Part shown: positions 1-64,000 of the stretch, one piece after another
Position numbering within the stretch: position 1 is the first letter of the stretch
Layout of the letters: the number at the start of each line of letters is the position of its first letter
Assembly (NCBI GenBank): GCA_964641945.1
Contig: CAZXLQ010000001.1
Coordinates: 13,725 to 77,724 of the forward strand
From: an uncultured Clostridia bacterium
GTDB taxonomy: Bacteria; Acidobacteriota; Blastocatellia; UBA7656; JADIYM01
Length of the DNA stretch: 64,000 nt
Direction of reading: 5' to 3'
Program-made: the position numbers and the translations under genes
The notes under the pieces: generated by a model
Seen by the model: only the letters and a program-made list of their open reading frames with translations
Databases searched by the model: none
What the model was told of the DNA's origin: nothing

Positions 1-115
1 CAGAGGAATCGAGGTCGACGATCCACTCGCCTACCCGCATATCAAGATGCGGCATCCGAACCTCGCGAAGTAACGCCTACCGTCGCTTCGATGGCTGCGG
101 TAGGATTTCACTTCC

Positions 116-1780
116 GTGTCTGCCATGATCCCGAACAGCCCGGTCGGCCGCTTCGAGCACGTCATCAAGACGTACTGGGGCAAGTCCTACAAGGGCGAGT
201 CCCTCAATGCAGCCGTGCTGGACACGCTCTACGTGACCGTATCCCTAGTGGGAGCCCACGATGCAGTGGGCCACAGGCCAAGCAACATCATCGCGCATGA
301 GCCGGGGTCCCTCACGGTGCTTTGTCGGGCAGAGGAGATGATGGTCGAGCGAACGCAGAAGCTGTTGGATCTGCCGCCTGGCCGCGTCTCGAATGAGCCC
401 GGAGCAATCGGCGAATACAGAACCAACATGCAGAAGTGGGCGGCGGCAGCTCGGGCGATGCTTGCTCGTCTTGGACAGCCCTACGAGTACGATGCCCAGG
501 GATTCATCGATTGGGATGGGGAGCAGTGGGGGTTGGCAGATCTGACTCTGGCGGCGGTCCGCCTGCCCGAGCACAACCGCTACGACTTCCTCATTCCGTG
601 GATCGGCCGTGAGCTGGTCAAGCTGTTGAAAGCTGTCATCGACTTGGCCATGGTCGAGTTTTCGGAGACTGCTTTGCGGGCTCGCAAGGACTACCGTGAC
701 GCGGTTCATCTGCTGCATGACAAGGCGCCGGCCATCGCGCAGTGGGCGAAGGAGACGCGAACCGACATCGGCAAGGTGGATCTTGCGACGGCGCTTGAAG
801 CGGTCTCCATCTACCAGTTCAAGACGAGCCTCGTCGAGCAGGGCGACATCGTCTACACGTTCAAGGACGGCTGGACTGTCCAGGAGCTGCGAACCGAGTC
901 AGCGCTCACGGCCGAGGGCAACAACATGCAGAACTGCATCGCTGGATACCACGATGCCGTAGAAGAGGGAGGCACGCGCATCTACTCGATCCGCGACAAA
1001 GCCGGGAACCCGCACGTATCGATGGAACTGCGTGGAGTTGCGCCGGTGAAGGGTGCGAGGATTCGCGGCACCCCTATGAGCCTGATCATCGGTCCGCCAG
1101 GAGCCGATTTGGGACCGGACGAGTTCATCCGCTCGCCATTGAGGATGGGCTGGTACTTTGCGCAGATCTTGGGCAAGCAGAACGACCGTCCCATCGACGC
1201 GTACCGCGAGCGCGCTCGCGAGTTCATCGACAAGATCTTCGACAAGGAGGGCTTCGGCTGGTGCATCGTTGGCGGCACGGCGAAGTGGGCACGGTTCTCA
1301 GGCCGGCAGCTTAGCAACCTAGATGTGCCGGCGATCCTGGGCCCGAACCACGTCCAAAACGATGTTCTTGCTGGAGCCGACTTCGCAGAATCGCGTCTTG
1401 AATGGACGAACCTGTCTCATCTCGATCTGACAGGATGTGTGTTCGACCGAGCAAACACGACTCGCGCTTCATTTCGCGGGGCGAGCCTTGAAGGCGCGAA
1501 GTTTGAGGGGGCCACCTGCGACCACACGGACTTTGCTGGGGCTAGGCTGGTTGGAACGTCGTTCGATTCGGCCGACTGCACCGGCTCGGATTTCCAAAAA
1601 GCACAGCTAGCGGAAGCATTGTTTCGTGACGCCCGCGTCGACGGCGCAGACTTTCATCTCGCATCTGGAGGACAACGGGCGGTCTGGGAAGGTGCCAATC
1701 TAACCATAGCTCAGACACGTCAGCTCGAAGAACTGGGCCATGTTACGCACGAGTTTCTCGTGATGAGACGTGGCGAATGA
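116..1780 (+). CDS. PcfJ-like domain protein with C-terminal pentapeptide repeats
   Basis: 554-aa ORF, GTG start; core motif WTVQELRTE..NMQNCIAGYHDAV..RIYSIRD..P.VSMEL shared with ORFs 3232-4602 and 58952-60346; C-terminal tandem A(D/N)LxxA/GxxF pentapeptide repeats. Confidence 0.6.
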   Translation: MSAMIPNSPVGRFEHVIKTYWGKSYKGESLNAAVLDTLYVTVSLVGAHDAVGHRPSNIIAHEPGSLTVLCRAEEMMVERTQKLLDLPPGRVSNEPGAIGEYRTNMQKWAAAARAMLARLGQPYEYDAQGFIDWDGEQWGLADLTLAAVRLPEHNRYDFLIPWIGRELVKLLKAVIDLAMVEFSETALRARKDYRDAVHLLHDKAPAIAQWAKETRTDIGKVDLATALEAVSIYQFKTSLVEQGDIVYTFKDGWTVQELRTESALTAEGNNMQNCIAGYHDAVEEGGTRIYSIRDKAGNPHVSMELRGVAPVKGARIRGTPMSLIIGPPGADLGPDEFIRSPLRMGWYFAQILGKQNDRPIDAYRERAREFIDKIFDKEGFGWCIVGGTAKWARFSGRQLSNLDVPAILGPNHVQNDVLAGADFAESRLEWTNLSHLDLTGCVFDRANTTRASFRGASLEGAKFEGATCDHTDFAGARLVGTSFDSADCTGSDFQKAQLAEALFRDARVDGADFHLASGGQRAVWEGANLTIAQTRQLEELGHVTHEFLVMRRGE

Positions 1781-3228
1781 ACTGGTCACCAGAACAGACC
1801 GCTTTCGTCCGCATGTGGTCCGCGGTTCTGCTTGCGTTCGGCAAAGCCGCGTTCGTTCGGGGAACCATCTCCGACGTCGTCGCTTGGTCGGAAGAGGGCG
1901 GCCCGAGAGACTACAGCATGCTCCGGGTGGCCTTTGTCGGCGATGGCATGAAGGTGGCCCGTGAGTTTGGCTACCTGAGCGCGGAGGAGGGCGAGAACCT
2001 GAATCTCGGAGCGACGGGGCCGATCTCCTACGTGGCAGCAAGACTCCTCGGGGCCAAGGACATGGCGAGGGATCTGGGGCGAGACCGCATTGCCCTGGCA
2101 GACTTGCTCGACCGACTGTCTGGGCAGGCCGTCTACGAGTTTTGTGATGCCCACGGCATCGAGATGCCGTTCACTGAAACCTCGATGAGGCTGATCGTCG
2201 AACCGGGCTACCCGTGGCCTGAAAATGACCGACCCGGGCTCGTCTACTGGTCGGCAAAGAAGCAGAAGCTGATCAAACCAGAGCGTCCGGCCTGGCTCAT
2301 CCCGGTCGAGGATCGAGACGCTCCAGGCAAGACCAAACTCGGCGTGAACCCCTGCTTGGTGTTTCCTCCAGAGAAGCGAGATCGCACGTGGCCGCTCTGG
2401 GGCCGCTCGGGGAAGCAAGACCTGATCGTCGCCCATTCGATGACGCTACTCGCAACACCTGATGCACCGTCCTTCCCGTTCTTGGGGCAGAAGTCGTACA
2501 AGCAGATCGACACGGCGATCGAGAACATCCGATCCTGCGGCGGCTTGCTCTTTCCATCGTTGTCGGTTGGAGAGATTCCAGCCTCCAACTTCGGTCCCAT
2601 CACGCTCGTCGGGCACCTCGGGCTCGTCTTGGACGGCCTGAAGCCGTTCAAGGAACGCAGGACAGACATTACCTCCTGGGTCTACGAGCATGATGCCTGG
2701 ACGGTTAGCACGGGCGAACTGATGCGCGACGTTGCGGTGCGCCTCTTCGATGAGCTGCATGGGCATGAGGACTACGTGTATGGGCACAATATCTGGGCCA
2801 TCGGTCCCCCATCTGAATGGTTCGGCGGTCCGACGCAGGGGAGCACGCCGCTGAGGACCGTCAGCGAGCTGGTGAGGGCGGCCAAGCGGCGGGGTTCGAC
2901 GTTCAAGCGTGGCATGAGTCGCGAGGCGTTCATCGCAGCCAACGAGGCCGTCGCTGGAACGGCCGACAAGTACGCGTACTGCGAGTCCAAGGGGCGGCGG
3001 GTGATCTCCCTCGACGAGTTCCCGGTCTTGGTGGCTCCGAATACGCTCGCAGATCAAGTCAGAACCTTCACACGAGGCGTCGGATACTCCGGCGAGGTGG
3101 TTTTGCTGTCCGACGAGTTCGAGGTCGTGTCGAACGACATGTCGGACGATCGCGACTACCGTCTCTTCCAGTGGTCGTGGCTCGTGGCGGACGCGGTGAA
3201 GCGGCTCGCGAAGCCGATGGAGATCTGA
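1777..3228 (+). CDS. hypothetical protein (483 aa)
   Basis: long ORF, ATGA overlap with upstream stop; no recognisable motif. Confidence 0.6.
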   Translation: MNWSPEQTAFVRMWSAVLLAFGKAAFVRGTISDVVAWSEEGGPRDYSMLRVAFVGDGMKVAREFGYLSAEEGENLNLGATGPISYVAARLLGAKDMARDLGRDRIALADLLDRLSGQAVYEFCDAHGIEMPFTETSMRLIVEPGYPWPENDRPGLVYWSAKKQKLIKPERPAWLIPVEDRDAPGKTKLGVNPCLVFPPEKRDRTWPLWGRSGKQDLIVAHSMTLLATPDAPSFPFLGQKSYKQIDTAIENIRSCGGLLFPSLSVGEIPASNFGPITLVGHLGLVLDGLKPFKERRTDITSWVYEHDAWTVSTGELMRDVAVRLFDELHGHEDYVYGHNIWAIGPPSEWFGGPTQGSTPLRTVSELVRAAKRRGSTFKRGMSREAFIAANEAVAGTADKYAYCESKGRRVISLDEFPVLVAPNTLADQVRTFTRGVGYSGEVVLLSDEFEVVSNDMSDDRDYRLFQWSWLVADAVKRLAKPMEI

Positions 3229-3231
3229 CCC

Positions 3232-4602
3232 ATGCTACTCGAAGACGCGACATCGAAGGAACAGGTAGAGGCGGCACTCGCGGCCGGAGATGAGGAGCTA
3301 CGCGAAGACATCAACGAGCAGTTGTCGGTCGCCAAGAGGCGATGGGAGCAAGACGGCTACGCTTGCGAGACAGAGGAATGGAGCTTCTCCGAGTGGGGGA
3401 CCGACAACGAAGTGTTTGCAGAGGAGATCGTCAAGCAGAGCCCGCAGCGATTCGACCTCTCTGAGGTGCCTATCAAGTCCGTCCTGGACGCCGTCAACTA
3501 CCAGATCGGCCGCGTTCGCTCAGGGATCTTTCACCTCTACGATCGGCCTCGCTACTCATCTGTTGGGTTTCACTACTCAGTCGAACTCGAAATGTATTGC
3601 CGCTTTGACTCGTCAGACGCTCCGAAGGGTGCGGAGTACATTCCGGAAGACATCGCGAAAGAGTTCTGGGAAGATCTTGGATACGGCGTCGAGTGGGAGA
3701 GAACGGACCGCATTGGTGAGAACTTCGGCTACCGACGAGACTCTGGTGAGTCGGTGGACATCTACATTACGGAGGAGGACTTCGACGAGTTCTGCCGTGA
3801 CATCCGAAGCGAGTACATTCGCTCAGTCCGAAAGGAAAAGCCGAAGGACGTCGTCCCACTGTTTCTCAGCTCGCTGAAGGGCTATTCGAGCGACTTGTAC
3901 AACAAGCTGGTGGCCAAGAAGTTCTCCAAGGACGTTCTTCTGAAGCTCGCCGACTGGTGGTACGAAACAGAAGAGAACGGCGAGGACCCGTCTGAGATGC
4001 TCAAGAGCTGCATCGACGATCCACACGAAGGCGAAGAGCGTGAGGTGGTGGCGACCTTCTCGAAGGAGGAGATTCGCTCCATGGGCATCACCAGCGGCCC
4101 GCTGCTCGAAGAGGCTCCGTGGACGCTCGTGAAGCTGCTTCCTCCTTCGGACACGTGCATGGAAAGCGTCTTTCTCGGCCACTGCGTTGGCGAACCGGAT
4201 CGAGGCTACAATGACGCGATCGAGCGCGGAGAGATTGAGATCTGGTCACTCCGCTCTCGCTTCGGAAAGCCGCGCTTCACGCTGGAGGTGGACACCGACT
4301 TCTACAATGAGTCGGTTCCAATCGTTGACGGAAGGCCGATGACCGATGGAGATCGGGCCAACACCATCAAGCAGATCAAGGGCAAAGGCAACCGCACGCC
4401 TGGCTACGAACGAGCGAACCTACGAGGACCCGAAGTTCGGTTCCCAGATGAGGTCATCTTCTGGAGGCAAGTCTTCAAAGACATCGGCGTCGATCCGGAA
4501 GGGGTCGATGACTTCGACGCCGCGCGAGACGTGCCAGCGCTCGAAAGGAATGTGAGCCGCAACGCAACGAGGAGCTTCGACGAACCGTACGAGCCGATGT
4601 GA
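3232..4602 (+). CDS. PcfJ-like domain protein (paralog, no pentapeptide tail)
   Basis: motif WTLVKLL..SVFLGHCVGEPDRGYNDAI..IEIWSLRSRFGKPRFTLEVD parallels ORF 116-1780 core. Confidence 0.55.
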   Translation: MLLEDATSKEQVEAALAAGDEELREDINEQLSVAKRRWEQDGYACETEEWSFSEWGTDNEVFAEEIVKQSPQRFDLSEVPIKSVLDAVNYQIGRVRSGIFHLYDRPRYSSVGFHYSVELEMYCRFDSSDAPKGAEYIPEDIAKEFWEDLGYGVEWERTDRIGENFGYRRDSGESVDIYITEEDFDEFCRDIRSEYIRSVRKEKPKDVVPLFLSSLKGYSSDLYNKLVAKKFSKDVLLKLADWWYETEENGEDPSEMLKSCIDDPHEGEEREVVATFSKEEIRSMGITSGPLLEEAPWTLVKLLPPSDTCMESVFLGHCVGEPDRGYNDAIERGEIEIWSLRSRFGKPRFTLEVDTDFYNESVPIVDGRPMTDGDRANTIKQIKGKGNRTPGYERANLRGPEVRFPDEVIFWRQVFKDIGVDPEGVDDFDAARDVPALERNVSRNATRSFDEPYEPM

Positions 4603-4611
4603 GGTGGAACA

Positions 4612-4962
4612 GTGCGGGTGCCTTCACCAGAGAGAAGCGTCGTCCTGGAGCTGTACCGGCCGTCGTTGGTCACCAGAGAGTTCGAGCTTGCTGCGTCTGC
4701 TCAGTGCTTTTCTGTAGCCGAGGCTCATCGAGTCATCCGAGCCAACCGAGGGGCAGACCTAGCGATCGTGACGTGGCGCGAGAAGCGCTGGTCCTGGCTT
4801 CGCGTTGGAAACGATTGGCGACGCATCCCGCTCTGGTCCGTGCAGGACGTGCCCTATACGACGCAGGTGCGGGTCACCGTGACGCGGCGGCCAGAATCCG
4901 AGCACCTGAGCTACGGTGACCTGGACGCGTATGTGCTCGCCAAGTTCAAGCGAAGGCGGTAG
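4612..4962 (+). CDS. hypothetical protein
   Basis: GTG start preceded by GAGGTGG; 116 aa. Confidence 0.5.
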   Translation: MRVPSPERSVVLELYRPSLVTREFELAASAQCFSVAEAHRVIRANRGADLAIVTWREKRWSWLRVGNDWRRIPLWSVQDVPYTTQVRVTVTRRPESEHLSYGDLDAYVLAKFKRRR

Positions 4963-4979
4963 GTGCGTTCGATGAGCTG

Positions 4980-7832
4980 ATGTGCGAGGATCTGACCCAC
5001 ATGTCGGGCTACGACTCCGCCATCGAAGTCGGGAAACCACCCCTCACCTGTCCGCTTACGGGTGAACCACTGCATACCCGGACCGAGGTCGAGAGGGGTA
5101 TCAGCGACGAGGCTTGGGCCAAGCAGTTCGAGAACCCGAAGGTGCGACTCGGACCCGTCAGCCGAGAGAAGATGGAGGAGGCCATCGCGCTGGCTCCAGA
5201 ACCGCTCAAGAAGGCCTGGGAGCCTTTGCTGGGCCGCCAACACGGGCTCGACAGCGACGACACCAGGGCCGCCATGGTGGTCACTGGCCTGCGGGTCGCC
5301 TCGATGGCCATTTCGTACGGTTCCGATGCCAACAGAACGACGGTTTTGCGGGTGGATTCGGCGATGTTGGCGGTCGTCGTGGTTCAGAACTTCGCGAAAG
5401 CGGCTGGCTGGACCAATGTCGCGCAGGGACTGAACAACCGGTTCCACCGAGAGCTGCGGAGCGGGATCTTGCGCATGAAGGAACGCGCCGGGCGTCCTGG
5501 AACGCTCGGGATCCACGCTCCTTTCGATCAGCAGTGGAACGATCTCTGCCGAGCCAACCGCAACCTCTTCTTCGACCAGGAGAAGGAGGGGTCGCTTTTC
5601 TGGAGGTACTTCCACGAGAGCGATCTTCGCTACGTTGTGAATCTGCTTCAGTCCGCGTTTGGCGACGCTCTCATCGAAACCCAGGAGGGCAAGCTCCTAC
5701 TGCTTCCCTCAATGCCGCTACCAGCGCTGCCCAAGGCCGCGGAACGTCACGTCCCCAAGGGACCGAGGGCGACGAACGAGATCCACAAGATCGACCCAGC
5801 CATTGACGCCCTCCGTGTCGGCGACAAGGTCGTACTGCCGGATGGGACCGAGTCGATCATCCAGTTCATCGACGGACGAAAGTCGAAAATCGGCGTCGCT
5901 GACAAGCGCGGTCCACGGAACAGTTACACCTGGTTCGGCTTCGTCGAGATCGAAACCGTGAACGGGAAGAAGGTCGCCGAAGAGCTGTACCGGCAACGCG
6001 TGCAGCAAGCGACCAGGGACGGCTACCCGGAAAGCGTGGTCGCCCCGACGAAGATGCCGCCGAAGATCCCTGCTGGTGCTCAACTCAAGTCGAACCAGCT
6101 CGCCAATCTGGACTTCATCGAAACGCGTCGTCGGGTCATCGTGGCCGATGAGCCGGGACTCGGGAAGACGATCAGCGCTCTACTCGCCATCGAGACGCCG
6201 GCCATCATCGTGTGTCCGGCCCACCTCAAAGCCAACTGGGTGAGCGAAACGACCAAGTGGCGACCAGATCTCAACCTTCTTGCCGTCTCAGGCGGCAAAA
6301 CGCCAGAGCTGAAGGCGATCCGCAACGCCGACACGATCCTCATCAACTACGAAATCGTCGAGCCGCACCTGGAGTGGCTCATGCAGTTTCGTCCGAAAAC
6401 GATCGTCGCCGACGAAGCCCACTACCTGAAGACGCTGACAGTCGAGCGTGACAAGGAAGGCTTCTTCAAGCCGGCCGACGACAGCAGCATCCGCGCGTCG
6501 GCGTTCTACCGGCTGCACTTCGCCGCACCCAAGCTCGTCCTGCTTACGGGCACCCCATTGCTGAACCGCGTCAAGGAACTGTTCCCGCTGCTCCACATGG
6601 TCGACAGCCGAGAATGGAGCAACCAGAAGGAATTCCAGAAGAAATACTGTGCCGCCGGCTATTCGGTGAAAGGCGGCAGGCAGATTTGGGACGCCAACGG
6701 CCGGTCCAACACCCAAGAGCTGCACGAGAAGATCAAAGGCAAGTACATGATCCGCCACACCAAGGCGGACATCCTGACCGAGCTGCCTCCCAAGACCCGT
6801 CGAACCGTGGAGCTGCCCCTCGACCCGGTCACCGCCAAGGTCTACCAGGAGATGCAGGAAGACTTCATTGCGTGGCTGGAACGCCAAGAGGGCGGTCGAA
6901 AGCGTGTCGAGCGAGCTATGCGAGCCGAGGTTCTCGTGCGGCTCACGGCTTTGAGACGAACCTCAGCTTTCGGGAAAGCTCCCGCTCTCGCACTCGTCAT
7001 CCGCGACTTCTTCGCTTCGACAGCCGGCACCCGCCCTCTCGTCGTGATGGGAGTTTTCAAGGAGCCGCTTCTTCGCCTGGCCCGCTTCATCGAGAAGTTC
7101 AACCAGGAGTTCGAGCAGGCGAACGCGACGCCTGGTGCCGACACAGACATCCCGAGGCAGATCCGCTACGCGATGTACACCGGCGCCGAGACGCCGAAAC
7201 AACGCGCAAAGACGGTCGAGGAGTTCCAGTCGGGAAACATCGACGTGGTCTTCTATTCGATCCCGCTTGGCACCGGCACCACTCTGACCGCATCCAGCGA
7301 CGTGTTCTTCATCGAGCGCCTCTGGCGACCATCCGACCAAGTCCAAGCCGAGGACCGTGTGCATCGCATCGGGCAGAGCAAAGGCGTCATGATCACCTAC
7401 TACGACGCCACCGGCACTGTCGACACGAAGATGGGGATGCTCCTGCTCGACAAGACCGACGCAGCGGCCGAGGTCATCGACGGGCTTCAGCTCTCGCGCA
7501 ACGAGTCGCTTGCGCTCGTCTACGGAGAGATGACGGCAGGGCTTCGGAAGGGGTTTGCCGGTTCTTCGTTCGAGGAGATGACGGCAAGCGACATCCTGGA
7601 CGAGGCGTATGCTGCGTCGATCGACCTCGACAGGCAGATCATGAACGCCGACGGCGCTCAAGAAGTGGACGAAGACCAGGTTCTAGCCGACGTGCGCCGC
7701 CAGTTGAAGGAGATCGAAGCCCGTGAGAAGGCTCGGGCGGTCAAGAAGAACCGCCACGCGACCGACCGTGACGAAATGATCGTCATGAACGGATGGGACG
7801 AGCCCATCTACTTGCTGCACGACGAAGACTGA
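4980..7832 (+). CDS. SNF2-family DNA-dependent ATPase/helicase with ~340-aa N-terminal extension
   Basis: motifs DEPGLGKT (Walker A), DEAHYLK (DEAH box), LLTGTPLLN, helicase-C QAEDRVHRIGQ. Confidence 0.85.
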   Translation: MCEDLTHMSGYDSAIEVGKPPLTCPLTGEPLHTRTEVERGISDEAWAKQFENPKVRLGPVSREKMEEAIALAPEPLKKAWEPLLGRQHGLDSDDTRAAMVVTGLRVASMAISYGSDANRTTVLRVDSAMLAVVVVQNFAKAAGWTNVAQGLNNRFHRELRSGILRMKERAGRPGTLGIHAPFDQQWNDLCRANRNLFFDQEKEGSLFWRYFHESDLRYVVNLLQSAFGDALIETQEGKLLLLPSMPLPALPKAAERHVPKGPRATNEIHKIDPAIDALRVGDKVVLPDGTESIIQFIDGRKSKIGVADKRGPRNSYTWFGFVEIETVNGKKVAEELYRQRVQQATRDGYPESVVAPTKMPPKIPAGAQLKSNQLANLDFIETRRRVIVADEPGLGKTISALLAIETPAIIVCPAHLKANWVSETTKWRPDLNLLAVSGGKTPELKAIRNADTILINYEIVEPHLEWLMQFRPKTIVADEAHYLKTLTVERDKEGFFKPADDSSIRASAFYRLHFAAPKLVLLTGTPLLNRVKELFPLLHMVDSREWSNQKEFQKKYCAAGYSVKGGRQIWDANGRSNTQELHEKIKGKYMIRHTKADILTELPPKTRRTVELPLDPVTAKVYQEMQEDFIAWLERQEGGRKRVERAMRAEVLVRLTALRRTSAFGKAPALALVIRDFFASTAGTRPLVVMGVFKEPLLRLARFIEKFNQEFEQANATPGADTDIPRQIRYAMYTGAETPKQRAKTVEEFQSGNIDVVFYSIPLGTGTTLTASSDVFFIERLWRPSDQVQAEDRVHRIGQSKGVMITYYDATGTVDTKMGMLLLDKTDAAAEVIDGLQLSRNESLALVYGEMTAGLRKGFAGSSFEEMTASDILDEAYAASIDLDRQIMNADGAQEVDEDQVLADVRRQLKEIEAREKARAVKKNRHATDRDEMIVMNGWDEPIYLLHDED

Positions 7833-7839
7833 AAAAGGT

Positions 7840-7880
7840 GACGGGCTCGACGCCGGGGGGGAGATGCAGTCGAGCCCGTC
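7840..7880. terminator. 12-bp perfect inverted repeat hairpin between convergent genes
   Basis: GACGGGCTCGAC ..17 nt.. GTCGAGCCCGTC immediately after SNF2 stop; no clear U-tract. Confidence 0.35.
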
Positions 7881-7961
7881 TGGCAAGCGCCCGTGCGCCT
7901 TTCAGCACGCCGCCGGCCGTGAGGTGGAACCATAGACGCACTGCCGCCGGATGTCCAGCGA

Positions 7962-8285
7962 CTACGTCGTCTTGCGGGCGATCCGAAGCAAGATCAGGTA
8001 CCCGAGCAAGTCCTGCACGACGTCCTCTCCAGCAGCTTGTCCGCGAGAAAGTCGCGAGAGCTTGTCGTCGATGCGGACGAGAATCTGTTCCTCGATCGAC
8101 GCCTTCGAGAATACGCGAACCGGTTGAAGCGCGCTGTTGCCGTAGGCCGCGTTCTTTTCCATCAGCATCGAGGCGAGGCGGAGGCATTCCATGACGATGT
8201 CGAATCCCATCGGAGACGTGCTGAGCTTCGGCAACACCTCCTTTTGAAACTTGGCTTCCAGTTCCAGCTTTCGTCCTTCGGTCAT
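7962..8285 (-). CDS. hypothetical protein
   Basis: 107-aa ORF. Confidence 0.5.
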   Translation of the reverse strand: MTEGRKLELEAKFQKEVLPKLSTSPMGFDIVMECLRLASMLMEKNAAYGNSALQPVRVFSKASIEEQILVRIDDKLSRLSRGQAAGEDVVQDLLGYLILLRIARKTT

Positions 8286-8659
8286 GGCGCTTCTCCGAGT
8301 GCGAACGTCTCACCAGCTTGTGTGAGACGGTAGCCGTAGAACGCTGGTTCGACCAGACCATCTCGTTCCGCCAAACGCAACATCGCGGCTGCACTGGCAC
8401 GCAGCGCGTTGCGACGCTGTGGCGTTGCATTCTTCCACGTAGTCCAAAATCGCTCGGCGAGCACCTCTGGTGTGGCTCCCAATCCGGCTGGGCCAGCGCC
8501 GCTGTTCAAGAGGATGATCACCACCTTCAGGAACACCTGCGTCATCCTCGACGGTTTCTTTCCATCTGCTTCCATCGGTTCTTCTTGTCCTCTTTCCGCT
8601 GCTTCTTGTTCTTTTCGCTCTCGATGATTCGGTTGGGATCGTGCTCTGCACAGTACCAC
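8282..8659 (-). CDS. hypothetical protein (start uncertain)
   Basis: 125-aa ORF, TGA/start overlap with downstream gene. Confidence 0.45.
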   Translation of the reverse strand: MVLCRARSQPNHRERKEQEAAERGQEEPMEADGKKPSRMTQVFLKVVIILLNSGAGPAGLGATPEVLAERFWTTWKNATPQRRNALRASAAAMLRLAERDGLVEPAFYGYRLTQAGETFALGEAP

Positions 8660-8831
8660 CTAGTAACACCCTGGTGATCAACCCGTTCTCGATGCCCTGG
8701 TCGACCACAGGTCTCCCACAGCCAACGGAACGGGTGCCCAGCGCAACGAGGCTGCTCGGGTGGCGACGGATCCGGATGGCCAAGCCGTCGAAGCGTCTCG
8801 CGACATCGCTTGTCCGTCTTCTTGTCTGCAA

Positions 8832-9245
8832 TCACGACTCCAACTCCCTCAGAGCCTCCACAAGACCATCTTCGGCCAGCGAAGCGCGATGGCAACGATC
8901 GCAGAAGCCCATGCGTCTGTAATGGTTCGGGCAGTCCTCGGTGTCACGCCAGAACGCCGCCGCTTCTGCGACCGCCTCCAGCGCTGCAACCCGCTCGGCG
9001 CTCGGCGGTAGCCTAGCTGAACCACGAACCTGCGCTCGGTAGCACGGACGACAGCGTTTCGACCCGGGATCGACCAAGCGCTTGCCGCACTCACGACAGT
9101 CGCTCACGGGATCGGGTCCTTGGGCTTCGGTTCGCGCTTCCACAGGCGCACCCATCGCTCGACGACAGCGTCTACCTTTGCTGTTGCCCACTCGTTTACC
9201 GCGTTGTGACGAGACGTTCCGTCTAGACGACGCTGCGCTTCCCAA
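8832..9245 (-). CDS. zinc-ribbon protein (hypothetical)
   Basis: CRECGKR..CRPC and CPNH..CDRC cysteine pairs; TTG start, true start may be internal Met. Confidence 0.45.
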   Translation of the reverse strand: MGSAASSRRNVSSQRGKRVGNSKGRRCRRAMGAPVEARTEAQGPDPVSDCRECGKRLVDPGSKRCRPCYRAQVRGSARLPPSAERVAALEAVAEAAAFWRDTEDCPNHYRRMGFCDRCHRASLAEDGLVEALRELES

Positions 9246-9721
9246 CGAGCCACATCATGATGTGCATAGGTCTCGTATAGAACCCGCCCGAGGAGTCGCG
9301 TCATGGCACTGACAGCCCGATCGACCTGGTGCTCTGCCGCAACCTTCATCGCGAGTCCTACGGTCAGTTTCTCTGGAGCGTCTCCGACATCGGTCGACGC
9401 GGCGTTGGAGGCGAATGGCATGTAGATCCCACTGCCGTTGTCCAGATCTGACACACCAAGCCGCTGGATAATAGCCCTACGCACCTCTGCCTTCGCCCAC
9501 ATGACAGTGTCAGGCCATTCGTCGACCAATCGCTCGACTAGAAGCATCTTCGCCCGTCGCTGCGCCTTCGATCTGCGCCCGAGGAGATCCGACACTTCGT
9601 TCTGGCTCACCGTGTTGTCGTCCACCAGAGCGTCCAGCATCTCGCTGTCTGCCGCCTGTGGCCCGAAAATACCGCCCGAAGTGAAGAGGCCTCCGGTAAT
9701 ACCGCTGTCGTCGTCGCTCAT
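9104..9721 (-). CDS. hypothetical protein
   Basis: 205-aa ORF. Confidence 0.55.
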   Translation of the reverse strand: MSDDDSGITGGLFTSGGIFGPQAADSEMLDALVDDNTVSQNEVSDLLGRRSKAQRRAKMLLVERLVDEWPDTVMWAKAEVRRAIIQRLGVSDLDNGSGIYMPFASNAASTDVGDAPEKLTVGLAMKVAAEHQVDRAVSAMTRLLGRVLYETYAHHDVARWEAQRRLDGTSRHNAVNEWATAKVDAVVERWVRLWKREPKPKDPIP

Positions 9722-10203
9722 GCGTCGAGCCCTCGAAGCTTGGTGTACTGCGACTTGAGTTCCTCGTGCTGCCGAACCGCGTCATCGTACGCGTCCCGAG
9801 CCGCGAGCAGGTCGTAGACCAGCGGCTCGACCACGCGCGGAGGAGGCGGCACTCGAAGTCGGCCGGCCGGCGTCTCCTGGAACATCGGTTTCGTCCTGTC
9901 GTAGAAAACCTTCTCCGCTTCAGCCCACTTCAACTTGGTCGCCCGAACGTCTTGCTGGGCCAGCTCAACCTGGTCGTAGAGCGCCTGCTCCTCCGACGTT
10001 CTCTTCCTCTTCGGGTTCACCGTTTCCTCCTCTCGAACGCCTCGACGTGCCTGAGGCACTCGGGACAGGTTGGTCTTCTGCGGTCGTAGCCGCGATTGAA
10101 CTCGGCCCAGATCCCACACGAAGTGTACGCTCCGCCTCGGTGGATCTGCGGGGGCGATGCCTGTTCCTGGGTCAAGTGCCAAACGTCGCTCACGAGAACG
10201 CAC
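9718..10203 (-). CDS. hypothetical protein
   Basis: 161-aa ORF, ATGA overlap. Confidence 0.55.
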   Translation of the reverse strand: MRSRERRLALDPGTGIAPADPPRRSVHFVWDLGRVQSRLRPQKTNLSRVPQARRGVREEETVNPKRKRTSEEQALYDQVELAQQDVRATKLKWAEAEKVFYDRTKPMFQETPAGRLRVPPPPRVVEPLVYDLLAARDAYDDAVRQHEELKSQYTKLRGLDA

Positions 10204-10214
10204 TGGTACATCGA

Positions 10215-10655
10215 TCAGGGCTCCGACACCAGCCGCAACAATGTCTCTTCCACGGTCTCATCGTCTCTCGCGTATTCGGTGAAGAAAGAGACGTACATCG
10301 CTGAGCCAGACCATTTCCTGCGGTTCCGCTCCAAAAGGATGATCAAGCGGTGTTGCCAGAAATCGCGACGGGTCCACGTGTGTCGGAGGTTGATGTCTGG
10401 CAGAACAGATCGCAGATGCGCCCAACTCCTCCGAAGACGCCGTCCTGATCCATCTCGGGCGGACGGCAGCCAAGGATCTTCATTGCGTTCTCCGCTATTG
10501 TCATTGCTACCAGACAGTCGATGAACAGCATCGCACGCTCGCCGGTATACCTCCCATAGCGTTTCACCTTCGCCGGTCAGAAGCTCGAACGCATCCTTTC
10601 GTTGAGCCAGCGACGCAGCGCGCTGCTTCTTCTTCGCTCTGCTCGTTGAACTCAT
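10215..10655 (-). CDS. hypothetical protein
   Basis: 146-aa ORF. Confidence 0.5.
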   Translation of the reverse strand: MSSTSRAKKKQRAASLAQRKDAFELLTGEGETLWEVYRRACDAVHRLSGSNDNSGERNEDPWLPSARDGSGRRLRRSWAHLRSVLPDINLRHTWTRRDFWQHRLIILLERNRRKWSGSAMYVSFFTEYARDDETVEETLLRLVSEP

Positions 10656-11014
10656 GGCAAGCGATGAATGAGGATGGCCGTAGGAACGCCGATTCGTTCG
10701 CAGGCTTCGATCATGTGGGCCGTTCCACGACTCTCGCCGTCCCAGAACGCCATCAGCTCTCCTGCTCGCTCTTTCGCGTACTCGGCCATGAGAACGTTCC
10801 GAAGGATCCCGGCCCGCTTCCCGTGTTTCTTCCAGTCTGCGGGGAACCGGACGACGTGCAGGCCGCGCTGCTCAGCCCACTCGATTCCGAACGAGTCTGG
10901 GCCCGCAGCGCAACCGCTCACGATGACGCTGGGAAGTGGTCGAGCCTCGAAGATGTCCCGCAGGTGCGTCATGCACCTCTCCCGAGGGAACGTACGTGAT
11001 CCAGCGATGATCAT
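10652..11014 (-). CDS. DUF2493 / SLOG-like (DprA/LOG-fold) protein
   Basis: IVSGCAAGPDSFGIEWAEQRGLHVVRFPADW..GKRAGILRNVLM motif; start trimmed to internal Met (MIIAGSRTF) because the upstream extension overlaps ORF 11058-11348. Confidence 0.5.
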   Translation of the reverse strand: MIIAGSRTFPRERCMTHLRDIFEARPLPSVIVSGCAAGPDSFGIEWAEQRGLHVVRFPADWKKHGKRAGILRNVLMAEYAKERAGELMAFWDGESRGTAHMIEACERIGVPTAILIHRLP

Positions 11015-11057
11015 CGGTCCGTAGTAACGATCCCTCTTCTGGGCGATCTGAGTCACT

Positions 11058-11348
11058 TCAGTCTCCTCGGAGGCCACACACGCACTCGTAGCCAGACGGC
11101 TCTTCCATCCAATCGGCCCCCACAACCCGCACTTCGACCACTTCCATGTCGTCAGCACGACCGAGAGATCCGGCTCCAAGGCAAAGCGCTTCGCATCGGA
11201 TTCGCGCGTGCAGCCCAGCATCCTCGAACTCATCCTCCCCAGGAGGAGTCGGAAACACAGCACTCAAACCGGCTGTGACCATCCAAACGTAGGCGGCAAC
11301 CATCGCCACCGCCAGGAACGAAAGGCCGATCTTCACGGGTGGCCTCAC
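11058..11348 (-). CDS. small membrane protein (hypothetical)
   Basis: N-terminal hydrophobic helix LSFLAVAMVAAYVWMVTAGL. Confidence 0.4.
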   Translation of the reverse strand: MRPPVKIGLSFLAVAMVAAYVWMVTAGLSAVFPTPPGEDEFEDAGLHARIRCEALCLGAGSLGRADDMEVVEVRVVGADWMEEPSGYECVCGLRGD

Positions 11349-11528
11349 TCACATCTCGCGACAGCGAGCGCGCAGCCCCTGGTTCTCGGCTGCCTCCGCC
11401 AGCTCCACCGCGGTCTCCCGACTGACCTCCTGCGCGAGAGGCAGCCAGGGACCCCAGAGCCCAAGCTGGGCGCGCAGAGGCTCGGGCACCGGACCACAGA
11501 CCTCAACCGTGTGCTTCTTCTCATCCAT
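11349..11528 (-). CDS. hypothetical 59-aa protein (below ORF-track cutoff)
   Basis: ATG 13 nt after upstream stop with GAGG; MDEKKHTVEVCGPVPEPLRAQLGLWGPWLPLAQEV..; preferred over the Arg-rich overlapping frame 11345-11596. Confidence 0.35.
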   Translation of the reverse strand: MDEKKHTVEVCGPVPEPLRAQLGLWGPWLPLAQEVSRETAVELAEAAENQGLRARCREM

Positions 11529-11540
11529 CGCTTCAAAGCC

Positions 11541-11891
11541 TCATTTGTCGAGTTGGTCGACCAGGAGAGCAACGCACTCGTTGACAGCTTCCGCAAGCGT
11601 TCCCCACTCCTTGCTTTTCACGAAGCCTTCGCACCTCTCAGACTCGAACTTGGCTCGCACTTCCCATCGAGCCTGGTGAACCGCAGTCGCAAGACCAATC
11701 CTCACGCCATGCTTTGCTGCGAGGTTTGCCAGCCGGTCCTCCAGAGCGCCAAGGTCCGTGCTCTCGGTGATCAACATGAAATCGACGGTAGCTCGGCCCC
11801 GTAAGCCTGTCAACCAACTTTCGACGCACGGTCGCTTGATACTTTCGACCGACCAGCTATACTGCGAGCCGATGGCGAAGAAGTTCGACAT
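11541..11891 (-). CDS. hypothetical protein (start set at Met16)
   Basis: protein-like C-terminal 110 aa; start shares CATG with divergent plus gene at 11890. Confidence 0.45.
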   Translation of the reverse strand: MSNFFAIGSQYSWSVESIKRPCVESWLTGLRGRATVDFMLITESTDLGALEDRLANLAAKHGVRIGLATAVHQARWEVRAKFESERCEGFVKSKEWGTLAEAVNECVALLVDQLDK

Positions 11892-12537
11892 GACCCGCGT
11901 TCTCGAATCGATCGACATGCCAGAGCCAGGGAGCAAGGCTTGGGTAGAACGCGAACAGGGCCGGCGTCTCCGCTCGTTCGAGCAGCTATCGTCCTTCGCC
12001 GAGAGAGTTGTCCGGGAGACGTTGGGCGTCGCTGATGACGGTTCGGACAGTCGTCCGGATGGCTACTTCATGGAACCGGACGCCGATGGAGGGGAAGCGC
12101 GCCTCGCTGCCATGCTTCGACGTCGCCTGGTCTCGAAACTCGACAGCCTCATGATGAAGCTCATCGGCGTCGACGAAAGTGTCTTCCACAGCTCTTTCCC
12201 TCCACGTGTCACCGGCTTGGTCGGTGAGAAGCTCAAGAAGCGCGCGGAGGAGCTTGCTGGCAAGCTGGTCGACGAGTGGATTGCCAGGAACGAATCGACA
12301 GAAGCCACCATCTCCCAAAGCGCGGACAGGGCTCTGAGAGTCGTCTTTCGAGACGACCTCGATCGCGCACTTCGCAGGGTCTTGGAGTCCAAGATCCAGC
12401 GCATCGCCGAGCAGCGGGCCAACGAAATCGCCGAGGAGGTCATCGTCGCGGCCGTGGACAGGGCTCTGTTCAACCAGTACCCGATCTTGCGTAGAATGGA
12501 CGCCGCCTCCCGCCTGGGCGCCAAGCCCACGGAGTGA
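11890..12537 (+). CDS. hypothetical protein
   Basis: start chosen at MTRVLES (RBS GAAGAAG); 11872 is an alternative. Confidence 0.5.
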   Translation: MTRVLESIDMPEPGSKAWVEREQGRRLRSFEQLSSFAERVVRETLGVADDGSDSRPDGYFMEPDADGGEARLAAMLRRRLVSKLDSLMMKLIGVDESVFHSSFPPRVTGLVGEKLKKRAEELAGKLVDEWIARNESTEATISQSADRALRVVFRDDLDRALRRVLESKIQRIAEQRANEIAEEVIVAAVDRALFNQYPILRRMDAASRLGAKPTE

Positions 12538-12728
12538 AACGTGCTTCACCTCTTGCTCTCCGGGTTGCTGTTCGTTCGACGCCTTTTCGTTCGCGATGAT
12601 TCTTCTCGCGAACTTCAGCGACGCCTGAGCGCTGGCATTGTTCGCCCGATCTCCGAAGCGAGACGTCTTCCTCTTCCACCAGACCGAGCGCCTCGATGAG
12701 TACCAAGCGGCATTCGGGAACCGCAGAG

Positions 12729-13004
12729 ATGAACCCGTCCGTATCCAACATGACGGAAGAGCAGATTCGATCCGTAGATCGGAAGCAAGAAGCCCTTCGC
12801 CGCCTGCAAGACCCGCCAGTCGTCAGGCTTCCCAACGGAGTGCGGGTGACTCTCACAGGTTGGCAGGACCAAGCGATTTACGACACTCTGACCGCTTCAA
12901 CGGATTTTTCCCTCTGGCCTCGCCCAACCAAACCGCCTTCGGTGATCAAGACGCCTCCAGCGCCTCGCTTGCCAAATCGGCTCGGTAGACGAGGTCGACG
13001 ATGA
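12729..13004 (+). CDS. hypothetical protein with RKQEALRRLQDPPV motif
   Basis: motif repeated at protein level in ORF 16928-17485. Confidence 0.4.
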   Translation: MNPSVSNMTEEQIRSVDRKQEALRRLQDPPVVRLPNGVRVTLTGWQDQAIYDTLTASTDFSLWPRPTKPPSVIKTPPAPRLPNRLGRRGRR

Positions 13005-13405
13005 CCTTGGAAGTCAACACATTGGAGCCGATGCTCGGTCGCGTGTTGCGGTCCGTCAGGGTGGCTCCAGACAAAACCGAACTCGTCTTCGAGGCTGACA
13101 ACAACGTCAGATTTCGCTTCTATCACGCGCAGGAGTGTTGTGAAGAGGTTGCTATCGAAGATGTGGTCGGAGACCTCGAAGATCTCATCGACGCCCCGGT
13201 GCTTGTCGCTGAAGAAACAGTCGGCTGGTCTACACCCGGAGAAGAGGTGATGCGGCGTCTCGGTGCCGAACCGCTCGACGACTCGTGGACGTGGACCTTC
13301 TATCGGTTCGCCACGGTAAAGGGAACGGTCACTGTGAGGTGGTACGGCTCCTCGAACGGCTATTACTCGGAAAGGGTCAGCTTCGCCGTGGAGTCTTCGT
13401 CATGA
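13001..13405 (+). CDS. hypothetical protein
   Basis: 134-aa ORF, ATGA overlaps both sides. Confidence 0.55.
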   Translation: MTLEVNTLEPMLGRVLRSVRVAPDKTELVFEADNNVRFRFYHAQECCEEVAIEDVVGDLEDLIDAPVLVAEETVGWSTPGEEVMRRLGAEPLDDSWTWTFYRFATVKGTVTVRWYGSSNGYYSERVSFAVESSS

Positions 13406-13641
13406 AAAGTCGATCTGTGAAAAGTCGATCTGTGTATCGCATACCGGCCGGACTGACCTTCTACCAGCCGTCAGACCAGGATCGACTGTTTCGGATCGGC
13501 CCGTGCGAGGCGTGTGGCGTCGAGACCAAATCGGCCATAGGCATGTCCCCAACGTGCGGTCGTCAGACGTGCGCCGATCACATCGAAGCAATTCGTCGTA
13601 TTCGCCGCCAGACATTGGATGCGTTCCGGCGAACACCATAA
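13402..13641 (+). CDS. zinc-ribbon protein with in-frame KSRSV duplication
   Basis: CEACGVE..CGRQTCADH; 15-nt tandem duplication at 13403-13432. Confidence 0.5.
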   Translation: MKSRSVKSRSVYRIPAGLTFYQPSDQDRLFRIGPCEACGVETKSAIGMSPTCGRQTCADHIEAIRRIRRQTLDAFRRTP

Positions 13642-13647
13642 GGCTTC

Positions 13648-13926
13648 ATGAGCTACCACCTCGGACAAGTCTCATCTCAATCGGCCTGCGACGTGGACGC
13701 GATCGCCAAGCCGCAAACCGTCAGGCTCGTCGATGTGTTTCTGTTGGGGCCAGCCTGTCTCGCCGTCGCCTACGGGCTGCCGATGAAGAGTCCGCTCGCG
13801 CGTGCGTTCTGGGCCGTGGCAGGCGTCGGGACTATCTACTACAACGCGAGGAACTACCTCGCCGTGCAGCGGGCGATCCGAGCTGGCGAGGTCTCGACGC
13901 AGAGCGCCTGGAGACTGAGGCCATGA
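13648..13926 (+). CDS. small membrane protein
   Basis: two hydrophobic segments. Confidence 0.5.
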   Translation: MSYHLGQVSSQSACDVDAIAKPQTVRLVDVFLLGPACLAVAYGLPMKSPLARAFWAVAGVGTIYYNARNYLAVQRAIRAGEVSTQSAWRLRP

Positions 13927-14156
13927 GCTACCGACATCTCGGTGCCGGACCGGCGCCCACCACCACCGACGAGATTTGCTTCCCGCGTGACGCGATCATG
14001 CGTCTTCAGCCTCGGGCCGCAGGACCGCTTCGCCATCTCGTCACCCTCACCGGCGGGTACCAGTCGGTGCCGATCTCATGGAACCGTGGGCTTCTCATCG
14101 TCGATCCGCGCTACGACAACCTTCCGCTCGGACCTGGTTGGGAGTGGCGCACGTGA
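13923..14156 (+). CDS. hypothetical protein
   Basis: ATGA overlap; 77 aa. Confidence 0.45.
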   Translation: MSYRHLGAGPAPTTTDEICFPRDAIMRLQPRAAGPLRHLVTLTGGYQSVPISWNRGLLIVDPRYDNLPLGPGWEWRT

Positions 14157-14731
14157 CGACCCCCATCGAAGTCTACACCGGAACGCAGGTCTGGATCGGA
14201 CGGCCAACCATTCGCCCAGCAAAGAAAGGCCGCGTCGAGCACGGACCGGGCCTCTACTTCACCACCTCCCTGACCACTGCCTTGAGGTACGCTCGTGGAG
14301 GGCGTACCGTCCTGAAGGTCGAGCTGGATCCGTCCATCTCTTGGCTCGAAGACGCGAAACTACCGGTTTCTGCGGTCATCCAGTGGCTCATGGAAAGGCG
14401 TGGCCTCCGGAACAGAAGCTTCATCATCGCCGATGTAATGGAGAACGCTCTTCGCACGAGGTCTCGCACTGGAGACATGGGTCTGATCTACGCCAACGCA
14501 CTGGTCAATCTCATGGTGAACTGGGATGCGATCACCGGCGATCACGGCCCAGCGCTTGCTGAGTTTCTTGTCTGGTATGACATTGACGCTTCCCACGTGA
14601 GCCAGTCGGGTGGCGAAGAGTGGATCGTCCTCTTCAATCCGAAGAAGGTGCTGCGCTGGGAGAAGGTTCACGTCGACCCAGAGACGCCATACATGCTGCC
14701 GCGAGTTCGCGGCAGTGAGAAGAAAGGGTGA
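14153..14731 (+). CDS. hypothetical protein sharing GxGLYxTT / E(Y/W)IV motifs with ORF 30885-31637
   Basis: GTGA overlap start; EHGPGLYFTTSLTTALRY .. GEEWIVLFNPKKVL. Confidence 0.5.
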   Translation: MTTPIEVYTGTQVWIGRPTIRPAKKGRVEHGPGLYFTTSLTTALRYARGGRTVLKVELDPSISWLEDAKLPVSAVIQWLMERRGLRNRSFIIADVMENALRTRSRTGDMGLIYANALVNLMVNWDAITGDHGPALAEFLVWYDIDASHVSQSGGEEWIVLFNPKKVLRWEKVHVDPETPYMLPRVRGSEKKG

Positions 14732-14735
14732 AGTC

Positions 14736-15020
14736 ATGGTTCGCCGGCACGACCTCAAGACCTTGCCCGAACCATTTGCCGCTGTGTGGGTGGGTGCCAA
14801 GACGGCAGAGCTTCGCCGCGATGACCGCGGCTTCGAGGTGAACGACGTTCTTCGCCTGAAAGAGTTCGATCCAGCGACGGGGTACTCGGGCCGCTGCATC
14901 GACGTGATCGTCAACCACATCGTGAGAGCCCCGGGCTTCGGTGCGCTGGTCGAAGGCTACGTCATGCTGTCGTTCACAATCCTTGCGACCCATGCATCCA
15001 ACCTATGGGACGCAACGTGA
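14736..15020 (+). CDS. ASCH/DUF3850-like small protein
   Basis: KTLPEPFAAVWVGAKTAELRRDDRGFEVNDVLRLKEFD pattern; RBS GAAAGGG. Confidence 0.55.
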   Translation: MVRRHDLKTLPEPFAAVWVGAKTAELRRDDRGFEVNDVLRLKEFDPATGYSGRCIDVIVNHIVRAPGFGALVEGYVMLSFTILATHASNLWDAT

Positions 15021-15412
15021 GCTACACGAGAATCGAGCGAGCGAGGATTCAGTTCCCGAAGGCACGGCTGTACGTCGATGTGCCAGTCGCATCTACCGAC
15101 GCGGCGCGTAGGCGAGGCCTCTACGGTCGAACGTTCGTGGAGCATTCCGACGGCATGCTCTTCGTCTTCGACGACGCTCATCCGGTGATGACGATGACCG
15201 GCATGAGAACGGCGCTCGATTTCGTGTTCCTGAACTCCAGCCACCGTGCGGTTGCGGTCTACCCGAACGTGCCGCCGGGCACGCCGAGTGTGGACGCGGG
15301 GAGGAGCGCGAGCCGCTATGTGCTGGAACTGGGACCCGGATCGTTGATCGGGTCGGTCCGTGTCGGAGATTTGCTGCCGATCTGGCGGTACTACGCGCCG
15401 AGGGCTCAATGA
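15005..15412 (+). CDS. DUF192-family protein
   Basis: ARRRGLYGRTF..DGMLFVFDD..MTGMRTALDFVFLN..YVLELG. Confidence 0.6.
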   Translation: MGRNVSYTRIERARIQFPKARLYVDVPVASTDAARRRGLYGRTFVEHSDGMLFVFDDAHPVMTMTGMRTALDFVFLNSSHRAVAVYPNVPPGTPSVDAGRSASRYVLELGPGSLIGSVRVGDLLPIWRYYAPRAQ

Positions 15413-15555
15413 AGGAACGGCATCTACGCGGGCTCGACCCGCGTGACATCGAAGAGTTCGGGTTCGACGATGACGATGATCTGTCGAGAAACTCCTGCCG
15501 GTTGCGGTCGATGACTTGACGACCCCCGCTTCTAGAAGCCGTAGTGAGGGACGCC

Positions 15556-16491
15556 ATGTCTGAAATCCCCCATCCCATCCCGTATCAGGGGAGCAAGCGA
15601 CGGCTCGCCCCGATCATTCTTGAGTACCTGCCCGATGACGTCGACACGTTGTTCGAGCCCTTCTGCGGCTCGGCGGCGGTCAGCCTGGCGGTCGCGCGTG
15701 CCTCGAAAGCGAAGCGTATCGAACTCAACGATAGCCTCGACTCTCTGGCGAAGCTCTGGATGAACATTGTGGACCAGCCCACCTCCGTCGCCGACGACTA
15801 CGAGAGGATTTGGCATGGTCAGAAGGAGGACCCGCGTGCGTACTACGATGTTGTGCGCGACGAGTTCAATCGCGACCGAGACCCCTCGAAGCTGCTCTTC
15901 CTGCTTGCGCGTTGCGTGAAGAATGCTGTGCGATTCAACAGCTCAGGAGACTTCAATCAATCGCCCGACAAGCGTAGGACTGGCACAAGGCCCGAGCGGA
16001 TGCGGCAGAACATCATCGGTGCGGCCACACTCCTCAAGGGCCGCTCGAAAGTCACGTCTGGTGACTACGCAGCGGCGTTCAGCGCGGCAACCGCGAGGGA
16101 TGTCATCTACATGGATCCGCCGTATCAGGGGACCAGTGGAGAGCGCGACCAGCGCTACCATCAGCAACTCGACCGAGCCCGCTTTGTCGATGACCTCGAC
16201 CGGCTTCTGGTGCGAGGCGTCAGGGTGATCATCAGCTTCGATGGCCGTTGCGGGGACCGCACCTACGGGCCGGAGCTTCCGGCGAGTCTCGGATTGACGA
16301 AGCTGGAAATCCACGCGGGCCGCTCCTCTCAGGCGACGCTCAATGGCGAGGAGGCGGACACGGTCGAGTCGCTCTACGTCTCGCCGCAGCTACTGCGGGG
16401 CACCGGAGTGGCTCACCGAACAAGATCGGTGAAGGAAACCCCCCAGCAAGTAGCAACCAGGCGCGAACTCGGGCCGCAGCGCGATACATGA
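15556..16491 (+). CDS. Dam-like (D12 class) N6-adenine DNA methyltransferase
   Basis: IPYQGSKRRLAPII, FEPFCGSAAV (motif I), YMDPPY (motif IV); ATG with GAGGGA RBS. Confidence 0.85.
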   Translation: MSEIPHPIPYQGSKRRLAPIILEYLPDDVDTLFEPFCGSAAVSLAVARASKAKRIELNDSLDSLAKLWMNIVDQPTSVADDYERIWHGQKEDPRAYYDVVRDEFNRDRDPSKLLFLLARCVKNAVRFNSSGDFNQSPDKRRTGTRPERMRQNIIGAATLLKGRSKVTSGDYAAAFSAATARDVIYMDPPYQGTSGERDQRYHQQLDRARFVDDLDRLLVRGVRVIISFDGRCGDRTYGPELPASLGLTKLEIHAGRSSQATLNGEEADTVESLYVSPQLLRGTGVAHRTRSVKETPQQVATRRELGPQRDT

Positions 16492-16544
16492 GCGGTTGGT
16501 CGAAAGTAGTTGACCGCACGCCGGACAGTCGGTAGGTTTGCTGC

Positions 16545-16931
16545 ATGACCACGAGGACCGAGCGTGACTGCGCAAGAATCCGATGCCTGACCGCGGTGAT
16601 GAACAGCTTGCACTGCGAGTTGGCCCGTATCGTTCGTGCCGGCGAAGATCCCGACGCTCTGGACGGCTACGTGATCGAAAATCTCAACCGAGGTCTCGTC
16701 GGTGACTCATTTGTCGGACTCAGTCGTCGTGACCTGATGGAGTTGATGGGCTCCATCGCGGCGATGGAAAAGCTGATCGATCTCAAGCTGCCCCCAGAAC
16801 AAGTGCGCGATGCCCTCGTCATCGCCAACCGCGCCATCGGTTCGGAAATGCGAGCCGACCTGTTTCTCTATCTCGAAGGCATCGTCGCCGACCGAGCAGC
16901 CGAGGCGGCGCCCGAAGAAGCCCAGGCGTGA
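16545..16931 (+). CDS. hypothetical protein
   Basis: 128-aa ORF. Confidence 0.5.
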   Translation: MTTRTERDCARIRCLTAVMNSLHCELARIVRAGEDPDALDGYVIENLNRGLVGDSFVGLSRRDLMELMGSIAAMEKLIDLKLPPEQVRDALVIANRAIGSEMRADLFLYLEGIVADRAAEAAPEEAQA

Positions 16932-17485
16932 TGAAGGTCTTGGCCATCACGCAGGAGGGTGATCCGCTCTTCGTTCGAGATGAGAACGGACTAGACTTCG
17001 AGGTCGAAGCGGTTTGGGTTAGTGATGCTCGGCTCCGAAGTCCGAAGCCATCGTTGTCGTTGGAACAGAAAGTCTGGAACGAAGTCTTCAGCCCCGAGCG
17101 TCGGATCGCGCTCTACGGTTGCTCCATGCTGGTACGCCCGGAACCTCTTTTGGTCAGACCAGCTCGACGGATCCTTGTGGCCCATCCACTTCGCTCGCTT
17201 GCAGACCGTGACGAAGTGGAGCGGCGCGCTCGTGCTTTGGAGCGACTTGGCGGATGGCCCGCAGAGGATGAGGTAGTCATTCGTCGCTCCGAGGCGTACC
17301 GGCGCGATTTCGACCGAAAGCATCCGAAGGCCAGGCCCTCGCACCCGCTCGAAACGGAGCGCCCTGACCCTGCCCAAGCTCGGCGCCAAGAAGCTCTGCG
17401 TCGTCTTCAAGACCCGCCCGTCCCGCCCGACGCCGAGATGGTGAAGCACTTCATCAACGGGCTGATCCGGCGTCCCGTGGCCTGA
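16928..17485 (+). CDS. hypothetical protein with RRQEALRRLQDPPV motif
   Basis: shares motif with 12729-13004. Confidence 0.5.
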   Translation: MMKVLAITQEGDPLFVRDENGLDFEVEAVWVSDARLRSPKPSLSLEQKVWNEVFSPERRIALYGCSMLVRPEPLLVRPARRILVAHPLRSLADRDEVERRARALERLGGWPAEDEVVIRRSEAYRRDFDRKHPKARPSHPLETERPDPAQARRQEALRRLQDPPVPPDAEMVKHFINGLIRRPVA

Positions 17486-17611
17486 GGAAACGAGCCTCCA
17501 CGCATCAACGCCTCTTGGCCCTTCAACGCGATCTCGGGCCCCAGCGCGATTTTCGCCGTAGCCGATAATCTGTGTTATATCCAGTGGTTAGGTGATACGA
17601 AAAGATACGAT

Positions 17612-17639
17612 TTGACACGGTTTGAGACGGTGCTAGATT
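17612..17639 (+). promoter_or_regulatory. sigma70-like promoter TTGACA-N16-TAGATT, leaderless start at 17646
   Basis: sits in an unusually AT-rich 160-nt island (17486-17645) with GATACGA x2 direct repeat. Confidence 0.5.
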
Positions 17640-17645
17640 CCGGTC

Positions 17646-18185
17646 ATGGGCCTGCGAAACCCGACCGATGACGACGCAGCATTGGCATTCGCCGCGCACG
17701 ACTGCGCGCTCCGAGAAGCACACAAGGAGATCGAGCGACTTGGCTCCGAGCTGAACTTTGCTCGTGACGGGCTGCGTGCCTGGGAGGCGGATGCGCTGCT
17801 GGCGATGAAGCAGCGCGATGCGGCCCAAGAACACATCCACGGTCTGGAGGCCGAGGTCGATCGGCTAGAGGCAAAACTCGCGGCGCTGGTGGAAGCGGCA
17901 TCTCACCTGGAGCGACGCATCACCTACTCGGACACGAGCGGCATCTGGTACCTCGTGCCAGACCCAGGACAACCGCGGCTTGCTGCGCTCCGCTCCGCCC
18001 TCTTGGACCTCGTCAGCGAAGCCGCCGCCTACACCGCGAGTGTGGAGGCGCGAACGTTGCGAAGGGCTGCCGAGTGGCTCGCGGGGTCACCCGCACCATC
18101 GCGAGGCGTGCGGTCGGCAGCCGACTGGCTCCGCACCGAAGCACAAAAGCGGGAGGCTCATGTGCGACCGACCTCGAAGCCGTAA
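17646..18185 (+). CDS. coiled-coil protein (hypothetical)
   Basis: heptad-rich Ala/Glu/Leu sequence. Confidence 0.55.
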   Translation: MGLRNPTDDDAALAFAAHDCALREAHKEIERLGSELNFARDGLRAWEADALLAMKQRDAAQEHIHGLEAEVDRLEAKLAALVEAASHLERRITYSDTSGIWYLVPDPGQPRLAALRSALLDLVSEAAAYTASVEARTLRRAAEWLAGSPAPSRGVRSAADWLRTEAQKREAHVRPTSKP

Positions 18186-18188
18186 AGC

Positions 18189-18635
18189 ATGTACCAAACC
18201 AAGAAAACGCGAGCCCTGTCCAACGACCTTGCCCTTGCTACCGGACGCACTGCTGCCTTGCTGCGAGAGGCAACCGGGCTCTCTCAGGCTGCTGTCGCCA
18301 AACGCCTCGGCATCGCTCGTCGCAACTACGCTCGCTTCGAGGCTGGGGAGCATGAACCGATGCTGTCGACGATTGTTCGCCTCGCCCACGCCCACCAGTT
18401 CTCTCCAGCGTATGTCGTCTCGCTGGTGCTTGGGGCGGCACAGCCTCCATTGCAGATCGGCGCCGAGTGCGTGGTCGACAACGAGTACGAGGACGAAGTC
18501 GTCATTGTTCACCCGTGTGTCGCCGTGGATGGCAGCGAGGCCTACGCATGCCGCGACAAGTCCGGAAGGACTCAGGCGATTCGACGTTCCAACTTGCATC
18601 CGCGCTCCAGCTTTCCAACGAAGAAGAGGCCATGA
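18189..18635 (+). CDS. XRE-family helix-turn-helix transcriptional regulator
   Basis: LSQAAVAKRLGIARRNYARFEAGEHEPMLSTIVRLA. Confidence 0.7.
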   Translation: MYQTKKTRALSNDLALATGRTAALLREATGLSQAAVAKRLGIARRNYARFEAGEHEPMLSTIVRLAHAHQFSPAYVVSLVLGAAQPPLQIGAECVVDNEYEDEVVIVHPCVAVDGSEAYACRDKSGRTQAIRRSNLHPRSSFPTKKRP

Positions 18636-19024
18636 ACACCAAGGACCTTCCCGACGACACCTTGCTCCCGGGCCATCAATACACGCTCGGTGAGCAGCGA
18701 GAGACCATTCGCAAGATGCGAGCGATCAACAGCGACTTCTACGCGATGGTCTTTTCGGCCAGCATGGGCTCGCGCTGCCACGCGTTCGTGGAGTTCTGCG
18801 GCCTCCAGGCCAAGTTCATCGACATGTGCGAGGCCGCGCTCAACCAGGGCATCGAGTTCGCCTTCGCCAATCAGCACGGATCTGTTTCCTGGCCGCTCGA
18901 CACACACCACGCCGCATACCTCGGCGAGAAGTTCCAGTGCATCTACGGTTTCGCACTCGGGCCCAACCCAGAGCTGCGACAGACGTTTCTCGAAGCTGGG
19001 ATCGGGAAGGAGACGGGCAAATGA
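18632..19024 (+). CDS. hypothetical protein
   Basis: ATGA overlap; internal Met with AAGAAGAGG RBS. Confidence 0.5.
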   Translation: MNTKDLPDDTLLPGHQYTLGEQRETIRKMRAINSDFYAMVFSASMGSRCHAFVEFCGLQAKFIDMCEAALNQGIEFAFANQHGSVSWPLDTHHAAYLGEKFQCIYGFALGPNPELRQTFLEAGIGKETGK

Positions 19025-19392
19025 ACTTCGGACAAGCGCTCGAAGTGCTCAAGGCAGGCAGGCGCGTCGCTCGCGACGGGTGGAACGGCAAGGGTATGTG
19101 GCTGGTGCTCGTGAAGCCACGCGTCTCGTACGGGGCGGCGGAGGAGGAGGAGGTGACGTACCTGGTCGGCTTGCCGGCCGGAGTTGCGAGAATGCCAAAC
19201 TGGCGGGACGCGCGTTTCGCGGAGTGGGACGCGCGTTTCGCGGAGTGGCTATCCGGTGACGCGGAAGTGCAGCAGTCGGCGCGCCTGCTCCCGTGGATCG
19301 GGATGAAGACGGCGGACGGTGGCTTCGTGCCGTGGCTCGCGTCACAGACGGATCTGCTCGCTGAGGACTGGGCCGAGGTGCCAACCTCATGA
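19021..19392 (+). CDS. DUF2829-like protein (family that includes Thoeris anti-defence Tad2)
   Basis: MNFGQALEVLKAGRRVARDGWNGKGMW .. LLAEDWAEV; RBS GGAAGGAGA; contains 21-nt in-frame tandem duplication DARFAEW x2. Confidence 0.55.
   Translation: MNFGQALEVLKAGRRVARDGWNGKGMWLVLVKPRVSYGAAEEEEVTYLVGLPAGVARMPNWRDARFAEWDARFAEWLSGDAEVQQSARLLPWIGMKTADGGFVPWLASQTDLLAEDWAEVPTS
19208..19249 (+). repeat. 21-nt perfect tandem duplication inside DUF2829 gene
   Basis: ACGCGCGTTTCGCGGAGTGGG x2. Confidence 0.8.
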
Positions 19393-19423
19393 CCGAACAG
19401 GGCCAGAAGCCGCGGAGGCTCAG

Positions 19424-19732
19424 TTGACCGACGAAACGCGGATCGACGGTCGTTGTCAACGGTGCGAGGGCGCCTGCTTCTCGTTCGCGGTCGAAGGCGT
19501 CGGCTTGTGGCGGCGGTGGCTCGGCGCCTACATAGGCGGCGCTCCGCCCAAGCGCGACCGCATGACGTGCCTTGTGTGCCTCACGCCCGAGGAGCTGGCC
19601 CGCGTCGAGCGCATGAACCCAAAGCAGGCAATCGCGCCGCTTCTGAGCCGCATCGAAGCGGCCCGGGGCGGAGAAACGACACATGACGAGACAGGACGAC
19701 GAAACGAAGCAGACGACGATGGAACCGGGTGA
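19424..19732 (+). CDS. hypothetical Cys-containing protein (TTG start)
   Basis: GGAGG 6 nt upstream of TTG; CQRCEGAC..CLVC. Confidence 0.35.
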   Translation: MTDETRIDGRCQRCEGACFSFAVEGVGLWRRWLGAYIGGAPPKRDRMTCLVCLTPEELARVERMNPKQAIAPLLSRIEAARGGETTHDETGRRNEADDDGTG

Positions 19733-19910
19733 GCTGTCGCTGACGCATCTGCGGAAGGCCATCAGCTCCGCACGCAAACTCGTCGACCACTACCGTCGGC
19801 AGAACCCGGATCCCCGTGAAGGGCGCCAGCTCGCCATCGTCGCCACGCATCTCGAAGACGCCGAGCTGCACATCGTTGCGGCGACGGTTGGCGGCGTGGA
19901 GAAGCTGTGA
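19683..19910 (+). CDS. hypothetical protein
   Basis: 75-aa ORF; start uncertain. Confidence 0.35.
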   Translation: MTRQDDETKQTTMEPGELSLTHLRKAISSARKLVDHYRRQNPDPREGRQLAIVATHLEDAELHIVAATVGGVEKL

Positions 19911-20143
19911 GACGCCCAGAGTACGTCCACTGCGCCCAGATGGGCCTCTGGGACGGCAGTGTCCCGCTGAGCAAGACCTGGTGCGGTCGCGTCGACACGC
20001 CGAAGGACGAGTGGCAGTTCGAGAGCGCGAACCACGCATTACTGAGCGGCAGATCTCGATCCATGCTCTGTCCCGAATGCGCCACGGCCATCAAGGAAGC
20101 TCTGCGGGCAGTCGCCTACAGGCCAAGAAGGAAGTCTGCGTGA
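19907..20143 (+). CDS. hypothetical protein
   Basis: 78 aa; CPEC pair. Confidence 0.4.
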   Translation: MRRPEYVHCAQMGLWDGSVPLSKTWCGRVDTPKDEWQFESANHALLSGRSRSMLCPECATAIKEALRAVAYRPRRKSA

Positions 20144-20430
20144 CCAGTCGGGCTGAGGGGGTTCTTGCTCGGCTCAAGGACCCGGTCCCGTGGACAACGA
20201 TGGACGGTCGCGTGATGACCGTTCGGGACATGACAGACTCGCACCTTCGTAACTCGATCCGGTACATCGCACGCGTGGTTCGTCGACACAGGCCAGCGTT
20301 TGCTGGCGCCACACTCACGACCCTGCTCAGCTACGACAACGCCGAGAAGGCCATCCCATCCTACATGCACTCCGCCATCCCGGCACTCATCGAAGAGTGG
20401 CACGGCGCGGGCACGACCTGCTCAAGCTGA
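20141..20430 (+). CDS. hypothetical protein (GTG start)
   Basis: AAGGAAG RBS. Confidence 0.45.
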
Positions 20431-20491
20431 ACCTCAGCAACCTGTTCGGCGACCCTGGCAAGCCCATCGGCAGCGACCCCTGAAAGAAACC

Positions 20492-20833
20492 ATGTCCAAG
20501 CTCGATCCCCTCCTCATCGAAGGCATGCTCATGGCCGTCATCCGGCCCAAGGACCCTGGTCTTGCCATCGAGGCCGCACGAAAGGTCACCGAAGACCAGA
20601 ACCTGGGCCTGATCTCTCGCGACGAAGCGCACAGCCGCTTCAACGAGATCCTCTCGATGCAGGAGTACACCTTCCTCGGCCTTCTCGGGCCGCAGCAAGA
20701 AGTTCTCGACCAAGAAGGAAACATCATCGGCCAGATGCAGCCAGGGGACTCGTTCGTGCCGTACACACAGCTCGCCGCTGCCGCTGAAGTCTCCGACGCG
20801 ATGAAAGCCGTCGAGGCGAAGAGGGAGAACTGA
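20492..20833 (+). CDS. hypothetical protein
   Basis: GAAAGAAACC RBS. Confidence 0.5.
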   Translation: MSKLDPLLIEGMLMAVIRPKDPGLAIEAARKVTEDQNLGLISRDEAHSRFNEILSMQEYTFLGLLGPQQEVLDQEGNIIGQMQPGDSFVPYTQLAAAAEVSDAMKAVEAKREN

Positions 20834-20843
20834 CGTGGAACGG

Positions 20844-21005
20844 ATGTTGAAGCTCGCTGAAGTCGAGAAGATGCTGTCGATCAGCCGAACCACGCTGAAG
20901 AGATGGATCTACGCCAAGAAGATCCGAGCCACGAAGGTCGGCCGCGACTGGCGCATCAGCGAGAATGAGGTCGAGACGATCCGTGCGGGGCTGAGGAGAG
21001 CATGA
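20844..21005 (+). CDS. excisionase/MerR-like helix-turn-helix DNA-binding protein (53 aa)
   Basis: MLKLAEVEKMLSISRTTLKRWIYAKKIRATKVGRDWRISENEV; below ORF-track size cutoff. Confidence 0.55.
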   Translation: MLKLAEVEKMLSISRTTLKRWIYAKKIRATKVGRDWRISENEVETIRAGLRRA

Positions 21006-21667
21006 GCGGCACGAAGGTTCTGTCGAGCGTCCGGCGCCAATCCGACGAGTACAGCATCCGCTTCGACGACCGCTTCGGATGGATCGTTGCCCATGTCAGC
21101 GATGCCACCGGCGTACTCTCCATCGCCAGCGATTGGGGGAACTGGAGCCACCGCTGGGACACGCGACACCTGGGCTTCCCGACGCTGACCGAGTTCATTC
21201 TCAAGAGGCCTGACGTTCACTACCTGGCCAACAAGCTCATCGGCTACGGACGAGACCGTCAGGTGAGCATCGCCAAGACGCGTCAGTCCTTTCGTGAGAC
21301 AGTCTGTTCCAACCGACGCGCCAAGCTGCTGTCTCGTGTCAAGGCAGAGGAACTGTGGGCCGAGGTCGGGCTGTGGGAGGGCGGAGATCTTCCTGGCGAC
21401 TTCACCTGCGAGGATCTTGTCTACGAGGACACGTCCGAGTTCATGAACCTCAAAGAAATCGTGCTGCCTGCTCTTCTCAATGCGATGCGGAACAACCCTG
21501 CCAAGGCGGAAGCTGCGATGACGGACCACGAGGCTGCGGTGAGCAAGATTCGCGAGACCTACGAATCCGGCGGACCAGTTCTCGGGCTGCACAGCCGCGC
21601 CGACGTTGGTGTGCTGCTTCGTGAGATCGCTCGCCTGGAAGAGAAGCTCCGCCGCCAAGAAACATGA
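21002..21667 (+). CDS. hypothetical protein
   Basis: 221 aa. Confidence 0.55.
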   Translation: MSGTKVLSSVRRQSDEYSIRFDDRFGWIVAHVSDATGVLSIASDWGNWSHRWDTRHLGFPTLTEFILKRPDVHYLANKLIGYGRDRQVSIAKTRQSFRETVCSNRRAKLLSRVKAEELWAEVGLWEGGDLPGDFTCEDLVYEDTSEFMNLKEIVLPALLNAMRNNPAKAEAAMTDHEAAVSKIRETYESGGPVLGLHSRADVGVLLREIARLEEKLRRQET

Positions 21668-21722
21668 CGTGATGGGCGGGAATCCAATGAGTCGCACAGG
21701 TTCCGTACTGGGAGGGAAAGTT

Positions 21723-22271
21723 ATGAACCTCTCCGAGTGGTACCAGTTCGAGACCTGCCTGGAGGCGCAGCTCACCGGGACGCTTGTGCTCCCCGGAGCC
21801 ATGTGGAACAGGCACGAAGATTTTCGTCAGCAAGCCCTCCTTCATGGCTGGTCTGCATCGTTCGTAGACGGAACGGTGGACGACCAGTTTACGGCTCCGG
21901 AAGCACAGATGAGAGCCCTTGCACCACATGTTCTTGTGACGTTGTCGGACGAAGGTGCCGACCGAACTCTCTATCGAACTCATCTCGACCGGCTGCTCTC
22001 GTCCCCGCTGGAGGAACGCGTTGACCGCCTGGAAAAGTGGTTCGAGGCTCTGCTCAACGAGAAGGGCCGCGAAGCCGCAAAAAGGCTGGGCGCCGACCTC
22101 GATGAAGAGGAAAGCTCGCTTGACTCTAAGCGATTCAGCCCGCCGTTCATGGTTCAGTTTGGATCTCGCATCCGCGTGCATCTGGAAGTTCAGCAGGGCG
22201 CTCCGCGACTGACTCAGCCAGCGATCATCCGCATCTGCCTGATCGGCCTCAAGAAGAGGGAAATTAGGTGA
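21723..22271 (+). CDS. hypothetical protein (start uncertain; 21672 alternative)
   Basis: GGGAGGGAAAG RBS before MNLSEWYQ. Confidence 0.5.
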   Translation: MNLSEWYQFETCLEAQLTGTLVLPGAMWNRHEDFRQQALLHGWSASFVDGTVDDQFTAPEAQMRALAPHVLVTLSDEGADRTLYRTHLDRLLSSPLEERVDRLEKWFEALLNEKGREAAKRLGADLDEEESSLDSKRFSPPFMVQFGSRIRVHLEVQQGAPRLTQPAIIRICLIGLKKREIR

Positions 22272-22549
22272 AACGATCGAAGGACGACATTCTCGGCATC
22301 ATGCGCGAAGCCAACGAGGATGCAATGCTTGCCGAGGGGTTCGAGGACGCGTTCCTTGGACCTGCGGTTCGATGCGGTCAACAGCCGCTCGCCGCCTACT
22401 CCTACGAGAGAGCGGTCCAAGTGCTGATCGACCGTGACGGGATGACCCGCGAAGAAGCCACGGAGTGGATGGACTTCAACGTTGTCGGCGCCTGGGTAGG
22501 TCCGGGGACGCCGATCTGGATCTACGAACCCCAGGATGACAATGACTGA
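22268..22549 (+). CDS. hypothetical protein
   Basis: 93 aa. Confidence 0.5.
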   Translation: MKRSKDDILGIMREANEDAMLAEGFEDAFLGPAVRCGQQPLAAYSYERAVQVLIDRDGMTREEATEWMDFNVVGAWVGPGTPIWIYEPQDDND

Positions 22550-22877
22550 CCAGAGCGACGAGATCTTGGACCCGGGTTCCATTCCTCACGCAAACACTGC
22601 TCATGCCTCACCCGCTCGAAAGGCACTCGGCCGTCTCGACGGGCTCGATGACTTCGACAAGATCATCGACATGCTCTACGAGTGGAAGCGGTACGCCAAA
22701 GAGCTGAAGTTCAACGAGATGCTGTGGACCTTGTACGCCAGCGACTCAAGTAGCGAGGAGGCAGTTCTGAAGACACTGCAAAATGAGGTCGCCCAGGCCA
22801 GAGCCAACAGAATCGATCGTGCCATCGCGAAGATGGGCTTGGACGAGGCCGAGCGCATTCTGGGACTGGAACGATGA
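22536..22877 (+). CDS. hypothetical protein
   Basis: 113 aa. Confidence 0.5.
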   Translation: MTMTDQSDEILDPGSIPHANTAHASPARKALGRLDGLDDFDKIIDMLYEWKRYAKELKFNEMLWTLYASDSSSEEAVLKTLQNEVAQARANRIDRAIAKMGLDEAERILGLER

Positions 22878-23356
22878 GTCCGGCGAATGACCAGAGCGTG
22901 TCGAGCGCCTTGGGCCGCCTGGGAGTCGTTCGCGTGGCGTGGCGTGCCGGGTTCGCCGTGTACTCCGTCAAGACACCTCTTGGGCTCCATGATGTCTGGA
23001 ACGATCACCGCAGGTCCGGCACGTTTGGGTTCTACGACTGGATCTGCTCTGGTGCGAAAGACGGTCAATGGTACGCGCCCGTGGTGTTCCACTACTGCGA
23101 GAAGTGCGACCTCGGCGGAGCTGCGATCTACGTCGAGATGCGAGGCCGCGTCGTGTGTTCCTGCGGGAACATCGACGCCGTACCTCTTCAGCTTTCTGGG
23201 CTCCCAACCGAACCACCCTGGTGGTGCGCCGTTTGCGGAAAGCTGAACGACTCACCGAGGAGACTCGTTCGCGAGGGCTGGAGAAGTCCGTTCTACCTCT
23301 GCGGACCGTTCTGTGCGGATCTGTTCAACCAGATCGTACCCGATCCCATCCGCTGA
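22874..23356 (+). CDS. Cys-rich hypothetical protein
   Basis: CEKC..CSCG..CAVC..CGPFC. Confidence 0.5.
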   Translation: MSPANDQSVSSALGRLGVVRVAWRAGFAVYSVKTPLGLHDVWNDHRRSGTFGFYDWICSGAKDGQWYAPVVFHYCEKCDLGGAAIYVEMRGRVVCSCGNIDAVPLQLSGLPTEPPWWCAVCGKLNDSPRRLVREGWRSPFYLCGPFCADLFNQIVPDPIR

Positions 23357-23386
23357 CCCACCCTCAAAATAATCGTCGAAGGCACT

Positions 23387-23395
23387 TGTCAGACA
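23387..23395. promoter_or_regulatory. TGTCAGACA palindromic operator-like site
   Basis: intergenic, upstream of gene 23461; followed by TACTGT. Confidence 0.45.
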
Positions 23396-23460
23396 CGTAC
23401 TTTCGACGTACTGTTCCACCTGTTCGGGCTGGGCGCCCACAACCCACCACCGGAGATCCA

Positions 23461-23790
23461 ATGGCAGCGAAGCAGAAGAGCATCGAAGGCACCGAGAAGC
23501 CCGCAGAGACGGAGGAGGAGAAAAAGCCGAAGCCGAAGCGCGTCGTTAGGCGCAAGCCGCTCTGGCTCTGCCTTCCGGTCGCCTACGACCATGGCATCGA
23601 CGAAAACGGCAACGAGTTCTCCGTACCGAGGCAGTTCGAGATCCACCAGTGCCACAGCAAGGCCGACGTCCAGACGCTGCTCGAACTGCGTCAGCTCGAC
23701 AGCACGAACCTCAACTACGACCACGTGAAGATCTTCCGCGCCGACCCGTTGCCGCTGAAGCTCACGACCCAGGTTCTGATCAAGTTCTGA
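23461..23790 (+). CDS. hypothetical protein
   Basis: GGAGA RBS; Lys/Glu-rich N-terminus. Confidence 0.5.
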   Translation: MAAKQKSIEGTEKPAETEEEKKPKPKRVVRRKPLWLCLPVAYDHGIDENGNEFSVPRQFEIHQCHSKADVQTLLELRQLDSTNLNYDHVKIFRADPLPLKLTTQVLIKF

Positions 23791-23806
23791 GAGGAGGTAC
23801 AGCACA

Positions 23807-24682
23807 ATGGGAACGCAGCTTCTCCCCGGCGAGCGGGGAACGTACTTCAAGATGGACCCCGACGCTCTGGTGATCGTCGGTCTCGACACGCCTCACAAGT
23901 CCGGCGAGCACCCGCTCTGGGACGAACGCATTCTGCTGCCGCTCGATGAGTCCATGGTCAAGAACATCATGGCGCTCGGAGTTCAGGAGAGCGTGCGCGT
24001 CGAAGTCGAGAAGGGAACTGACGGGTCGAAGGTTCCCTACGTCGTCGACGGCCGCCGCCGCGTCATGCACGCACGCGAAGCCAACAAGCGGCTGAAGACC
24101 CTCGGAGAACCACCGGTCACTGTTCCGGTCATCGCGGAGAAGAACACCAACGCCGAGGACCTGTCCATGCTGACGATCTCGCTCAACGAGATCCGCAAGG
24201 ACGACCCGATGATGGTGAAAGCCGCCAAGGCTGGCCGCATGCAGGCGCGCGGGATGAGCACCAAGCAGATCGCCCTCGCCTTCGGCGTTGCCGCCGGCAC
24301 CGCTGATCTGTTCCTGCGTCTGAACGGAGCCCACGACGAACTGAAGAAGGCGGTCGCCGCAGACAAGATCACTGCCACGGCAGCCGGCAAGCTCTCCGAG
24401 CTGCCTCGCGACGAGCAGCCCGCTGCCCTCAAGAAGCTCCTCGACGAAGCCAAGGCCAGGGGCGAGAAGCGCGGCAAGGTGAAGGATGCGGCTGCCATCG
24501 CGACCTCGCGAAAGAAGGGCGGCGAAGCCCGTCCAGCGCCCGGGAAGCGCATCCTGCTGCGTGTGGTCTCCAACGGAACGAGCGTGCTGCACGACGAGTT
24601 CATCCGCGGGGTCCGGTTCGCCATGGGGGATCTCGATCCTCGCGCCGTCTCCGGACTCTCCGCTCTGATGACGAAGAAGTGA
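23807..24682 (+). CDS. ParB-like nuclease-domain / HTH protein
   Basis: ParB N-domain-like block PYVVDGRRRVMHAREAN and HTH MSTKQIALAFGVAAGTADLFLRL. Confidence 0.75.
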   Translation: MGTQLLPGERGTYFKMDPDALVIVGLDTPHKSGEHPLWDERILLPLDESMVKNIMALGVQESVRVEVEKGTDGSKVPYVVDGRRRVMHAREANKRLKTLGEPPVTVPVIAEKNTNAEDLSMLTISLNEIRKDDPMMVKAAKAGRMQARGMSTKQIALAFGVAAGTADLFLRLNGAHDELKKAVAADKITATAAGKLSELPRDEQPAALKKLLDEAKARGEKRGKVKDAAAIATSRKKGGEARPAPGKRILLRVVSNGTSVLHDEFIRGVRFAMGDLDPRAVSGLSALMTKK

Positions 24683-24891
24683 GAGCTGATATCGAACAGC
24701 TCGCCCTCAAGCTGGCCGACGAATGGCATCGCATGAGCACCTCCGATCGGCAGCTTCTCGTCCGTGCTAACCCACGAGTCGAGAAGCTGCTGTTCGACCT
24801 GCATACGCTCACACTTGGAGACCCGCGCCGATGCTACTGCTGTTCGGCACCGCACCACGACCCTCGCTGCCCAGCCTATCGGCGCACATGA
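24679..24891 (+). CDS. hypothetical protein
   Basis: GTGA overlap; 70 aa. Confidence 0.4.
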   Translation: MRADIEQLALKLADEWHRMSTSDRQLLVRANPRVEKLLFDLHTLTLGDPRRCYCCSAPHHDPRCPAYRRT

Positions 24892-24898
24892 AAGAGGC

Positions 24899-26929
24899 AT
24901 GGCCAAGAAAGCCAAACCGCGAAGCGATCTGAACCCTGAGCAGGAGGCCGTTGCTTCTCACGTGGACGGCCCGCTTCGAGTCGTCGCGACAGCCGGATCT
25001 GGCAAGACCACGGCGCTGATCGAGCGTGCGGTTCGGCTCGTTCAGTCGGGCGTCGACATGCAGAAGATCCTGCTCATCTCCTTCTCGGTGAACGCCAGAA
25101 AGCAGATGGCCCAGCGAATCTCTGCTCGTCTACCCGGCACCGAAGCTGGCGAGATGTGCCGAACGTTTCACTCGATCGCGCTCGACATCTTCCGGCGCGA
25201 GGTCGACCCGCAGAAATCGTGGGCCCTCGACACGAGCGGCAGTCTCACCCGAATGGTCATTCGCTCAGCTCTGAACGACCACGGACTCAGTCCGACTCAT
25301 GAACTGAGCCAGGCCGTCTTCGACTTCGCGTCGCGTGCCAAGAACGACCTGCTCGTCGAACCGCCAGCGCTGCGTCGCCTCGGCCTCCGCAATCCCGGAC
25401 TGCTGAGACTCGCTTCCACCTTCGCCAACGACACGCTGGTGGGCTGCTCGGGGGACGATCTCGTCACAGTGCTCCTGGCCATGGAAGACAATCGCCGTCG
25501 CGGGCTTCGGCTCGACGGCGCCGTCCGCCGCTTCGCGAACTTCGATGACCTGCTCGTGCATGCGGCCCATCTTTTGATTCAAAACGACGTGCGAGAGCGA
25601 TGGGGCTTGAGGTGGTCGCATGTGATGCAAGACGAGGCTCAAGACGAGAACACTGCTCAGGCAGAAATCGCCCATGCGCTCTGCCGCACGAGCCGCAACT
25701 ACGTGATCGTCGGAGACCCAGCTCAGAGCATCTTCGGCTTCCGTGGCTCTCGTCCTCAGCGCATCCTCAAGTTCGACGAAGAGTGGCCAGGCGCGGCTAC
25801 GGTCAAGATGTTCCGGAACTATCGGTCTGGCATCGAGATCGTCGAAGCCTCCAACCGTCTCATCAGCTTGATGCCCCCAGACACGGTCCTTCCGATGGAG
25901 GCAAAAAGCGAGCGACAGACGCATGCCTTCCTCGCCGCAGCGGAGTTTCGGACACAGAACGACGAGGCGAAAGCCATCGCGGCAAACATCAAGGCCCACC
26001 GGCGCGACGGGGTGGACTGGAAGGACCAGGCGATCTTGGTCCGCACCAACGCACAGACAGGACCCATAGAGGCAGCTCTTGCCGAGGCGGAGATCCCCTA
26101 CAACCTCATCTCCGGCGAGAGCTTCTTCGAGCTGCGAGAGACCGGATTCTTCTTTGGCTCGATGAGGATGATCGAGAAGCGGGCCAAGCGTGACGACGTG
26201 CGAATGGCGATGTCTGTCGTCGCCAACAAGGCCTTCGCGGACGGCGTCGCCGCTCGGTACGAAGAAGACCCGGAGCACGACTGGTTCCGCGCCGTACAGG
26301 GCGAACTGGAATCGCCGAACGCCAATCTCGCAGCAGGAACTCGGCGACGACTCCAGCAATGGATCGGGACGCTCCTTCGACCAACGTCGAACGGTGGAAC
26401 GGTTGTGTCCCCCTACAAGATCGTCAAGCTGCTCCAGTGGGCGGTGCTCCCGGACGAGAAAGCGACGGCTTCCGACACAAAGAAACTCGAAGCCGCTGGC
26501 GACAACCTCAAGTCCGAGAACGTCAAGGCCGTCTGCTCCTTCGTAAGTGACTACGCGAGCTGCGCCGCCGTGTGCGACAAGCTCGACTTGATCGACAAGG
26601 CTCGCTCGTCGCGCACCCCCAACAAGGTCGCCATCTCGACCGTTCACAAAGCGAAGGGAGCCGAGTGGCCGATTGTCTACATCGCCGGATGTGAGAACGG
26701 TCTGTTTCCTGTGGGCAGTGCAGACCTCGTGGAAGAACGGCGCCTCTTCTACGTTGCTGTCACACGGGCGATGGACGAGCTGTGGGTCTCCTACTCGACC
26801 GAAGACGACGAGCGAGACAAAGAACCGAGCTGCTTCATCGAGGAGGCCAAGATCCCAATCACCAACTGGCCCGAAACAGGACGCCGCATCACGCCCGCAA
26901 GAGTTGGCGACCAGCTCTCGCTGATCTGA
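24899..26929 (+). CDS. UvrD/Rep-like superfamily-1 DNA helicase
   Basis: Walker A ATAGSGKT; C-terminal VHKAKGAEWPIVYIAG..LFYVAVTRA. Confidence 0.85.
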   Translation: MAKKAKPRSDLNPEQEAVASHVDGPLRVVATAGSGKTTALIERAVRLVQSGVDMQKILLISFSVNARKQMAQRISARLPGTEAGEMCRTFHSIALDIFRREVDPQKSWALDTSGSLTRMVIRSALNDHGLSPTHELSQAVFDFASRAKNDLLVEPPALRRLGLRNPGLLRLASTFANDTLVGCSGDDLVTVLLAMEDNRRRGLRLDGAVRRFANFDDLLVHAAHLLIQNDVRERWGLRWSHVMQDEAQDENTAQAEIAHALCRTSRNYVIVGDPAQSIFGFRGSRPQRILKFDEEWPGAATVKMFRNYRSGIEIVEASNRLISLMPPDTVLPMEAKSERQTHAFLAAAEFRTQNDEAKAIAANIKAHRRDGVDWKDQAILVRTNAQTGPIEAALAEAEIPYNLISGESFFELRETGFFFGSMRMIEKRAKRDDVRMAMSVVANKAFADGVAARYEEDPEHDWFRAVQGELESPNANLAAGTRRRLQQWIGTLLRPTSNGGTVVSPYKIVKLLQWAVLPDEKATASDTKKLEAAGDNLKSENVKAVCSFVSDYASCAAVCDKLDLIDKARSSRTPNKVAISTVHKAKGAEWPIVYIAGCENGLFPVGSADLVEERRLFYVAVTRAMDELWVSYSTEDDERDKEPSCFIEEAKIPITNWPETGRRITPARVGDQLSLI

Positions 26930-26936
26930 GAACACC

Positions 26937-27338
26937 ATGGACACCAAGAAGTGGCAAAAGAACTGCGACACCTGTGGACAATCAGTCCCGCTGGATCCGA
27001 TCGAGCCTTGCAACCTGTGCGGCCATCCATGCGGTGTGCCGGCAGGCGAAAACGATCCCGGAGACCAGCGGATGGGGCTTATCAAGCAGACGGTAGTCGG
27101 TGGCTATTGGTCGACGCCTGGGAACGGAGACGGAGCGCTCGACGATGGCATTTCGTACCGCTTCTCCCTCTGCGAGTTCTGCCTGGACTGGCTCTTCCAA
27201 CGCTTCGTGATCCCGGTTTCTACAGTCCCGTCCCCATTCCGACCCGCAGAGCAGCGCGTGCGAGATGACGAGTGGCGACGGCACAAGACTGAGTTTTTCG
27301 CCGAGTTCGAGAAGCGGAACGCATCCAGGAAGCTCTGA
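26937..27338 (+). CDS. Cys-rich hypothetical protein
   Basis: CDTCGQ..CNLCGHPC. Confidence 0.5.
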   Translation: MDTKKWQKNCDTCGQSVPLDPIEPCNLCGHPCGVPAGENDPGDQRMGLIKQTVVGGYWSTPGNGDGALDDGISYRFSLCEFCLDWLFQRFVIPVSTVPSPFRPAEQRVRDDEWRRHKTEFFAEFEKRNASRKL

Positions 27339-28012
27339 TGCCCAAACTCGTCTTCGTCTCCGATACACACGAGCAGCACCACGTACTCAACATCCCTCCG
27401 TGTGACATCCTCATCCACTGCGGAGACGCGACAGGCGTTGGGCGCGTCGATCGTCTGGAAGCGTTCAACGCATGGGCTCGACGGCTCAAGAAGATCGGAA
27501 TGACCAAAGAAGTCGTCTTCGTGGCAGGAAACCACGACGTGCTTCTCGACGCGTCGCATCCCGCGGTCAATCGCGACGATCGGACGCGTCGGCTTCATCG
27601 CATGGCCGTTGAGGCTCTAGATTCGGTGATCTACCTGAAAGACTCCGAGGCTACCATCGACGGTCTACGGTTCTGGGCCAGTCCGTGGACGCCACGGTTC
27701 TTGGACTGGGGCTTTCAGCTTGATGGCGAAGCGCATGCGATGGAAGTGTTCTCCCAGATACCACACGGGATCGACGTGCTGGTAACACACGGTCCCCCAG
27801 CCGGCATTCTCGATCTGTGCCCAGACGGCCGACGAGTTGGATCAAGCGCTCTACTCGAAGTCGTGCGCGATCGTCGCCCGAAGATACATGCGTTCGGCCA
27901 CATCCACCACAGCTACGGAGTCGAAGAAATCGACGGCATCAAGTTCGTGAACGCCTCCATCTGCACCGAGCAGTACCTTCCGCTCAACAAGCCGATCGTC
28001 ATCGAAGCGTAA
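27338..28012 (+). CDS. calcineurin-like metallophosphoesterase
   Basis: VSDTHEQHH, HCGD, GNHD, THGPP, GHIH metal-binding motifs. Confidence 0.8.
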   Translation: MPKLVFVSDTHEQHHVLNIPPCDILIHCGDATGVGRVDRLEAFNAWARRLKKIGMTKEVVFVAGNHDVLLDASHPAVNRDDRTRRLHRMAVEALDSVIYLKDSEATIDGLRFWASPWTPRFLDWGFQLDGEAHAMEVFSQIPHGIDVLVTHGPPAGILDLCPDGRRVGSSALLEVVRDRRPKIHAFGHIHHSYGVEEIDGIKFVNASICTEQYLPLNKPIVIEA

Positions 28013-28557
28013 TGCGTCGGCAGGCGTCCACGATATCTCTCGAAGAGGAGCTTCAGCTTGAAGCTCGCATTCTCTCTGCGCGGAGGCTTGGTGCGAAACC
28101 GGGCACCGTCAGGCGCCTCTGCCCGCTCTGTCACGACGTCTACTTCGTAGCCAGCGGTCATCGCGGCAGCGTCTACTGCAAGATGGTAGCGACTCGAAAG
28201 GCGTTGCTTGAGCGGCAACTCGCCGCCGTGTCTATGAACTACAAAAAATGGATGGACGAGCTGGGTGTCCCGTACGAGCTGCATGAGACCAGCTACAGCC
28301 GAGTCGAGAGGGGTGCCTTCAAAGGCATCGGCGAGCTGGAGACGCGGATGTGGGTTCCGATGACGGTTGCCAAAGCCGTCAGGCTGGTCGAGGAAACCGG
28401 ACGAACCGAGTTCGGTCCTACTTATTCGCTGTGCAGTATCGAGACTCGGCGAGCGCTCATCGCTGATCTGGTACTGAAGAACAAGGCTCAGTGGCTTCGA
28501 GAAGGAATCGGAACGCAAGGTCTTCTCACCGCATCAACTGACACTTCCCCAGCCTAG
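28012..28557 (+). CDS. hypothetical protein
   Basis: TAATG overlap; 181 aa. Confidence 0.5.
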   Translation: MRRQASTISLEEELQLEARILSARRLGAKPGTVRRLCPLCHDVYFVASGHRGSVYCKMVATRKALLERQLAAVSMNYKKWMDELGVPYELHETSYSRVERGAFKGIGELETRMWVPMTVAKAVRLVEETGRTEFGPTYSLCSIETRRALIADLVLKNKAQWLREGIGTQGLLTASTDTSPA

Positions 28558-28786
28558 CCATTGCTATCCGTCCTTCTCGGTCTCGACGCATGGACATCCT
28601 TCGATGGCGTTGCCTGTTAGGATCGACTCTTCGACGAAGATCACAGTCCAAGCACATCTCCGCCTTCCGAGGCTCACCACCGATGAAAGACCACTCGGGA
28701 GTGGTTTCGCCGCAGCAAACGCACACGGGGTTCCCCAGTCGCCTCAACGCCTGGAACCTCAACGAGGGCTTGGGACGCTTACGCAT
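28526..28786 (-). CDS. doubtful small Cys-containing ORF
   Basis: low complexity; convergent overlap with 28012-28557. Confidence 0.25.
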   Translation of the reverse strand: MRKRPKPSLRFQALRRLGNPVCVCCGETTPEWSFIGGEPRKAEMCLDCDLRRRVDPNRQRHRRMSMRRDREGRIAMARLGKCQLMR

Positions 28787-29549
28787 GAGCGGCAGAACCT
28801 GAAGCAACGCGCTTGAGGTACTCGTTCACCTGCTCGATCGTCAGCGGTGGGACGTGAACTTGGGTGTCAGTGTGCATGAAGCCCCAGCCAACGTCCGCGA
28901 CAACCAGGGTCCCGTCCGGACGACGCATGAGGTTGCCCGAGTGAACGTCTTCCCAGTCGATTCCCATCGAGTGCATCGCGTGGACCGCGTCGCTGATCTG
29001 ACGCAGCAGTTCGACACCGCGCTCCAGGTTGGGCGCCGTATTCATTCCGCTTTCCACGAGATCGTCCCTCAGGTAGCTCCGCCACTTGTCGAGCATTGCT
29101 CGATGCGATGGCCGCGGAAACTTCAGGTCGATGTCCATGTCGTTGTAGATGTCGAAGAGAATGTCGACCAGCGTCGAGTCTTTCTTCGAGAGCGGCGTCA
29201 TGTAGGACCGGTGAATCAGATACCAGCCGCGAAGACCTGGCTGATGCGAGCCCGTCACGACCCAGATGTTGTGGATGTCGACGATGTTCTTGTGCCTCTT
29301 GCCACGAAGCACGGCGGAGGCCTGAGCCTCGGACGGATCCCGAGTGAACTTCAGAACGGACTTGCCCCCGAGGTCCACTTCGTAGGCAGCGCCGAACGCT
29401 CCTTTGCCGAGCTTCTGCTTCACGGGGTCGGTGATTCCGAGTCGCTCGACGCAATCTCGATGCTTCAACATCACAAGCCCCAACGGCATGTGAGGCTCGC
29501 GGGTGATCTTCGAGAACGTGGAAGGGTAGCTGTAGGACTGGTCGATCAT
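28779..29549 (-). CDS. protein kinase-like (Ser/Thr kinase fold)
   Basis: Gly-rich loop LGKGAFGAAYEV, Lys in VLKF, catalytic HSGNLMRR, DVGWG. Confidence 0.7.
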   Translation of the reverse strand: MIDQSYSYPSTFSKITREPHMPLGLVMLKHRDCVERLGITDPVKQKLGKGAFGAAYEVDLGGKSVLKFTRDPSEAQASAVLRGKRHKNIVDIHNIWVVTGSHQPGLRGWYLIHRSYMTPLSKKDSTLVDILFDIYNDMDIDLKFPRPSHRAMLDKWRSYLRDDLVESGMNTAPNLERGVELLRQISDAVHAMHSMGIDWEDVHSGNLMRRPDGTLVVADVGWGFMHTDTQVHVPPLTIEQVNEYLKRVASGSAAHA

Positions 29550-29552
29550 GTC

Positions 29553-29579
29553 TGTCAGACACGCATCTTATGTCGGACA
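29553..29579. promoter_or_regulatory. paired operator-like sites TGTCAGACA and TGTCGGACA, 18 bp centre-to-centre
   Basis: divergent region between kinase gene and basic-protein gene. Confidence 0.45.
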
Positions 29580-29646
29580 GCCGTCTCCGCCAACACCCGG
29601 TGGGCTCTGGCTGCGGAATCAGTTAGGATAGGCCCCGGAGAACCAG

Positions 29647-29907
29647 ATGGCCTACCACATCCCGAAGCCACGTCGTCGCAAGAAGTCTCGCAAGACCAGC
29701 CGCCGCACCAGCAAGCACGGCTACATCGTCGTCGCTGGTCGAGGCCGAGGCCGCAAGTGCCTCAAGACGACCTTTCGATCCAAGGCGAAGGCTGCCGCGG
29801 CTGCTCGTCGCACCTCGAAGCGCACGGGGCGGTCGTGCCGGGTGCGACAGGTCGCGGTGGCAGCTCGCCGTCGTCGGACCAGTCGTCATCGCCGGACCAG
29901 CCGTTGA
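29647..29907 (+). CDS. highly basic small protein (Arg/Lys-rich)
   Basis: GGAGA RBS; GC3-rich codons; could be histone-like DNA-binding or a frame artefact. Confidence 0.4.
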   Translation: MAYHIPKPRRRKKSRKTSRRTSKHGYIVVAGRGRGRKCLKTTFRSKAKAAAAARRTSKRTGRSCRVRQVAVAARRRRTSRHRRTSR

Positions 29908-29915
29908 GGTAGCCA

Positions 29916-30866
29916 GTGAGCTACCGAGGACTTGGTCAGGCGAAGATCGTCCCTGGGCAGATCAACTTCGCAACCCTCCCGCCTGGCCAGACGGCGTTGC
30001 CCAGCCTCGAACCGTTGGTACGAGCGGGCCTGCCCATCGCGCCGTACATCGAACACGGAAGCTGGGAGACAGGAGAGCCGGCCATCATGCGCTACGGACT
30101 GGACCCATACCGGGGCATCATGGGGCTCGGCCAAGGCGGCGGTGCCGCCGAGGCACAGTCCATGAAGTTCGAGGTCGTGGTACCCGGCGAGCCCCGCGGT
30201 TCCTTTCTCTTCGAGGAGCTTCTGGAGGCCGTAGACGCTGCTGCCATGCTCCACGGGCAGAAGGGGCGGCAATCGCGAGTCGTGAGCCCACCGGGCTCTG
30301 AGAACATCGTGGCTGATGTCGACACGGCCGGCCGGGTCCGGATGCTTCACGGGCTGGGTCAGAGCATCGGACAGTCCATCCGACGCCTGGAGAACCAGTC
30401 CTACCGTGTCATTCCAGACACATGGGCTCGGACTGCTGCCGGAGCTGGTCGCTACGTCAGGGGGATGGACGCGGCCATGAAGACAGCCAAACGGCTCCTT
30501 CGTGAGAACCCCAGGACGACCATCAGGGTCTTCGCCGAGGGGACCGGGCTCATGATGCCCGGATCCGAGGTCGTGGCCATCCAGCGCCAGCCCGGTGGCG
30601 GCATCGACGTGCGATTCAACTACCATCTCTCTGGAGGGCTGGGACAGGCACTGACCGACCTGGTGTGCTCAGAGACCGCGGTGGCCGGCTCCTGGCGAGC
30701 CAGAGTGGTCGGAGGTCTCAATGCTGGCGCCCAGGCCGCCCTTCTGGGGGCTGCCGCAGCCGGCTTCATTGGGGCTCTGATTGGCAAGCCGGTCATCGCT
30801 GCCGCAGCCGGCGCAGCCATCGGATGGAGCGGGTACTCGATCTGGACGGCAACCTACCGCGTCTGA
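29916..30866 (+). CDS. hypothetical protein with C-terminal glycine-zipper membrane segment
   Basis: GAAAAGFIGALIGKPVIAAAAGAAIGW. Confidence 0.55.
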   Translation: MSYRGLGQAKIVPGQINFATLPPGQTALPSLEPLVRAGLPIAPYIEHGSWETGEPAIMRYGLDPYRGIMGLGQGGGAAEAQSMKFEVVVPGEPRGSFLFEELLEAVDAAAMLHGQKGRQSRVVSPPGSENIVADVDTAGRVRMLHGLGQSIGQSIRRLENQSYRVIPDTWARTAAGAGRYVRGMDAAMKTAKRLLRENPRTTIRVFAEGTGLMMPGSEVVAIQRQPGGGIDVRFNYHLSGGLGQALTDLVCSETAVAGSWRARVVGGLNAGAQAALLGAAAAGFIGALIGKPVIAAAAGAAIGWSGYSIWTATYRV

Positions 30867-30884
30867 CGCCCACACCGAGGCGGC

Positions 30885-31637
30885 ATGGCTCTCTACCACG
30901 GATCGAACGAAGACCTCGACGAGCTGGACGGCAACGAGCCCGGCTACACGGGCTCGCTCGGCTGGGGCCTCTACCTCACGACCGACCCGGAGTTCGCCAG
31001 GATCTTCGGCAAGCATATCTACGAGGTCGAGAGCCCGGTACCTGACGAGCTGGTGGCTCAGATCGAACCGATGTCCTACGACTGCGGCAACGACCTGACC
31101 TTCTACACGCCCGGTTCGACTCCGTTCTCCTTCGAGATCGTCGACCGCAAGACGGGAGAGACGCACCGCTATTCGGTGCTCGGAGACTGCGACGAGGAAG
31201 TTCGCCAGGACCTCCGCCGGTGGGCCCTCGATGAGTTCGTGCCGTCGCAGGAGCTGAAGGACGCCGTGAACAAGCTGCCAGCGGCGATCGCCTCCCGTGT
31301 CGGCGTCGGCGCCAAGGAGATCCTCGATGCGGCCAGCAAGGGGGAGCGTGTCGACGACGTCATCGACGCGATCCTCGACACGATGTCCGAAGAGGGTGTC
31401 GACGGGGACCTTCTCGACGATGAGATCAAGCCGCTACTCGAAGCGCTCGAACGGGAAATCGACGAGTTCGCCGACGAGAAGGTCGCCGAGCGCCTGGGTG
31501 ACGAACTCGATCTCGACGACATCTCGGCAATCGTCGAGCGCCACGGCTACAGCGCGTTCTTCATCGAAGGCTACGCGCCGGGCAACGAGTACGTCATCGT
31601 GGACGAGAAGTACCTACCGATCCCGGTGACCAAGTAG
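30885..31637 (+). CDS. candidate PARP-like (H-Y-E class) ADP-ribosyltransferase
   Basis: LYHGS, GWGLYLTTD and GNEYVIVDEKYL resemble PARP catalytic triad blocks (HGS / GIYFA / YNEYIVYD); acidic linker between; motif-level call only. Confidence 0.45.
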   Translation: MALYHGSNEDLDELDGNEPGYTGSLGWGLYLTTDPEFARIFGKHIYEVESPVPDELVAQIEPMSYDCGNDLTFYTPGSTPFSFEIVDRKTGETHRYSVLGDCDEEVRQDLRRWALDEFVPSQELKDAVNKLPAAIASRVGVGAKEILDAASKGERVDDVIDAILDTMSEEGVDGDLLDDEIKPLLEALEREIDEFADEKVAERLGDELDLDDISAIVERHGYSAFFIEGYAPGNEYVIVDEKYLPIPVTK

Positions 31638-31638
31638 G

Positions 31639-32337
31639 TCACAGGCCGAGAACGCGCGCCGCCCACTCCTCGTGGATGCAGACGATGTGCGCCTCGACGC
31701 ACGCCATGTTCTCCAACTTGGCGTAGACCGGACGCAACCCGTGACGTCGGTAGTGGGCACACCACTCCTCCAGCGTCTGCACCGTCACATGTGCCGGCTC
31801 CGGGTCTGGAAAGACGTGCGGCGTCACCGCTCCGACGATCCCGTGCGGTGCAAGAACACGCTTGATCGCCGACAGCGCTGCGTCGAGGTTGATGACGTGT
31901 TCCATGACATGGCGCGAGTAAATGAACTGCACCTGGCCGTCCCAGTCCGACGGCATCTCCTCGATCGCCAGATGACGCACGTTGAGGTGTGCCGTCCGCT
32001 CAGCAGCCTCCTTGACCACCTCGATGCCGCAGTAGTTCGCCTCAAAGCGCTGCATCAAGTAGTCGCGATCGCGTGCCGAGCCAGACCCGAGATCGAGCAC
32101 GCCGCGGTCTTCTCCCTCGATCTTCATCCCGGCGCGATGCTGACATCCGAGCATGGCGTCGACGATGAGCCGGCGGCTCTCTTCATCGCGTTCCAACCAC
32201 CACCGAACACGCTCATCCGGCTGCCCGACGTGCATCACCGCCATCCGCCGATGGTGGTCAGTGTTCAGCAACTCCAGGCGCGCTCGCTCGTTCGGATCCA
32301 TCTCACGCCTTCCGCAGCACGACCATGCGCTCGACAC
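31639..32337 (-). CDS. class I SAM-dependent methyltransferase
   Basis: VLDLGSGSARD motif I and downstream motifs. Confidence 0.75.
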   Translation of the reverse strand: MSSAWSCCGRREMDPNERARLELLNTDHHRRMAVMHVGQPDERVRWWLERDEESRRLIVDAMLGCQHRAGMKIEGEDRGVLDLGSGSARDRDYLMQRFEANYCGIEVVKEAAERTAHLNVRHLAIEEMPSDWDGQVQFIYSRHVMEHVINLDAALSAIKRVLAPHGIVGAVTPHVFPDPEPAHVTVQTLEEWCAHYRRHGLRPVYAKLENMACVEAHIVCIHEEWAARVLGL

Positions 32338-33073
32338 CGTCCATCATGACGGACTCGTCCGCAGGAACCTCGTGCCCATCGTACCCGATGTAGGAGCAGG
32401 AGAACCCCTCCACGACCAGCTCCTCCCAAAACCTACGCGGCGCGCTGTACCGTTGCGGAGACCACTCGATGACAGCTCGAAACCCGGGGTTGGTGCGGAT
32501 CTTCTTCATCCCTGCCCACACGAACGGCTCATGGCCCTCTGTGTCGATGACCGCGAAGGTCGCCTCCGGACAGACGTCATCGGCTCGGACGGCCTCCACG
32601 ATCTGCTTTCCTTCGGCGGAGATCGCGCTGTTCATGCTCATGCCGTCGTCACGCATGTTGAACTTGCGCTGACCGGGCGCGTCGCTTGCGACAGCTCGAA
32701 CCACAGTCGTGTACGGATGGAAGCCGTTCAGGTGCATCGAGTGCTCGATGTTTCTGGCGTGAGTCTCGTTCGGCTCGATCGCAACGATGCGACCCATGCT
32801 GCCGACCTGCCGCGCCATCATCACCGAGTAGTAGCCGCAGTTCGCTCCGATGTTGACAGCGGTCTCCCCCTTCTTGAGGTTGTTCAGAATCCAGACCGTC
32901 ACCCATGATTCCCAGAACCCGTCGAGCAGCAGGTGAGGGGCCAGACCGCGATCGGAGGTGTCCAAGATCATCCGCAGTTCGCCGAGCACGACGGCCAGGG
33001 CCGTCTGCTTGCCCAGGTACACCGACCTCGCTCCCGCTCGACTCGACGCCTCGACGTTCGCGACTGTCGCCAT
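32303..33073 (-). CDS. FkbM-family methyltransferase
   Basis: VNIGANCGYYSVMMA..RIVAIEPNETHARNIE..LNG. Confidence 0.7.
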   Translation of the reverse strand: MATVANVEASSRAGARSVYLGKQTALAVVLGELRMILDTSDRGLAPHLLLDGFWESWVTVWILNNLKKGETAVNIGANCGYYSVMMARQVGSMGRIVAIEPNETHARNIEHSMHLNGFHPYTTVVRAVASDAPGQRKFNMRDDGMSMNSAISAEGKQIVEAVRADDVCPEATFAVIDTEGHEPFVWAGMKKIRTNPGFRAVIEWSPQRYSAPRRFWEELVVEGFSCSYIGYDGHEVPADESVMMDGVERMVVLRKA

Positions 33074-33591
33074 CAGCTCTTCCTCGGCGGCAGGTCGCTG
33101 ATGTCCACGTCGGATGCGGGTGGCAGATCGTCTCTGCGTCCAGGGACGTGCTTGTCATCCTGATGAGCATCGAGAGTCGAGTTCGGCATGACGCCTCCCA
33201 TCATCGTCTGGATGCGCTCCCCGGCCTTGTCGAGGAAGACCTCCGCTGCCTCTCCGAACTCAGCGCGCCTGTTGTCGCGAGCACGCTGGGCGATCGGCCT
33301 GAACTCATCGCCGCCGAGGCTGTCGTATGGACGGAGCATCTCCAGGCCGCAGCCGCTGCACGGGCCCGTGTAAGAACGAACATCGCCTCCGAGAGCTTCG
33401 ATCTCGTCCTTCTCGAAGCGGAGCGTTTTGTCCCATCCGCACTGGATGCAGACGAACCGACACTCGTCCGGCAGAGCCTCACCGGCGATTCGGCGAGCCA
33501 AGCGAGCGGCGTCTTCCTTCGACTTCAGCGCCAAAGCGGCGCCGGAGCTGGGAACGTCAGGACGGAACCCGGGAACGTCATCCTCGGCCAT
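33073..33591 (-). CDS. zinc-ribbon hypothetical protein
   Basis: CIQCGW..CSGCG. Confidence 0.5.
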   Translation of the reverse strand: MAEDDVPGFRPDVPSSGAALALKSKEDAARLARRIAGEALPDECRFVCIQCGWDKTLRFEKDEIEALGGDVRSYTGPCSGCGLEMLRPYDSLGGDEFRPIAQRARDNRRAEFGEAAEVFLDKAGERIQTMMGGVMPNSTLDAHQDDKHVPGRRDDLPPASDVDISDLPPRKS

Positions 33592-33784
33592 TCTTCTTCT
33601 CCTTCTTGGGCTCGAACTTCTCGATCAGGTAGTTCAGCACGGCCGAGATGTTCGGCTTGTTCTTGGCGTTCATCCACCCGCGCTCGCGCGCCAGCCCGAC
33701 GAGCTTCTCGAAGTTGGACACCGTCGAGCGAAACGACAGCCGAACGCTGTGGGTTTCTTCCTTCTCATCGGGCTCGGTCGACAT
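33578..33784 (-). CDS. small hypothetical protein
   Basis: 68 aa. Confidence 0.4.
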   Translation of the reverse strand: MSTEPDEKEETHSVRLSFRSTVSNFEKLVGLARERGWMNAKNKPNISAVLNYLIEKFEPKKEKKNGRG

Positions 33785-34077
33785 CAGAGCACCTTGCTCA
33801 TCGCCCGGACCATGAAGAGGTCCTCACCGCGAAGGTAGATCAGCGATGCCGCCGGACCTGCCGGAGTCGGCATCGTTGTCCTGAACTCCCAGACGTCGTC
33901 CGAGCCCAGCTCACGGAAGCTCTGCGCTGTGAACGCCACCAGGGTGTTCGCCGGCACGGACATCGCCTTGCCGTCCGGACCTTCGACCGTCGAGATGTTG
34001 AAGTCGCTCACCCTCGTGAGGATCTCGATCGGACCCTGACCGTTCAGGTTGCGCAACGCGATGCCCATCGACGCCAT
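33784..34077 (-). CDS. hypothetical protein
   Basis: 97 aa. Confidence 0.45.
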   Translation of the reverse strand: MASMGIALRNLNGQGPIEILTRVSDFNISTVEGPDGKAMSVPANTLVAFTAQSFRELGSDDVWEFRTTMPTPAGPAASLIYLRGEDLFMVRAMSKVL

Positions 34078-34078
34078 T

Positions 34079-35176
34079 TCAGCCTCCTTCGACCCATGTT
34101 CGGAGTTTCTCGACCCACTGCGGGAGCGCCCATTCCCAGGTGCCCCAGTTGCCCTGCTTCTCGAAGTCCATCGAGTTGCGAACCTGCATCGCGTGAACGT
34201 TGAGCCTGTTCAGGCCGCGATCCAGACAAGCTCCCAACAGTCCGACATCGATCACTGGTGCCATCCCGTTCTCGTACGCGAGAGGGGCGTCGAATGGAGA
34301 AGGGATGCACATCCATCGCCCCGGCCAATCGACGAGGAACTCTGCGTGCCCAGTGTTGCATGTCGTCAGCAAGGGAACACCGGCTACCAGCGCCCCGCTG
34401 ATCATCATGCCGTACCCCTCACAGCGAGACGGGGAGATCACGAGATCCGCTTCTTCGTAGAGCCGCGACAGCGACTCGTCCGACTCTCCGCGAGCTTCAC
34501 CACACCGGAACACCACGTCGTCGCTCAGGTCGTGGTCGGCGATCTTGTAGAGGACACCCTTTTGAAGGGCGCTTGGGCCATGGATGACGAGCTTTGCGTG
34601 CGGTCGCACGTGAGCCCAAGCCTCGATCAGCTCCTCGGTGCCCTTTCGCCCAGGCCAGGCGAAGTCACTGGTAAAATGGACCGCCGTGAGGCAAGGGCTG
34701 CCCTGAACGCACTGGGCCCTGAGCCAGCGCTGCTTGCTGTCCGAAGGGACCGGACTCCCGAGAGGAAGCACGCTGGCCACGAAGTCGCTGTTCTCGATGT
34801 CATCAAGCGCTCGCAGACAGAACCTCGATGGAGCGATGACCGTCCCGAACTTCGCGATCGTCGTCAGGTACTCCTTGTCCATCTCAGTCGTGTTGGGGCT
34901 GATGAAGATGGCCGACCGGTCCCTTCCTCTCTGCTCGGGGAAAGAGCTGAGGTAGTGGTGCGGCACGGCGATCACGAGAACATGCGTGCCGTCGCGCGGG
35001 TCCTCGGCGACGCTCCTCCACCGGTCATGAAGTGCCGGGTCAAGGTTGATCACCCGCCCGAGCATGCCCTCATGCCTCAGCGCCTCCGCGACGCGCCCGG
35101 CGACAGACGCGTAGGAGTGCATGGTGCCGAAGTGTCCGACGATGTCGATCACGCGAGCTTCCACTCCTTCACCCAC
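34079..35176 (-). CDS. GT4-type (GT-B) glycosyltransferase
   Basis: C-terminal EGYGMMISGALVAGVPLL (E-x7-E region). Confidence 0.75.
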   Translation of the reverse strand: MGEGVEARVIDIVGHFGTMHSYASVAGRVAEALRHEGMLGRVINLDPALHDRWRSVAEDPRDGTHVLVIAVPHHYLSSFPEQRGRDRSAIFISPNTTEMDKEYLTTIAKFGTVIAPSRFCLRALDDIENSDFVASVLPLGSPVPSDSKQRWLRAQCVQGSPCLTAVHFTSDFAWPGRKGTEELIEAWAHVRPHAKLVIHGPSALQKGVLYKIADHDLSDDVVFRCGEARGESDESLSRLYEEADLVISPSRCEGYGMMISGALVAGVPLLTTCNTGHAEFLVDWPGRWMCIPSPFDAPLAYENGMAPVIDVGLLGACLDRGLNRLNVHAMQVRNSMDFEKQGNWGTWEWALPQWVEKLRTWVEGG

Positions 35177-36510
35177 TCTTCAGGGACGATGCGGCTCAGC
35201 CCCGCCCTCACCGCCGGCAGGCAGCTCTCTGCGCTGAACATCTCACGGGTGGCCGAGGCTGCGGCGCGGTCGAGATACCGGCCTCGGTCGAACTGGGTCT
35301 GCATCCCTGCTGCCAGGTCGTCCAGCTTGTAGGTGCCCCACCGCGTTCGCTTGTCGAACATGAGAGCGATGCGAGCGACTTCTGGGCCGACCTCGGTGAG
35401 CTGGTAGGGGAAGGTGGTGTCTCGGGTCGATCCGGACTTCTGACGAATCTCCTCGACCATCTGCCCGACGGCACCGTAGGCGCTCGTGACCATCGGCACC
35501 CCCTGAGCTTTCGCCCAGACATGCGGAATGCCAAGGCCCTCCCCGTAGGACGGGTTCGCGTAGCAGTCCAAGTCGCCGAGCCACTCGATGACCTGCTGGT
35601 CCGTCTGGTCGGTCCCCAGCTCGAAGCCGATGCGAGGCATCTTTCCGGACATCGGAAACCCAGAGTCACCGAACTCTTTCGCGATCTCCGCGATCTCCGC
35701 CGTGAGCTTCTCCTTGAACTTCTTGATGGTGAGGTTTTCACCGAATGCGCTCGTCTTGAGGACGAGCTTCACCGGCTGCTCGCGAGCAAACGCCGAGAAG
35801 TAGGCTCGCACAAGATCGTGCATGCCCTTCCGCTTCTGCCACGTACCAAGCACGCCGAAGATGAATGGATCGTCATGCGTGACCGGCCGATTCTTCCGCT
35901 CAGCCAACACGTCGAGTGCCGTCATCGACCATGGCCCCTCCGTCAGCATCGGCCTGACCACGTGGACCACGCTTGCCGGAACGTTGGACTGGACGAAAGC
36001 GTCACGAACGAACTCGCTCACGACCCAGATGCCAGCAAAGACCGGACCGGTCGCGAGGCTCCGGCAGTAATCCGAGACCCGATCGCCCTCGAACGCGCAG
36101 TACGGGACGATCTTCGGCGCCATCTCCTCCATCTCCACGGCCACCTCGGGCGGCCACGAGCAGAACAGCGCCTTCGGATGCCCAACGCCTTCCTTCACCC
36201 ACTGGAAGAGCAGGTCGTATCGGTCGGGCGGAAAACGCTCGATGTCGATGTCCACATTGCGATGCGGCACCAGCGCCGTCGGGATCCCAAGCGACCGCGA
36301 GAGCATCCACTGTAGCGACAGCGCGTGCGTCGCGTACCCCGTACGATGATGGCTTCCCCACGTGTGCCAGAGCCCATGCACGTCGTACCCGGGAGCCGGC
36401 GGCGCGACGTAGTCGCGGAACTTCTGCCCCGTCGGACGCATCTGCGACGCAACCAGCGCCTCGAACTCTTCTGGCGTCCGATCCTTGTATTCCTGGTACT
36501 TGTCCGACAT
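35149..36510 (-). CDS. glycosyltransferase-like protein (GT-B, family 1/4-like)
   Basis: YGEGLGIPHVWAKAQGVPMVTSAYG. Confidence 0.6.
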   Translation of the reverse strand: MSDKYQEYKDRTPEEFEALVASQMRPTGQKFRDYVAPPAPGYDVHGLWHTWGSHHRTGYATHALSLQWMLSRSLGIPTALVPHRNVDIDIERFPPDRYDLLFQWVKEGVGHPKALFCSWPPEVAVEMEEMAPKIVPYCAFEGDRVSDYCRSLATGPVFAGIWVVSEFVRDAFVQSNVPASVVHVVRPMLTEGPWSMTALDVLAERKNRPVTHDDPFIFGVLGTWQKRKGMHDLVRAYFSAFAREQPVKLVLKTSAFGENLTIKKFKEKLTAEIAEIAKEFGDSGFPMSGKMPRIGFELGTDQTDQQVIEWLGDLDCYANPSYGEGLGIPHVWAKAQGVPMVTSAYGAVGQMVEEIRQKSGSTRDTTFPYQLTEVGPEVARIALMFDKRTRWGTYKLDDLAAGMQTQFDRGRYLDRAAASATREMFSAESCLPAVRAGLSRIVPEEWVKEWKLA

Positions 36511-36521
36511 GAGGGTGTCAG

Positions 36522-36550
36522 ACAGTACATGGGCAGTCAGACAGGTGCAA
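36522..36550 (-). promoter_or_regulatory. promoter TTGCAC-N17-TACTGT with two TGTCWGACA sites, 11 nt before ATG 36510
   Basis: minus-sense TTGCACctgtctgactgcccatgTACTGTctgacaccctcATG. Confidence 0.5.
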
Positions 36551-36558
36551 GTCGAGAA

Positions 36559-36900
36559 CTACGACAGATCCTTGGAAGCGACGGGAAGCTCGTCGTGGTC
36601 CTCTCCATCGGGTTCTCGGAGTGGTCTGTTGCGAGGAACGCTTGCGAGCAGGTCGAGCTTCATCTGTTCGAGAAGACCGATGGCCTGGTAGATGACCGGA
36701 CTCGACGTCGAGAAGTTGTTCGTCTTGATGTAGTACGTGCCGTCTTCGCTCACGAGCAGTGCCATCGCCAACGTCGGAGCCCCCTCGAAGCCTTCAGCTC
36801 CGTCCTCGGCGATCTCAGCCAGGAACTGATCGAACCTCTTTCGGTCCTCAGCAACCTGACGAGCGATCTCCATGTCCAACTCGTTCTTCTTGTCGGTCAT
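36559..36900 (-). CDS. hypothetical protein
   Basis: 113 aa. Confidence 0.5.
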   Translation of the reverse strand: MTDKKNELDMEIARQVAEDRKRFDQFLAEIAEDGAEGFEGAPTLAMALLVSEDGTYYIKTNNFSTSSPVIYQAIGLLEQMKLDLLASVPRNRPLREPDGEDHDELPVASKDLS

Positions 36901-36904
36901 CGGT

Positions 36905-37255
36905 TCAGACCTGGCTGGAGTACGACTTCAGCGAACGCATGACGGTCTCGTTCGCACCGCCTCGGCGCTCCAACCGTTCGTAGAGGTTCTTGGCCAGCTC
37001 TGGCGTCGAGAGCTTTCTGGCTGCCTTGTTCCGCGACATTGGCTGCGGCGCCGGCTTCCGGTTGACCATCCAGACGACGACGAGAACGGCCAGAACCGCC
37101 AAGAGTAGGAGCAGCAGCTTCTTCTGACGGTCATCGGCGACGGAGACCGGAGAGAACTGCGACAGCGGAACGAGCGGGTAGTTGTGCGGCTGAACAGCAG
37201 GCCGCAGCCCGACGACGAACTGCGCTGGGTTGGGCGGCAGAATGCGGTAGGACAT
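36905..37255 (-). CDS. single-pass membrane protein
   Basis: KKLLLLLLAVLAVLVVVWMV. Confidence 0.5.
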   Translation of the reverse strand: MSYRILPPNPAQFVVGLRPAVQPHNYPLVPLSQFSPVSVADDRQKKLLLLLLAVLAVLVVVWMVNRKPAPQPMSRNKAARKLSTPELAKNLYERLERRGGANETVMRSLKSYSSQV

Positions 37256-37262
37256 TGGACCT

Positions 37263-37820
37263 CTACTTGGGGTCGATCAGCGTAGGACGCTGATGCACTA
37301 CGAGCTGCGTCACGCCGGACATGTCGGTGACAGCGATGCCGTCCTGCACTCGCACGCACCACTCTCGGCAGTAGTCGCAGACCCACTTCTCTGCGGAGGA
37401 GATGAGGGGGATCTTGTCATCGTCCATCACCGGACGACCGAGGACGTTCTTGCAGTGGAACTGCCAGTTGATCTTGATGTGCTTGGGCGCCTTCCTGTAC
37501 GGAACCGCCTCGACGCTCATCTGCTTGTTGTCCTCGCGGACGAGAAAGTTGTTGTGACAGCGAGGGCACATTCCCACGAGCATGCCGACGGCCTCTGCCC
37601 TCTCGCTGGCGCGAGGGGCCGCGTACAGCTCGCACTCGATGGTGCTGATCTCCTCGCCCTTCGGGCCGACCCACATGATCCACGTCTTCGGCGCCATCTC
37701 TTCCGCATCGAACGAACTGTATGCCAGCCGTCCCTGCTGCGACGTCTTTCGCCACATCTCCTGACCAGCACGCATCTGCGCCTCGGTCATGTGGAACGCG
37801 TCTCTCTTGCTCACGGTCAT
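37263..37820 (-). CDS. hypothetical protein
   Basis: 185 aa, several Cys. Confidence 0.55.
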   Translation of the reverse strand: MTVSKRDAFHMTEAQMRAGQEMWRKTSQQGRLAYSSFDAEEMAPKTWIMWVGPKGEEISTIECELYAAPRASERAEAVGMLVGMCPRCHNNFLVREDNKQMSVEAVPYRKAPKHIKINWQFHCKNVLGRPVMDDDKIPLISSAEKWVCDYCREWCVRVQDGIAVTDMSGVTQLVVHQRPTLIDPK

Positions 37821-37847
37821 CGGGGTGCCCAGCCCTTTCTTTTTCGA

Positions 37848-38330
37848 TCAGCGGCGACGACGGTTCGCGCGAACCGGCTTGCCTTCGGTCAGGATCTTGA
37901 GACCCTGAAAGCTGTAGAACGCACTCAAGCCGCTGAGCACGTAGAGCACGGCCAGAGGCGGCAGGATGTACCGGACCATGTACGGCGCCGCAGCGACCGC
38001 CATGCGATCGACGAGCGGGTTGACGACGTGGCGGTCGAGAGCGGCAACGATCTGCGGCCCCTGCCGACGCATCGTCCCTTCCGGGTCGCTGATCAGCCTT
38101 GCGGTCGTATCCGCCACCGACGCGACGGTGCTCGCGGTCGTCTGCCCGAGGCCAGCGATCGTCACAGGCCGATGCCGAGCGACGCGCGCAAGGCACGCTC
38201 CTTCGTCAGCCATCCCACGACACGCCTGAGCCCTGGCGTTCCAGTAGGCGTTGAGCTTCGACCTCGTCCAGCCGAGGTCGCGGTTCGCCTGAGCCCTGGT
38301 GAGAGCCACCTGCCCGAGCGAGTAGCTCAC
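37848..38330 (-). CDS. hypothetical membrane-associated protein (GTG start)
   Basis: GGAGG RBS, GTGA overlap; C-terminal TM. Confidence 0.5.
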   Translation of the reverse strand: MSYSLGQVALTRAQANRDLGWTRSKLNAYWNARAQACRGMADEGACLARVARHRPVTIAGLGQTTASTVASVADTTARLISDPEGTMRRQGPQIVAALDRHVVNPLVDRMAVAAAPYMVRYILPPLAVLYVLSGLSAFYSFQGLKILTEGKPVRANRRRR

Positions 38331-38860
38331 GATCGCCTCCGACGGCGGTTCGCCCGAAGGGCGGAGCGACGCCCCATCCGATAGCCCAGGAAGGCCATGA
38401 GCGGGATCCCGATGAACGTACCGACCGCGGTGATCTTCGCGTAGTCGGTGAGGGCCGAGTAGTTGGTCGGAGGAACTCCGTCGAAACGCAATGTGGCCGT
38501 GTTCGGCCCGTACTCGACCCGGGGTGTCGGACCCATCCACAGTCGACGAGCCACTGCGAAGAACTTCGAGACGACGTTCTCCCCCTGCTCGGGCACGACC
38601 TCGGTCACCTGGCCCAGGCCACGGAGCGGGACGGTGTGGTACCGACCGTACGGATAGGTCGGACCGACCTTGAAGAGGTCGCCGTAGCCGCCGAGGTAGA
38701 GCACCTGCTCGCCCCAAACGCCTCGACCGACCTTGTAGCCTGCGCCGGGGATGGGCGTCTGGACGACGCGCGGATACTGCCGGAACCTGGCGAGACTGCC
38801 TGGCAAGTAGAGCGACGGGCGGTACGGTTGGACCTCAACCGGCTGCGGATTTACCGACAT
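38327..38860 (-). CDS. hypothetical protein
   Basis: 177 aa; C-terminal TM. Confidence 0.5.
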   Translation of the reverse strand: MSVNPQPVEVQPYRPSLYLPGSLARFRQYPRVVQTPIPGAGYKVGRGVWGEQVLYLGGYGDLFKVGPTYPYGRYHTVPLRGLGQVTEVVPEQGENVVSKFFAVARRLWMGPTPRVEYGPNTATLRFDGVPPTNYSALTDYAKITAVGTFIGIPLMAFLGYRMGRRSALRANRRRRRS

Positions 38861-38896
38861 GGAGCAATCCTACGCGAGAATGGGCCACGGCGGTAG

Positions 38897-39382
38897 TCAC
38901 CCGGCCCGGCTCGTTCGGCGCTTTCGTGCGGGCTTCTGACGCCCGACTGGGCGACTCGTTCGACGACGTGGCTTCACATCTCCTGGCAGCAGCGACGCGA
39001 GCGACCTTCTGACCCTGAGCGAGATGATTGGTCGCACCGGCTTGCCGCTCTTCCCGAGCACTGCGACGCACCGCCCAACAGGGCTGACCACGGCGATCAG
39101 CAAATCGAGCAAGCTGTCGCCAAACTTCTGCGCCTCGTAGGCGGCGTACTTGAGGGCCGTGCGGCGGTCATAGACCTTTGCCGAAAGTACGTGCGGCTTC
39201 GCCCACAACGAAGCGGCTCCGGCATCGTCGACTCGGAGAAAGACGACCTTGTACACCTGACCTTCTGGCTCAGCCTGCCGAACCGGCACCGCATCGACTT
39301 CGGGCGTCTCTTCCTCAGCCGGCACTTCGGTCTCATCCATGAGGTCGGATGTACCACTTGTCTGACAGCAGATGCAAGCCAC
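38897..39382 (-). CDS. hypothetical protein (start uncertain)
   Basis: 161-aa ORF. Confidence 0.45.
   Translation of the reverse strand: MACICCQTSGTSDLMDETEVPAEEETPEVDAVPVRQAEPEGQVYKVVFLRVDDAGAASLWAKPHVLSAKVYDRRTALKYAAYEAQKFGDSLLDLLIAVVSPVGRCVAVLGKSGKPVRPIISLRVRRSLASLLPGDVKPRRRTSRPVGRQKPARKRRTSRAG
39359..39367. promoter_or_regulatory. TGTCTGACA operator-like site
   Basis: at 5' end of minus gene 38897-39382. Confidence 0.4.
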
Positions 39383-39416
39383 CCTCGCTTCCGTCTGGAC
39401 CTGCTACGATCGCCGC

Positions 39417-39647
39417 ATGTCCTACACGGCCATCAACGACATGCGCTCGGCACGATACCCGCTCCAAGGACTCGGCTGCGGATGCTCGGCACCGGCTTCG
39501 GTCGGGTCATTCGGTGGTCTCGGGCAAACCGTGACCTCCAACTGGATGCCGTGGGCAATCGGTGGCGTCGCCCTTCTCGGACTGGGCGTGGGCTCCTACT
39601 TTGCCCTGAGGCCGGTACGCAGGAATCGGCGACGGAGACATCGGTGA
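39417..39647 (+). CDS. doubtful small membrane protein
   Basis: isolated plus-strand ORF in a minus block. Confidence 0.3.
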   Translation: MSYTAINDMRSARYPLQGLGCGCSAPASVGSFGGLGQTVTSNWMPWAIGGVALLGLGVGSYFALRPVRRNRRRRHR

Positions 39648-39820
39648 GAGTGAAAGTCTGGCGAGAGCGGCCCGGGGTGATCGGCCCAGGACCCTGCTGG
39701 TGCGCTCTGGTCGACGGAATGTACCTGCACGTACACGACCGACTGATCGCCCTGCTGTTCGCGCTGATCACCAGTCCACGGAACGAACGATGTCTCGTCG
39801 GCTGGTAAGTCAGGTCGAGT

Positions 39821-40027
39821 TCATGAGATTACGCGTTCCCAGTCTCTGAGCAGCACGTCGTCCACGACGGTCTCGTAGGCGCGGCATGGACCCGGACCGC
39901 TGAGGCCGATCAGACCGTTCTCGGAGATCGAAACGACCACCCACGTCTCAGACGCATGGGCGGTCTTCTCCTTCCAAACCTGCCCAGTTGCGATGGTCGG
40001 ATGCGTTGCCTTCAGCTTCTTCGCCAT
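39821..40027 (-). CDS. hypothetical protein
   Basis: 68 aa. Confidence 0.45.
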   Translation of the reverse strand: MAKKLKATHPTIATGQVWKEKTAHASETWVVVSISENGLIGLSGPGPCRAYETVVDDVLLRDWERVIS

Positions 40028-40037
40028 GATGACTTTC

Positions 40038-40406
40038 CTAGGCGCCCAAGCGCTTGAGTGCCATCAGCGGCCTGACGGATCTCCGCAGCTTGTGAAGCGC
40101 ATTGATTGCCTTCGCGAGCTTCTGAGCTTCGTACGCGTTCCAGGTCTCACGACGACCCTTCTCATTCGCCCGCGAGCGAAACTCTGACAACCCAACGAGG
40201 AGCTTGTCGACGACAGGAAGCATCTCCGCGAACTCGTTCTTCGGTCGGTCCCACATGCTTTTGAACAAGTCGACCGTCCTCAACAACCCTTGCGCTGAAA
40301 CGCCGGACTGCTGCTGAGCGCGTACCAGAGCGATGCGAAGGTCGGAGCCGATCAGCCAACCCATCTCCCGGCAGATTGCCTTCTCTTCGTCCGACACGGT
40401 CATCAA
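40038..40406 (-). CDS. hypothetical protein
   Basis: 122 aa. Confidence 0.5.
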   Translation of the reverse strand: MMTVSDEEKAICREMGWLIGSDLRIALVRAQQQSGVSAQGLLRTVDLFKSMWDRPKNEFAEMLPVVDKLLVGLSEFRSRANEKGRRETWNAYEAQKLAKAINALHKLRRSVRPLMALKRLGA

Positions 40407-41089
40407 AGCCCTCGACGGCCGAAAGAACGCAGAACCGAAGCGATGCTCTCCAGCTTGGAGACGATTCGCAGCTCAGGCGCCAGCCTGTACATCAACTCAG
40501 GCTCAGTCGGCTCGGGCATGTAAACAACGAGTGGCCTGCCTCTCCCAGCGAACCACCCAGCTTCCAGATGAGCGCTCTTGCCGCAGTCGAGCACCAGGAC
40601 CACCGCATCAGCAGACCGCATGCCTTCGTAATCGGCATCAAACGCACGCTGGGCCGATGGATGCGTGAGCGCTTTCCCCAAGACCTCTGCGCTCCATGGC
40701 TTCGGCCCAGCAACGTCTACCCAGCGAAACCCAGACTCGTCGCTGCGAAAGTCGTAGACATCGAACCCATCAGCACGCAGCGCGCTGACCACCGCGGGCT
40801 GGTGGATGTTCTTCCACGAAGACGCAACGTATATGCTCTGCGGTGCGCGGCGCGTCTGATCGCTCAAGAGCGAGGCCAACCGTTGCGCACACGCTGAGCA
40901 CCCCGGAACGTTCATCTCGTAGAACGCAACGACCGCGTGAGCAGCCGACCCAAAGACCCTCTCACCCTTCTCCGGGACCCGACCGCACCACGTCAACGAC
41001 TGCAAAAAGCAGTGGTCCTCCAGCCCGCGCGTGATGGAGTCTGGTCCGCAGTCAGGCGGCAATCCTCGCAAGATGCAGAGAGGCCTCAC
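40403..41089 (-). CDS. hypothetical protein, possibly nucleoside 2-deoxyribosyltransferase-like (flavodoxin-like fold)
   Basis: IYVASSW..ADAVVLVLD..EAGWFAGRGRPLVV pattern; weak. Confidence 0.45.
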   Translation of the reverse strand: MRPLCILRGLPPDCGPDSITRGLEDHCFLQSLTWCGRVPEKGERVFGSAAHAVVAFYEMNVPGCSACAQRLASLLSDQTRRAPQSIYVASSWKNIHQPAVVSALRADGFDVYDFRSDESGFRWVDVAGPKPWSAEVLGKALTHPSAQRAFDADYEGMRSADAVVLVLDCGKSAHLEAGWFAGRGRPLVVYMPEPTEPELMYRLAPELRIVSKLESIASVLRSFGRRGL

Positions 41090-41988
41090 AAATCAACCGG
41101 CATCAGCTCACGAGCCAATCCGACGTCCCAGAACGGGCTCGACCAAACCGCACGCCTTGTCTTGTCGTAGCGGCTACGACCACCGTCTCCCGGCTCGTCC
41201 TGCCAAGCGGCATACTTCTTGGTTCCGAGCTTGCGGATGAGCCTCTTTGCGAAGTCGATCGCCTTTTCGTTGATCCGAAGTGGAAGCGCGGCGTCGAGGC
41301 AGCCCTTGGCAATGGCCGGCGCGTTCACCGAGAACGCGTGGTAGACGCACATCGCGACGTCGATCTCCGGCGGCAGTAGTACCGATGGCAAACCGATGAA
41401 GCTGTCGAGGCACGGCTGCAAAGTGAACCTCTTGTAGATGTCCAGCTCTGTGCTGCCGTAACCGGCCGCAAGCCACTCGGCGGCATAGTCGATCTGAGCC
41501 CGGTGCGTCCCATGCGCAGCGAAGAGACGATGGAACCGCTCGGCCCACGCCTTCTGCCGCTCGCTCCCGAGACGCGGCACCTTTCCCTCCGGACCGCTGA
41601 ACTCGTTGCGAATCGACCTGCCAGATGCCTTCACGCCTTGCACGTCGCGCAGGACACCGTCCCGACCCACCTGCCAGCCTTGCGCGGCCAACGCCCCACG
41701 GACTTCTTCTGCGTCCGCTGGCGCTGCTGTCATGACCCGACCGAGCAGAGCGAAGAAGGAACCTTGCTCCAAGCTCCTGGGAGAGACGGCGATGTTGTGA
41801 AGCAACCCGGCGCTCATGCCAGCACCGTCGTAGCTCTGCACGGTGCCGAAGTGCGAACCCTCCAAGCGACTCGTGAGCCAGACCGCCCGCATGATGTGCA
41901 GGTTCTTTTCGGGACCCAGCTCGACCGGCGGCCCGCCGTCCACGATGTAGCCGGAGTAGTTCTTGTAGGTGACCCAACGGGTTCTCAT
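41086..41988 (-). CDS. hypothetical protein
   Basis: 300 aa; ATGA overlap. Confidence 0.55.
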   Translation of the reverse strand: MRTRWVTYKNYSGYIVDGGPPVELGPEKNLHIMRAVWLTSRLEGSHFGTVQSYDGAGMSAGLLHNIAVSPRSLEQGSFFALLGRVMTAAPADAEEVRGALAAQGWQVGRDGVLRDVQGVKASGRSIRNEFSGPEGKVPRLGSERQKAWAERFHRLFAAHGTHRAQIDYAAEWLAAGYGSTELDIYKRFTLQPCLDSFIGLPSVLLPPEIDVAMCVYHAFSVNAPAIAKGCLDAALPLRINEKAIDFAKRLIRKLGTKKYAAWQDEPGDGGRSRYDKTRRAVWSSPFWDVGLARELMPVDL

Positions 41989-41997
41989 GGTGCGTCG

Positions 41998-42026
41998 AAT
42001 CTACGCACGACTGTCTGACAAGTCAA
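41998..42026 (-). promoter_or_regulatory. promoter TTGACT-N17-TAGATT with TGTCAGACAG operator in spacer, 9 nt before ATG 41988
   Basis: minus-sense gcgcTTGACTtgtcagacagtcgtgcgTAGATTcgacgcaccATG. Confidence 0.55.
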
Positions 42027-42080
42027 GCGCCGCGTGCTAGCGTGCGGCGAGCACTCTGAAAACCAAATAGAGGTAGTGGT

Positions 42081-42548
42081 TCGCAAGGGCTGCCCAGCGC
42101 CCTGAAGCTGATGACAGGTTGGGCCCCGACACGCCTCGCCCGCCGGGGGATATCGCAATGGCTGCCCAGCGCCCTAAAGCTGGTGACCGGGTGATGATAC
42201 GGCGACGCGTGCGACCTCCCTCGGGTCGCAAGGGCTGCCCAGCGCCCTGAAGCTGGTGACGGCCGCACGCTTGCTCACCGACTGCTCGGCCACGAGTCGC
42301 AAAGGCTGCCCAGCGCCCTGAAGCTGGTGACCTCGCGCCGCAGGGTGGACGCGCGCCCGAGGCGGACATCGCAAGGGCTGCCCAGCGCCCTGAAGCTGGT
42401 GACGTGTACGTGTGCGCGAGATCGGTGTCGCGCAGCACGTCGCAAGGGCTGCCCAGCGCCCTGAAGCTGGTGACGGAGCGACCTTTTCCCCCCACGAGAT
42501 CCTCGACCGTGCATCGCAAGGGCTGCCCAGCGCCCTGAAGCTGGTGAC
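42081..42548. CRISPR. CRISPR-like array: 7 repeats of about 35-36 nt, 6 unique spacers of 36-39 nt
   Basis: repeat (G/A)TCGCAAGGGCTGCCCAGCGCCCTGAAGCTGGTGAC starting at 42081, 42153, 42226, 42297, 42369, 42440 and 42514; repeats 1 and 2 carry point variants; internal hairpin GGGCTG/CAGCGCCC; no cas genes in window. Confidence 0.8.
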
Positions 42549-42656
42549 GTGTTGGCATGGCGACCAAAGACAACGGCCTCGACGGCTTTCGCCACCGAGG
42601 CCGCTGCCTCCACAACATGAAGGAGGTCACGTCAACCGCAGGACAAGACCGTACCA

Positions 42657-43148
42657 TCAGCGCACCGTCGCAGCAACCCACACGATTGCCGTCACGACGA
42701 CTCCGACAGCAAACCAGAGCGCCGGGTGCTCAAACCATGACCTCTCCGCTGCCGCTCGCGTCGCCTCTCTCGCCTCCACCAAAGCTGCCGTCAGCTCCGC
42801 CTGACGTGCCGTCCACAGGTCATCCCGAAGACGCAGACGTTCCTCACAGGCGCTGATCCTTGATCGCTCCATTTCCACACGCACGTCGCAGGTCTCGCGA
42901 TCTCGCTCGGTGGTGCGATCGAGCAGGTACCGCATGCGCTCATACTCTTGCTGGATCTGGAGCAGATCCGCCGCACCGATGAGCAGCCCGTCACGAGGAG
43001 CAGGCGCTCCACGACGCAGAGGAAGGATCTCCTCCGGCTCAGGAAGCCGCAGCTCTGTTGCTTCCGGAGTCTCCTGAGCCGCCGACCGGGCAGGGAGCAT
43101 CAGAAGCAAACTGAGGAGGAAGGATAGAGCGCGGGCCATGAGTAGCAT
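42657..43148 (-). CDS. secreted/membrane coiled-coil protein
   Basis: N-terminal signal-like LSFLLSLLLMLPARSAAQ, C-terminal TM ALWFAVGVVVTAIVWV. Confidence 0.5.
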   Translation of the reverse strand: MLLMARALSFLLSLLLMLPARSAAQETPEATELRLPEPEEILPLRRGAPAPRDGLLIGAADLLQIQQEYERMRYLLDRTTERDRETCDVRVEMERSRISACEERLRLRDDLWTARQAELTAALVEAREATRAAAERSWFEHPALWFAVGVVVTAIVWVAATVR

Positions 43149-43158
43149 CGTAGCGCAA

Positions 43159-43401
43159 TCAATCGAAGTGGAACGCGCGGTGCTCGGCGAGCTGCGTCTC
43201 GTGGTCGAAGCGATGCGAGTAGACTTCCATCACACGCTGCATCTCACCAGGACTGGCCGCTATCTTGCGGACATCATCACCGGGCATGACGTGGACTGGA
43301 TAGTCCTCATGGTCGAACGTGTCGCACACGATCAGCGTGTGCGTCGCGCCCCTCGCCTTGCCTTCGGTGAGCCACGTCCGGATCTCGTCCTTCGTCGTCA
43401 T
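43159..43401 (-). CDS. hypothetical protein (start at MTTKDEI)
   Basis: TGTCAGACAG site directly upstream of ATG. Confidence 0.45.
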   Translation of the reverse strand: MTTKDEIRTWLTEGKARGATHTLIVCDTFDHEDYPVHVMPGDDVRKIAASPGEMQRVMEVYSHRFDHETQLAEHRAFHFD

Positions 43402-43407
43402 GGAAAC

Positions 43408-43416
43408 TGTCTGACA
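43408..43416. promoter_or_regulatory. TGTCTGACA operator-like site abutting ATG 43401
   Basis: TTGACT lies 24 nt further upstream (minus sense). Confidence 0.45.
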
Positions 43417-43441
43417 GGTTCTTTCGACGGAGTCAACCAAG

Positions 43442-43512
43442 TTCGGGGAGAGGGACTCGAACCCCCGTGAACTGGACCAAGGCCAGTCGTCCTGCCGCTA
43501 GACGATCCCCGA
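43442..43512 (-). tRNA. tRNA (anticodon loop CCTTGGT; TTG, Gln-type, C33)
   Basis: acceptor 7/7, T-loop TTCGAGT. Confidence 0.6.
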
Positions 43513-43513
43513 G

Positions 43514-43584
43514 CGCAGCGTGCGGGAGTCGAACCCGCCTGGCGTCGGTGAAAGCGACGCGGCCTCCCGGAAGCCCAACGCTGC
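43514..43584 (-). tRNA. tRNA-Glu(TTC)
   Basis: acceptor 7/7 (43515-21 vs 43578-84), T-loop TTCGACT, loop CTTTCAC. Confidence 0.75.
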
Positions 43585-43597
43585 ATCATCCAGATAG

Positions 43598-43670
43598 AGC
43601 CCCGAGCCGGTCTCGAACCGGCGGCCCCCTGCTTACAAGGCAGGTGCTCTGCCAACTGAGCTATCGGGGC
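43598..43670 (-). tRNA. tRNA-Thr(TGT)
   Basis: acceptor 7/7, loop CTTGTAA. Confidence 0.75.
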
Positions 43671-43851
43671 GGTTTCGTTCTTCACGCCATCGGTCAAGAA
43701 TCGCAGCCGTCTCACGCGTCGCAACGAAAAGCCGCACGGAGAGGCACGACTCGCACTGCCTGTCGCCAGAGTACGACGGCAGGACCCCTTCGTGCCCAGT
43801 GCGACCACACTTCTCGCAGATCGAGTAGAACTCGTGCCAGTAGTCGATCAT
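43633..43851 (-). CDS. doubtful small Zn-binding ORF whose 3' end overlaps tRNA-Thr
   Basis: CEKCGRTGH..CESC; overlap with tRNA 43598-43670. Confidence 0.25.
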   Translation of the reverse strand: MIDYWHEFYSICEKCGRTGHEGVLPSYSGDRQCESCLSVRLFVATRETAAILDRWREERNRPDSSVGRAPAL

Positions 43852-43867
43852 TCGACGAACTGTATCA

Positions 43868-43940
43868 TGCCGGTTGCGGGAGTCGAACCCGCCTGCTCCG
43901 CTTTACGAGTGCGGTGCTCTCCCACGAGAGCGTAACCGGC
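43868..43940 (-). tRNA. tRNA-Thr(CGT)
   Basis: acceptor 7/7, loop CTCGTAA. Confidence 0.7.
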
Positions 43941-43977
43941 GTATACTGCATGCGATGAGGCCCACCGCGACAGAACG

Positions 43978-44166
43978 ATGCGAATGATCTCAACGGCGAG
44001 AACGAGTCTGCTCGACGCTCAGTACGCGCTCGGAGCGATCTCCCGCTACTCACCCGAGGCCGCCGCGCTCCACAAGATCATCGTCGAGACCCGGAAGACC
44101 GTCGAGCGAATGCGTGTCGTCGACGCGCAAACCATCTCGCCCAACAAGAGGCGGAAGCGGCGCTGA
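43978..44166 (+). CDS. doubtful small ORF between tRNAs
   Basis: 62 aa. Confidence 0.3.
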   Translation: MRMISTARTSLLDAQYALGAISRYSPEAAALHKIIVETRKTVERMRVVDAQTISPNKRRKRR

Positions 44167-44239
44167 CGTCCCGTACGCGAATCGAACGCGTGTTTCCAGG
44201 TTGAGGGCCTGGCGACTTGAGCCGCTGGTCGAACGGGAC
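44166..44239 (-). tRNA. tRNA (anticodon loop CCCTCAA; CTC, Glu-type, C33)
   Basis: acceptor 7/7, T-loop TTCGATT. Confidence 0.55.
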
Positions 44240-44560
44240 ATCACGGAGACCGGAAGGCTCGAACTCCAACGCCTTGCGACGTCGCACCGGGTAGCGGCCG
44301 GGCCCAGCACCACCTGCTGGTTCAGTCTCCAAGCGGAAGAAGGAGGTCACGATCCCCAACGCCTTGCGACGCCGCTCCGCTTTCGAGGCGGACCCGGTCC
44401 CCGACCGGTTCTTCTTCCAAGCGGAGAGCGGAGGTCCTGACCCTCAGCGCCTTGCGACGCCGCAACCGCTTCCAACGGTACCCGAGCCCCGCTCGGTTCG
44501 CTCTCCATGGAGAAGTGGGGGCACGATCCCCAGCGCCGAAACGCCCATCGGTGTTCAAAG
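44240..44560. repeat. three or four degenerate ~90-nt tandem units with palindromic core CTTGCGACG(Y)CGC and tRNA-fragment-like GGTCACGATCCCC
   Basis: cores at about 44266, 44356, 44444; partial copy at about 44520. Confidence 0.6.
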
Positions 44561-44942
44561 CCGTGTCGAGCCCAGCTCGATTCCTTCTCCAGTCGGTGAT
44601 CCGTTCGAGTCCGGCGTCTACACACCTGAGTTACCAGCCCAGGACGCCTCAGCAGAAGTCGATTGTTCGGTCACGATCCTCCGCCGCCTGGCCGGGCGAC
44701 TTCAACGGACCGGAGGGACTCTACCCCCAAGGCGCAAAGCACTGGTTCATGATTTTCGCGCCAACCGCATTGACCAAGGGCCAGGAACCTCGCCGACCGG
44801 CGCCCAAGGTCTCACGTACCGTATCTTCCTCTGCTGTACGACACACCCGATTCCCCGAAGCGCTGCCTTGCCCGCCGTGCCAGCGTGCGTCTTCAGCCAT
44901 GGGTAGAAACCGGACTCGAACGGATCACTTACATTCTCACCT

Positions 44943-45455
44943 TCACGCAGCCTTGCCGAAGTAGGGCCGCCATGCCTCAGGGACAGCCCTGAGATCGAAC
45001 TTCTTGGGAACCACCGGAAGCCAGACAGGCTTCTTCGGCTGCCTGAGCAGCTTCATCTTCGCCTCCTCCGGCGTCCGGTTGCCCTTCTTCGAGTTGCACG
45101 GATAGCAAGCCGCGACGATGTTGTCCCATTCCGTACGACCACCTCGCGAGCGAGGGATGACGTGGTCGTAGTTCAGCTCGTGCGCCTCGAAGTCACCGCC
45201 GCAGTATTGACACTGGTGCCCGTCGCGGAGCAGCACGTTCGCGCGAGAGAACTTGATCGACACCTTCTTTCCGCGAGCCTTCCGCACCATACGGATGATC
45301 GACGGCATGTGCATCGCGACCGACGGGGAGCGGATCACCTCCGACGTCGCCTCCACGACCTCTGCCTTTTCGTCGTAGAGCAGGCAGATCGCCCGCTCCC
45401 AGGAGACGATCCGACTTGGTTGGTAGAACGAATCGAGGACGAGTACGCGCTGCAT
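44943..45455 (-). CDS. HNH endonuclease
   Basis: DGHQCQYCGG..YDHVIPRSRGG..WDNIVAACYPCNSKKGN. Confidence 0.75.
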   Translation of the reverse strand: MQRVLVLDSFYQPSRIVSWERAICLLYDEKAEVVEATSEVIRSPSVAMHMPSIIRMVRKARGKKVSIKFSRANVLLRDGHQCQYCGGDFEAHELNYDHVIPRSRGGRTEWDNIVAACYPCNSKKGNRTPEEAKMKLLRQPKKPVWLPVVPKKFDLRAVPEAWRPYFGKAA

Positions 45456-45472
45456 GATCTGGCTCCGTGATC

Positions 45473-45545
45473 TGCGGACCGTCGGAGTCGAACCGACACT
45501 GAGCGGTGTTTGAAGCCGCTGCCTCTGCCGTTGGGCTACGTCCGC
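45473..45545 (-). tRNA. tRNA (anticodon loop TTCAAAC; CAA on a short-variable-arm scaffold, identity unclear)
   Basis: T-loop TTCGACT, acceptor 6/7. Confidence 0.5.
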
Positions 45546-45559
45546 GTTGAGGTTGGTCG

Positions 45560-45587
45560 ATAGTAAGGTTCGTGTCTGACAAGTCAA
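45560..45587 (-). promoter_or_regulatory. promoter TTGACT-N16-TACTAT with TGTCAGACA in spacer, upstream of tRNA 45473-45545
   Basis: minus-sense cttcTTGACTtgtcagacacgaacctTACTATcgacc. Confidence 0.5.
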
Positions 45588-45594
45588 GAAGCGA

Positions 45595-45668
45595 TGCGCG
45601 AGGACGGATTTGAACCGACACTTGCTAGGTTCTTAGCCTAGTGCCTCTGCCAGTTGGGCTACCCGCGC
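45595..45668 (-). tRNA. tRNA (anticodon loop CTAAGAA; identity unclear)
   Basis: T-loop TTCAAAT, acceptor pairs with one G-U. Confidence 0.5.
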
Positions 45669-45670
45669 GT

Positions 45671-45744
45671 TGCCGACGAGTGGATTTGAACCACCACTGG
45701 GTACGGTCTGAACGTACTGCCTCTGCCAGTTGGGCTACATCGGC
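45671..45744 (-). tRNA. tRNA (anticodon loop TTCAGAC; CAG on a short-variable-arm scaffold)
   Basis: T-loop TTCAAAT, acceptor pairs with one G-U. Confidence 0.5.
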
Positions 45745-45750
45745 GTGGAG

Positions 45751-45824
45751 ATGCACGACCAGAGATCGAACTCTGCTGGGGCGACGTGTGAGATCGCTGC
45801 CGTCTCCAGACGGCTCGTCGTGCA
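45751..45824 (-). tRNA. tRNA-Val(CAC)
   Basis: acceptor 7/7; imperfect T-stem; loop CTCACAC. Confidence 0.6.
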
Positions 45825-45924
45825 GGTTCAGATCGTCATCCGTGTCGCGCACACCTCGGCCGTGGCCACGGCCGCCGGACTCCTAGCCGGGACTGATGAC
45901 GATCCGGTTCGGTCCGCGGACCGA

Positions 45925-45996
45925 TCGGGCTGGCCGGACTCGAACCGGCAACTACTCCGCCCCGAACGGAGTGGGGTACCTTTCCCCTACAGCCCG
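45925..45996 (-). tRNA. tRNA-Pro(CGG)
   Basis: acceptor 7/7, T-loop TTCGAGT, loop TTCGGGG. Confidence 0.75.
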
Positions 45997-46077
45997 GAAG
46001 TCTGGGTGGCCGGTTCCGCCCCGGCGGCCTCGTGCTCCCCGAGCACGCGCTCTGCTTGCTGAGCTACACCCAGATGA

Positions 46078-46148
46078 TCGCAGCGGCGAGAATCGAACTC
46101 GCTCTGCCCGCGTATGAAACGGGTCCTCGGCCATCGAGGATCGCTGCG
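46078..46148 (-). tRNA. tRNA-Met(CAT) (Met/fMet/Ile2 not distinguished)
   Basis: acceptor 7/7, loop TTCATAC. Confidence 0.7.
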
Positions 46149-46231
46149 TTGGTTTGCGGCCCCCGGAGTCGCGCCGGGTTGGCAAGGGGTATGAGCCCAA
46201 GCTGGTATCTCCACCTGCGCCGCACAAGACA

Positions 46232-46303
46232 CGCTGTCGGGTTGACTCGAACAACCATCTCCGACTTCGGACGTCGGGATCCTATCCTTTGGACTACGAC
46301 AGC
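46232..46303 (-). tRNA. tRNA-Arg(CCG)
   Basis: acceptor 7/7, loop GTCCGAA. Confidence 0.75.
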
Positions 46304-46779
46304 TTTTTCCACGAAAGCGGGACAAGTAGCCCGTGGTCCATCTCCCAGTGGCAGTTGCGACACAGGATCGCCACGTTGTCCTCCGCGTTGACCTCTGAGA
46401 GCGAAGCGCTCTCGCTGAACCCCGAGATTGGCTTGATATGGCAGAACTCGACATGCTTCGAGTACCCACAGTTCTCACACACTCTTGCACGGTGAGCGTT
46501 TGATTCGCGGCAGTGAGTCCGTACCAGCGAGTGTCGCCACGGCCCATCCTTGGAACGCTGAAGTTCTCCCAACGTGCGCTCACGCGACTTGTCCACAGAG
46601 ATGCACGCGATGCACTTCTGCCTCCTGGACCGCTCTACCTGCACTCCGCAAGCGCTACATGCCGGACGCGGGTTTCGCTTTCTCTTGACGGTCTCCCTGT
46701 TTGTCATGCGCGCGGAGCAGGTGCGAGAGCAAAACCTTGGGTTCTCCGTCTCCTGGCCGCACGTGGCACACTTGACCAT
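46294..46779 (-). CDS. HNH endonuclease
   Basis: C-terminal CHIKPISGF..NVAILCRNCHWEMDHG; N-terminal Cys clusters; start at MVKCATCG. Confidence 0.75.
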   Translation of the reverse strand: MVKCATCGQETENPRFCSRTCSARMTNRETVKRKRNPRPACSACGVQVERSRRQKCIACISVDKSRERTLGELQRSKDGPWRHSLVRTHCRESNAHRARVCENCGYSKHVEFCHIKPISGFSESASLSEVNAEDNVAILCRNCHWEMDHGLLVPLSWKKLS

Positions 46780-46789
46780 GACGCGTGGC

Positions 46790-46817
46790 AATCTAGCCAC
46801 CCACTGTCTGACAGTCA
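46790..46817 (-). promoter_or_regulatory. promoter TTGACT-N16-TAGATT with TGTCAGACAG in spacer, 10 nt before HNH ATG 46779
   Basis: minus-sense gcgTTGACTgtcagacagtggtggcTAGATTgccacgcgtcATG. Confidence 0.55.
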
Positions 46818-46892
46818 ACGCCCACGGAGGGACTTGAACCCCCACGAGACCCAGGTTCGTAGCCTGGCGCTCTATCCATTGAGCTACGCGGG
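46818..46892 (-). tRNA. tRNA-Arg(ACG)
   Basis: loop CTACGAA, acceptor pairs with one G-U. Confidence 0.7.
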
Positions 46893-46899
46893 CAGAAGA

Positions 46900-46974
46900 C
46901 CGCGACCGGAGGGAGTCGAACCCACATCGATCCATTACGGTTCACTCGTTTAGAAAACGAGACCGGTACGGTCG
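46900..46974 (-). tRNA. tRNA (anticodon undetermined)
   Basis: canonical T-arm, acceptor 7/7 (46901-07 vs 46968-74); internal arms ambiguous. Confidence 0.5.
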
Positions 46975-47481
46975 CCCAGATGTAGCCAGGCCATGGGCCT
47001 TCGCCCACTTTCTGACAGCGTTATCCGACACGCCGAACATCTCACCGAGCGCGACCCACGAGTGCGTCTCCAACAACTTCTCAAGCTCCTCCTTCTCTGG
47101 TCGCTTCGCGATTCGCGAAGCCATAGCGGAGCATTCGTACGAGCAAAAACGCGCGTTGAACGTCTGGCGTCCGCATCGCTCGCACGTGGACGATTCGCGA
47201 GGCCCGTAGCGCTCCATATTGTGCGCGGCCACATGCTGCCTGTGATCCATGACCTCCAAGTTCTCTGGACGGTTGTCGTCCTTCAGCTCGTTCTTGTGAT
47301 GGACGCTTTCGGATGGCAGTACCCAGCGGCCGATCGTGATCGATGCGACGTGACGATGGACGTAAACCTTCCCCTGACTGTTTGCGAGCGGGTGAGATTT
47401 ATCCAGAAAGTACATGTACCCGAGCGTCTTGTCCTTCTTCGGCGGCTTTGCGCAAGGATCCCAACTGTACTCTTGGTCCAT
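46942..47481 (-). CDS. HNH endonuclease (HNH_3-like) with C-terminal HTH
   Basis: HHKNELKDDNRPENLEVMDHRQH; 3' end overlaps tRNA 46900-46974. Confidence 0.75.
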   Translation of the reverse strand: MDQEYSWDPCAKPPKKDKTLGYMYFLDKSHPLANSQGKVYVHRHVASITIGRWVLPSESVHHKNELKDDNRPENLEVMDHRQHVAAHNMERYGPRESSTCERCGRQTFNARFCSYECSAMASRIAKRPEKEELEKLLETHSWVALGEMFGVSDNAVRKWAKAHGLATSGRPYRSRFLNE

Positions 47482-47515
47482 GTTTTTGGCCTAGAATGTT
47501 GAGGTTCGAATGTCA

Positions 47516-47583
47516 AGGACCGACCGCGAATCGAACGCGGCTTCGACGGGTTGCAATCGTCGGTCTTCCCAGAAGACCGGTCC
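47516..47583 (-). tRNA. tRNA-Cys(GCA), tentative, compact D-arm
   Basis: T-loop TTCGATT, loop TTGCAAC, acceptor 6/7. Confidence 0.45.
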
Positions 47584-47588
47584 AGAAA

Positions 47589-47659
47589 AGCGGGCGGCGA
47601 GAATCGAACTCGCTTGGCTGGGTTGGAAGCCCAGAGCCTAACCAGTCGGCCACGCCCGC
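47589..47659 (-). tRNA. tRNA-Gly(TCC)
   Basis: acceptor 7/7, loop CTTCCAA. Confidence 0.75.
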
Positions 47660-47822
47660 ATAGCCGGCGCAGGAGAAAGGCGGCTCCCTACGCCCACACC
47701 GTCATCGACGGCTCGGTCCTGCGACCGAGCGCTCCGCCCAACGCAGAGCCCCCGACCGGCATCGCACCGGCACCATCGTCCATACCAAGGACGCGTTCTT
47801 CTTCTTGAACTTCGGGGGCACA

Positions 47823-47895
47823 TGGACCTGGAGGGCTCCGCCCCCTCCGCCTCCTGCTTGCAAGGCAGGCGCTCTCCTGAATGAGCTACAGGCCC
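47823..47895 (-). tRNA. tRNA-Ala(TGC) with G3:U70, non-canonical T-loop GGCGGAG
   Basis: anticodon arm cctgc/TTGCAAG/gcagg, D-arm gctc..gagc, acceptor GGGCCUG with G3-U70. Confidence 0.55.
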
Positions 47896-47898
47896 AGA

Positions 47899-47970
47899 TC
47901 GTCGCGCCGGGTTCCGCCCCCGGGGCCTCCTGCGTGTCGAGCAGGCCTCTTCTGACTGAGCTACGCGACG
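47899..47970 (-). tRNA. tRNA-Val(GAC)-like, non-canonical T-loop GGCGGAA, C33
   Basis: acceptor 7/7 (47900-06 vs 47964-70). Confidence 0.5.
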
Positions 47971-47974
47971 AGAA

Positions 47975-48050
47975 CTCCCGCGGTGGGAATCGAACCCACG
48001 CCATCGTGCCCACGGCACCTTGTTGGGAAACGCGCTTCCCTAGCGACCAG
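47975..48050 (-). tRNA. tRNA-like element: canonical 3' half, 5' end unresolved
   Basis: T-arm gtggg/AATCGAA/cccac; only 7/7 acceptor partner lies 210 nt away at 48185-48191. Confidence 0.3.
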
Positions 48051-48191
48051 GGATCTCCTTGCCATTCGGTGCATCCGCAACCCGCGGTGCCTACCCACAC
48101 CCCGAGGACAGCCCCAAGTAGCAGGCGGCCCGATGCCTTTTACGGTGATCGGCTCCGTTTTTCCGACGTTCTGCCTCTGAACTACGCGGGA

Positions 48192-48264
48192 TGGAGCAGT
48201 CGGGGATCGAACCCGCCACAGCCCGCGTATCAGACGGGCCAGGACAACCAGTCACTTCCGCTCC
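48192..48264 (-). tRNA. tRNA-Ile(GAT)
   Basis: loop CTGATAC; acceptor pairs with one G-U. Confidence 0.7.
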
Positions 48265-48268
48265 GAAG

Positions 48269-48343
48269 CATCCCCAGCGCGACTCGAACACGCGACCTGA
48301 TCTTTAGGAAAGATCTGCTCTGATCCAACTGAGCTATGGGGAC
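48269..48343 (-). tRNA. tRNA-Arg(CCT)
   Basis: loop TTCCTAA; D-arm gctc/gagc. Confidence 0.7.
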
Positions 48344-48426
48344 ACGATCTGGTAGACGGGACCTGCCCCCGCTTGACCTGGAGCCACAATCCAGGGCCTC
48401 GACTACTTCGGCCTCTACCAGCATGA

Positions 48427-48497
48427 GAGCGGATGGGGAGAATCGAACTCCCAGAGTCGCGCTGGCAACGCGACCGCCTCACCATCGGCAACATCCG
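48427..48497 (-). tRNA. tRNA-Gly(GCC)
   Basis: acceptor 7/7, loop TTGCCAG. Confidence 0.75.
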
Positions 48498-48501
48498 CAA
48501 C

Positions 48502-48574
48502 ATGGACCTCAGCGGGGTCGAACCGCTGACCTCCTCGATGCCATCGAGGCGCTCTCCCAACTGAGCTAGAGGCC
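48502..48574 (-). tRNA. tRNA-Ala(GGC) with G3:U70
   Basis: loop ATGGCAT; acceptor GGGCCUC with G3-U70. Confidence 0.7.
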
Positions 48575-48638
48575 CGAAGAAGATCCGACGAACCGAAACT
48601 GCTCGGTGGTTGGGGATTGTTGGTGCGCCGGACCTTCA

Positions 48639-48710
48639 TCTGGGTGACTGGAATCGAACCAGCCGAGACGAGCACCCAAAGCTCGTGCCGCACCTTGCGG
48701 CTCCACCCAG
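48639..48710 (-). tRNA. tRNA-Pro(TGG)
   Basis: acceptor 7/7, loop TTTGGGT. Confidence 0.7.
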
Positions 48711-48714
48711 GGAC

Positions 48715-48788
48715 CGCCTCGTAGGGGGATTGAACCCCTCTCGACACCGCTCGACAAGCGGCCGGCGTCCCCAGACGCCTCACGAGGC
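48715..48788 (-). tRNA. tRNA-Asp(GTC)
   Basis: acceptor 7/7, T-loop TTCAATC, loop TTGTCGA. Confidence 0.7.
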
Positions 48789-48816
48789 ATTGGCGCGGCG
48801 AATCGTCGACGCGCGA

Positions 48817-48889
48817 TGGGACGTCTCGGAGTCGAACCGAGTTCTGTGGATCTTCAGGCCACCGCAATGACCGCACTTGCTCACGTCCC
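48817..48889 (-). tRNA. tRNA-Phe(GAA)
   Basis: acceptor 7/7, loop CTGAAGA. Confidence 0.7.
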
Positions 48890-48931
48890 AAGCGGGAAAC
48901 GCAGAGGCGCAAGCGTCTCCACGTGACCCCA

Positions 48932-49003
48932 CAGGCCGTGCAGGAGTCGAACCATGCTCGACGACGGATTTGGAGTCCGTCCGGCTGCCTCAGCCTACGG
49001 CCT
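48932..49003 (-). tRNA. tRNA-Trp(CCA)
   Basis: acceptor 7/7, loop CTCCAAA, imperfect T-stem. Confidence 0.65.
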
Positions 49004-49007
49004 GTAG

Positions 49008-49081
49008 CTCCAGGGGTCGGTGACGATCCGACAAGCACTCCGGTAACAGCGGAGCGGCTAGCCAACTTTGCCTTCCCTGGA
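49008..49081 (-). tRNA. tRNA-Asn(GTT), atypical T-loop ATCGTCA
   Basis: acceptor 7/7, loop CTGTTAC. Confidence 0.6.
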
Positions 49082-49139
49082 ATAGCGGACGCCCTCACGG
49101 ACGCCCGCGCTCTACTTCTTCAGTTTTCAGAGAGCCGAG

Positions 49140-49210
49140 TTCCGGCGCCAGGAATCGAACCTAGATTTTCGCGTTCAGAGCGCGACGGCCTGCCGTTAGC
49201 CGAAACCGGA
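49140..49210 (-). tRNA. tRNA-Gln(CTG)
   Basis: loop CTCTGAA, acceptor 6/7. Confidence 0.65.
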
Positions 49211-49281
49211 TGGGCTGCCAGGGAATCGAACCCTGCACGGCCTGAGTAAGAATCAGGTCCCTCCCTTGAGGGGTGCAGCCC
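49211..49281 (-). tRNA. tRNA-Lys(CTT)
   Basis: acceptor 7/7, loop TTCTTAC. Confidence 0.7.
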
Positions 49282-49660
49282 GCTGCTTCGATCTGGTCTT
49301 TCTGCTTTGCGCGGCGCTCGCCGCCCTGCATTCGTCACACCTGCGTCCGTGCCGGTACATCGCGAACGTTCCGTGCTTGCGAAGTTCGCGACCGAGATCC
49401 TCCTTGACCGTCTTCTCTGTGTGACATCGAGAGCAAAGAAGCTGACAGAGCTTCAGCTCCTTCATGAAGCGAGACATGCCGCAGCCGTACATTCGACTGA
49501 ATGGCATGGTCTTTTTCTTTCGATCGATATGATCCACCTCCAGACCATCAACACTGTCACAGCGAGCGCACTTGCCGCCCAGAACAGCAATCGCCAACTC
49601 GCGCCGCTCGTGGTAGCGACGCTTCATGTAGACCCTCATGTGTGCCGCGTTACTCGACAT
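49253..49660 (-). CDS. HNH endonuclease
   Basis: LEVDHIDRKK..CQLLCSRCH; 3' end overlaps tRNA-Lys. Confidence 0.75.
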   Translation of the reverse strand: MSSNAAHMRVYMKRRYHERRELAIAVLGGKCARCDSVDGLEVDHIDRKKKTMPFSRMYGCGMSRFMKELKLCQLLCSRCHTEKTVKEDLGRELRKHGTFAMYRHGRRCDECRAASAAQSRKTRSKQRAAPLKGGT

Positions 49661-49686
49661 CGTCCTTGGGAGCGAGAGGAGTCGAA

Positions 49687-49758
49687 CCTCCGCAGTCCGG
49701 AGTAAAGGTCCGGTGTCCAGCCATCAGACGCCGCTCCCGCGTTCACGCGGCAGCGCGT
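49687..49758 (-). tRNA. tRNA-Lys(TTT)-like (C33)
   Basis: acceptor 7/7, loop CCTTTAC. Confidence 0.55.
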
Positions 49759-49940
49759 TTCTCCTCTCTCTTCTCGCCGACACCGCGGACCGTGCGGCGA
49801 TCCGCGTCGGACATGACCCGCCAGAGCCCGTCCAGCTCGTCCTGAAGACGATCGACCTCGTCCTCTCCACCACGCAGATGCGCCTGCCTGAGGCGCTCCC
49901 GCGCCCGCTTGTACCTCTCGACGATGTGATGGGTGCTCAT
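49743..49940 (-). CDS. doubtful small ORF between tRNAs
   Basis: 65 aa. Confidence 0.3.
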   Translation of the reverse strand: MSTHHIVERYKRARERLRQAHLRGGEDEVDRLQDELDGLWRVMSDADRRTVRGVGEKREEKRAAA

Positions 49941-49960
49941 GATCTTGTTCCTGTTGCTGT

Positions 49961-50041
49961 TGGAGCCGCTTGGAATCGAACCAAGTCTCCCCGGAGGGAG
50001 CGGATTTACAGTCCGCCTGCGACACCAGCCGCATCGACTCC
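49961..50041 (-). tRNA. tRNA-Tyr(GTA), class II with variable-arm hairpin
   Basis: loop CTGTAAA, variable stem ctccc/gggag, acceptor pairs with one G-U. Confidence 0.7.
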
Positions 50042-50249
50042 AGAAACGACGAAGGCCGCCTGGTTTCCCTGGCGGCCTCCGTAGGTTCTGGGACTTTAGG
50101 TCCTCTTTCTACGATGCCGCCTCCGCTTCCCGGATGCTGGGCTTCTGGTTGCGGTCGACCTGGTGCCACGTCGGGCGCACCTCGGTCGACCCGCCCAGAA
50201 GGCGGGTACCGAGATACATCGTCGCGAACCTGGATGACAACATGGTCCC

Positions 50250-51700
50250 CTACTCATGCCAGATGTCCGACAGGCCGTCAAGCGAAAAAGTGATCGTTCT
50301 TTCGACCCACACTTCCCTACGAATCGTCGGGGCTCTCGATCGGCGCTCGTCGGGTCGGACCCTCCAGTTTGCCATCCGGACCACATTCTTCTTGTAGGAC
50401 TTCGGGCACTGGGGTCATCCCTCTTCGGGCCGCTCAGGTCGCTGCACAACCGACCCGAGCGAGCACCACGCTCGTACCGAGCGCCTTCACATTCTGAGCC
50501 GCGTTCACGTCACGGTCCACCACGTATCCGCACGGGCAGCGGTGCTCACGGACGCTCAGGTCCTTGGGCACCACGATTCCGCACCGGCTACAGCGCTGGC
50601 TCGTGCCGCGAGCATCGACCGCCACACACCACTTGCCGGCACTCTCAGCCTTGCAAGCTACGGCATGCACCAGCGTGCTCCACGCAGCATCCGTCACCGA
50701 CTTGGCCAGCACACCAGCCGCCAAGCCCTTCACGTTCAAGTCTTCGACTGCGATGACGTCATACTTCGCCACCAACACGCACGCGAGCTTGCGTGCGAAG
50801 TCGAGCCGTTGCTGCCGCACGTGGGCATGCGCCTTGGCCACGAGCCGCTGAGCGACCCTGGCCCCCTGCGTGGACTTCTGCCCGCGGCGCCGTCGCCGCG
50901 CCAGGCGCTGTTGGCGCATGGCCAACTGGTCTTCGGCCTTTCGGAAGAACCGCGGCGCGGCGATGGTCTCGCTGTCGCTCGTCGCCACCAGCGACGTAAG
51001 CCCCACGTCGATTCCGACCACGCTCTGAGCGGCCTCGGCTGCCGGCACCTTTGGTGGTGCGGCGCCCAGGTCGCAACTGAAGCACACGAACCAGCGGCCG
51101 GTCGCTTCGCGGCGGACGGTAACGTTGCGGATGGCACCCGTGAGCGACCGGTACTCGTGGAACCGCACCAGGCCGAGCTTGGGGATACGGACGTGCGCCG
51201 AGCGCGTGCCGCGCTGAGCGGCGACCGGCGCAACTCGGCCGACCTCGAAGCTGTCGTAGCGAGAAAGCGACCGGAAGCGAGGGTAGCCCGGCTTCTGGCC
51301 CGCCTTCACGCGGCGGAAGAACGCCTGGAAGGCGCGATCGCAGCGACGGAGCGCCGAACGTTCGACCTCGACGGGGATGCTGGCGATGATCTCGTCGGAA
51401 GACCGGAGCGAGGTCAGCTCGGCGGTTTGGCTGTTGTAGGTCACGATCGGCGCGGGCTTGCGCTCGACGCCGCGATCGGTGGCCGCCTGCCGCTGGCGCT
51501 TCTCGTGCTCCCACGCGTCTCGCCGGTGCTGGAGCGCGGCGTTGTAGAGCTGCTGGCAGGTCCGCAGCCAAGAACCGAGCGTGGTCTCCTGGGCGACGGT
51601 CGGATGTAGCGGGTAGCGGAAGGTGCGGAGCAAGAGGGGTATGGTGTGAAGGGCAAAGTCAAATGTCAAATGCCTCCACTACCCGGACTCGCACAGGCGA
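50250..51700 (-). mobile_element. IS200/IS605-family TnpB-only element (IS1341-like remnant; ends not defined)
   Basis: tnpB with no tnpA; expected omegaRNA region downstream of tnpB 3' end at about 50250-50480. Confidence 0.45.
50434..51669 (-). CDS. tnpB: TnpB (OrfB) RuvC-like transposon-associated nuclease
   Basis: N-terminal RTFRYPLHPT..QLYNAAL; C-terminal zinc finger CSRCG..CPCGYVVDRDVNAAQN. Confidence 0.85.
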   Translation of the reverse strand: MTFDFALHTIPLLLRTFRYPLHPTVAQETTLGSWLRTCQQLYNAALQHRRDAWEHEKRQRQAATDRGVERKPAPIVTYNSQTAELTSLRSSDEIIASIPVEVERSALRRCDRAFQAFFRRVKAGQKPGYPRFRSLSRYDSFEVGRVAPVAAQRGTRSAHVRIPKLGLVRFHEYRSLTGAIRNVTVRREATGRWFVCFSCDLGAAPPKVPAAEAAQSVVGIDVGLTSLVATSDSETIAAPRFFRKAEDQLAMRQQRLARRRRRGQKSTQGARVAQRLVAKAHAHVRQQRLDFARKLACVLVAKYDVIAVEDLNVKGLAAGVLAKSVTDAAWSTLVHAVACKAESAGKWCVAVDARGTSQRCSRCGIVVPKDLSVREHRCPCGYVVDRDVNAAQNVKALGTSVVLARVGCAAT

Positions 51701-51797
51701 CCAACGTCCTCCAGCATCTTCGCCTTGGTTTAGATCGGAACGTCGCCGGGCAACATAACTAGCTTCGTCCTCTTGTACCTGGAGAGATTCCCGCCCT

Positions 51798-52112
51798 TCA
51801 CGACTGCTCCACATCCGCGACGTGCTCCGGCCCGAACACGACTTCATCGCCCCAACGCAAGCCGAGGATGGTGGCCGGATGGTTCTTGAGCTTGCCCTTG
51901 TACTCAACCCCGTTCGCAGTCCTGGACCTCGATGAAATCTCCACCCACATCCGCTCGCCAGCGGGCTTTCCGCCGATCATCGAGCCGATGAAGATGAGCT
52001 TCACCAGATCTTTCGCTCGCAAGTCTTCGCGGAGCGAACGCTCGGGGATTTGGAACGTCGAGTAGTGACGATCGTTCTGCGCTTCAGCAGATTCGAGATG
52101 CCACGGCTTCAC
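51798..52112 (-). CDS. hypothetical protein (GTG start, GAGGAG RBS)
   Basis: GTGA overlap with upstream stop; ORF-track N-terminal extension rejected. Confidence 0.5.
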   Translation of the reverse strand: MKPWHLESAEAQNDRHYSTFQIPERSLREDLRAKDLVKLIFIGSMIGGKPAGERMWVEISSRSRTANGVEYKGKLKNHPATILGLRWGDEVVFGPEHVADVEQS

Positions 52113-52531
52113 AGTTCGTACTCCTCGACCAGCTCCAGAAATCGATCTGGTTCGCAGATCATCGTGTCGCTGCCACTCGGGTAGTTCGATGGTACGTGCC
52201 AGCCGTCCACGCCGGACACGCGGCACACTTGCTCGGCAAGCTCGAAAACCCCTGGCTCAGCCTCCTCACCGAGTTTTTGCTCGACCCAATGCGACAGGTT
52301 TCGCATGTCCGTCTCTTCGCTGATGATAATCAGCCGAGGGGCTTCGATGATCTTGAACGCCAGCACGCGCGGAGGACCGCCGCCTTGGTTCCACGTCGTG
52401 AACTCACGTGCAACCGTCTCGGCGTCTGAGACCCATGCTGGACCACGCAGCTCAGTAAACCTCTCCATCGCACTCGTCCCGTGATAGACGAGCGTTCCCT
52501 TCCGAAGAGGCTTCCGGATCGACAGCTTCAT
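52109..52531 (-). CDS. hypothetical protein with YHGTS motif
   Basis: start at MKLSIRK (uncertain). Confidence 0.45.
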   Translation of the reverse strand: MKLSIRKPLRKGTLVYHGTSAMERFTELRGPAWVSDAETVAREFTTWNQGGGPPRVLAFKIIEAPRLIIISEETDMRNLSHWVEQKLGEEAEPGVFELAEQVCRVSGVDGWHVPSNYPSGSDTMICEPDRFLELVEEYEL

Positions 52532-52745
52532 GCGGCGGTGTGAACAACACAGCAGAGGTAAGCCCCCGCCTGGCATCCTCGAAGACACGACTCGGGCATG
52601 TGAACGGCTCCGCAGCCACACCGGCCCGGAGACAACGACGAGCCGCACCCTGAACAGACCCACCTGTGCTCGCTCTCAGAGCGTCCGCAGTTTGCGCACG
52701 GATCGAACCTACCGGGATGAGGGTCGAACGTGAGCTGCTTGGTGA

Positions 52746-53561
52746 TCATCTCTTCCATTCGCTCGCGCTCCCGTGTCGGAATGCTTCCTTGAGAACCTCG
52801 CCGACCAGACCCTCTGACGAACGGTGCCACATGTACTCGATCTTGGCCCTTGAGAAAGGACGCACGGTCAGATGTGTAGGCACAAAATCGTCTTCCAGAT
52901 CACTTCCTTCCTCGACGCATTCGATCGTGAAGATGTCGTCGATGCCTAGCAGGTCTTCGACCGCTCCTTCGGCATCAAACACATCGGTCAGGTGCAAGCT
53001 GCCGAAGCCCAGACGATCAGCGACTCGGCTGACCGCCGGAGCGTCCGCAAAGATGAAGGTGTCCGCGGCCAAACGATCGGCGCATTCAAGCGTCGGTTCC
53101 CACTCAAACTCTTTCCTGAACCAGGCGAGAGATCCCTCAAAGATTCCCCAGGGCTCCTCATCGTCTTCGTACTCCTCGTACTCCTCGTCTTTGACGACGT
53201 ACTTGAACTCTCCACCCGCAGCTTTGCCCATCGATCTGCGCACCAGATAGTTCAAGATCTTCAACGCTTCCACCTGATCGATGCCGCCTTCTTCGTACCT
53301 CAGCGATCGAAGCACATCGCCAAAAGACATCCATGGCCACAGCCACGACAGTCGGCTACCGCCGTCATGGATGACGGCTGCATGCACCATCGACGATGGG
53401 AGAAAATGGGCCCTGGAAAGTTCCTTGCTGCGAGACCAAGGATCTCCTGGAACAGCCGAGTAGACCAACGCAGCACCCAAGCATGGGGTGAAGGACAAGG
53501 CTTTCCTGGCTGACCTCGTCGGATCTTCCGACTGAGTGCCACGGAAAACGAAGTCGCTCAC
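52746..53561 (-). CDS. hypothetical protein with acidic EEYEEYEDDEE stretch
   Basis: 271 aa. Confidence 0.5.
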   Translation of the reverse strand: MSDFVFRGTQSEDPTRSARKALSFTPCLGAALVYSAVPGDPWSRSKELSRAHFLPSSMVHAAVIHDGGSRLSWLWPWMSFGDVLRSLRYEEGGIDQVEALKILNYLVRRSMGKAAGGEFKYVVKDEEYEEYEDDEEPWGIFEGSLAWFRKEFEWEPTLECADRLAADTFIFADAPAVSRVADRLGFGSLHLTDVFDAEGAVEDLLGIDDIFTIECVEEGSDLEDDFVPTHLTVRPFSRAKIEYMWHRSSEGLVGEVLKEAFRHGSASEWKR

Positions 53562-53803
53562 CGAACCACCCGCAGCCTCTTCCCGTCGGCTGCCCGTACC
53601 TTGTCATCACCGGCGAGAACCCAGTTGTTGCAGCAACCATAGGTCTTCACTGGCACCTTCAACCCCAAGCACCAGCCATCCTTGTCGCCGCGGTAATCGA
53701 GCTTCGAGCACGTGCCGCAGAAGTAGCCGGGGCCCGCATGAGAGAAGCCCTCGACCTGAACGTAGCCTGCCGATTGCTTGATCTTGCGTTCCTCGGGAGT
53801 CAT
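53558..53803 (-). CDS. small Cys-rich protein
   Basis: CGTC..CC; ATGA overlap. Confidence 0.45.
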   Translation of the reverse strand: MTPEERKIKQSAGYVQVEGFSHAGPGYFCGTCSKLDYRGDKDGWCLGLKVPVKTYGCCNNWVLAGDDKVRAADGKRLRVVR

Positions 53804-54162
53804 CGGCGTCCTCCGTCACTACGTCTTGATCGATTCCACTCGCTGAGGTAGCGCGCGGCGGCATCCAGATCATCGCCACCTCGAAGCCGTTCGTACTCTT
53901 CGCGCTGACGAGCATCGAAGGCCGCCATGTCGTCCTCGAACTTCTCCTCGATCTCCTCGATCCTGGCCCGGCCATCGACGAGCGCCGCATCCAGACGAGC
54001 AGAAATCTCGTCCTCGCCGGGCCCGGCATCGATCCCGATGACCACTCCGGGGTCGACTACCACCGTCGGACCTGCACACCGAGTCCCGCCGTAGAACATC
54101 GCAATGGCCAGCAACAGAGCCGCCACCCCGAGAAGAATCCCTTGCGTCCTTGAAATCGTCAC
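53800..54162 (-). CDS. N-terminal TM plus coiled-coil protein (GTG start)
   Basis: GTGA overlap with 36-aa peptide ORF; ILLGVAALLLAIAMF. Confidence 0.45.
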   Translation of the reverse strand: MTISRTQGILLGVAALLLAIAMFYGGTRCAGPTVVVDPGVVIGIDAGPGEDEISARLDAALVDGRARIEEIEEKFEDDMAAFDARQREEYERLRGGDDLDAAARYLSEWNRSRRSDGGRR

Positions 54163-54268
54163 AGTTCGTCCGGGGACACGAAGAAGGCGCCGAGCAGCGC
54201 GAGACACCCGAGGGCAATGACCAGAACCAGTGCCACCACTACTGCCAGGATCATGGACAGGACCGTCA
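54159..54268 (-). CDS. 36-aa hydrophobic TM peptide
   Basis: AAGGAG RBS 8 nt upstream; MTVLSMILAVVVALVLVIALGCLALLGAFFVSPDEL. Confidence 0.4.
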
Positions 54269-54272
54269 TGCC

Positions 54273-54797
54273 TCACTCCTTGGGCATCGCGCCATTGTCC
54301 TCTGCCTCGGGTTCGAGCTTGTCGGCCAACGAGTCGTCGGTCGGCGGAGGCGGAGGAGGGTCCGACTTCACGCCCAGGCGCTGTTTGGCGAAGGAGACGA
54401 CGATCTCCGACAGGCGCTTGCCGATCTCGTAGACCTGTCCGCTCAACGCTCCAGCCAGCGCAAACCATAGAACATGCGCTGGAACCGAATCGGGTACCCA
54501 TGCGGCTGCTGGGATGGGCGCCAGCCCAGCGAGGCCTCCGACCACTACCGGATGCATCGAGATGGTCGCACGCCAGAAGCGGTACCAGATGGGAAGCTTC
54601 GGGTCGGCCACAATCTCTGCAACGCTCTGTCGGCTGCCTCGCCCCTCCGCGGCCTCCGCAGCCCGTTCGGCAGGGACCACCACAGCGACGAGTCGCTTCG
54701 CCGCAATCCCCCCAAGCGCTACGCCGATCGAGACCGCCACGAAGCTCCAGAACTGCTCCAGAAAGTAGACGACCTTTCCGCTTGCGATCTCTTCCAT
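54273..54797 (-). CDS. multi-pass membrane protein
   Basis: at least 3 hydrophobic segments; poly-Pro tail. Confidence 0.55.
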   Translation of the reverse strand: MEEIASGKVVYFLEQFWSFVAVSIGVALGGIAAKRLVAVVVPAERAAEAAEGRGSRQSVAEIVADPKLPIWYRFWRATISMHPVVVGGLAGLAPIPAAAWVPDSVPAHVLWFALAGALSGQVYEIGKRLSEIVVSFAKQRLGVKSDPPPPPPTDDSLADKLEPEAEDNGAMPKE

Positions 54798-55035
54798 GAT
54801 AGGCGGATTCTACTGCATCACCGGCCCAACATCGAGAACCGACGGACTAGCCCAGGTTCTCCGACCTCGTCGGAAAGCCGCGCGCCGAGCAGGATGAGCG
54901 CGTTGTCCAGCTCACCGGCCCAACGACCACAGGCCACGCACTGCCAACGCATGGTGCATGGGAGAGGTGGCCCGTTGAATGAGAGTCGCCAAATCACGCA
55001 TGAGCACTGCGGCTTCTGATTCTCCCGGTAGGGGC

Positions 55036-55461
55036 TCAACCGAACCTCGGCGTGTTGTAGTAGTTGGACAGCCCGGAACCCCAGAGGCCGAGGCCCTTGA
55101 TGCACCTCAGGCACTGCACGCTCTTCTTCTTCCGGGTCACGTGCGAGCCGTCCGTTCGGGCGCCACACAGAGGCAAGCCGTCGTCCGACCGAAAGTGCTT
55201 CGGCTTGACGTACGAGTTTCGGCTCCGCACTCGCGCCTGCACTCGCGCGGCGAGCTTGAACGTCCGCAGGGCCTCCTCGGCTGCTTCGACCGGGTCTTCG
55301 ATCGACTTGACCAGCTTGACGAGCTGATGAGCCAGCGGAAGGCTGGCCAACCGCACAGCCGAGGCGAACTGCTTTCTACTCATCCGCATCGACGTTCTTT
55401 CGTCTGCTGCGGCTCCGCGGAGCATGCGTGCTCGGGTGGCCCTTTGGTCCCCAGTCAGCAT
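55036..55461 (-). CDS. hypothetical protein (start uncertain)
   Basis: 141-aa ORF. Confidence 0.4.
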   Translation of the reverse strand: MLTGDQRATRARMLRGAAADERTSMRMSRKQFASAVRLASLPLAHQLVKLVKSIEDPVEAAEEALRTFKLAARVQARVRSRNSYVKPKHFRSDDGLPLCGARTDGSHVTRKKKSVQCLRCIKGLGLWGSGLSNYYNTPRFG

Positions 55462-55657
55462 ATCTCGTCCGCAGCTTCCTGATGCTCTTTGAGTCGCGCG
55501 TCCGAACTGTACTCGGCCACGGGAAGCGACCCCGCCACCTCTCCGGAATCACCACAACCTTGCCACGCCGAACGCGGACGACCGGAGCAGTTCCGCCAGC
55601 CAGCCGGCGTACAACTTCCTCACGCGTAGCTTCCCCTGTCCACGTCTTCTTCATCGT

Positions 55658-55966
55658 CTACCCCATGCACTCCACACACATGCACTCCATCGGGTGCTCA
55701 GATCTTCGCTGTCCGCGCCATGTTGTGAACCACCGCATCTTGCACTTGTTGCAGCAGAACCGAAGCGTCTTGGGGTCCTCGATGTTCTTGAGCGACGCGA
55801 GCGCTTCGTTCCCCTGCACGCTTGGGCAAGAGTCGGGCAGTACCTCGCGGGCGCACCACTCGCAGTAGAAGCGGTCAGTCGCCTCCGCCACCGAAGATGC
55901 CTCCGATCTTCCAGCTCCGCATCGCGTGCTTGATCTCCTTGCGATGCCTTCGCACCTCAGCAACAT
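55658..55966 (-). CDS. zinc-finger hypothetical protein (start uncertain)
   Basis: CEWC..CCNKCK..CMCVEC. Confidence 0.4.
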   Translation of the reverse strand: MLLRCEGIARRSSTRCGAGRSEASSVAEATDRFYCEWCAREVLPDSCPSVQGNEALASLKNIEDPKTLRFCCNKCKMRWFTTWRGQRRSEHPMECMCVECMG

Positions 55967-56294
55967 ACTCGCGACTGTTCGCGGTCATGCTGCGATGCAG
56001 ATCCCGCTGAGTCTGAACGCGATCTCGTGCGAGCTGCACGCCGGCCTCGGCCTTGGCCATCATCTCTCGCGCCTGACGCTCGTTCAGAGCCCTGAGGTAC
56101 GACTGCCGACAGCCGTCGCAAAGAACGGCCGATCCAACCGATCCAGCGACCACCTTCGGTCGACGCCCAAACTGCTTCTCGAAATCCTCCACCGAAGAAA
56201 CTGGGATCGAGGCCGGATCGTAGTCCAGCACGTCGTCGCACGCGCAGCAGATGGGCGCTCCAAGACGGCGAAGAGCAACGAGGCCTCGATTCAC
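55875..56294 (-). CDS. hypothetical protein (GTG start, GTGA overlap)
   Basis: start re-set from ORF-track 56456. Confidence 0.45.
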   Translation of the reverse strand: MNRGLVALRRLGAPICCACDDVLDYDPASIPVSSVEDFEKQFGRRPKVVAGSVGSAVLCDGCRQSYLRALNERQAREMMAKAEAGVQLARDRVQTQRDLHRSMTANSREYVAEVRRHRKEIKHAMRSWKIGGIFGGGGD

Positions 56295-56515
56295 GGCGAC
56301 TTCCAAGAGTAGCCCGACTCTCGATAGGTGCCAGAGCACGCGCAGGCGTCGAACACACGGAAAGCATGCTCTCTGCCGCGTGGAGGGCGTCCGCCGCACG
56401 AATCGCACTTGAGAAAGCGACCCCAAGACCGATGGAATGCGAGACGGATCTCCCACTGGGCTGCTCGCTTGGCGAAGTCCGCTGCCTTGGCCAGATCCTC
56501 AGCCTTCGGACTCAT
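56291..56515 (-). CDS. hypothetical Cys-containing protein
   Basis: GAGGAG RBS before MSPKAEDL. Confidence 0.45.
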   Translation of the reverse strand: MSPKAEDLAKAADFAKRAAQWEIRLAFHRSWGRFLKCDSCGGRPPRGREHAFRVFDACACSGTYRESGYSWKSP

Positions 56516-56732
56516 CCGACTTCTCCTCGAACATCGCAACCTGGTTCAGGTCAGCCTGCGGCGCGAGAGCGTCCGCGAGATCCCGCATCGGCCGACGAAC
56601 CCTGATCACCTTCTTCGCCAACTCCACGAGCACGTACACGGCCACCGCCTCCTCCCGCTTCAAGCTCGGGACGAGAGCCTCGGCGTGCTTGATGGCGTCG
56701 GAGATCTTCACCTTCGTGCCCCCGGCCGCCAA
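56499..56732 (-). CDS. hypothetical protein
   Basis: 77 aa. Confidence 0.45.
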   Translation of the reverse strand: MAAGGTKVKISDAIKHAEALVPSLKREEAVAVYVLVELAKKVIRVRRPMRDLADALAPQADLNQVAMFEEKSDESEG

Positions 56733-57037
56733 CGCTGCTCGGCGACCATCGCGCGAACCTCGTCCGCCACAGCTTTCGGATCTCTCGCGCCATCCGGACC
56801 CTCAAGCCGCTTCTCCAGCTCCAACGCGATCGCCTCGTGAACGATCCCAGACTTGACGACCGCCTCCATCGCCGCGGAAGCGGCTTCTGACGCCTCTTCC
56901 CACTTCACATCGCCGAGGAGCGAAGATGCACGAGCGCGTAGCTCAGCATCTCCTCTCGACTCGATCAGCTTCATGAGCAAGCCGACCTTGCTCTGCCAGA
57001 TGACCAGATCCCGCTGCGACCGCTGCGTGTTAGACAT
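56708..57037 (-). CDS. hypothetical protein
   Basis: 109 aa. Confidence 0.5.
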   Translation of the reverse strand: MSNTQRSQRDLVIWQSKVGLLMKLIESRGDAELRARASSLLGDVKWEEASEAASAAMEAVVKSGIVHEAIALELEKRLEGPDGARDPKAVADEVRAMVAEQRWRPGARR

Positions 57038-57090
57038 GCGACCCGGTTCTATACGGCCACCACCGACAATGTCAAGTACATTCGACAGAC

Positions 57091-57282
57091 CTATCGCAAG
57101 CGACGGAGGGCCTCCTCCAGCGACCGTACCAGATCCTCGTCTGGCAATGCACGAACCCGCTCCAGGGCCGATGCTTCCGGCTCAAACGGGTCGAAGAACG
57201 CCAGCGCGAACAGATCTCCCAGTCGTCCTGAAGGGCACAGCTCAATCACCGTCGCAGCGCGACGGGCCAGGTCGGTCGTCAT
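57091..57282 (-). CDS. hypothetical protein
   Basis: 63 aa. Confidence 0.4.
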   Translation of the reverse strand: MTTDLARRAATVIELCPSGRLGDLFALAFFDPFEPEASALERVRALPDEDLVRSLEEALRRLR

Positions 57283-57620
57283 CCGAGCAAGCGTAGCTCA
57301 CGGGTCCGCCTGATGGCGCCAGGAAAGTCGGCGCAGACAGAACGGATGGCTTCGGTTTTGGACGTAATGCCTTCCGGAGCTGCCAGCTCTTCCATTCCCA
57401 TCCCACACTCAGCGCACACTACCGCGTCATCGGACCGGTGTTTCATTGTGAGCACACCGATTCGAGCCAGCTCCTGCTCGAAGTCCAGTTCGCCGCGCTC
57501 GGACCTCTTCTTCAGTCTGGCGATCGTCCCGTTGGCCACCGCCCGCTCTCGCTTCAGCGCACGCTCCAGCGTGTGCTTCGGCTCGAACGTGCAGACCATC
57601 ACCCGGACCGGCGCGGTCAC
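57279..57620 (-). CDS. hypothetical protein
   Basis: 113 aa; CAECG. Confidence 0.5.
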   Translation of the reverse strand: MTAPVRVMVCTFEPKHTLERALKRERAVANGTIARLKKRSERGELDFEQELARIGVLTMKHRSDDAVVCAECGMGMEELAAPEGITSKTEAIRSVCADFPGAIRRTRELRLLG

Positions 57621-57844
57621 GCCAGCGACAGGTCCTGAGGACGGAACTCGAACGTCTTGCCGCTCCGCAAGGCGACCTTCACGCGGGCGATCCTGCCTTC
57701 CAGGCGGACGCCCACGACCTTGCCGACCGCGCTCTCCTTCAACCCGTGCGTCTTCTGCATCGCAACGGGGACACGAACGGTCACCTTGGCGTTCTTCTTC
57801 TGCGTGATTTCTGCGAGGTTCACTGTTGGCTCCTGTCGAGTCAC
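57617..57844 (-). CDS. small beta-rich putative DNA-binding protein divergent from integrase (candidate regulator)
   Basis: GTG start; KVTVRVPVAM..VVGVRLEGRIARVKVAL. Confidence 0.5.
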   Translation of the reverse strand: MTRQEPTVNLAEITQKKNAKVTVRVPVAMQKTHGLKESAVGKVVGVRLEGRIARVKVALRSGKTFEFRPQDLSLA

Positions 57845-57860
57845 TCGACTGGATACAGGG

Positions 57861-57869
57861 TGTCAGACA
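57861..57869. promoter_or_regulatory. TGTCAGACA operator-like site in int / divergent-regulator intergenic region
   Basis: between GTG 57844 (minus gene) and int ATG 57910. Confidence 0.45.
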
Positions 57870-57909
57870 GACGGGGACGAGTCAACTTCGATGCGCTATC
57901 CTCGTGCCC

Positions 57910-58947
57910 ATGAACGAACTGGCCTTTGTGACTCGGGAGACGAGGATGCTCCAGAGGTTCGGCAAGGGCGACGAGCGCAAGCTCAAGAGCTACCTGCTCA
58001 TGCTCGCAGCCTTCCTCGAAGGACGGCCCGAGAACACCAGGCGGTCCTACAAGACGGCGATTCGTCAGTTCTTCGAGATGTTCGACTGGATCTGCCCCGA
58101 GGATGTCACCGTTGCCCACGCTGTTGCGTTCAAGAAGCGACTCGGCGAACGCGTCGGAGATGCCACGGTCTACTACCGCATCTCGGCTCTGAAGTCGTTC
58201 TTCGACTTCCTGAGGAAGCCGGCGGGTGCGACCGAGCAGGCGCTCATCACTTCAAACCCGTTCGACCTCGTGCCACGTTCGGACATCAAGCCGACGCCGT
58301 ACGGTCGAGCGACGGTAATGGATTGGTCGACGTTCATGAAAATCTACGACGCCATTCCAGGTGATCCGCTCGGTCTTCGAGACAAGGCGATCTTGCTCTT
58401 CTTCGCCTTCACCGGAAGGCGGCGAACAGAAGTGGCCTCGCTTCGCATTCGCGATCTCGATCTGAAGTCGACGCCCAAGAAGTACACGGTTCGCGTGAAA
58501 GGCGGCGAAGTGAAGACCTGGCAGTTGCCGCAGATCTGCTACGACGCTCTCAAGGCGTACTGGATTGCCTCCGACCGTCTTTCGGGTCTACAGCCGGACG
58601 ACGGCGTGTTCACCGCATCGGACGAGACGCCGCTGACGAGTCGGCTCGAACCGAACCGACCGCTGGCATCGCGGACGATGAACGAGATCTTGCTTCGAGC
58701 TGCTCGTCGCGCTGGCGTAGACCGCAAGGTCGCTCACATTCACGCGCTTCGCCACATGTCCGCCAGAGACCTCGACGAGGCTGGCGTTCGGTTGCAGGAC
58801 ATCCAGGAGTTCCTCGGCCATCTCAACCCGAACACGACGGCCATCTATCTTCAGAAGATCGGACGAACCGGGCCCGCTCACGAAGAGCGGCTCATCGCCA
58901 TTCGAGAAGCCGCAGAAAAGCTCGCAATGGGTCTGAAGTCAACCTGA
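57910..58947 (+). CDS. int: tyrosine integrase/recombinase (XerC/D-like)
   Basis: box II AHIHALRHM and LGH..TTAIYLQ catalytic Tyr region; core-binding-like N-domain. Confidence 0.85.
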   Translation: MNELAFVTRETRMLQRFGKGDERKLKSYLLMLAAFLEGRPENTRRSYKTAIRQFFEMFDWICPEDVTVAHAVAFKKRLGERVGDATVYYRISALKSFFDFLRKPAGATEQALITSNPFDLVPRSDIKPTPYGRATVMDWSTFMKIYDAIPGDPLGLRDKAILLFFAFTGRRRTEVASLRIRDLDLKSTPKKYTVRVKGGEVKTWQLPQICYDALKAYWIASDRLSGLQPDDGVFTASDETPLTSRLEPNRPLASRTMNEILLRAARRAGVDRKVAHIHALRHMSARDLDEAGVRLQDIQEFLGHLNPNTTAIYLQKIGRTGPAHEERLIAIREAAEKLAMGLKST

Positions 58948-58951
58948 GCCC

Positions 58952-60346
58952 TCATTTCCGAACGCGGGTGGTCCCAAGCATCGCACCACGATCTTCCGGA
59001 TCGACATCCGGAGGCCACTTGGTGCGCGAATCGTATCTCGCACGGTACAAATCGGTCTCGAAAAGGTTTGCGCCGAAAAGATTCGATCCGTATAGAGCGG
59101 CACCAGAGAGGTTGGCGTGCGAGAGGTCGGCGTGCGAGAGGTCGGCGTGCGAGAGGTCGGCGTGGGCCATCCTTGCTCTCGAAAGGTCCGCGCCAGACAG
59201 GTTCGTGTTGCTCAGTTGACGGCCGATCAGGTCTGCGCCGGCCAGGTCTCGTCCCGCCAGTGATGCGCGAGAAAGCAGAATCCCGTTTGGCTCGCCGCCC
59301 TTTCCTCTATCGACGAACTCCACGACCATCGACCGGATCGCCTCGACCACAGCTTTGACTTCGTGCCCTCCCAATGGCGGCTCGTTGTCCTGTCCCGCTT
59401 GCAGCACGTAGGTGGCGAACTGAGCGTCCCCGATGTTCGAGTTGGCTTGCCCGAAGATCTGCAAGAAGCTCCCGCCCCAACGATTCTCATTTGACGGCTT
59501 CCACTCCATCGTGACGTACGGGACGCCGTCCGGGTCTCGTAGCGAGTAGATCACGCTATCGCCGTGCTCCACCGCCTCGCAGTATGTTCCGACGCAGTGG
59601 CTGAGGGCTTTCCCCTCAGGCTCCAGCTCCCGCCTGCCTCGCAGCTCTTGCACGGTCCATCCGGTCGGGAACCGGTAGACGACCTTGCCCTGGCGCACCT
59701 TCTTCGAGTAGCGGAAGGTCTTGATCGCTTCGAGGACTTCCGCGAGCGACTTCTTCATCAGATCGATGCGATTCAGCTTCGCCCACTGAGCGATGGCATT
59801 GCCTGACCGGCGGAGCCTTCCAAGAGCCTCCTCGTAGTCACGGTACTCGTCCAGCGGTGCAAGGTTCTCCTCGATTGCCTTCTCCACAGCCGTGATGGTG
59901 TGCTTCGAGAGCTTGCTCAGCTCACGAGCCACCCACGGAAAAATCCCGTCTGCCTCGTGCGGCTCACGCATGGCACCGCCAGCGAACGTCGGCAACGCGA
60001 TCGTCTCAAGCAGCAAACGAAGAAGATGCCGATGGCCCGCAGGACCAACCGGCCAATAATCGTGCTCTACGAGGCGTACGTATCCGAGGTTTGAGATGCC
60101 CAACCATTGAAAACTTGGTCGCGGAAGACCTGTGACGAGAGAGCCGCCCGAGTAGAGATCAAGAAGGTCTCGGCGACCTTTCCCATGGGCCTCGTAATAC
60201 GCGTCCTCGACCTCTCGCCACGACTCGTCGATTCCGATGGTTGGGAAGATCACGCTGAGCGTGTCGAGCACGACCCATGGTTGCTTCTCGATGTACATCT
60301 TGGTGATGTACTGAAGCCGGTCGATCGCTGCGTTCTTCGTCAGCAC
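58952..60346 (-). CDS. PcfJ-like domain protein with C-terminal pentapeptide repeats (paralog of 116-1780)
   Basis: WTVQELRGRRELEPEGKALSHCVGTYCEAVEHGDSVIYSLRD; ADLSHADLSHADLSHANLSGAAL repeats; GTG start 1 nt after upstream stop with GGGGG RBS. Confidence 0.6.
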   Translation of the reverse strand: MLTKNAAIDRLQYITKMYIEKQPWVVLDTLSVIFPTIGIDESWREVEDAYYEAHGKGRRDLLDLYSGGSLVTGLPRPSFQWLGISNLGYVRLVEHDYWPVGPAGHRHLLRLLLETIALPTFAGGAMREPHEADGIFPWVARELSKLSKHTITAVEKAIEENLAPLDEYRDYEEALGRLRRSGNAIAQWAKLNRIDLMKKSLAEVLEAIKTFRYSKKVRQGKVVYRFPTGWTVQELRGRRELEPEGKALSHCVGTYCEAVEHGDSVIYSLRDPDGVPYVTMEWKPSNENRWGGSFLQIFGQANSNIGDAQFATYVLQAGQDNEPPLGGHEVKAVVEAIRSMVVEFVDRGKGGEPNGILLSRASLAGRDLAGADLIGRQLSNTNLSGADLSRARMAHADLSHADLSHADLSHANLSGAALYGSNLFGANLFETDLYRARYDSRTKWPPDVDPEDRGAMLGTTRVRK

Positions 60347-60347
60347 G

Positions 60348-61190
60348 TCACCCCCGACGGTTGCGACGCATCGAGCGTCGCCAGATCGCCCATCCCAGAA
60401 CACCTGCACCAGCAAGAACGGCGATGCCGCCGACGATCGGAACCGCTGACGACCTAGAAACCCCGATCGCCGCGGCTCCTGCCGCTTCTACGGCCGATCG
60501 CACACGCTCCCATTCGGGAGCCCACCGGTCGTACGCCTGTCGCAACCGAGTGACGTAGACAGAACAGTCCGAGCAGCCGTTGTACCTGCGAGCCAGCTCG
60601 TTCCAGTCCATCGACCTCGCAGCGGTCTGAGCGCGAGGGTTCGCCCGCATCCACGCCGCCAGTAGCCGTTCGCTGACCAGAGACGGGTCGCTGTCGAACC
60701 CTCTCACGGCCGCAGCCGCGTCGTCTCCGAAGAGAGACAGCAGATGGCCGCCCAGCACCTGGTAGCTGCCCCAGGATGTCGCCTTCACGGCTTCGCGAGG
60801 TGCGAGCCTGAAAGCTCGGTCGAATGCCGCTCGGTTCGTTTCAGACCCGGTACAGGATGCTGAACGCGAGATGCGGCACGGTTCGAGCCCGTTCGCTGAT
60901 CGCCAGTCGTTGTTGCCCGGCGTGTAGGGCACCGCAGCCATGTCCGCGGCTGACATGGCGGCACGGATCTGGGGACCGGACGTTCCGGTCGGCAACCCTT
61001 TTCGCATACGCCAGTAGAGATGTGGCTCAAAACGCACCACCGACGGGTTCGATCCAGATTCGACCGACCGAATGGATCGCAGAGCGGTGATGGGGATCTG
61101 TGCCTCGTTCGCAAGAGCGAGGTCTCTTCGCCAACCTTCCAGGTCTGCAACCAACGCGGCCTGTCCGAGGCCGCTCACCGCGTAGGACAT
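60348..61190 (-). CDS. DUF3380-type N-acetylmuramidase-like protein with C-terminal TM anchor (candidate endolysin)
   Basis: TSWGSYQVLGGHLLSLFGD resembles the SWG.FQIMG muramidase motif; C-terminal AVPIVGGIAVLAGAGVLGWAIW; start trimmed to MSYAVSG. Confidence 0.5.
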   Translation of the reverse strand: MSYAVSGLGQAALVADLEGWRRDLALANEAQIPITALRSIRSVESGSNPSVVRFEPHLYWRMRKGLPTGTSGPQIRAAMSAADMAAVPYTPGNNDWRSANGLEPCRISRSASCTGSETNRAAFDRAFRLAPREAVKATSWGSYQVLGGHLLSLFGDDAAAAVRGFDSDPSLVSERLLAAWMRANPRAQTAARSMDWNELARRYNGCSDCSVYVTRLRQAYDRWAPEWERVRSAVEAAGAAAIGVSRSSAVPIVGGIAVLAGAGVLGWAIWRRSMRRNRRG

Positions 61191-61224
61191 GGGGCCGATC
61201 CTATCATCGGAAGGGACTGGACGC

Positions 61225-61233
61225 TGTCTGACA
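61225..61233. promoter_or_regulatory. TGTCTGACA operator-like site upstream of muramidase-like gene
   Basis: 35 nt upstream of ATG 61190 in divergent region. Confidence 0.4.
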
Positions 61234-61253
61234 GCCGGTGCATCATCGCGGGC

Positions 61254-61742
61254 ATGTCGGACAGGAAGCCCCCGCCCAGCCCGTTCCCAGCCGAAGACGA
61301 CGACTCGATCATCTTCGAGAAGAAGCCGGAAGCGTCCGCATTCGAGCGGGCCGCGCAAGAGCTGACCTCGGCTCGCGAAGCGGTCCGTCTCCAGATGGAG
61401 AATGAGCGGTTCTTCGATGTCGAGTTCTGCATCAAGAACCACAAGGTCTGGTGGTCTCACTCGCAGAGCGAGATTCCCGCTCATGCTCTCGCCGACCTGA
61501 TCATCGAAGCCGTACAGAGGCTGCCCACCGAGGCCATCGAGTACAAGCCGAGGACGGCGGTCATCGCAGATCTCGCCACGAAGCAGGTCACCTATGACCG
61601 GTACGTCAGGTTCAACTGGTCGGATCAGAAGATCCAGACCTCGCTTTCGCCCAACGAAGGGGAGATCTTCCTGAGCGTCATGTCGGCACTCGTCGAAGAC
61701 CTCAGACGAAAAGCACAGACCCTCACAGGAGGAACCAACTGA
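61254..61742 (+). CDS. hypothetical protein
   Basis: start at MSDRKPPP. Confidence 0.45.
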   Translation: MSDRKPPPSPFPAEDDDSIIFEKKPEASAFERAAQELTSAREAVRLQMENERFFDVEFCIKNHKVWWSHSQSEIPAHALADLIIEAVQRLPTEAIEYKPRTAVIADLATKQVTYDRYVRFNWSDQKIQTSLSPNEGEIFLSVMSALVEDLRRKAQTLTGGTN

Positions 61743-61978
61743 TGGCGATGATGGACAAAGACGAGTTCGCTGAATGGCTGGAGGAGCACAAGGACGAAGC
61801 GCTCGACGGTCTGTCAGACAGACCCCGATCGCTGTCTCGATGGCTTCTTGCCTTCTACGAAGAGACGAAAATCCTGGCACCGAAGCCGTATCAAGAGAGC
61901 GTCACGGTCCCAGACGATGACGACGACCTGGATGAGGACGGAGACCTGGACGAAGACGACGAGGAGGAGGGCGAATGA
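61742..61978 (+). CDS. acidic small protein
   Basis: ATGA overlap; D/E-rich tail. Confidence 0.45.
   Translation: MAMMDKDEFAEWLEEHKDEALDGLSDRPRSLSRWLLAFYEETKILAPKPYQESVTVPDDDDDLDEDGDLDEDDEEEGE
61812..61820. promoter_or_regulatory. TGTCAGACA site inside coding sequence (GGTCTGTCAGACAGACC)
   Basis: extended 17-nt near-palindrome within gene 61742-61978. Confidence 0.3.
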
Positions 61979-62796
61979 TCCGCTTCAGGTCCGCAGAAGA
62001 CGAGCGCCGCTACCTGATCCTTCGCGGAGAGATGTTTCGTCGCATCACCGGCGCCGGGCTTTCCGACGAAACGGCAAGTCAGATCCTCCGCAACCTCGGC
62101 AAGGTCGAGATGATGCTCTTCCTCGAAGGAATCCGTCAGGGGCTTGCTCTCGGAGCCATCGGACAGGAAGCGTCTCATACCAATCAGAGCCCCGAAGACG
62201 TCGCTGCTCCGAGTCCGATGCCTGACCCCCACTCCTTCAAGGCCTACCAACTTCACGCGATCGTCTACGGAAGCGCCGACACGCCTCTTCGGTCCGTCGA
62301 AAAGGAGTGGCTCGAACGCCTCGGCCTGCCCGAAGACCATCTGGCCTCGTCCTGGCTCGATGACCGACCAATGCGATTCGCACCCATGACCGTCGCTGAA
62401 GCCATGGGCGAACCAACGCCAGCGCCGCCGATGATCAAAATCTCCGCAGACCGCGCTCCGATTCCGGTCATCGAACCAGAGCAGGACCCCCTACTCCTCG
62501 AACTCCTGAGCAGGAAGAACGAGACCCCGGAACCTGACGACGATCGACCAGAAAGCCCCATCTTTCTCGACAGCGTTCGTGATCGGATCCAGACACTCAC
62601 CTCGTCAGGGTGGAAGCCGACCACCTGGCCCGAGCTGATCCTGCGTCTTCACCACGAGATGGCAGTCGATGCTGCCTTCCTCGATCTCCAGCTTTCGACC
62701 GACTTCGGGCGAACTGTGCTCGATCAGTGCGGGCTCGCGGGACTCGCTCCTGGATCGTCTATTCTGTTTTCGGACCTGACGAAGACGGATCCGTAG
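61975..62796 (+). CDS. hypothetical protein
   Basis: 273 aa. Confidence 0.5.
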   Translation: MIRFRSAEDERRYLILRGEMFRRITGAGLSDETASQILRNLGKVEMMLFLEGIRQGLALGAIGQEASHTNQSPEDVAAPSPMPDPHSFKAYQLHAIVYGSADTPLRSVEKEWLERLGLPEDHLASSWLDDRPMRFAPMTVAEAMGEPTPAPPMIKISADRAPIPVIEPEQDPLLLELLSRKNETPEPDDDRPESPIFLDSVRDRIQTLTSSGWKPTTWPELILRLHHEMAVDAAFLDLQLSTDFGRTVLDQCGLAGLAPGSSILFSDLTKTDP

Positions 62797-63094
62797 GCGG
62801 CGGCGGCGGGTCCGTCTCTCGATCGTCGGGGATGTCTGCGGCAACCCGAGCGATGGTGCGGGTCGTTGCGTGGATCTCCTCCAGGCCGCGCTCCAGCTCT
62901 TCCTTCGCCTTCACGAAGTGCTGAGCTGAGTGCGTGGCGGTGCCCACCCCCATCATCGCCGTCTTGGAGAGCCGTCTGCCTCGGTCGGCGTACTTCATCA
63001 GCGTCCGGAGAGCCTGAGCCTGCTCACCGCCTAGAGCGTCGGCGATCTCCTGGACGAGAGCAACGGCTCGCTCATAGGTCATCGGCTGAGCCAT
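62759..63094 (-). CDS. hypothetical protein
   Basis: strong RBS AGGAAGGAGAGAGGG before MAQPMTYE. Confidence 0.5.
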   Translation of the reverse strand: MAQPMTYERAVALVQEIADALGGEQAQALRTLMKYADRGRRLSKTAMMGVGTATHSAQHFVKAKEELERGLEEIHATTRTIARVAADIPDDRETDPPPPPTDPSSSGPKTE

Positions 63095-63107
63095 CCCTCT
63101 CTCCTTC

Positions 63108-63362
63108 CTAGACAAGCGCCGCGTGAGCCAAGATTCCTCTCGCGACCAACGCTGTCTCCACCTTCGTTTTCGCACAAGCGAACCTCGGACAGCCCTCCCG
63201 AGGGAGGCCAACCGCCTGAGCAAAGTACACTGCGACTGGACGCCCAGCTAGGTCGAGAGCCAGACCCTGTGAGACTCGTCCGACTTCTCGGCCATCAGGC
63301 GTCCGCCAGAGAGCCATCGGCCGCTCGGGAGGAAGCTGCCTCATCGGCGCCACCGTCGCCAA
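63108..63362 (-). CDS. hypothetical protein
   Basis: 84 aa. Confidence 0.4.
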   Translation of the reverse strand: MATVAPMRQLPPERPMALWRTPDGREVGRVSQGLALDLAGRPVAVYFAQAVGLPREGCPRFACAKTKVETALVARGILAHAALV

Positions 63363-63428
63363 GCCAGGGCGAGCCCTACCGTCGCCACGACCGCTCCCAG
63401 GCCGTACATCCAGGCCGCTCCAGAGCCG

Positions 63429-63971
63429 TCACCGGCTTCCAGAGCGGCCCCCGGGAAGAGGGCTGGCAGTCTCCCGCCGGAGCAGCTCGTTGACCGCACC
63501 CTGGCCCCATGGCTCGCCGCCAGCACGGGTGAAGTGCAGGCCATCTGGAGCGCGACCGGCCTCGGGGCCGGTGAACGGGTAGGCGTCGATGTAGCGGGAA
63601 GCACCGTAGACGCGCTGAGCGATGTCCTTGATCCCCTGACCGCGGGACTGAGCCTCCGGGTCCGCGTATCGCGGCGGACCCGTGTAGTAGACGCGTGGGC
63701 GAACGCGGTCCTTGATCTGCCTCATCGCAGATTCGAGCGCCCGCGATGCAGGGTCGTTCGATCCGAACACGAGAAGGATCACGTCCGGGGCAAACGAAGC
63801 GACGGCGCTCGTGTACTGCGACCACAGATCAGGCAATCGCACGTAGTCATAGGGTCCCTTACCAGGGTTGCCGACTCGCTGCACGCGATGACCTGCCTGC
63901 GTGAGCTTCTGCTCCATGTGCAAGCCCGGCGGACCGGCAGCCTGACTGTCACCCACAATGAGAACCTTCAT
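63429..63971 (-). CDS. SGNH/GDSL-family hydrolase (esterase)
   Basis: block I LIVGDSQA, block III FGSND. Confidence 0.75.
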   Translation of the reverse strand: MKVLIVGDSQAAGPPGLHMEQKLTQAGHRVQRVGNPGKGPYDYVRLPDLWSQYTSAVASFAPDVILLVFGSNDPASRALESAMRQIKDRVRPRVYYTGPPRYADPEAQSRGQGIKDIAQRVYGASRYIDAYPFTGPEAGRAPDGLHFTRAGGEPWGQGAVNELLRRETASPLPGGRSGSR

Positions 63972-64000
63972 ACGGCTGATGGTAGCATTGACCCTGCCGT

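What the first reader, a model, noticed from the sequence alone, without database searches (positions are those of the whole stretch)
116..60346. Three PcfJ-like paralogs, two fused to pentapeptide-repeat tails, placed at opposite ends in inverted orientation
ORFs 116-1780, 3232-4602 and 58952-60346 share a ~60-aa core (WT(V/L)..L...E....HC(V/I)G.Y...(I/V)..G...IYSLR....P..T.E). The first and last add C-terminal (A/S)(D/N)LxxA pentapeptide repeats (ADLSHADLSHADLSHANLSG..). Pentapeptide-repeat proteins mimic DNA (Qnr, MfpA), so fusion to a conjugation/phage-associated PcfJ-like domain hints at a DNA-mimic or anti-defence function duplicated within one phage. Their inverted positions about 58 kb apart could mark the edges of a mobile region.
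Basis: partly seen in the sequence, partly recalled or inferred. Interest (0 to 1): 0.5.

Follow-up and report, generated by a model that had tools for sequence, protein, structure and literature searches.

The report
Phage PcfJ-like effector family, swappable tails
A probable large phage carries at least five old copies of a gene with an uncharacterised "PcfJ-like" module, and two copies end in a short pentapeptide-repeat helix that close relatives swap as a cassette, which suggests modular host-targeting effectors rather than markers of a mobile-element edge.

Summary
ORFs 116-1780 (+), 3232-4602 (+) and 58952-60346 (-) are homologous. The first and last share 34% identity over 337 aa (E 1e-45). 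Both pass Pfam PcfJ narrowly and Pentapeptide clearly. The middle ORF shares only the ~90-aa core.

The "opposite ends" layout is a window artefact. Contigs 100% identical to the window show two more PcfJ paralogs just upstream, so four paralogs sit in one tight cluster ending at an SNF2 helicase. The paralogs share no DNA similarity, and there are no inverted repeats.

The replicon looks like part of a large tRNA-rich phage. It has 27 tRNAs, and its relatives are IMG/VR contigs of 62-171 kb. No structural genes were found.

The PcfJ core is a huge family (about 21,000 cluster representatives). It often occurs 2-6 times inside giant phage proteins alongside ART-PolyVal, 2H, InPase and SLT domains.

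New here: in both PPR paralog lineages, near-identical variants differ sharply only in the tail. The N-module is 99.7% identical and the tail about 50%. In one variant the pattern is reversed.

The AlphaFold core resembles half a GNAT fold, but the scores are below threshold.

Best reading: these are unbundled polyvalent-type effectors with a constant PcfJ head and an exchangeable PPR targeting tail. The biochemical function is still unproven.

The parts
116..1780 (+). PcfJ-PPR paralog, 554 aa ('554-type'). It has an N-terminal helical region, a PcfJ core at about nt 809-1270 with a ~45-aa insert between beta3 and beta4, and a pentapeptide beta-helix at about nt 1331-1690.
   Evidence: Pfam PcfJ 27.2 bits and Pentapeptide 59.6 bits. 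It is 34% identical to the 464-aa paralog, E 1e-45. It has its own ortholog family of 38 proteins.
1777..3228 (+). 483-aa protein of unknown function. Its start overlaps the stop of the 554-aa gene. It is a conserved partner gene.
   Evidence: No Pfam, PHROG, NCBIfam or PDB hit. A 32%-identical homologue sits in the same position after the PcfJ-PPR gene in viral contig L015.
3232..4602 (+). 456-aa very acidic protein (net charge -41, pI 4.5). It carries only the PcfJ-like alpha/beta core, at about nt 4120-4398.
   Evidence: No Pfam hit. BLASTP to the paralogs gives E 7e-7 to 1.6e-4 over 56-95 aa. The family core HMM gives E 1.4e-10. Charge.
4612..4962 (+). 116-aa basic protein lying between the PcfJ cluster and the helicase.
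   Evidence: ORF with high GC3. It is called in Logan contigs. There is no family hit.
4980..7832 (+). SNF2-family helicase, 950 aa. It is the last gene of the rightward cluster.
   Evidence: Pfam SNF2-rel_dom 3.9e-33 and Helicase_C. PHROG 62 DNA helicase 3.3e-84. Homologues of 41-45% identity lie downstream of PcfJ-PPR genes in L010, L011 and L015.
58952..60346 (-). PcfJ-PPR paralog, 464 aa ('464-type'). It has an N-terminal helical region, a PcfJ core at about nt 59393-59686, and a pentapeptide beta-helix at about nt 58991-59293.
   Evidence: Pfam PcfJ 33.2 bits and Pentapeptide 58.5 bits. AlphaFold pLDDT 90. It equals P0001 from an NCBI contig of 78,797 bp.
58952..59430 (-). Exchangeable or hypervariable 3' cassette of the 464-aa gene, covering the linker helices and the whole PPR tail (codons ~305-464).
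   Evidence: Against variant contig L029 the nucleotide identity is 45-77% here and 98-100% on both flanks. At protein level, residues 1-310 are 309/310 identical and residues 311-456 about 50%.
59106..59164 (-). 15-nt tandem repeat with 3.9 copies at 97% match. It encodes the HADLS pentapeptide run and is an in-frame way to lengthen or shorten the beta-helix.
   Evidence: Tandem Repeats Finder.
57826..58947 (+). Tyrosine recombinase (integrase), convergent with the 464-aa gene and 4 nt from it.
   Evidence: Pfam Phage_integrase 2.3e-23. Homologues of 54% identity lie about 7 kb from the PcfJ-PPR gene in L010 and L011.
60348..61190 (-). N-acetylmuramidase with a hydrophobic C-terminal segment, immediately upstream of the 464-aa gene on the same strand.
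   Evidence: Pfam Muramidase PF11860 1.4e-15. The same 280-aa gene is called in L029.

Best explanation
The three ORFs belong to a family of at least five old paralogs on one replicon, most likely a large tRNA-rich phage.

Four of the five share a ~330-aa module: a helical N-domain plus a ~100-aa PcfJ-type alpha/beta core. The core carries invariant polar residues, E...HC...Y...SLRD...E...QxKGKxN. The fifth paralog keeps only the core.

The C-terminal part varies. Two copies here have a short pentapeptide-repeat beta-helix. Two copies have an unrelated ~250-aa region. Relatives instead carry an N-terminal ART-PolyVal ADP-ribosyltransferase domain.

I read the family as the unbundled equivalent of phage 'polyvalent proteins'. 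The constant PcfJ module would be the working head, either an enzyme or a cofactor/ligand-binding domain. The PPR beta-helix would be an exchangeable target-recognition module that docks the head onto a host protein, possibly by imitating DNA. The proteins would act in host takeover or counter-defence together with the adjacent SNF2 helicase.

Shown: the homology, the domain architecture, the clustering, the membership of the core in giant multi-domain phage proteins, and the cassette-like exchange of the tail.

Inferred: effector role, timing of action, catalytic activity and target.

The position of the copies at the two window ends has no biological meaning.
For: Homology and architecture.

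Two extra paralogs (570 and 571 aa; PcfJ 62 and 58 bits) lie upstream on contigs 100% identical to the window. The resulting cluster is 570-154-571-374-554-483-456-116-SNF2, and several gene junctions overlap.

The core family has 21,064 cluster representatives at E<=1e-3. Its top members are 1,000-3,800-aa proteins with 2-6 core copies. Their co-domains are 2H, InPase, SLT, Topo IB, CCA/polyA polymerase and HD. ART-PolyVal is fused in P0038, P0042 and L017. Iyer et al. 2017 (PMC5512222) list ART, 2H, InPase, lysozyme/SLT and SNF2 as polyvalent-protein domains, and 2H and InPase as phage-specific.

Both PPR paralog types are kept as separate ortholog lineages in the same large genomes. P0022 and P0316 share a 171,466-bp contig, and P0013 and P0332 share a 165,978-bp contig. 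They sit next to SNF2 homologues.

Tail exchange:
- P0002 vs the 464-aa protein: 99.7% identity in the N-module and about 50% in the tail, with 98-100% nucleotide flanks.
- P0302 vs the 554-aa protein: about 87-100% in the N-module and 21-73% in the tail.
- P0301 vs the 554-aa protein: the reverse, with the tail 97-100% and the N-module 73-97%.
- PPR run length varies from 7 to 24 pentapeptides among relatives.
- A 15-nt in-frame tandem repeat lies inside the tail.

Precedent for a PPR domain as an appended targeting module on effectors: Foldseek hits to the beta-helix domains of NleL and SopA, and NCBIfam similarity to PipB/PipB2.

The invariant polar residues persist across very distant members, which suggests catalysis or specific ligand binding.
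Against: - No experiment or annotated homologue assigns any function to PcfJ. Literature searches found none.
- No phage structural gene was found in the 64-kb window or in about 17 kb of flanks. 'Phage' therefore rests on the tRNA array, PHROG hits to DNA-metabolism genes, and the IMG/VR labels of relatives.
- Nothing shows that the proteins are made early, packaged or injected.
- Tail divergence could reflect relaxed constraint on a repeat rather than selection for new targets.
- Iyer et al. 2017 do not name PcfJ or pentapeptide repeats.
Confidence: 0.45

Rival explanations
1. The PPR tail is itself the effector. It would be a Qnr/MfpA-like DNA mimic that binds gyrase, a restriction enzyme or another DNA-binding host protein. 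The PcfJ module would be only a carrier or oligomerisation domain.
For: The tails are true right-handed PPR beta-helices with a mildly acidic surface (net -5 and -6, pI about 5.1). Foldseek lists QnrB1, MfpA and AlbG among the hits. Exchange of the tail fits a part that contacts a variable host target.
Against: Qnr and MfpA NCBIfam models score 17-26 bits against cut-offs of 240-500. The best structural matches are cyanobacterial Rfr-type PPRs. The 464-aa tail has about 16 pentapeptides, roughly 4 coils, against the 183-218-residue Qnr/MfpA models. The strictly invariant polar residues sit in the PcfJ core and not in the tail. The same head is fused to ART-PolyVal or to other tails in relatives.
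Confidence: 0.15
2. The PcfJ-type module is not catalytic. It would be a delivery or anchoring module, for example a packaging signal or a domain that binds the capsid interior, the DNA or a T4SS. It would bring assorted cargo domains (PPR, ART, 2H, InPase, SLT) into the recipient cell.
For: The same core is attached to many unrelated effector domains and is repeated 2-6 times per giant protein. The family name comes from a gene of the pCF10 conjugation region (my own knowledge). Both PcfJ loci here lie next to a peptidoglycan-related gene: the muramidase at 60348-61190 and a weak PG_binding_1 hit at L005:3439-4029.
Against: Invariant E, C, S, R, Q, G and N across members with less than 30% identity is more typical of an active or ligand site than of a docking surface. 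ART domains, which are clearly enzymes, are also multiplied within polyvalent proteins (PMC5512222), so repetition does not argue against catalysis.
Confidence: 0.2
3. The PcfJ core is a true GNAT-type acyl-CoA transferase that acylates a host protein chosen by the tail.
Confidence: 0.1
4. The two inverted PcfJ-PPR genes are terminal duplications that bound a mobile or invertible segment of about 58 kb.
For: The copies are in opposite orientation, and a tyrosine recombinase lies next to the distal copy.
Against: The window start is an arbitrary cut, with at least 13 kb of the same contig upstream, including two more paralogs. The copies are only 34% identical as proteins and share no alignable DNA. 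Self-BLAST shows no inverted repeats. Both types are old, separately conserved ortholog lineages. Gene order from 60.3 kb to 42.6 kb is collinear with the 171-kb viral contig L009.
Confidence: 0.02
5. The tail variation is made by a diversity-generating retroelement, since PcfJ-like proteins have been listed as DGR targets.
For: A DGR survey lists a PcfJ-like motif upstream of the variable region in some CPR target genes (PMC5758913). The variable part here is also C-terminal.
Against: No template repeat of the tail region occurs anywhere in the window, and no reverse transcriptase was seen among the scanned ORFs. Divergence of 45-77% over about 470 nt, with length changes, is far beyond adenine-directed DGR mutagenesis.
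Confidence: 0.02

Closest known systems
PcfJ-like protein family (Pfam PF14284), named after PcfJ of Enterococcus faecalis plasmid pCF10
   Same: They share the core with the HC(V/I)G.Y ... YSLRD ... QxKGKxN signature. Two window proteins and both upstream paralogs pass the Pfam cut-off.
   Different: Here the core sits behind a ~210-aa helical domain specific to this phage clade. It is followed by a PPR beta-helix or other tails and is present in five separate genes. The setting is phage-like, not a conjugation operon. tblastn with the N-module finds nothing in 72,556 plasmids and one weak hit in 50,697 phages. The family has no known function.
Polyvalent proteins of phages and conjugative elements (Iyer, Burroughs, Anand, de Souza, Aravind 2017, PMC5512222)
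   Same: The PcfJ core occurs inside 1,000-3,800-aa phage proteins together with ART-PolyVal, 2H, InPase and SLT, often in several copies. The cluster here ends in an SNF2 helicase, which is a hub domain of that network.
   Different: The modules here are separate mid-sized ORFs in a tight cluster rather than one giant polypeptide. Neither PcfJ nor pentapeptide repeats are mentioned in that paper. Delivery with the DNA is not shown.
DNA-mimic pentapeptide-repeat proteins Qnr, MfpA and AlbG
   Same: They share the right-handed quadrilateral beta-helix built of A(D/N)LxX-type pentapeptides, with a mildly acidic surface.
   Different: Scores are far below the family cut-offs. The tails are about half the length. 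They are not stand-alone proteins but C-terminal tails. No dimerisation element was identified. The best matches are generic cyanobacterial PPRs.
Bacterial type III effectors with a PPR beta-helix domain (SopA/NleL, PipB/PipB2)
   Same: A PPR beta-helix is appended to a separate functional domain in a protein delivered into another cell. The structural and HMM similarity is at the level of generic PPRs.
   Different: The partner domain is a HECT-like ligase or another domain, not PcfJ. The targets are eukaryotic. Scores are far below the family cut-offs, for example 43.6 bits against 274 for PipB.
GNAT acyl-CoA N-acyltransferases
   Different: The C-terminal half of the GNAT fold is absent. 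There is no sequence-level relationship. The conserved residues (E, HC, SLRD) do not correspond to the usual GNAT catalytic positions.

Membership tests
PcfJ-like (Pfam PF14284) | Score at or above the Pfam gathering threshold of 25 bits | tested here: met
   554 aa: 27.2 bits. 464/487 aa: 33.2 bits. Upstream paralogs: 62.4 and 58.0 bits. The 456-aa protein does NOT meet it, with no hit at E<=1. It is linked only through a clade-specific HMM at E 1.4e-10.
PcfJ-like (Pfam PF14284) | Conserved core signature E...HC.G.Y...SLRD...P(H).T.E...Q.KGK.N | tested here: met
   It is present in all five paralogs and in distant giant proteins. The 554-aa copy has NC in place of HC.
Pentapeptide-repeat proteins (Pfam PF00805) | Tandem A(D/N)LxX pentapeptides above the gathering threshold of 20.2 bits | tested here: met
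   59.6 and 58.5 bits. About 16 and about 25 pentapeptides in register.
Pentapeptide-repeat proteins (Pfam PF00805) | Right-handed quadrilateral beta-helix | tested here: met
   The AlphaFold model has a one-residue strand every 5 residues from 367 to 437 at pLDDT 94-98. Foldseek to solved PPRs reaches E 8.5e-9. This rests on a predicted structure only.
Qnr / MfpA DNA-mimic topoisomerase-protection proteins | Score above the NCBIfam equivalog cut-off (Qnr 240, MfpA 360) | tested here: not met
   Qnr family 22.1-25.7 bits and MfpA 23.6-26.0 bits.
Qnr / MfpA DNA-mimic topoisomerase-protection proteins | Stand-alone protein of ~180-220 aa forming a rod about the size of a DNA duplex | tested here: not met
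   The tails are about 100 and 140 aa and are fused behind a 350-385-aa module.
Qnr / MfpA DNA-mimic topoisomerase-protection proteins | Binds gyrase or topoisomerase IV and protects it from poisons | not testable with these tools
   This needs biochemistry.
Polyvalent proteins (Iyer et al. 2017) | Several unrelated effector domains in one large polypeptide of a phage or conjugative element | tested here: inconclusive
   The window proteins have two recognisable modules (PcfJ and PPR) and are 456-554 aa. Relatives of the core are true giants with ART-PolyVal, DUF7178, 2H, InPase and SLT.
Polyvalent proteins (Iyer et al. 2017) | Domain-network link to established polyvalent domains (ART, MPTase, SNF2, ParB, 2H, InPase) | tested here: met
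   ART-PolyVal+PcfJ fusions in P0038, P0042 and L017. 2H, InPase and SLT in multi-PcfJ giants. An SNF2 gene is adjacent here and in L010, L011 and L015.
Polyvalent proteins (Iyer et al. 2017) | Delivered into the target cell together with the DNA | not testable with these tools
   No virion proteome or expression data are available.
GNAT acyltransferases | Complete beta1-alpha1-alpha2-beta2-beta3-beta4-alpha3-beta5-alpha4-beta6 fold with the beta4/beta5 splay that holds acyl-CoA | tested here: not met
   The model has no strands after the helix at 308-318. Stand-alone family members end about 10-35 residues after the QxKGKxN loop.
GNAT acyltransferases | Significant structural or sequence match | tested here: inconclusive
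DGR variable target proteins | Template repeat near-identical to the variable region, plus a reverse transcriptase nearby | tested here: not met
   No second copy of nt 58952-59430 occurs in the window. No RT was found among the scanned ORFs. The rest of the genome was not seen.
Terminal inverted repeats of a mobile element | Nucleotide-level inverted repeats at the two ends | tested here: not met
   Self-blastn finds only local tandem repeats at 42.1-42.6 kb and tRNA paralogs. Between the paralogs the best patch is 54 nt at 76%.

The most novel reading that the evidence does not exclude
The PcfJ-type core is an unrecognised enzyme or cofactor-binding domain derived from half a GNAT-like fold, with a Glu/His-Cys/Arg site. 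Large phages would deploy it in many copies. The pentapeptide beta-helices would be interchangeable DNA-shaped 'address labels' that phages swap by recombination to redirect the enzyme to different host DNA-binding defence or housekeeping proteins. This would be a modular effector system analogous to polymorphic toxins but used for host takeover. It would also give phage pentapeptide-repeat proteins a concrete role.
Probability: 0.12. Interest if true: 0.8.

Novelty: new variant of a known kind. Interest (0 to 1): 0.5.

Why it matters
PcfJ-like domains are very common, with about 21,000 cluster representatives in the library searched. They sit in the giant 'polyvalent' proteins that phages and conjugative elements are thought to send into cells with their DNA, yet no function is known for them. 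Phage pentapeptide-repeat proteins are just as obscure.

This genome offers a simple and tractable version: mid-sized single-module genes, five paralogs, and natural chimeras in which the head and the tail have been exchanged between nearly identical genomes. Those chimeras mark exactly where the functional modules begin and end. They also point to the tail as the part under pressure to change. Together this gives concrete constructs for testing what both domains do.

Tried and rejected
- **Nucleotide match to known phages.** blastn of window 1-8000 against INPHARED found nothing.
- **Single-protein scans.** Scans of IMG/VR and of species-representative genomes with the 464-aa protein found nothing. 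An alignment-based scan of the genomes also found nothing. tblastn of the N-module against plasmids found nothing.
- **Exact-sequence look-ups.** Look-ups of P0001 and of the UvrD helicase gave no record.
- **Circular link between window ends.** I suspected that a 273-aa gene at the start of L005 was the window's 273-aa gene at 61975-62796, which would have joined the two window ends on a circle. blastn shows no match, so I rejected the idea.
- **ART reading of the 374-aa gene.** The 374-aa gene between the paralogs has an 'LYHAT' motif, so I considered an ADP-ribosyltransferase. It has no Pfam hit at E<=10 and no BLASTP similarity to the ART-PolyVal part of P0038. Rejected.
- **Partner genes.** The partner genes (154, 374, 483, 116 and 305 aa) show no similarity to one another.
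- **Core-only search in the word-indexed database.** It returned only 32 short proteins and was uninformative about architectures.
- **AFDB50 fold search.** The library was not available.
- **Full-length fold search.** It returned only PPR proteins, so a trimmed model was needed.
- **Phage structural genes.** None turned up in four Pfam/PHROG batches.
- **Literature.** Searches found no functional study of PcfJ.


Full report
**1. Checking the observation**

The three ORFs are present as described. Pfam gives PcfJ (PF14284) at 27.2 bits for the 554-aa product of 116-1780. It gives 33.2 bits for the product of 58952-60415/60346, against a cut-off of 25. Pentapeptide (PF00805) scores 59.6 and 58.5 bits against a cut-off of 20.2. 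The 456-aa product of 3232-4602 has no Pfam or PHROG hit.

By BLASTP the first and last proteins are 34% identical over 337 residues (E 1e-45). Their relationship therefore covers a ~330-aa module, not just a 60-aa motif. The 456-aa protein matches the others only over 56-57 residues (E 7e-7 and 2e-5). It does hit an HMM built from the clade's own core at E 1.4e-10.

The true start of the last gene is the ATG at 60346. That start gives the 464-aa protein held by NCBI (P0001, from a 78,797-bp contig). It follows the stop of the upstream muramidase gene by one base.

**2. The layout is a window artefact, and there are more copies**

Three Logan assemblies carry sequence 100% identical to window 1-14,602 and continue upstream. 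That upstream DNA holds two further paralogs of 570 and 571 aa, with PcfJ at 62 and 58 bits. They are 39% identical to each other and 28-32% identical to the window's PPR copies.

The real arrangement is a rightward cluster. In order it reads 196, 305, PcfJ-570, 154, PcfJ-571, 374, PcfJ-PPR-554, 483, PcfJ-core-456, 116 and then the SNF2 helicase of 950 aa. Several gene junctions overlap. The fifth copy lies at 58952-60346 on the other strand, behind a muramidase and convergent with a tyrosine recombinase.

The paralogs share no alignable DNA; the best patch is 54 nt at 76%. The window contains no inverted repeats. The suggestion that the copies bound a mobile region is not supported.

**3. What the replicon is**

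The window has about 61% G+C throughout. It encodes the following:
- SNF2 and UvrD helicases and a ParB-like protein
- DNA methyltransferases
- two glycosyltransferases
- a nucleoside deoxyribosyltransferase
- an HNH endonuclease
- a TnpB protein and an integrase
- a muramidase

It also carries 27 tRNA genes in a 6.6-kb array at 43,441-50,041.

An alignment-based scan of IMG/VR found relatives of the whole PcfJ module on viral contigs of 62-171 kb. These contigs share many other genes with the window: integrase at 54%, SNF2 at 41-45%, HNH at 74% and muramidase at 43%. The 171-kb contig has 28 tRNAs in the same order next to its PcfJ-PPR gene.

No close DNA or N-module protein match exists in INPHARED phages or PLSDB plasmids. 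None exists in species-representative genomes.

I therefore take the source to be part of a large, uncultured, tRNA-rich phage. One caveat applies: I found no structural gene in the window or in about 17 kb of flanks.

**4. The PcfJ core in the wider protein world**

A profile of the core finds 21,064 cluster representatives at E<=1e-3, 7,537 at E<=1e-10 and 1,299 at E<=1e-30. The best hits are proteins of 1,000-3,800 aa with two to six copies of the core.

All 26 top hits scanned have PcfJ. Individual proteins add 2H, InPase (PF18823), SLT, topoisomerase IB, CCA/polyA polymerase, HD or Lar domains.

In IMG/VR the core is embedded in proteins of 990-2,216 aa, one of them with ART-PolyVal and DUF7178. 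Close relatives of the 464-aa protein carry ART-PolyVal at the N-terminus instead of a PPR tail (P0038 and P0042).

ART, 2H, InPase, lysozyme/SLT and SNF2 are the domains that Iyer et al. (2017, PMC5512222) describe in 'polyvalent proteins'. That paper proposes that phages and conjugative elements deliver these large proteins with their DNA. It mentions neither PcfJ nor pentapeptide repeats. I found no functional study of PcfJ.

**5. Structure**

An AlphaFold model of the 464-aa protein, built with 46 homologues, has a mean pLDDT of 90. It divides as follows:
- Residues 1-210 are helical.
- Residues 221-318 form the core: two short strands, two helices, three strands, a loop and a helix.
- Residues 327-349 form a long helix.
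- Residues ~360-440 form a regular beta-helix with one strand every five residues.

The full model matches only PPR structures. Cyanobacterial Rfr-type proteins score best (E 8.5e-9). Qnr, MfpA and AlbG score weaker, as do the beta-helix domains of the effectors NleL and SopA.

The invariant Q296-x-x-G299-x-x-N302 loop follows the third core strand, where GNAT motif A sits. However, the domain ends after the next helix. This holds in the model and in short stand-alone family members. The half of a GNAT that forms the acyl-CoA cleft is therefore missing.

I conclude that the core resembles half a GNAT fold and is not a demonstrated GNAT. The invariant E, (H)C, S, R, Q, G and N across members below 30% identity argue for a catalytic or ligand-binding site.

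**6. The tails**

The 464-aa tail has about 16 pentapeptides, roughly four coils. The 554-aa tail has about 25 and is less regular. Net charges are -5 and -6. Against NCBIfam, the Qnr and MfpA models reach only 17-26 bits where 240-500 are required. Among relatives the PPR run varies from 7 to 24 pentapeptides.

**7. The most informative new result: tail exchange**

Contig L029 is 98.4-98.7% identical to window 64,000-49,667. Within the PcfJ-PPR gene, however, nucleotide identity falls from 98-100% to 45-77% at about codon 305. It returns to about 90-100% after the stop codon. At the protein level, residues 1-310 are 309/310 identical and residues 311-456 about 50%.

The 554-type shows the same mosaic. 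P0302 is mostly 87-100% identical in 30-residue blocks up to residue 390 and 21-73% in the tail. P0301 is the reverse, with a 97-100% identical tail and a 73-97% identical head.

Head and tail therefore have different histories, and the junction lies just after the conserved QxxGxxN loop. A 15-nt tandem repeat with 3.9 copies, encoding HADLS, lies inside the tail. It gives a second, slippage-based route to changing helix length.

There is no DGR-like template repeat.

Both PPR paralog types are kept side by side in other large contigs of the clade. The duplication is therefore old and both copies are maintained.

**8. Interpretation**

The best-supported reading is a multigene family of polyvalent-type effectors, encoded here as separate genes. 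Each gene has a constant PcfJ module and a replaceable C-terminal module. The pentapeptide helix probably acts as the specificity or targeting part.

This fits four observations. The polar invariants lie in the head. The head is combined with many different partner domains. The tail is exchanged between near-identical genomes. Secreted bacterial effectors offer a precedent for PPR domains as appended recognition modules.

Whether the tail works by imitating DNA, and what the head does chemically, remain inferences.

Rival readings are listed with what would refute them:
- the tail as a Qnr-like effector in its own right
- the PcfJ module as a delivery or anchor domain
- a true GNAT enzyme
- mobile-element boundaries
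- a DGR target

**9. Verdict**

The 'edges of a mobile region' idea is wrong. The DNA-mimic or anti-defence idea is plausible but untested. The case is a new variant of a known but uncharacterised kind. It is of moderate interest because it supplies natural head/tail chimeras that make two obscure and very common phage domains experimentally approachable.

Noticed in passing
window 43441-50041 (- strand): An array of 27 tRNA genes covering most amino acids, interspersed with small ORFs and an HNH endonuclease at 44943-45587. The 171-kb viral contig L009 has 28 tRNAs in the same order.
   Followed up: partly
L005:4946-6658 and L005:7119-8834 (upstream of window position 1; L005:9886 = window 1): Two further PcfJ paralogs of 570 and 571 aa, 39% identical to each other. 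Each has a ~250-aa non-PPR C-terminal region containing repeated W..(D)AG motifs that match no known family.
   Followed up: partly
window 3232-4602: The 456-aa core-only paralog is extremely acidic (net -41, pI 4.5; the N-terminal 280 aa are net -32). That composition is seen in phage DNA-mimic proteins, so this copy is as good a DNA-mimic candidate as the PPR tails, or better.
   Followed up: no
window 50434-51669 (- strand): A TnpB/IS605 OrfB-type gene of 411 aa (OrfB_IS605, Cas12f1-like TNB, HTH) next to the tRNA array. No TnpA was noticed. It is also present in variant contig L029.
   Followed up: no
window 42081-42564, inside ORF 42037-42681 (- strand): Diverged tandem repeats with a period of about 72 nt and 71-75% identity, lying within a 214-aa ORF.
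   Followed up: no
window 32303-36510 and 40403-41089 (- strand); 15544-16491 (+): Two glycosyltransferases, two methyltransferases, a nucleoside 2-deoxyribosyltransferase homologue and a DNA methyltransferase. Together they could be a DNA or nucleotide modification module.
   Followed up: no
window 57826-58947 (+); L010:1749-2795 and L011:753-1802: A tyrosine recombinase sits 4 nt from the 3' end of the 464-aa gene. In L010 and L011 its 54%-identical homologue lies about 1.3 kb from a tRNA-Arg(CCT) gene. Its 3' end (nt ~58780-58947) is also less conserved against L029, at 88-92%.
   Followed up: partly
window 60348-61190 (- strand); L005:3439-4029: Each PcfJ locus has a peptidoglycan-related gene upstream. 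One is an N-acetylmuramidase with a hydrophobic C-terminus. The other is a basic 196-aa protein with a weak PG_binding_1 hit (E 0.005).
   Followed up: no
proteins P0153-P0178 (representative library): Giant proteins of 1,000-3,500 aa carry 2-5 PcfJ cores each (up to 6 elsewhere in the top 150). One has a eukaryotic-type topoisomerase IB core. Others have a CCA/polyA polymerase head, LRV/HEAT repeats, or a sub-threshold Lar restriction-alleviation match of 25.5 bits against a 28.6 cut-off.
   Followed up: partly
window 23807-26929 (+): A ParB-like protein (PHROG 1033, E 4e-31) is directly followed by a UvrD-type helicase of 721 aa. No ParA was seen among the ORFs I scanned.
   Followed up: no

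Follow-up and report, generated by a model that had tools for sequence, protein, structure and literature searches.

A palindrome recurring in host-type promoters of a large, uncultivated phage is almost certainly a docking site for a transcription regulator

Gene content and recurrence of the palindrome

The window, a stretch of 64,000 nucleotides, is part of a phage genome that probably measures 150 kb or more. Besides tRNA, glycosyltransferase, integrase (int) and muramidase genes, it encodes an XRE-family HTH protein of 148 aa (18189..18635, + strand), an HTH_17 (excisionase/MerR-like) protein of 53 aa (20844..21005, + strand), a ParB-like protein of 291 aa (23807..24682, + strand) and, beside int, the basic 68-aa protein p68 (57617..57823, − strand). 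A CRISPR-like array with 7 repeats is found at 42081-42548.

The palindrome TGTCWGACA, whose recurrence had been pointed out in a first-pass annotation, is found in 11 exact copies, compared to 0.57 ± 0.83 expected from 100 dinucleotide-preserving shuffles of the window, none of which contained 11 or more. It is the most over-represented 9-mer of the window, exceeding its Markov expectation 46-fold, and if the central base is left free (TGTCNGACA) 15 matches are obtained where 1.37 would be expected. Centre-variant sites at 36501, 50264 and 61255 extend the earlier list. A scan permitting one mismatch retrieved 12 sites beyond the 11 exact ones (23 in total vs 13.2 expected), which is about the chance number, and sites with two mismatches are below expectation (116 vs 145); the motif is thus not surrounded by a degenerate halo. 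Since four of these 12 sites (29571, 36501, 36535 and 61255) are located within 30 bp of an exact site, we consider the paired sites as real. Pairing, previously noted at two loci, is observed at three: a glycosyltransferase gene has three sites, and the 29.5-kb locus and p162 have two each, at irregular spacings of 15, 18, 19 and 30 bp. The information content is limited to the nine motif bases, with a weak preference for C/G at ±5 that defines the weakly extended form CTGTCWGACAG.

Placement of the sites in predicted promoters

Although about 84% of the window is coding or tRNA, 10 of the 11 exact sites are intergenic (binomial ~8e-8), in line with the initial description of nearly all sites. 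Nine of the 11 fall into the zone between −45 and +9 of a gene or tRNA start, which makes up 10% of the window (p ~5e-8, computed from those fractions). The promoters holding the sites, which like their transcription starts are consensus predictions, are of the sigma-70 type, and since most of them end 6-11 nt before a start codon they look leaderless, as would be the transcripts. The proposal of an operator-like palindrome embedded in spacers of sigma70-like promoters that end near starts stands in outline, with corrections at individual sites.

In promoter P42012 (41998..42026, − strand; −35 TTGACT, 17-nt spacer, −10 TAGATT) the site at 42012..42020 (sites are given without strand) resides in the spacer, with a layout of TTGACT, TGTCAGACA gtcgtgcg, TAGATT, 9 nt and the ATG at 41988 of a 300-aa gene. 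The site at 45573..45581 abuts the −35 of a promoter at 45587..45560 (TTGACT-16-TACTAT) that is followed after 14 nt by tRNA-Leu(caa) at 45545, and not by a start codon as had been assumed. At 46805..46813, formerly placed at 46804, the site overlaps the last −35 base of a promoter at 46818..46790 (TTGACT-17-TAGATT), followed by 10 nt and the ATG at 46779 of an HNH-type gene. Three sites are found at the glycosyltransferase promoter 36550..36522 (TTGCAC-17-TACTGT): the imperfect site AGTCAGACA at 36535..36543 in its spacer, which contains one mismatch and had been taken as a full site, the exact site at 36516..36524 covering the −10 and the inferred transcription start, instead of occupying the spacer as described before, and a centre-variant (TGTCCGACA on the + strand) at 36501..36509 over the ATG (36510) of the 453-aa gene. 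The exact site at 29553..29561 lies between the −10 TAAGAT and the ATG at 29549 of a 256-aa gene (− strand), 3 nt away from each; the upstream side of this −10 is abutted by the centre-variant TGTCGGACA at 29571..29579, the two centres being 18 bp apart.

The site at 39359..39367 occupies a 31-bp gap between the divergent genes p147 (− strand, ATG 39340) and p91 (+ strand, ATG 39372), with a layout of TTGCAT, 4 nt, motif, 5 nt, TACATC, 7 nt and ATG. The site at 43408..43416 has TTGACT 14 nt and GTCGAAAG 4 nt upstream and precedes by 6 nt the ATG at 43401 of an 80-aa gene (− strand). A centre-variant site at 50264..50272, between a TnpB-like gene and the first of the clustered tRNAs, is separated by 3 nt from a preceding TTGACG (− strand). 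The site at 23387..23395, in front of the p109-ParB-helicase genes, lies over a −35-like TTGTCA (TTGTCA-17-TACTGT, + strand). Between the divergent p68 (− strand) and integrase (+ strand) genes, the site at 57861..57869 is preceded on the p68 side by TTGACT-N10, and the site at 61225..61233 is contained in a 63-bp gap between the divergent genes for the muramidase (− strand, ATG 61190) and p162 (+ strand, ATG 61254). The latter reads −35, 1 nt, motif, 7 nt, CATCAT, 7 nt and ATG towards p162, and motif, 21 nt, TAGGAT, 7 nt and ATG towards the muramidase, with a centre-variant site at 61255..61263 over the ATG of p162. The exact match at 61812..61820 is doubtful, because it is located inside a 78-aa gene (61742-61978, codons G-L-S-D-R) and has no counterpart in the related phage L159.

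The position of the site within the promoter is variable, either beside the −35, over the −10 and transcription start or over the start codon. With the −10 hexamer set at −12 to −7, and centres read from the printed sequences, sites are centred near −44, −38, −30, −26, −25, −24, −24, −24, −22, −22, −17, −15, −5, +2, +6 and +11. Fourteen of these 16 centres are within −30 to +11, the usual zone for repression, and such a scattered register does not fit a recognition element for polymerase or sigma factor. All matches of a strict promoter scan between 28 and 64 kb, comprising three distinct promoters, contain the motif in their spacer, and a looser scan yielded seven promoters of the same design, four with and three without the motif, which identifies the motif as an add-on and not as a core promoter element. 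Motif-less promoters are P17612 (17612..17639, + strand; TTGACA-16-TG-TAGATT, 6 nt before the ATG at 17646), which heads an operon with the XRE gene, a Tad2-like gene and the HTH_17 gene, P16510 (16510..16538, + strand; TTGACC-17-TAGGTT, 6 nt before the ATG at 16545) and P11813 (11785..11813, − strand; TTGACA-17-TACCGT, 7 nt before an ATG).

Conservation in related phages

A comparison with related phages, as proposed in the first-pass annotation, was strongly positive. Across five lineages, consisting of the window phage, L159, L162, L163 and L187, whose proteins share 65-87% (p68), 65-79% (integrase) and 26-57% (p162) identity, all eight fixed motif bases are invariant at the p68 and the muramidase/p162 promoters, whereas only 8/50 and 7/50 flanking bases, respectively, are unchanged, mostly in promoter hexamers. 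On the p68 side, TTGACN-N10-TGTCTGACAC is invariant in all five. The p147 promoter of L187 displays the same layout (TTGCAC, 4, motif, 5, TACAGT, 7, ATG), and its counterparts of the sites at 43408 and 23387 are TTGACG-N14-motif and gcacTTGTCGGACAcg, the latter again with the same layout. In L151, the motif of P42012 is kept with two other spacer bases changed, and the imperfect site at 36535 is identical. The site at 61255 is retained in L159 and missing from L162, L163 and L187, and the motif is absent from more distant relatives.

Regulator, alternative readings and proposed regulon

Since the motif is placed inside promoters and unchanged in related phages, TGTCWGACA in about ten host-type promoters of this uncultivated large phage is, to judge from sequence, almost certainly a docking site for a transcription regulator, and we infer that a protein binding there would most likely act as a repressor. 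The binder may quite possibly be a factor from outside the window or from the host. Among the encoded candidates, the XRE protein is a tentative choice. With half-sites only 5 bp apart, the motif is atypical for helix-turn-helix dimers such as XRE, which counts against its reading as an operator. p68 is, of the candidates, best conserved together with the motif, and its predicted fold in a structure model is an SH3/Tudor/KOW-like barrel and not a classical DNA-binding fold; it is an unlikely binder and might instead be a co-regulated gene. The ParB-like protein appears less likely still and the HTH_17 protein quite improbable. Neither XRE nor ParB was found in relatives from a viral contig collection by a peptide-pattern scan, which is a weak test, and family scans of about 100 predicted proteins recognised no ribbon-helix-helix or other binder of compact palindromes.

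The motif could alternatively constitute a positive element, where a phage or host activator near −25 switches on promoters as a temporal class. Examples of such a mode of action are, in T4, the MotA box at −30 and, in actinobacteria, the PafBC RecA-NDp motif TGTCRGTG-N8-TANNNT. Five promoters have the motif ending 7-9 nt ahead of the −10, a regularity that suits a positioned activator and counts against a repressor, and, as in RecA-NDp promoters, TGTCRG, which is matched by the first six motif bases TGTCAG, precedes a TANNNT −10 by about 16 nt in five promoters. The relative L158 (64% identity) retains only TGTCAG at the motif position before the −10, and site centres at about −37 to −45 in the muramidase and integrase promoters are at a typical activator position, which again argues against repression. 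We nevertheless consider an activator as unlikely: the register spans −44 to +11, with several sites over the −10, start site or start codon, and three motif promoters are already near-consensus in −35, −10 and 16-17-nt spacers, with hexamers as in TTGACT-17-TAGATT that need no activator. Moreover, the RecA-NDp motif, which replaces the −35, is described as non-palindromic (PMC6789036), whereas the motif in our case is a palindrome with both half-sites invariant in relatives, variable register and good −35 hexamers. No WYL/PafBC-like or MotA-like protein appears in the family scans shown.

Improbable as well is that the motif serves the ParB-like protein as centromere or clamp-loading site, with ParB acting either in pure partition or as KorB-like global regulator, despite the exact site at 23387 overlapping the promoter of the operon that contains the ParB-like gene. 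KorB of the IncP plasmid RK2 is a ParB homologue, whose 13-bp operator O_B, a palindrome with a single central base, is bound at 12 dispersed promoter-linked sites. The motif resembles O_B in being of odd length with a free central base, in its dispersal as about a dozen copies, several of them where promoters diverge, and in the presence of a ParB-family gene on the same element; it is shorter, ParB is one of several candidates, and neither a KorA-like partner nor ParA was seen. Also, the ParB HTH domain is matched weakly (E = 0.001, which misses the Pfam cut-off), a search for a solved homologue gave none, the weak peptide-pattern test detected no ParB in the collection, which includes two relatives with the motif (161 and 171 kb), and the best-conserved sites are 35 kb away from parB, beside int and muramidase. 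Recruitment of a host global regulator by the phage lineage, making phage expression track the host state, would be consistent with an identical 9-mer in lineages with proteins of only 26-87% identity, the lack of a convincing phage-encoded binder and nine intergenic copies of TACTGTCWGACAGTA in L167, an unrelated phage contig of 40% GC. This scenario is equally hard to favour, if not slightly more so, as the absence of the motif from more distant relatives is expected for a phage-specific repressor-operator pair, and a full-text literature search did not find it as described operator. Finally, three sites (36501, 61255 and 61812) overlap S-D-K/R codons and TTGACTTGTCAGACA is common to two promoters, as might result from codon-driven repetition, cassette copying or chance. 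A functionless by-product is effectively refuted by the shuffle counts, the intergenic placement and the invariance of the motif across lineages with diverging flanks; with flanks that show no relationship among each other, the sites are not copies of one cassette.

We thus regard it as probable that TGTCWGACA is an operator, recognised by a presumably dimeric, symmetric and sequence-specific regulator that mainly represses a block of about 40 kb. This kind of phage control is already familiar from temperate-phage repressors, such as lambda-type CI/Cro and C1 of phage P1 with its many dispersed operators. As in those systems, short sites, some of them arranged as pairs, are distributed over many promoters within tens of kilobases, where they cover −35, spacer, −10 or start site, and they are conserved in the lineage. 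Unlike the 14-18-bp lambda-type operators, the core here measures 9-11 bp, with half-sites 5 bp apart, and unlike the asymmetric 17-mers of P1 it is symmetric. A lysogenic lifestyle is suggested by a single feature, the integrase gene. Compact 8-9-bp palindromes are also recognised by ribbon-helix-helix proteins (MetJ with its metbox AGACGTCT, Arc, Mnt and CopG), and the motif could similarly be read in a single major groove and often has adjacent copies, although the window revealed no such protein and pairs are spaced by 15 to 30 bp. Cluster A stoperators (L5 gp71) are asymmetric 13-mers oriented with transcription that mostly block elongation away from promoters. They share with our motif that many intergenic copies of a short sequence are found in an actinophage-like high-GC genome and are proposed to act in repression; the first-pass comparison to stoperators does not hold for a symmetric motif within promoters that overlaps core elements, and the L5-like extension 'TGACAAGTCAAG', present at only two sites (42012 and 45573), is the reverse complement of the abutting −35 hexamer TTGACT.

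In the proposed mechanism, sites would be built into promoters for host RNA polymerase (sigma-70/sigma-A type) that start transcription right at the start codon or a few bases ahead of it. Depending on the site, a bound protein would cover the −35 with the spacer, the −10 with the start site, or the initial codons, and would thereby keep polymerase from binding or from escaping the promoter. The regulon would extend over about 23-62 kb of the window with about ten promoter regions, and may include the p109-ParB-helicase genes and a kinase-like gene, the cluster of glycosyltransferase and methyltransferase genes, the operons of p147 and p300, the tRNA/HNH cluster, which would be entered at four points, and the divergent p68/integrase and muramidase/p162 promoters. 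Control would thus be exerted on a block comprising tRNA cluster, glycosyltransferases, ParB/helicase, integrase and muramidase, while the operator-free promoters P17612, P16510 and P11813 would escape it.

Enrichment and placement of a short palindrome

The window has a G+C content of about 62%. Near-identity searches of deposited phages and plasmids revealed no close DNA relative for it and returned either a tRNA match or nothing. Its proteins are found in identical form on short contigs from several public metagenome runs, such as SRR15237815, and homologues are carried by viral contigs of 105-190 kb, for which reason we consider the stretch to be part of a large uncultivated phage. Encoded are a SNF2 helicase, a UvrD-like helicase, two glycosyltransferases, a tyrosine integrase, a muramidase, HNH endonucleases, a Dam-class methyltransferase, a Tad2-like anti-defence protein, a ParB-like protein, an XRE-family regulator and an HTH_17 protein. 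Two paralogues have a PcfJ-like domain and, at the C-terminus, pentapeptide repeats (125-1780 (+) and 58952-60409 (-), the second gene containing a 15-bp tandem repeat at 59106-59164); homologues are present in the related viral contigs L163 and L189, and a tblastn search with the first large ORF (116-1780) matched pentapeptide-repeat proteins only. The 300-residue protein p300 found no match among cultured phages by tblastn, and no solved relative was found for the protein p273.

The palindrome TGTCWGACA is a real and conserved feature of this DNA. It is the most over-represented 9-mer of the window, with 11 exact copies compared to 0.57 expected and no shuffle out of 100 attaining 11, and with a free central base the count rises to 15 sites versus 1.37 expected. 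Degenerate copies are in general not enriched in the window, yet the four near-sites at 29571, 36501, 36535 and 61255 are each located within 30 bp of an exact site. The information is confined to the nine bases, with a weak C/G preference at ±5 and nothing beyond. On an approximate gene map, 10 of the 11 exact sites are intergenic (binomial probability about 8e-8), and 9 of the 11 fall between -45 and +9 of a gene or tRNA start, a zone covering 10% of the window. The recurring and almost wholly intergenic palindrome described in the first-pass annotation has thus held up, as have, within the window, the enrichment over shuffled sequence and the bias towards gene starts that it proposed to examine. 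The site at 61812 is doubtful as a functional site, since it resides inside a small gene and its counterpart is absent from a relative. The central base, as sole possible mark of orientation, varies between A and T from promoter to promoter if read in the direction of transcription.

Promoters with and without the palindrome

Promoters were defined as consensus predictions rather than as mapped start sites, with the -10 hexamer placed at -12 to -7. A consensus scan of the region between 28 and 64 kb identified three distinct sigma-70-like promoters (46818..46790, 45587..45560 and 42026..41998), and in all three the -35 hexamer is immediately followed by the motif. A looser pattern, consisting of TTGACN or TTGYAY, 16-19 nt and TANNNT, detected seven promoters, four with the motif and three without (17612, 16510 and 11813). 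The motif-free promoters are all found on the left side of the window, with the -10 hexamer ending 6-7 nt before ATG. Since three of seven promoters of the same design lack the motif, it is an addition to some promoters instead of being part of the design.

The arrangement of the palindrome differs between predicted promoters. It directly follows TTGACT in P42012, where 8 nt, TAGATT, 9 nt and ATG come next, and in P45573, where 7 nt, TACTAT and 14 nt lead to a tRNA-Leu gene, whereas in P46805 the last T of the -35 hexamer TTGAC(T) is at the same time the first T of the motif, ahead of 9 nt, TAGATT, 10 nt and ATG. The glycosyltransferase promoter contains TTGCAC, 1 nt, an imperfect copy, 7 nt and TAC, followed by an exact copy whose first three bases complete the -10 hexamer TACTGT, 5 nt and ATG, with a third copy overlapping this start codon. 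At 29.5 kb, two copies surround the -10 hexamer (motif, TAAGAT, 3 nt, motif, 3 nt, ATG); a putative gene of 86 codons with extreme Arg/Lys content (29647-29907 (+)) adjoins these paired sites at 29553 and 29571. P39359 reads TTGCAT, 4 nt, motif, 5 nt, TACATC, 7 nt, ATG, and the promoter of the protein p162 reads TGGACG, 1 nt, motif, 7 nt, CATCAT, 7 nt, ATG, with a second copy overlapping ATG. In the muramidase promoter the motif precedes TAGGAT by 21 nt and in the integrase promoter it precedes TATCCT by 27 nt, with ATG 7 nt further downstream in both. The promoter of the 68-residue protein p68 contains TTGACT, 10 nt and the motif, P50264 contains TTGACG, 3 nt and the motif, and in P23387 the motif is overlapped by a -35-like TTGTCA. 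The starts of p162, the muramidase and the protein p147 are the same in independent gene calls on metagenome contigs.

Taken over all consensus matches, the site centre is located between -30 and +11 of the predicted promoter in 14 of 16 site-promoter pairs. Only in the integrase and muramidase promoters is it found near -38 to -44, and each of these sites is common to a divergent promoter. The distance between motif and -10 hexamer ranges from 0 to 27 nt, with promoter spacers of 16-18 nt. Many first genes have no Shine-Dalgarno sequence and start 6-11 nt past the -10 hexamer, while internal genes are preceded by GGAGG-type sites, which fits leaderless or very short-leader transcripts at first genes. 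The previously proposed embedding of the palindrome in sigma-70-like promoters close to gene starts is therefore borne out by the layouts at predicted promoters, and the leaderless mRNAs proposed along with it would be compatible with these layouts.

Four motif-bearing promoter regions lead into a cluster of 27 tRNA genes (43441-50041 (-), with one more recognized by Rfam at 47823-47895), which is interspersed with HNH endonuclease genes at 44943-45455 and 46294-46779. Immediately upstream of P42012, between this promoter and a gene at 42657-43148, a CRISPR-like array (42081-42548) comprises seven repeats of 35-36 nt, (G/A)TCGCAAGGGCTGCCCAGCGCCCTGAAGCTGGTGAC, with a period of 71-74 nt and six unrelated spacers of 36-39 nt. 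Substitutions in three of the four left-most repeats (two of them in the second repeat) suggest that the leader is probably on the right, with transcription on the minus strand. A repeat is found at the same place in the sister phage L151, and short-read contigs all end at the array. Rfam yielded no CRISPR match for the array, the repeat has no exact match in viral contigs, and the spacers have no match in the sequences searched. The only cas-like gene seen in the window, located 8 kb from the array, encodes a TnpB/Cas12f-like protein of 411 residues (50434-51669 (-)) with OrfB_IS605, Cas12f1-like TNB and HTH_OrfB_IS605 domains, which may be the product of an IS605-family transposon gene or a partner of the array.

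P17612 (TTGACA-16-TG-TAGATT, 6 nt before ATG) is the strongest promoter in the window and carries no operator. The operon behind it (17612-23356 (+)) encodes a coiled-coil-like protein of 179 residues, the XRE regulator (18189-18635), the Tad2-like anti-Thoeris protein (19021-19392, E = 1e-25), a weak match to the Acb2/Tad1 hairpin (19683-19910) as a second anti-defence candidate and the HTH_17 protein (20844-21005). A second short motif, GTCGAAAG, is present eight times in the window versus 3.2 expected (11818, 11842, 16499, 23400, 43421 and 50299, also 6895 and 62692). In the motif-free promoters P11813 and P16510 it precedes the -35 hexamer by 3-4 nt, and at 23387 and 43408 it precedes TGTCWGACA by 4 nt. 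It also precedes the promoter of the protein p299 in L163, and in L162, L163 and L187 the ribosome-binding site of p68 has this motif or a close variant nearby. A second regulator may bind there, or the motif may serve as an upstream promoter element.

Conservation within a phage sub-lineage

In L151, whose nucleotide identity to the window is 88-93%, sites are kept at P42012, P39359 and the glycosyltransferase promoter, and the P42012 spacer has undergone just two changes, both outside the motif. Homologues of p68 lead to four more distant lineages (L159, L162, L163/L164 and L187) with a G+C content of 59-67%, where p68 is 65-87%, the integrase 65-79% and p162 26-57% identical. All four contain the palindrome at both divergent regions, between the integrase gene and p68 and between the muramidase gene and p162. 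When these regions are anchored and compared between the window and the four lineages, all eight fixed bases of the motif are invariant at both, compared to only 8 and 7 among the 50 flanking bases, which mostly belong to promoter hexamers. The comparison with related phages that the first-pass annotation had suggested thus comes out in favour of the motif in five lineages. The layouts are equally retained, with TTGACN-N10-TGTCTGACAC at p68, the -35 hexamer, 1 nt, motif, 7 nt, CAYYMT, 6-7 nt and start codon at p162, and motif, 21-24 nt, TA(G/C)(G/C)AT, 5-7 nt and ATG at the muramidase gene. In L187, which has six TGTCNGACA sites in 20 kb, the p147 promoter reads TTGCAY, 4 nt, motif, 5 nt, TACAKY, 7 nt, ATG.

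Beyond this group, L158 (p300 64% identical) has kept the P42012 design together with the first motif half alone (TGTCAGGAC), and the motif is absent from more distant relatives, including those found via p300 at 61% identity or less. Its invariance within a sub-lineage and loss outside are the pattern expected of a lineage-specific pair of regulator and operator. Scans of viral contigs for TTGACTTGTCAGACA gave single chance matches only, and those for the p162 promoter pattern gave 17 matches, about the chance level, with L169 as the only true relative. A frequent 9-mer in L124 turned out to reflect Leu-Ala-Lys codons. The more distant L189 lineage shows no replacement palindrome regulon. In L188 and L189 (p68 37%, integrase 51% identical), there is no TGTCNGACA in the gap between the integrase gene and p68, and L189 has a different palindrome, TGTAGC-N6-GCTACA, upstream of its p68-like gene (9959-9976), once in 20 kb. 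An unrelated phage contig of 40% GC without protein homologues to the window (L167, IMGVR_UViG_3300032329_000245) contains the 15-bp palindrome TAC-TGTCWGACA-GTA nine times in 13 kb, always in intergenic DNA upstream of a minus-strand gene (copies at positions 528-8736). Its 9-bp core is identical to the window motif, which may reflect either convergence or a shared regulator family.

Function of the site and candidate binders

The best-supported reading, deduced from sequence and placement, is that the palindrome would be an operator, bound by a regulator that is symmetric and sequence-specific and mainly represses. This is suggested by the location of the site where polymerase must bind, by its variable register within the promoter, by the several copies flanking the -10 hexamer and start site, by the near-consensus quality already found in the occupied promoters and by the existence of equivalent promoters without the motif. 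As in phage operators of the CI/C1 type, we find enriched intergenic sites that overlap the core of predicted promoters in different registers and that are conserved between diverged flanks. The motif would work like the dispersed operators of the temperate phages lambda and P1 and is alike in format to the KorB O_B regulon. A full-text search for the motif as a described operator gave only primers and unrelated uses.

The stoperator-like character assigned initially does not agree with a site that is symmetric, carries no orientation and overlaps promoters. Cluster A stoperators have an asymmetric 13-bp consensus in uniform orientation relative to transcription and lie mostly off promoters, where they block elongation, whereas the window motif is a 9-bp palindrome with A or T as central base, placed within -30 to +11 of predicted promoters in 14 of 16 pairs. 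The likeness to the L5 site, a TGTCAAG-like stretch, is explained at two sites by the reverse complement of the adjoining -35 hexamer. Where L5 encodes a gp71-type repressor, a generic XRE-family HTH protein is all that was found in the window. Promoters of the RecA-NDp/PafBC type, with a motif fixed at N8 from TANNNT and no -35 element, are excluded by symmetry and register, given the 0-27 nt to the -10 hexamer and the TTGACT in the window; their motif is non-palindromic (PMC6789036). Operators of the MerR type occupy spacers of 19-20 bp, and the spacers of 16-18 nt in the window argue against this class. The spacings do not fit a -35 element (cTGACA) either, for which reason this interpretation was discarded.

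With respect to the protein that would recognize the operator, none of the candidates, among them the XRE, HTH_17 and ParB-like proteins, p68 and p162, showed a link to the motif. The window encodes no canonical regulator other than the XRE protein, whose closest solved relative is the N-terminal domain of ImmR from ICEBs1 (E = 0.007). For helix-turn-helix dimers, a distance of 5 bp between half-sites is unusual. In viral contigs, a peptide-pattern scan, which is a weak test, revealed no close relative of the XRE protein. The ParB-like protein (23807-24682 (+); phrog_1033, E = 4e-31) belongs to a helix-turn-helix family that includes KorB, and the site at 23387 upstream of its own operon would allow a KorB-like scenario; the case for it is thin, and the same kind of scan, which detects close relatives only, found no ParB relatives in viral contigs. 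Compact palindromes of this kind would best suit ribbon-helix-helix proteins, and family scans of about 100 predicted proteins, with 25 of the 70 families of the pooled scan listed, identified no ribbon-helix-helix, AbrB or WYL regulator. The model of p162, built from three sequences only, is unusable (pLDDT 46.5). The regulator may also be encoded by the host or by phage DNA beyond the 64-kb window.

A further candidate is p68 (57617-57823 (-)), which is very basic, highly conserved and always divergent from the integrase gene. It has 27 invariant residues, many of them Lys or Arg, and in all five lineages its gene follows the operator with the best conservation. Its model (pLDDT 86) matches generic SH3/Tudor/KOW barrels and unnamed phage proteins. 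We consider it improbable that p68 either reads the 9-bp palindrome itself or is a polymerase-binding partner working with the operator. If it did read the palindrome, it would add a new structural class to the sequence-specific repressors of phages, and in either role integrase, lysis, DNA modification and the 27-tRNA cluster would be coordinated in a clade of uncultivated phages. The contigs of this clade measure 150-170 kb.

For the preferred operator reading, it is plausible that the operon behind P17612 would be expressed first or constitutively and supply the regulator of the operator-bearing promoters. This regulator might act as lysogenic repressor, a role that is conceivable because an integrase is present, or as early-to-middle switch. 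The biology would follow standard repressor-operator logic of a well-known kind that opens no new question by itself, and the identity and fold of the binder is the point that could raise interest. As a compact and deeply conserved palindrome, the motif offers a clean bait for the regulator in DAP-seq or pull-down experiments and a lineage marker in metagenomes. For part of a large uncultivated phage, it provides a regulatory map of about ten promoters, including those of the 27-tRNA cluster, the integrase and the muramidase, and it separates two promoter classes of one apparently leaderless design, with and without operator, of which the operator-free class heads an operon with a Tad2-like anti-defence gene.

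Follow-up and report, generated by a model that had tools for sequence, protein, structure and literature searches.

A Tad2-family protein from an undescribed tRNA-rich phage carries a perfect in-frame heptad duplication in its insertion domain

Tad2 sponges are a well-characterized and very widespread family of phage counter-defence proteins, with a published count of 2,783 Tad2/DUF2829 homologs in IMG/VR. The founding member, SPO1 Tad2 [Gp34.65; Protein Data Bank (PDB) ID codes 8SME, 8SMF, 8SMG, and 8WJE], is the Thoeris anti-defence 2 sponge for gcADPR. It contacts 1′′-3′ gcADPR through W25, N26, I63, T65, D67, H71, W73, S76, T78, and D79, and the helix of its variable loop packs to form the dimer (Yirmiya et al.); it bound no cyclic oligonucleotides (Li et al.). 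HgmTad2 (the same protein as AcrIIA7; PDB ID codes 8KBI to 8KBM) and SptTad2 (PDB ID code 8WJD) are two-pocket sponges that bind gcADPR plus cGG/cGAMP, and in both an insertion builds the second pocket, which accommodates the cyclic dinucleotides. The gcADPR contacts of HgmTad2 are W21, N22, G23, M76, A78, T82, V84, W87, L88, S90, T92, and D93, and its mutants W21A/N22A and S90A/T92A/D93A lose binding (Li et al.). Mutation of R31, S47, F70, or N85 of HgmTad2 abolishes dinucleotide binding (Li et al.). ModTad2/MoTad2 (PDB ID codes 8V3E and 9EIB), of the same family and fold, is a sponge for His-ADPR and cUMP/cCMP, and cUMP is bound by MoTad2 at an interface equivalent to the insertion pocket. 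The ligands of Tad2 homologs thus vary widely (CBASS dinucleotides, cUMP/cCMP, His-ADPR, and N7-cADPR), so that specificity can't be read from family membership alone, and recent published work has ascribed the ligand range largely to the variable insertion domain.

Here, we describe a divergent member of this family encoded in a 64,000-nt stretch of DNA (hereafter, the window), a high-GC (∼0.61) phage genome. The gene and its parts are as follows.

19007–19012, plus strand: Shine-Dalgarno sequence AAGGAG, 8 nt before the ATG of the Tad2-like gene, read directly from the sequence.
19021–19392, plus strand: Tad2-like (DUF2829, PF11195) gene, 123 aa plus stop, identified by its ORF, its translation, and Pfam, PHROG, and PDB sequence matches.
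19021–19116, plus strand: N-terminal conserved core, residues 1–32, comprising helix α1, strands β1 and β2, and the GWNG loop (W21, N22, G23); pLDDT 92–98.
19117–19284, plus strand: variable insertion domain, residues 33–88, between β2 and the C-terminal sheet, with an EEEE run and the duplicated helix; pLDDT 47–64.
19205–19248, plus strand: perfect tandem repeat with a period of 21 and 2.1 copies (44 nt; TRF score 88, 100% matches, no indels).
19285–19380, plus strand: C-terminal conserved core, residues 89–120, with β strands and a helix, carrying M95, T97, D99, V103, W105, L106, S108, T110, and D111; pLDDT 94–97.

Direct reading of the sequence showed the ORF to be intact over 123 codons, from the ATG at 19021 to the TGA at 19390–19392. 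The start codon lies within an ATGA (19021–19024) and so overlaps the TGA of the upstream gene (18632–19024), which suggests translational coupling of the two genes, a typical phage arrangement.

The initial annotation of this DNA had assigned the protein to the DUF2829 family by its N- and C-terminal motifs, both of which are present as written, and the assignment held at each level of comparison. In a search with the Pfam HMM, PF11195 (Tad2-like, formerly DUF2829) matched with E = 1.4e-25 and a score of 90 bits (gathering score, 25). The alignment covered all of profile positions 1–73 with residues 1–120 of the protein, ∼47 of which are inserted with respect to the core of the family. PHROG 1048 and PHROG 872 matched the protein as well. 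A sequence search of the PDB returned all solved Tad2 proteins (1e-15 to 9e-13) and essentially nothing else, with HgmTad2, deposited as AcrIIA7, ranked best (1.1e-15), followed by SptTad2, ModTad2, and SPO1 Tad2. The family is large: a protein search recovered 6,117 homologs at E ≤ 0.001, and homologs are present in 219 cultured-phage records. The window protein is a divergent member, sharing no more than 62% identity with any other protein and no more than 44% with a homolog from a cultured phage.

We then compared the predicted fold with known structures. An AlphaFold2 model built from a 120-sequence alignment reached a pLDDT of 92–98 over residues 1–30 and 91–120 and exceeded 90 throughout the core; an earlier, shallower model from 17 sequences had a pLDDT of 58. 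The predicted secondary structure (helix 3–11, strands 15–18 and 27–31, the insertion, strands 92–96 and 102–104, helix 109–113, and strand 117–120) has the topology of the Tad2 fold, namely an N-terminal helix, an antiparallel β-sheet, a short C-terminal helix, and a variable insertion after β2. Foldseek against the PDB gave 24 significant matches, every one of them a Tad2 chain, with TM-scores of up to 0.86 normalized on the target; no structure other than Tad2 appeared below E = 1 in this search with the 120-sequence model, and the 17-sequence model returned the same Tad2-only list. The structural comparison that the initial annotation had proposed thus matched the model to Tad2 crystal structures exclusively, and the 123-aa protein is confirmed as a Tad2/DUF2829 family member by Pfam, by PDB sequence matches, and by predicted fold. 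The two cores are strongly conserved, with mean identities to 16 close homologs of 79% (N-terminal) and 86.5% (C-terminal).

Set against the individual structures, the protein resembles each in different ways. With SPO1 Tad2 it shares the Pfam family, the predicted core fold (TM-score up to 0.84 on the target), and the character of a small phage-encoded protein, but the two are only ∼31–33% identical, the insertion of SPO1 Tad2 measures ∼24 aa (residues 36–59) against ∼56 aa in the window protein, and SPO1 Tad2 is without the tandem duplication. HgmTad2 and SptTad2 offer the best PDB sequence match, a long insertion between β2 and the C-terminal sheet, and an alignable F..W helix segment, although the insertion of the window protein is longer than theirs and otherwise unrelated in sequence. 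ModTad2 gives the best superposition of the core (TM-score 0.86, rmsd 2.2 Å on 8v3e_F) but measures just 88 aa, its insertion being short as well.

The gcADPR pocket could be followed residue by residue. In the HMMER alignment, the 10 SPO1 Tad2 contacts correspond, in the same order, to W21, N22, M95, T97, D99, V103, W105, S108, T110, and D111 of the window protein; eight are identical, and the remaining two, M95 and V103, are conservative replacements that agree with HgmTad2. Compared with HgmTad2 itself, the window protein is identical at the positions aligned with W21, N22, G23, M76, V84, W87, L88, S90, T92, and D93, which include both sets of residues whose mutation abolished binding, and the sole mismatch among the HgmTad2 contacts is the water-mediated T82, replaced by G101. 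Among the 120 nearest homologs, each pocket position is either invariant or conserved in at least 90%. By every in silico test, the predicted gcADPR pocket is intact, with all of its mutation-tested residues in SPO1 Tad2 and HgmTad2 kept. Moreover, the window protein and SPO1 Tad2 both carry the motif W-L-A-S-Q-T-D, whereas ModTad2 has W-T-P-S-V-S-D, which appears to place the window protein nearer to the gcADPR binders than to the His-ADPR binder.

The insertion domain, by contrast with the cores, has a mean identity of 15% to the 16 close homologs. Among 117 homologs with both motifs, the spacing from GWNG to WLASQTD has a median of 48 aa and extremes of 35 and 101 aa; in the window protein it is 81 aa, or 74 aa if the duplication is taken out. 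Judged from these sequences, length change in the insertion is the norm for the Tad2 family. In the AlphaFold2 model, residues 64–78 form a single continuous helix that spans both copies of the duplicated heptad at a pLDDT of ∼60, and on a helical wheel F66, W69, F73, W76, and L77 fall inside an arc of 60–160 degrees. We tentatively describe this region as one continuous amphipathic helix running across the duplication, a description that carries the low confidence of the model here. Because seven residues make about two helical turns, duplication of a heptad would extend the aromatic stripe in phase.

At the DNA level, GACGCGCGTTTCGCGGAGTGG occurs in codon register exactly twice, at 19207–19227 and 19228–19248, and an exact pattern search found it nowhere else in the window. 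The unit encodes DARFAEW, at residues 63–69 and again at residues 70–76, with identical codons. A repeat of this kind is expected by chance about 3e-9 times per window for a lag of 21 and fewer than 1e-6 times for any lag up to 200, and none of 100 shuffles reproduced it. Among the 122 sequences compared, this protein is the only one with a perfect tandem peptide repeat of at least five residues. The initial annotation had reported a perfect in-frame 21-nt duplication, and this stands (DARFAEW twice), yet the 21-mer that it quoted, ACGCGCGTTTCGCGGAGTGGG, is set in a register in which position 19249, the last base of the second copy, is C where the first copy has G, so that the perfect tract comprises two units and 2 further nt rather than two exact copies of that word. 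The duplication sits outside the conserved core, and neither outcome that the initial annotation named as refuting it (absence of a DUF2829 hit, or disruption of the conserved fold) was seen.

Other short repeats were noted in the window. A (GAG)4 run at 19139–19150, slippage-prone and of low complexity, encodes EEEE (residues 41–44) in the same insertion domain. A 15-nt unit is present in 3.9 copies (97%) at 59106–59164, inside a 487-aa minus-strand ORF (58952–60415), and a perfect 15-nt unit in 2.1 copies lies at 13403–13434, at the start of a small gene (13402–13641). Slippage-type duplications with unit lengths that are multiples of three thus seem to be recurrent in this genome.

To place the duplicated allele in its population, we collected other copies of the locus. 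The exact 123-aa protein is on record in NCBI and in Logan assemblies, and at five of five loci, from five metagenome runs in two SRA series, the DNA of the gene is identical and carries two copies of the unit. The flanks of these loci differ from the window by 0–9 SNPs. At one of them (L004), positions 1557–2810, which align near ∼17551/17519 of the window, hold an additional glycosyltransferase gene of the GT4 family, which lies upstream of the operon; upstream segments of this locus are 93–96% identical to the window, and the phages are otherwise more than 99.7% identical. The five loci represent at least four haplotypes, with mosaic variation between near-identical phages. The duplicated allele is, then, both real and tolerated and is fixed among the phages sampled, and it is neither a private nor a just-arisen mutation.

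We found no single-copy allele among ∼15 billion proteins, and the 90%-identity cluster of the protein has one member only. Neither IMG/VR nor the JGI metagenomes contained an exact 24-nt pattern that spans the downstream border of the repeat, and no protein on the reference genome contigs exceeded 50% identity to the Tad2-like protein. The nearest relatives, P0002 (110 aa, 62% identity) and P0003 (109 aa, 61% identity), are encoded on phage-like uncultured contigs. Their cores are 78–97% identical to those of the window protein, and they have the same insertion architecture, ending in W-L-S-G-[DE], but each has a single heptad-equivalent (RDVAFGNW-LSGE and GEVAVGDW-LSGD); in a DNA alignment with the single-copy relatives, a 24-nt gap falls opposite the first copy. 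A single copy is plausibly the ancestral state in the lineage of the window phage, given that both relatives are single-copy and that the P0003 phage shares other genes with the window. The initial annotation had suggested looking among close relatives for one or two copies of the unit; neither a close single-copy relative nor a single-copy population variant turned up, the single-copy homologs being at most 62% identical.

It had further called the duplication a fresh slippage event. The two copies are indeed undiverged, but "fresh" needs qualification, as the allele is common to at least four haplotypes and five runs and has no single-copy counterpart. With a population divergence of at most 0.3%, zero differences in 42 nt would be expected whether or not the duplication is young. 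As to its origin, replication slippage or microhomology is most likely, with GG at both unit borders. Single-strand folding of the repeat DNA fell short of significance (z = −1.55), with only a trivial CGCG-TTT-CGCG stem; a hairpin-driven origin is unsupported at this value.

The surroundings of the gene are those of a phage that has gone undescribed. A megablast search with 9 kb around the Tad2-like gene found zero matches in INPHARED (50,697 phage records). Features of the window that bear on its identity and on the expression and neighbourhood of the Tad2-like gene are as follows.

17612–17639, plus strand: sigma-70-like promoter, TTGACA-16-TAGATT with TG, a consensus match only (10/12), preceding the same-strand small genes among which the Tad2-like gene lies.
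19683–19910, plus strand: 75-aa ORF two genes downstream of the Tad2-like gene, with a subthreshold match to PF24729 (Acb2/Tad1 hairpin; 19.1 bits against a cutoff of 27).
43441–50041, minus strand: 27 tRNA genes in one array of ∼6.6 kb, covering most amino acids.

The tRNA array, together with two helicases, a tyrosine integrase, and an endolysin that the window also encodes, marks it as a large, undescribed high-GC phage. Although tRNA genes are so numerous, the tyrosine integrase (57826–58947, plus strand) suggests that the phage is temperate. A 71-nt unit is repeated ∼4.5 times (71% matches) at 42225–42549, immediately upstream of the array, and could represent iterons or an origin, or degenerate repeats. 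The contig that encodes P0003 (L009) has a UvrD-type helicase, a ParB-like gene, and other genes in common with positions 23500–30100 of the window, at 34–49% amino acid identity, and its UvrD-type helicase contains an intein. By this shared gene content, the P0003 phage is distantly related to the window phage and has its Tad2 gene in a syntenic position.

The Tad2-like gene itself lies in a same-strand run of small early-type genes, downstream of an XRE-type HTH gene and of a Dam-type (MethyltransfD12) DNA methyltransferase. The methyltransferase (15556–16491, plus strand), a few genes upstream, may have an anti-restriction role. The promoter listed above was the one site found in a consensus scan in which 0.4 would be expected. 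As for the 75-aa ORF, its family is tiny, and for each of the eight members PF24729 is the most frequent weak match, always below threshold (the best at 26.1 bits, cutoff 27); a profile search of PDB sequences with this family gave no match. It is a possible candidate for a second sponge beside Tad2, and as such it hints at a small anti-defence cluster.

We consider it probable that the protein is a Tad2-family sponge that blunts Thoeris-type immunity and that the duplication lengthens the insertion-domain helix by one heptad that is tolerated. By homology to Tad2, the protein would assemble as a homotetramer, a dimer of dimers whose pockets lie where protomers meet, and the tetramer would sequester TIR-derived ADP-ribose signals (1′′-3′/1′′-2′ gcADPR and possibly related ones) in a pocket made up of the GWNG loop (W21, N22, G23) and the C-terminal M-K-T-A-D...W-L-A-S-Q-T-D segment. 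With the signal sequestered, a Thoeris-type effector would stay inactive. Slippage or microhomology would have added one heptad to the amphipathic helix of the insertion domain, making the helix ∼1 nm longer while keeping its aromatic stripe (F66, W69, F73, W76, L77) in phase and the core undisturbed. Our default reading is that the functional effect of the duplication is neutral or mildly modulatory.

The duplication could instead be adaptive, in that a longer helix creates or retunes a second site (for a cyclic dinucleotide, cUMP/cCMP, or another ligand) and so widens the range of defence systems inhibited, a proposal that we regard as unlikely. The precedent lies in HgmTad2, SptTad2, and MoTad2, where the insertion domain supplies both the second ligand pocket and some of the dimer interface; nearly all of the HgmTad2 cyclic-dinucleotide pocket is formed by the insertion (residues 32–72), and MoTad2 binds cUMP at the same interface. 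As in the two-pocket subclass, the insertion of the window protein is long, and it is longer still than that of HgmTad2 (41 aa), with 81 aa between the motifs against the median of 48; in the HMMER alignment, moreover, F73..W76 in the second copy of the repeat aligns with F53..W56 of HgmTad2, and all sampled haplotypes are fixed for the allele. However, the tested dinucleotide contacts of HgmTad2 are not recognizably kept: R31 is replaced by K32, the N85 position is deleted ("ggfv.pw" vs. "GTIVnGW"), and S47 and F70 fall in insertion sequence that can't be aligned. The window protein is, for this reason, not placed in the HgmTad2/SptTad2 two-pocket subclass. Fixation in a nearly clonal population (divergence at most 0.3%) does not show selection, and the insertion is poorly modelled (pLDDT 47–64).

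A bolder form of this proposal, which we rate as a long shot, is that the long insertion and its heptad produce a second pocket or an altered dimer interface unseen in solved Tad2 structures, with a specificity beyond gcADPR, and that, with its 75-aa neighbour weakly resembling the Acb2/Tad1 hairpin, the protein belongs to a small anti-signalling cluster in a new phage lineage. If this were true, the duplication would be a sponge insertion domain caught in the act of growing.

Relaxed constraint on a decaying or nonfunctional gene copy, of which the duplication would be a sign, is very unlikely. The insertion is partly of low complexity (EEEE and the duplicated heptad) and poorly conserved, as such a process might leave it, but the ORF is intact with a strong Shine-Dalgarno sequence and translational coupling, the pocket residues are all conserved, the cores are 79–87% identical to those of homologs, and the protein sequence is identical across haplotypes. 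Still less credible is an anti-CRISPR role (AcrIIA7-like) in place of signal binding. The best PDB match was deposited as "Inhibitor of Type II CRISPR-Cas system"/AcrIIA7, and homologs are so annotated in some phage records; AcrIIA7, however, is HgmTad2, for which Cas9 inhibition was not reproduced in vitro or in vivo and which proved to be a gcADPR/cGG sponge (Li et al.), and Yirmiya et al. agree with Li et al. for DUF2829 proteins. It is next to incredible that the duplication came from an error of assembly or sequencing, or that it is a mutation private to a single genome: perfect identity of the copies would be equally expected from an artefact, but the gene DNA is identical in the NCBI record and in five runs, each assembled separately, of two SRA series, the haplotypes are distinct by their flanking SNPs and the glycosyltransferase-gene insertion, and the 44-nt tract, in which no word of 24 nt or longer is repeated, should pose no ambiguity to de Bruijn assemblers at the usual k.

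The duplication is small and lies in the most plastic region of a family that is already known, and it leaves the pocket untouched. The main value of the gene is in a correct annotation and in a small case of indel-driven evolution in an arms-race protein, and it opens no new question. To the Tad2 family it adds a member that is fairly divergent and comes from a tRNA-rich phage lineage not described before. It also supplies a natural one-heptad length variant of the insertion-domain helix, in which one copy against two would probe how far this domain tolerates, or can be tuned by, changes in length.
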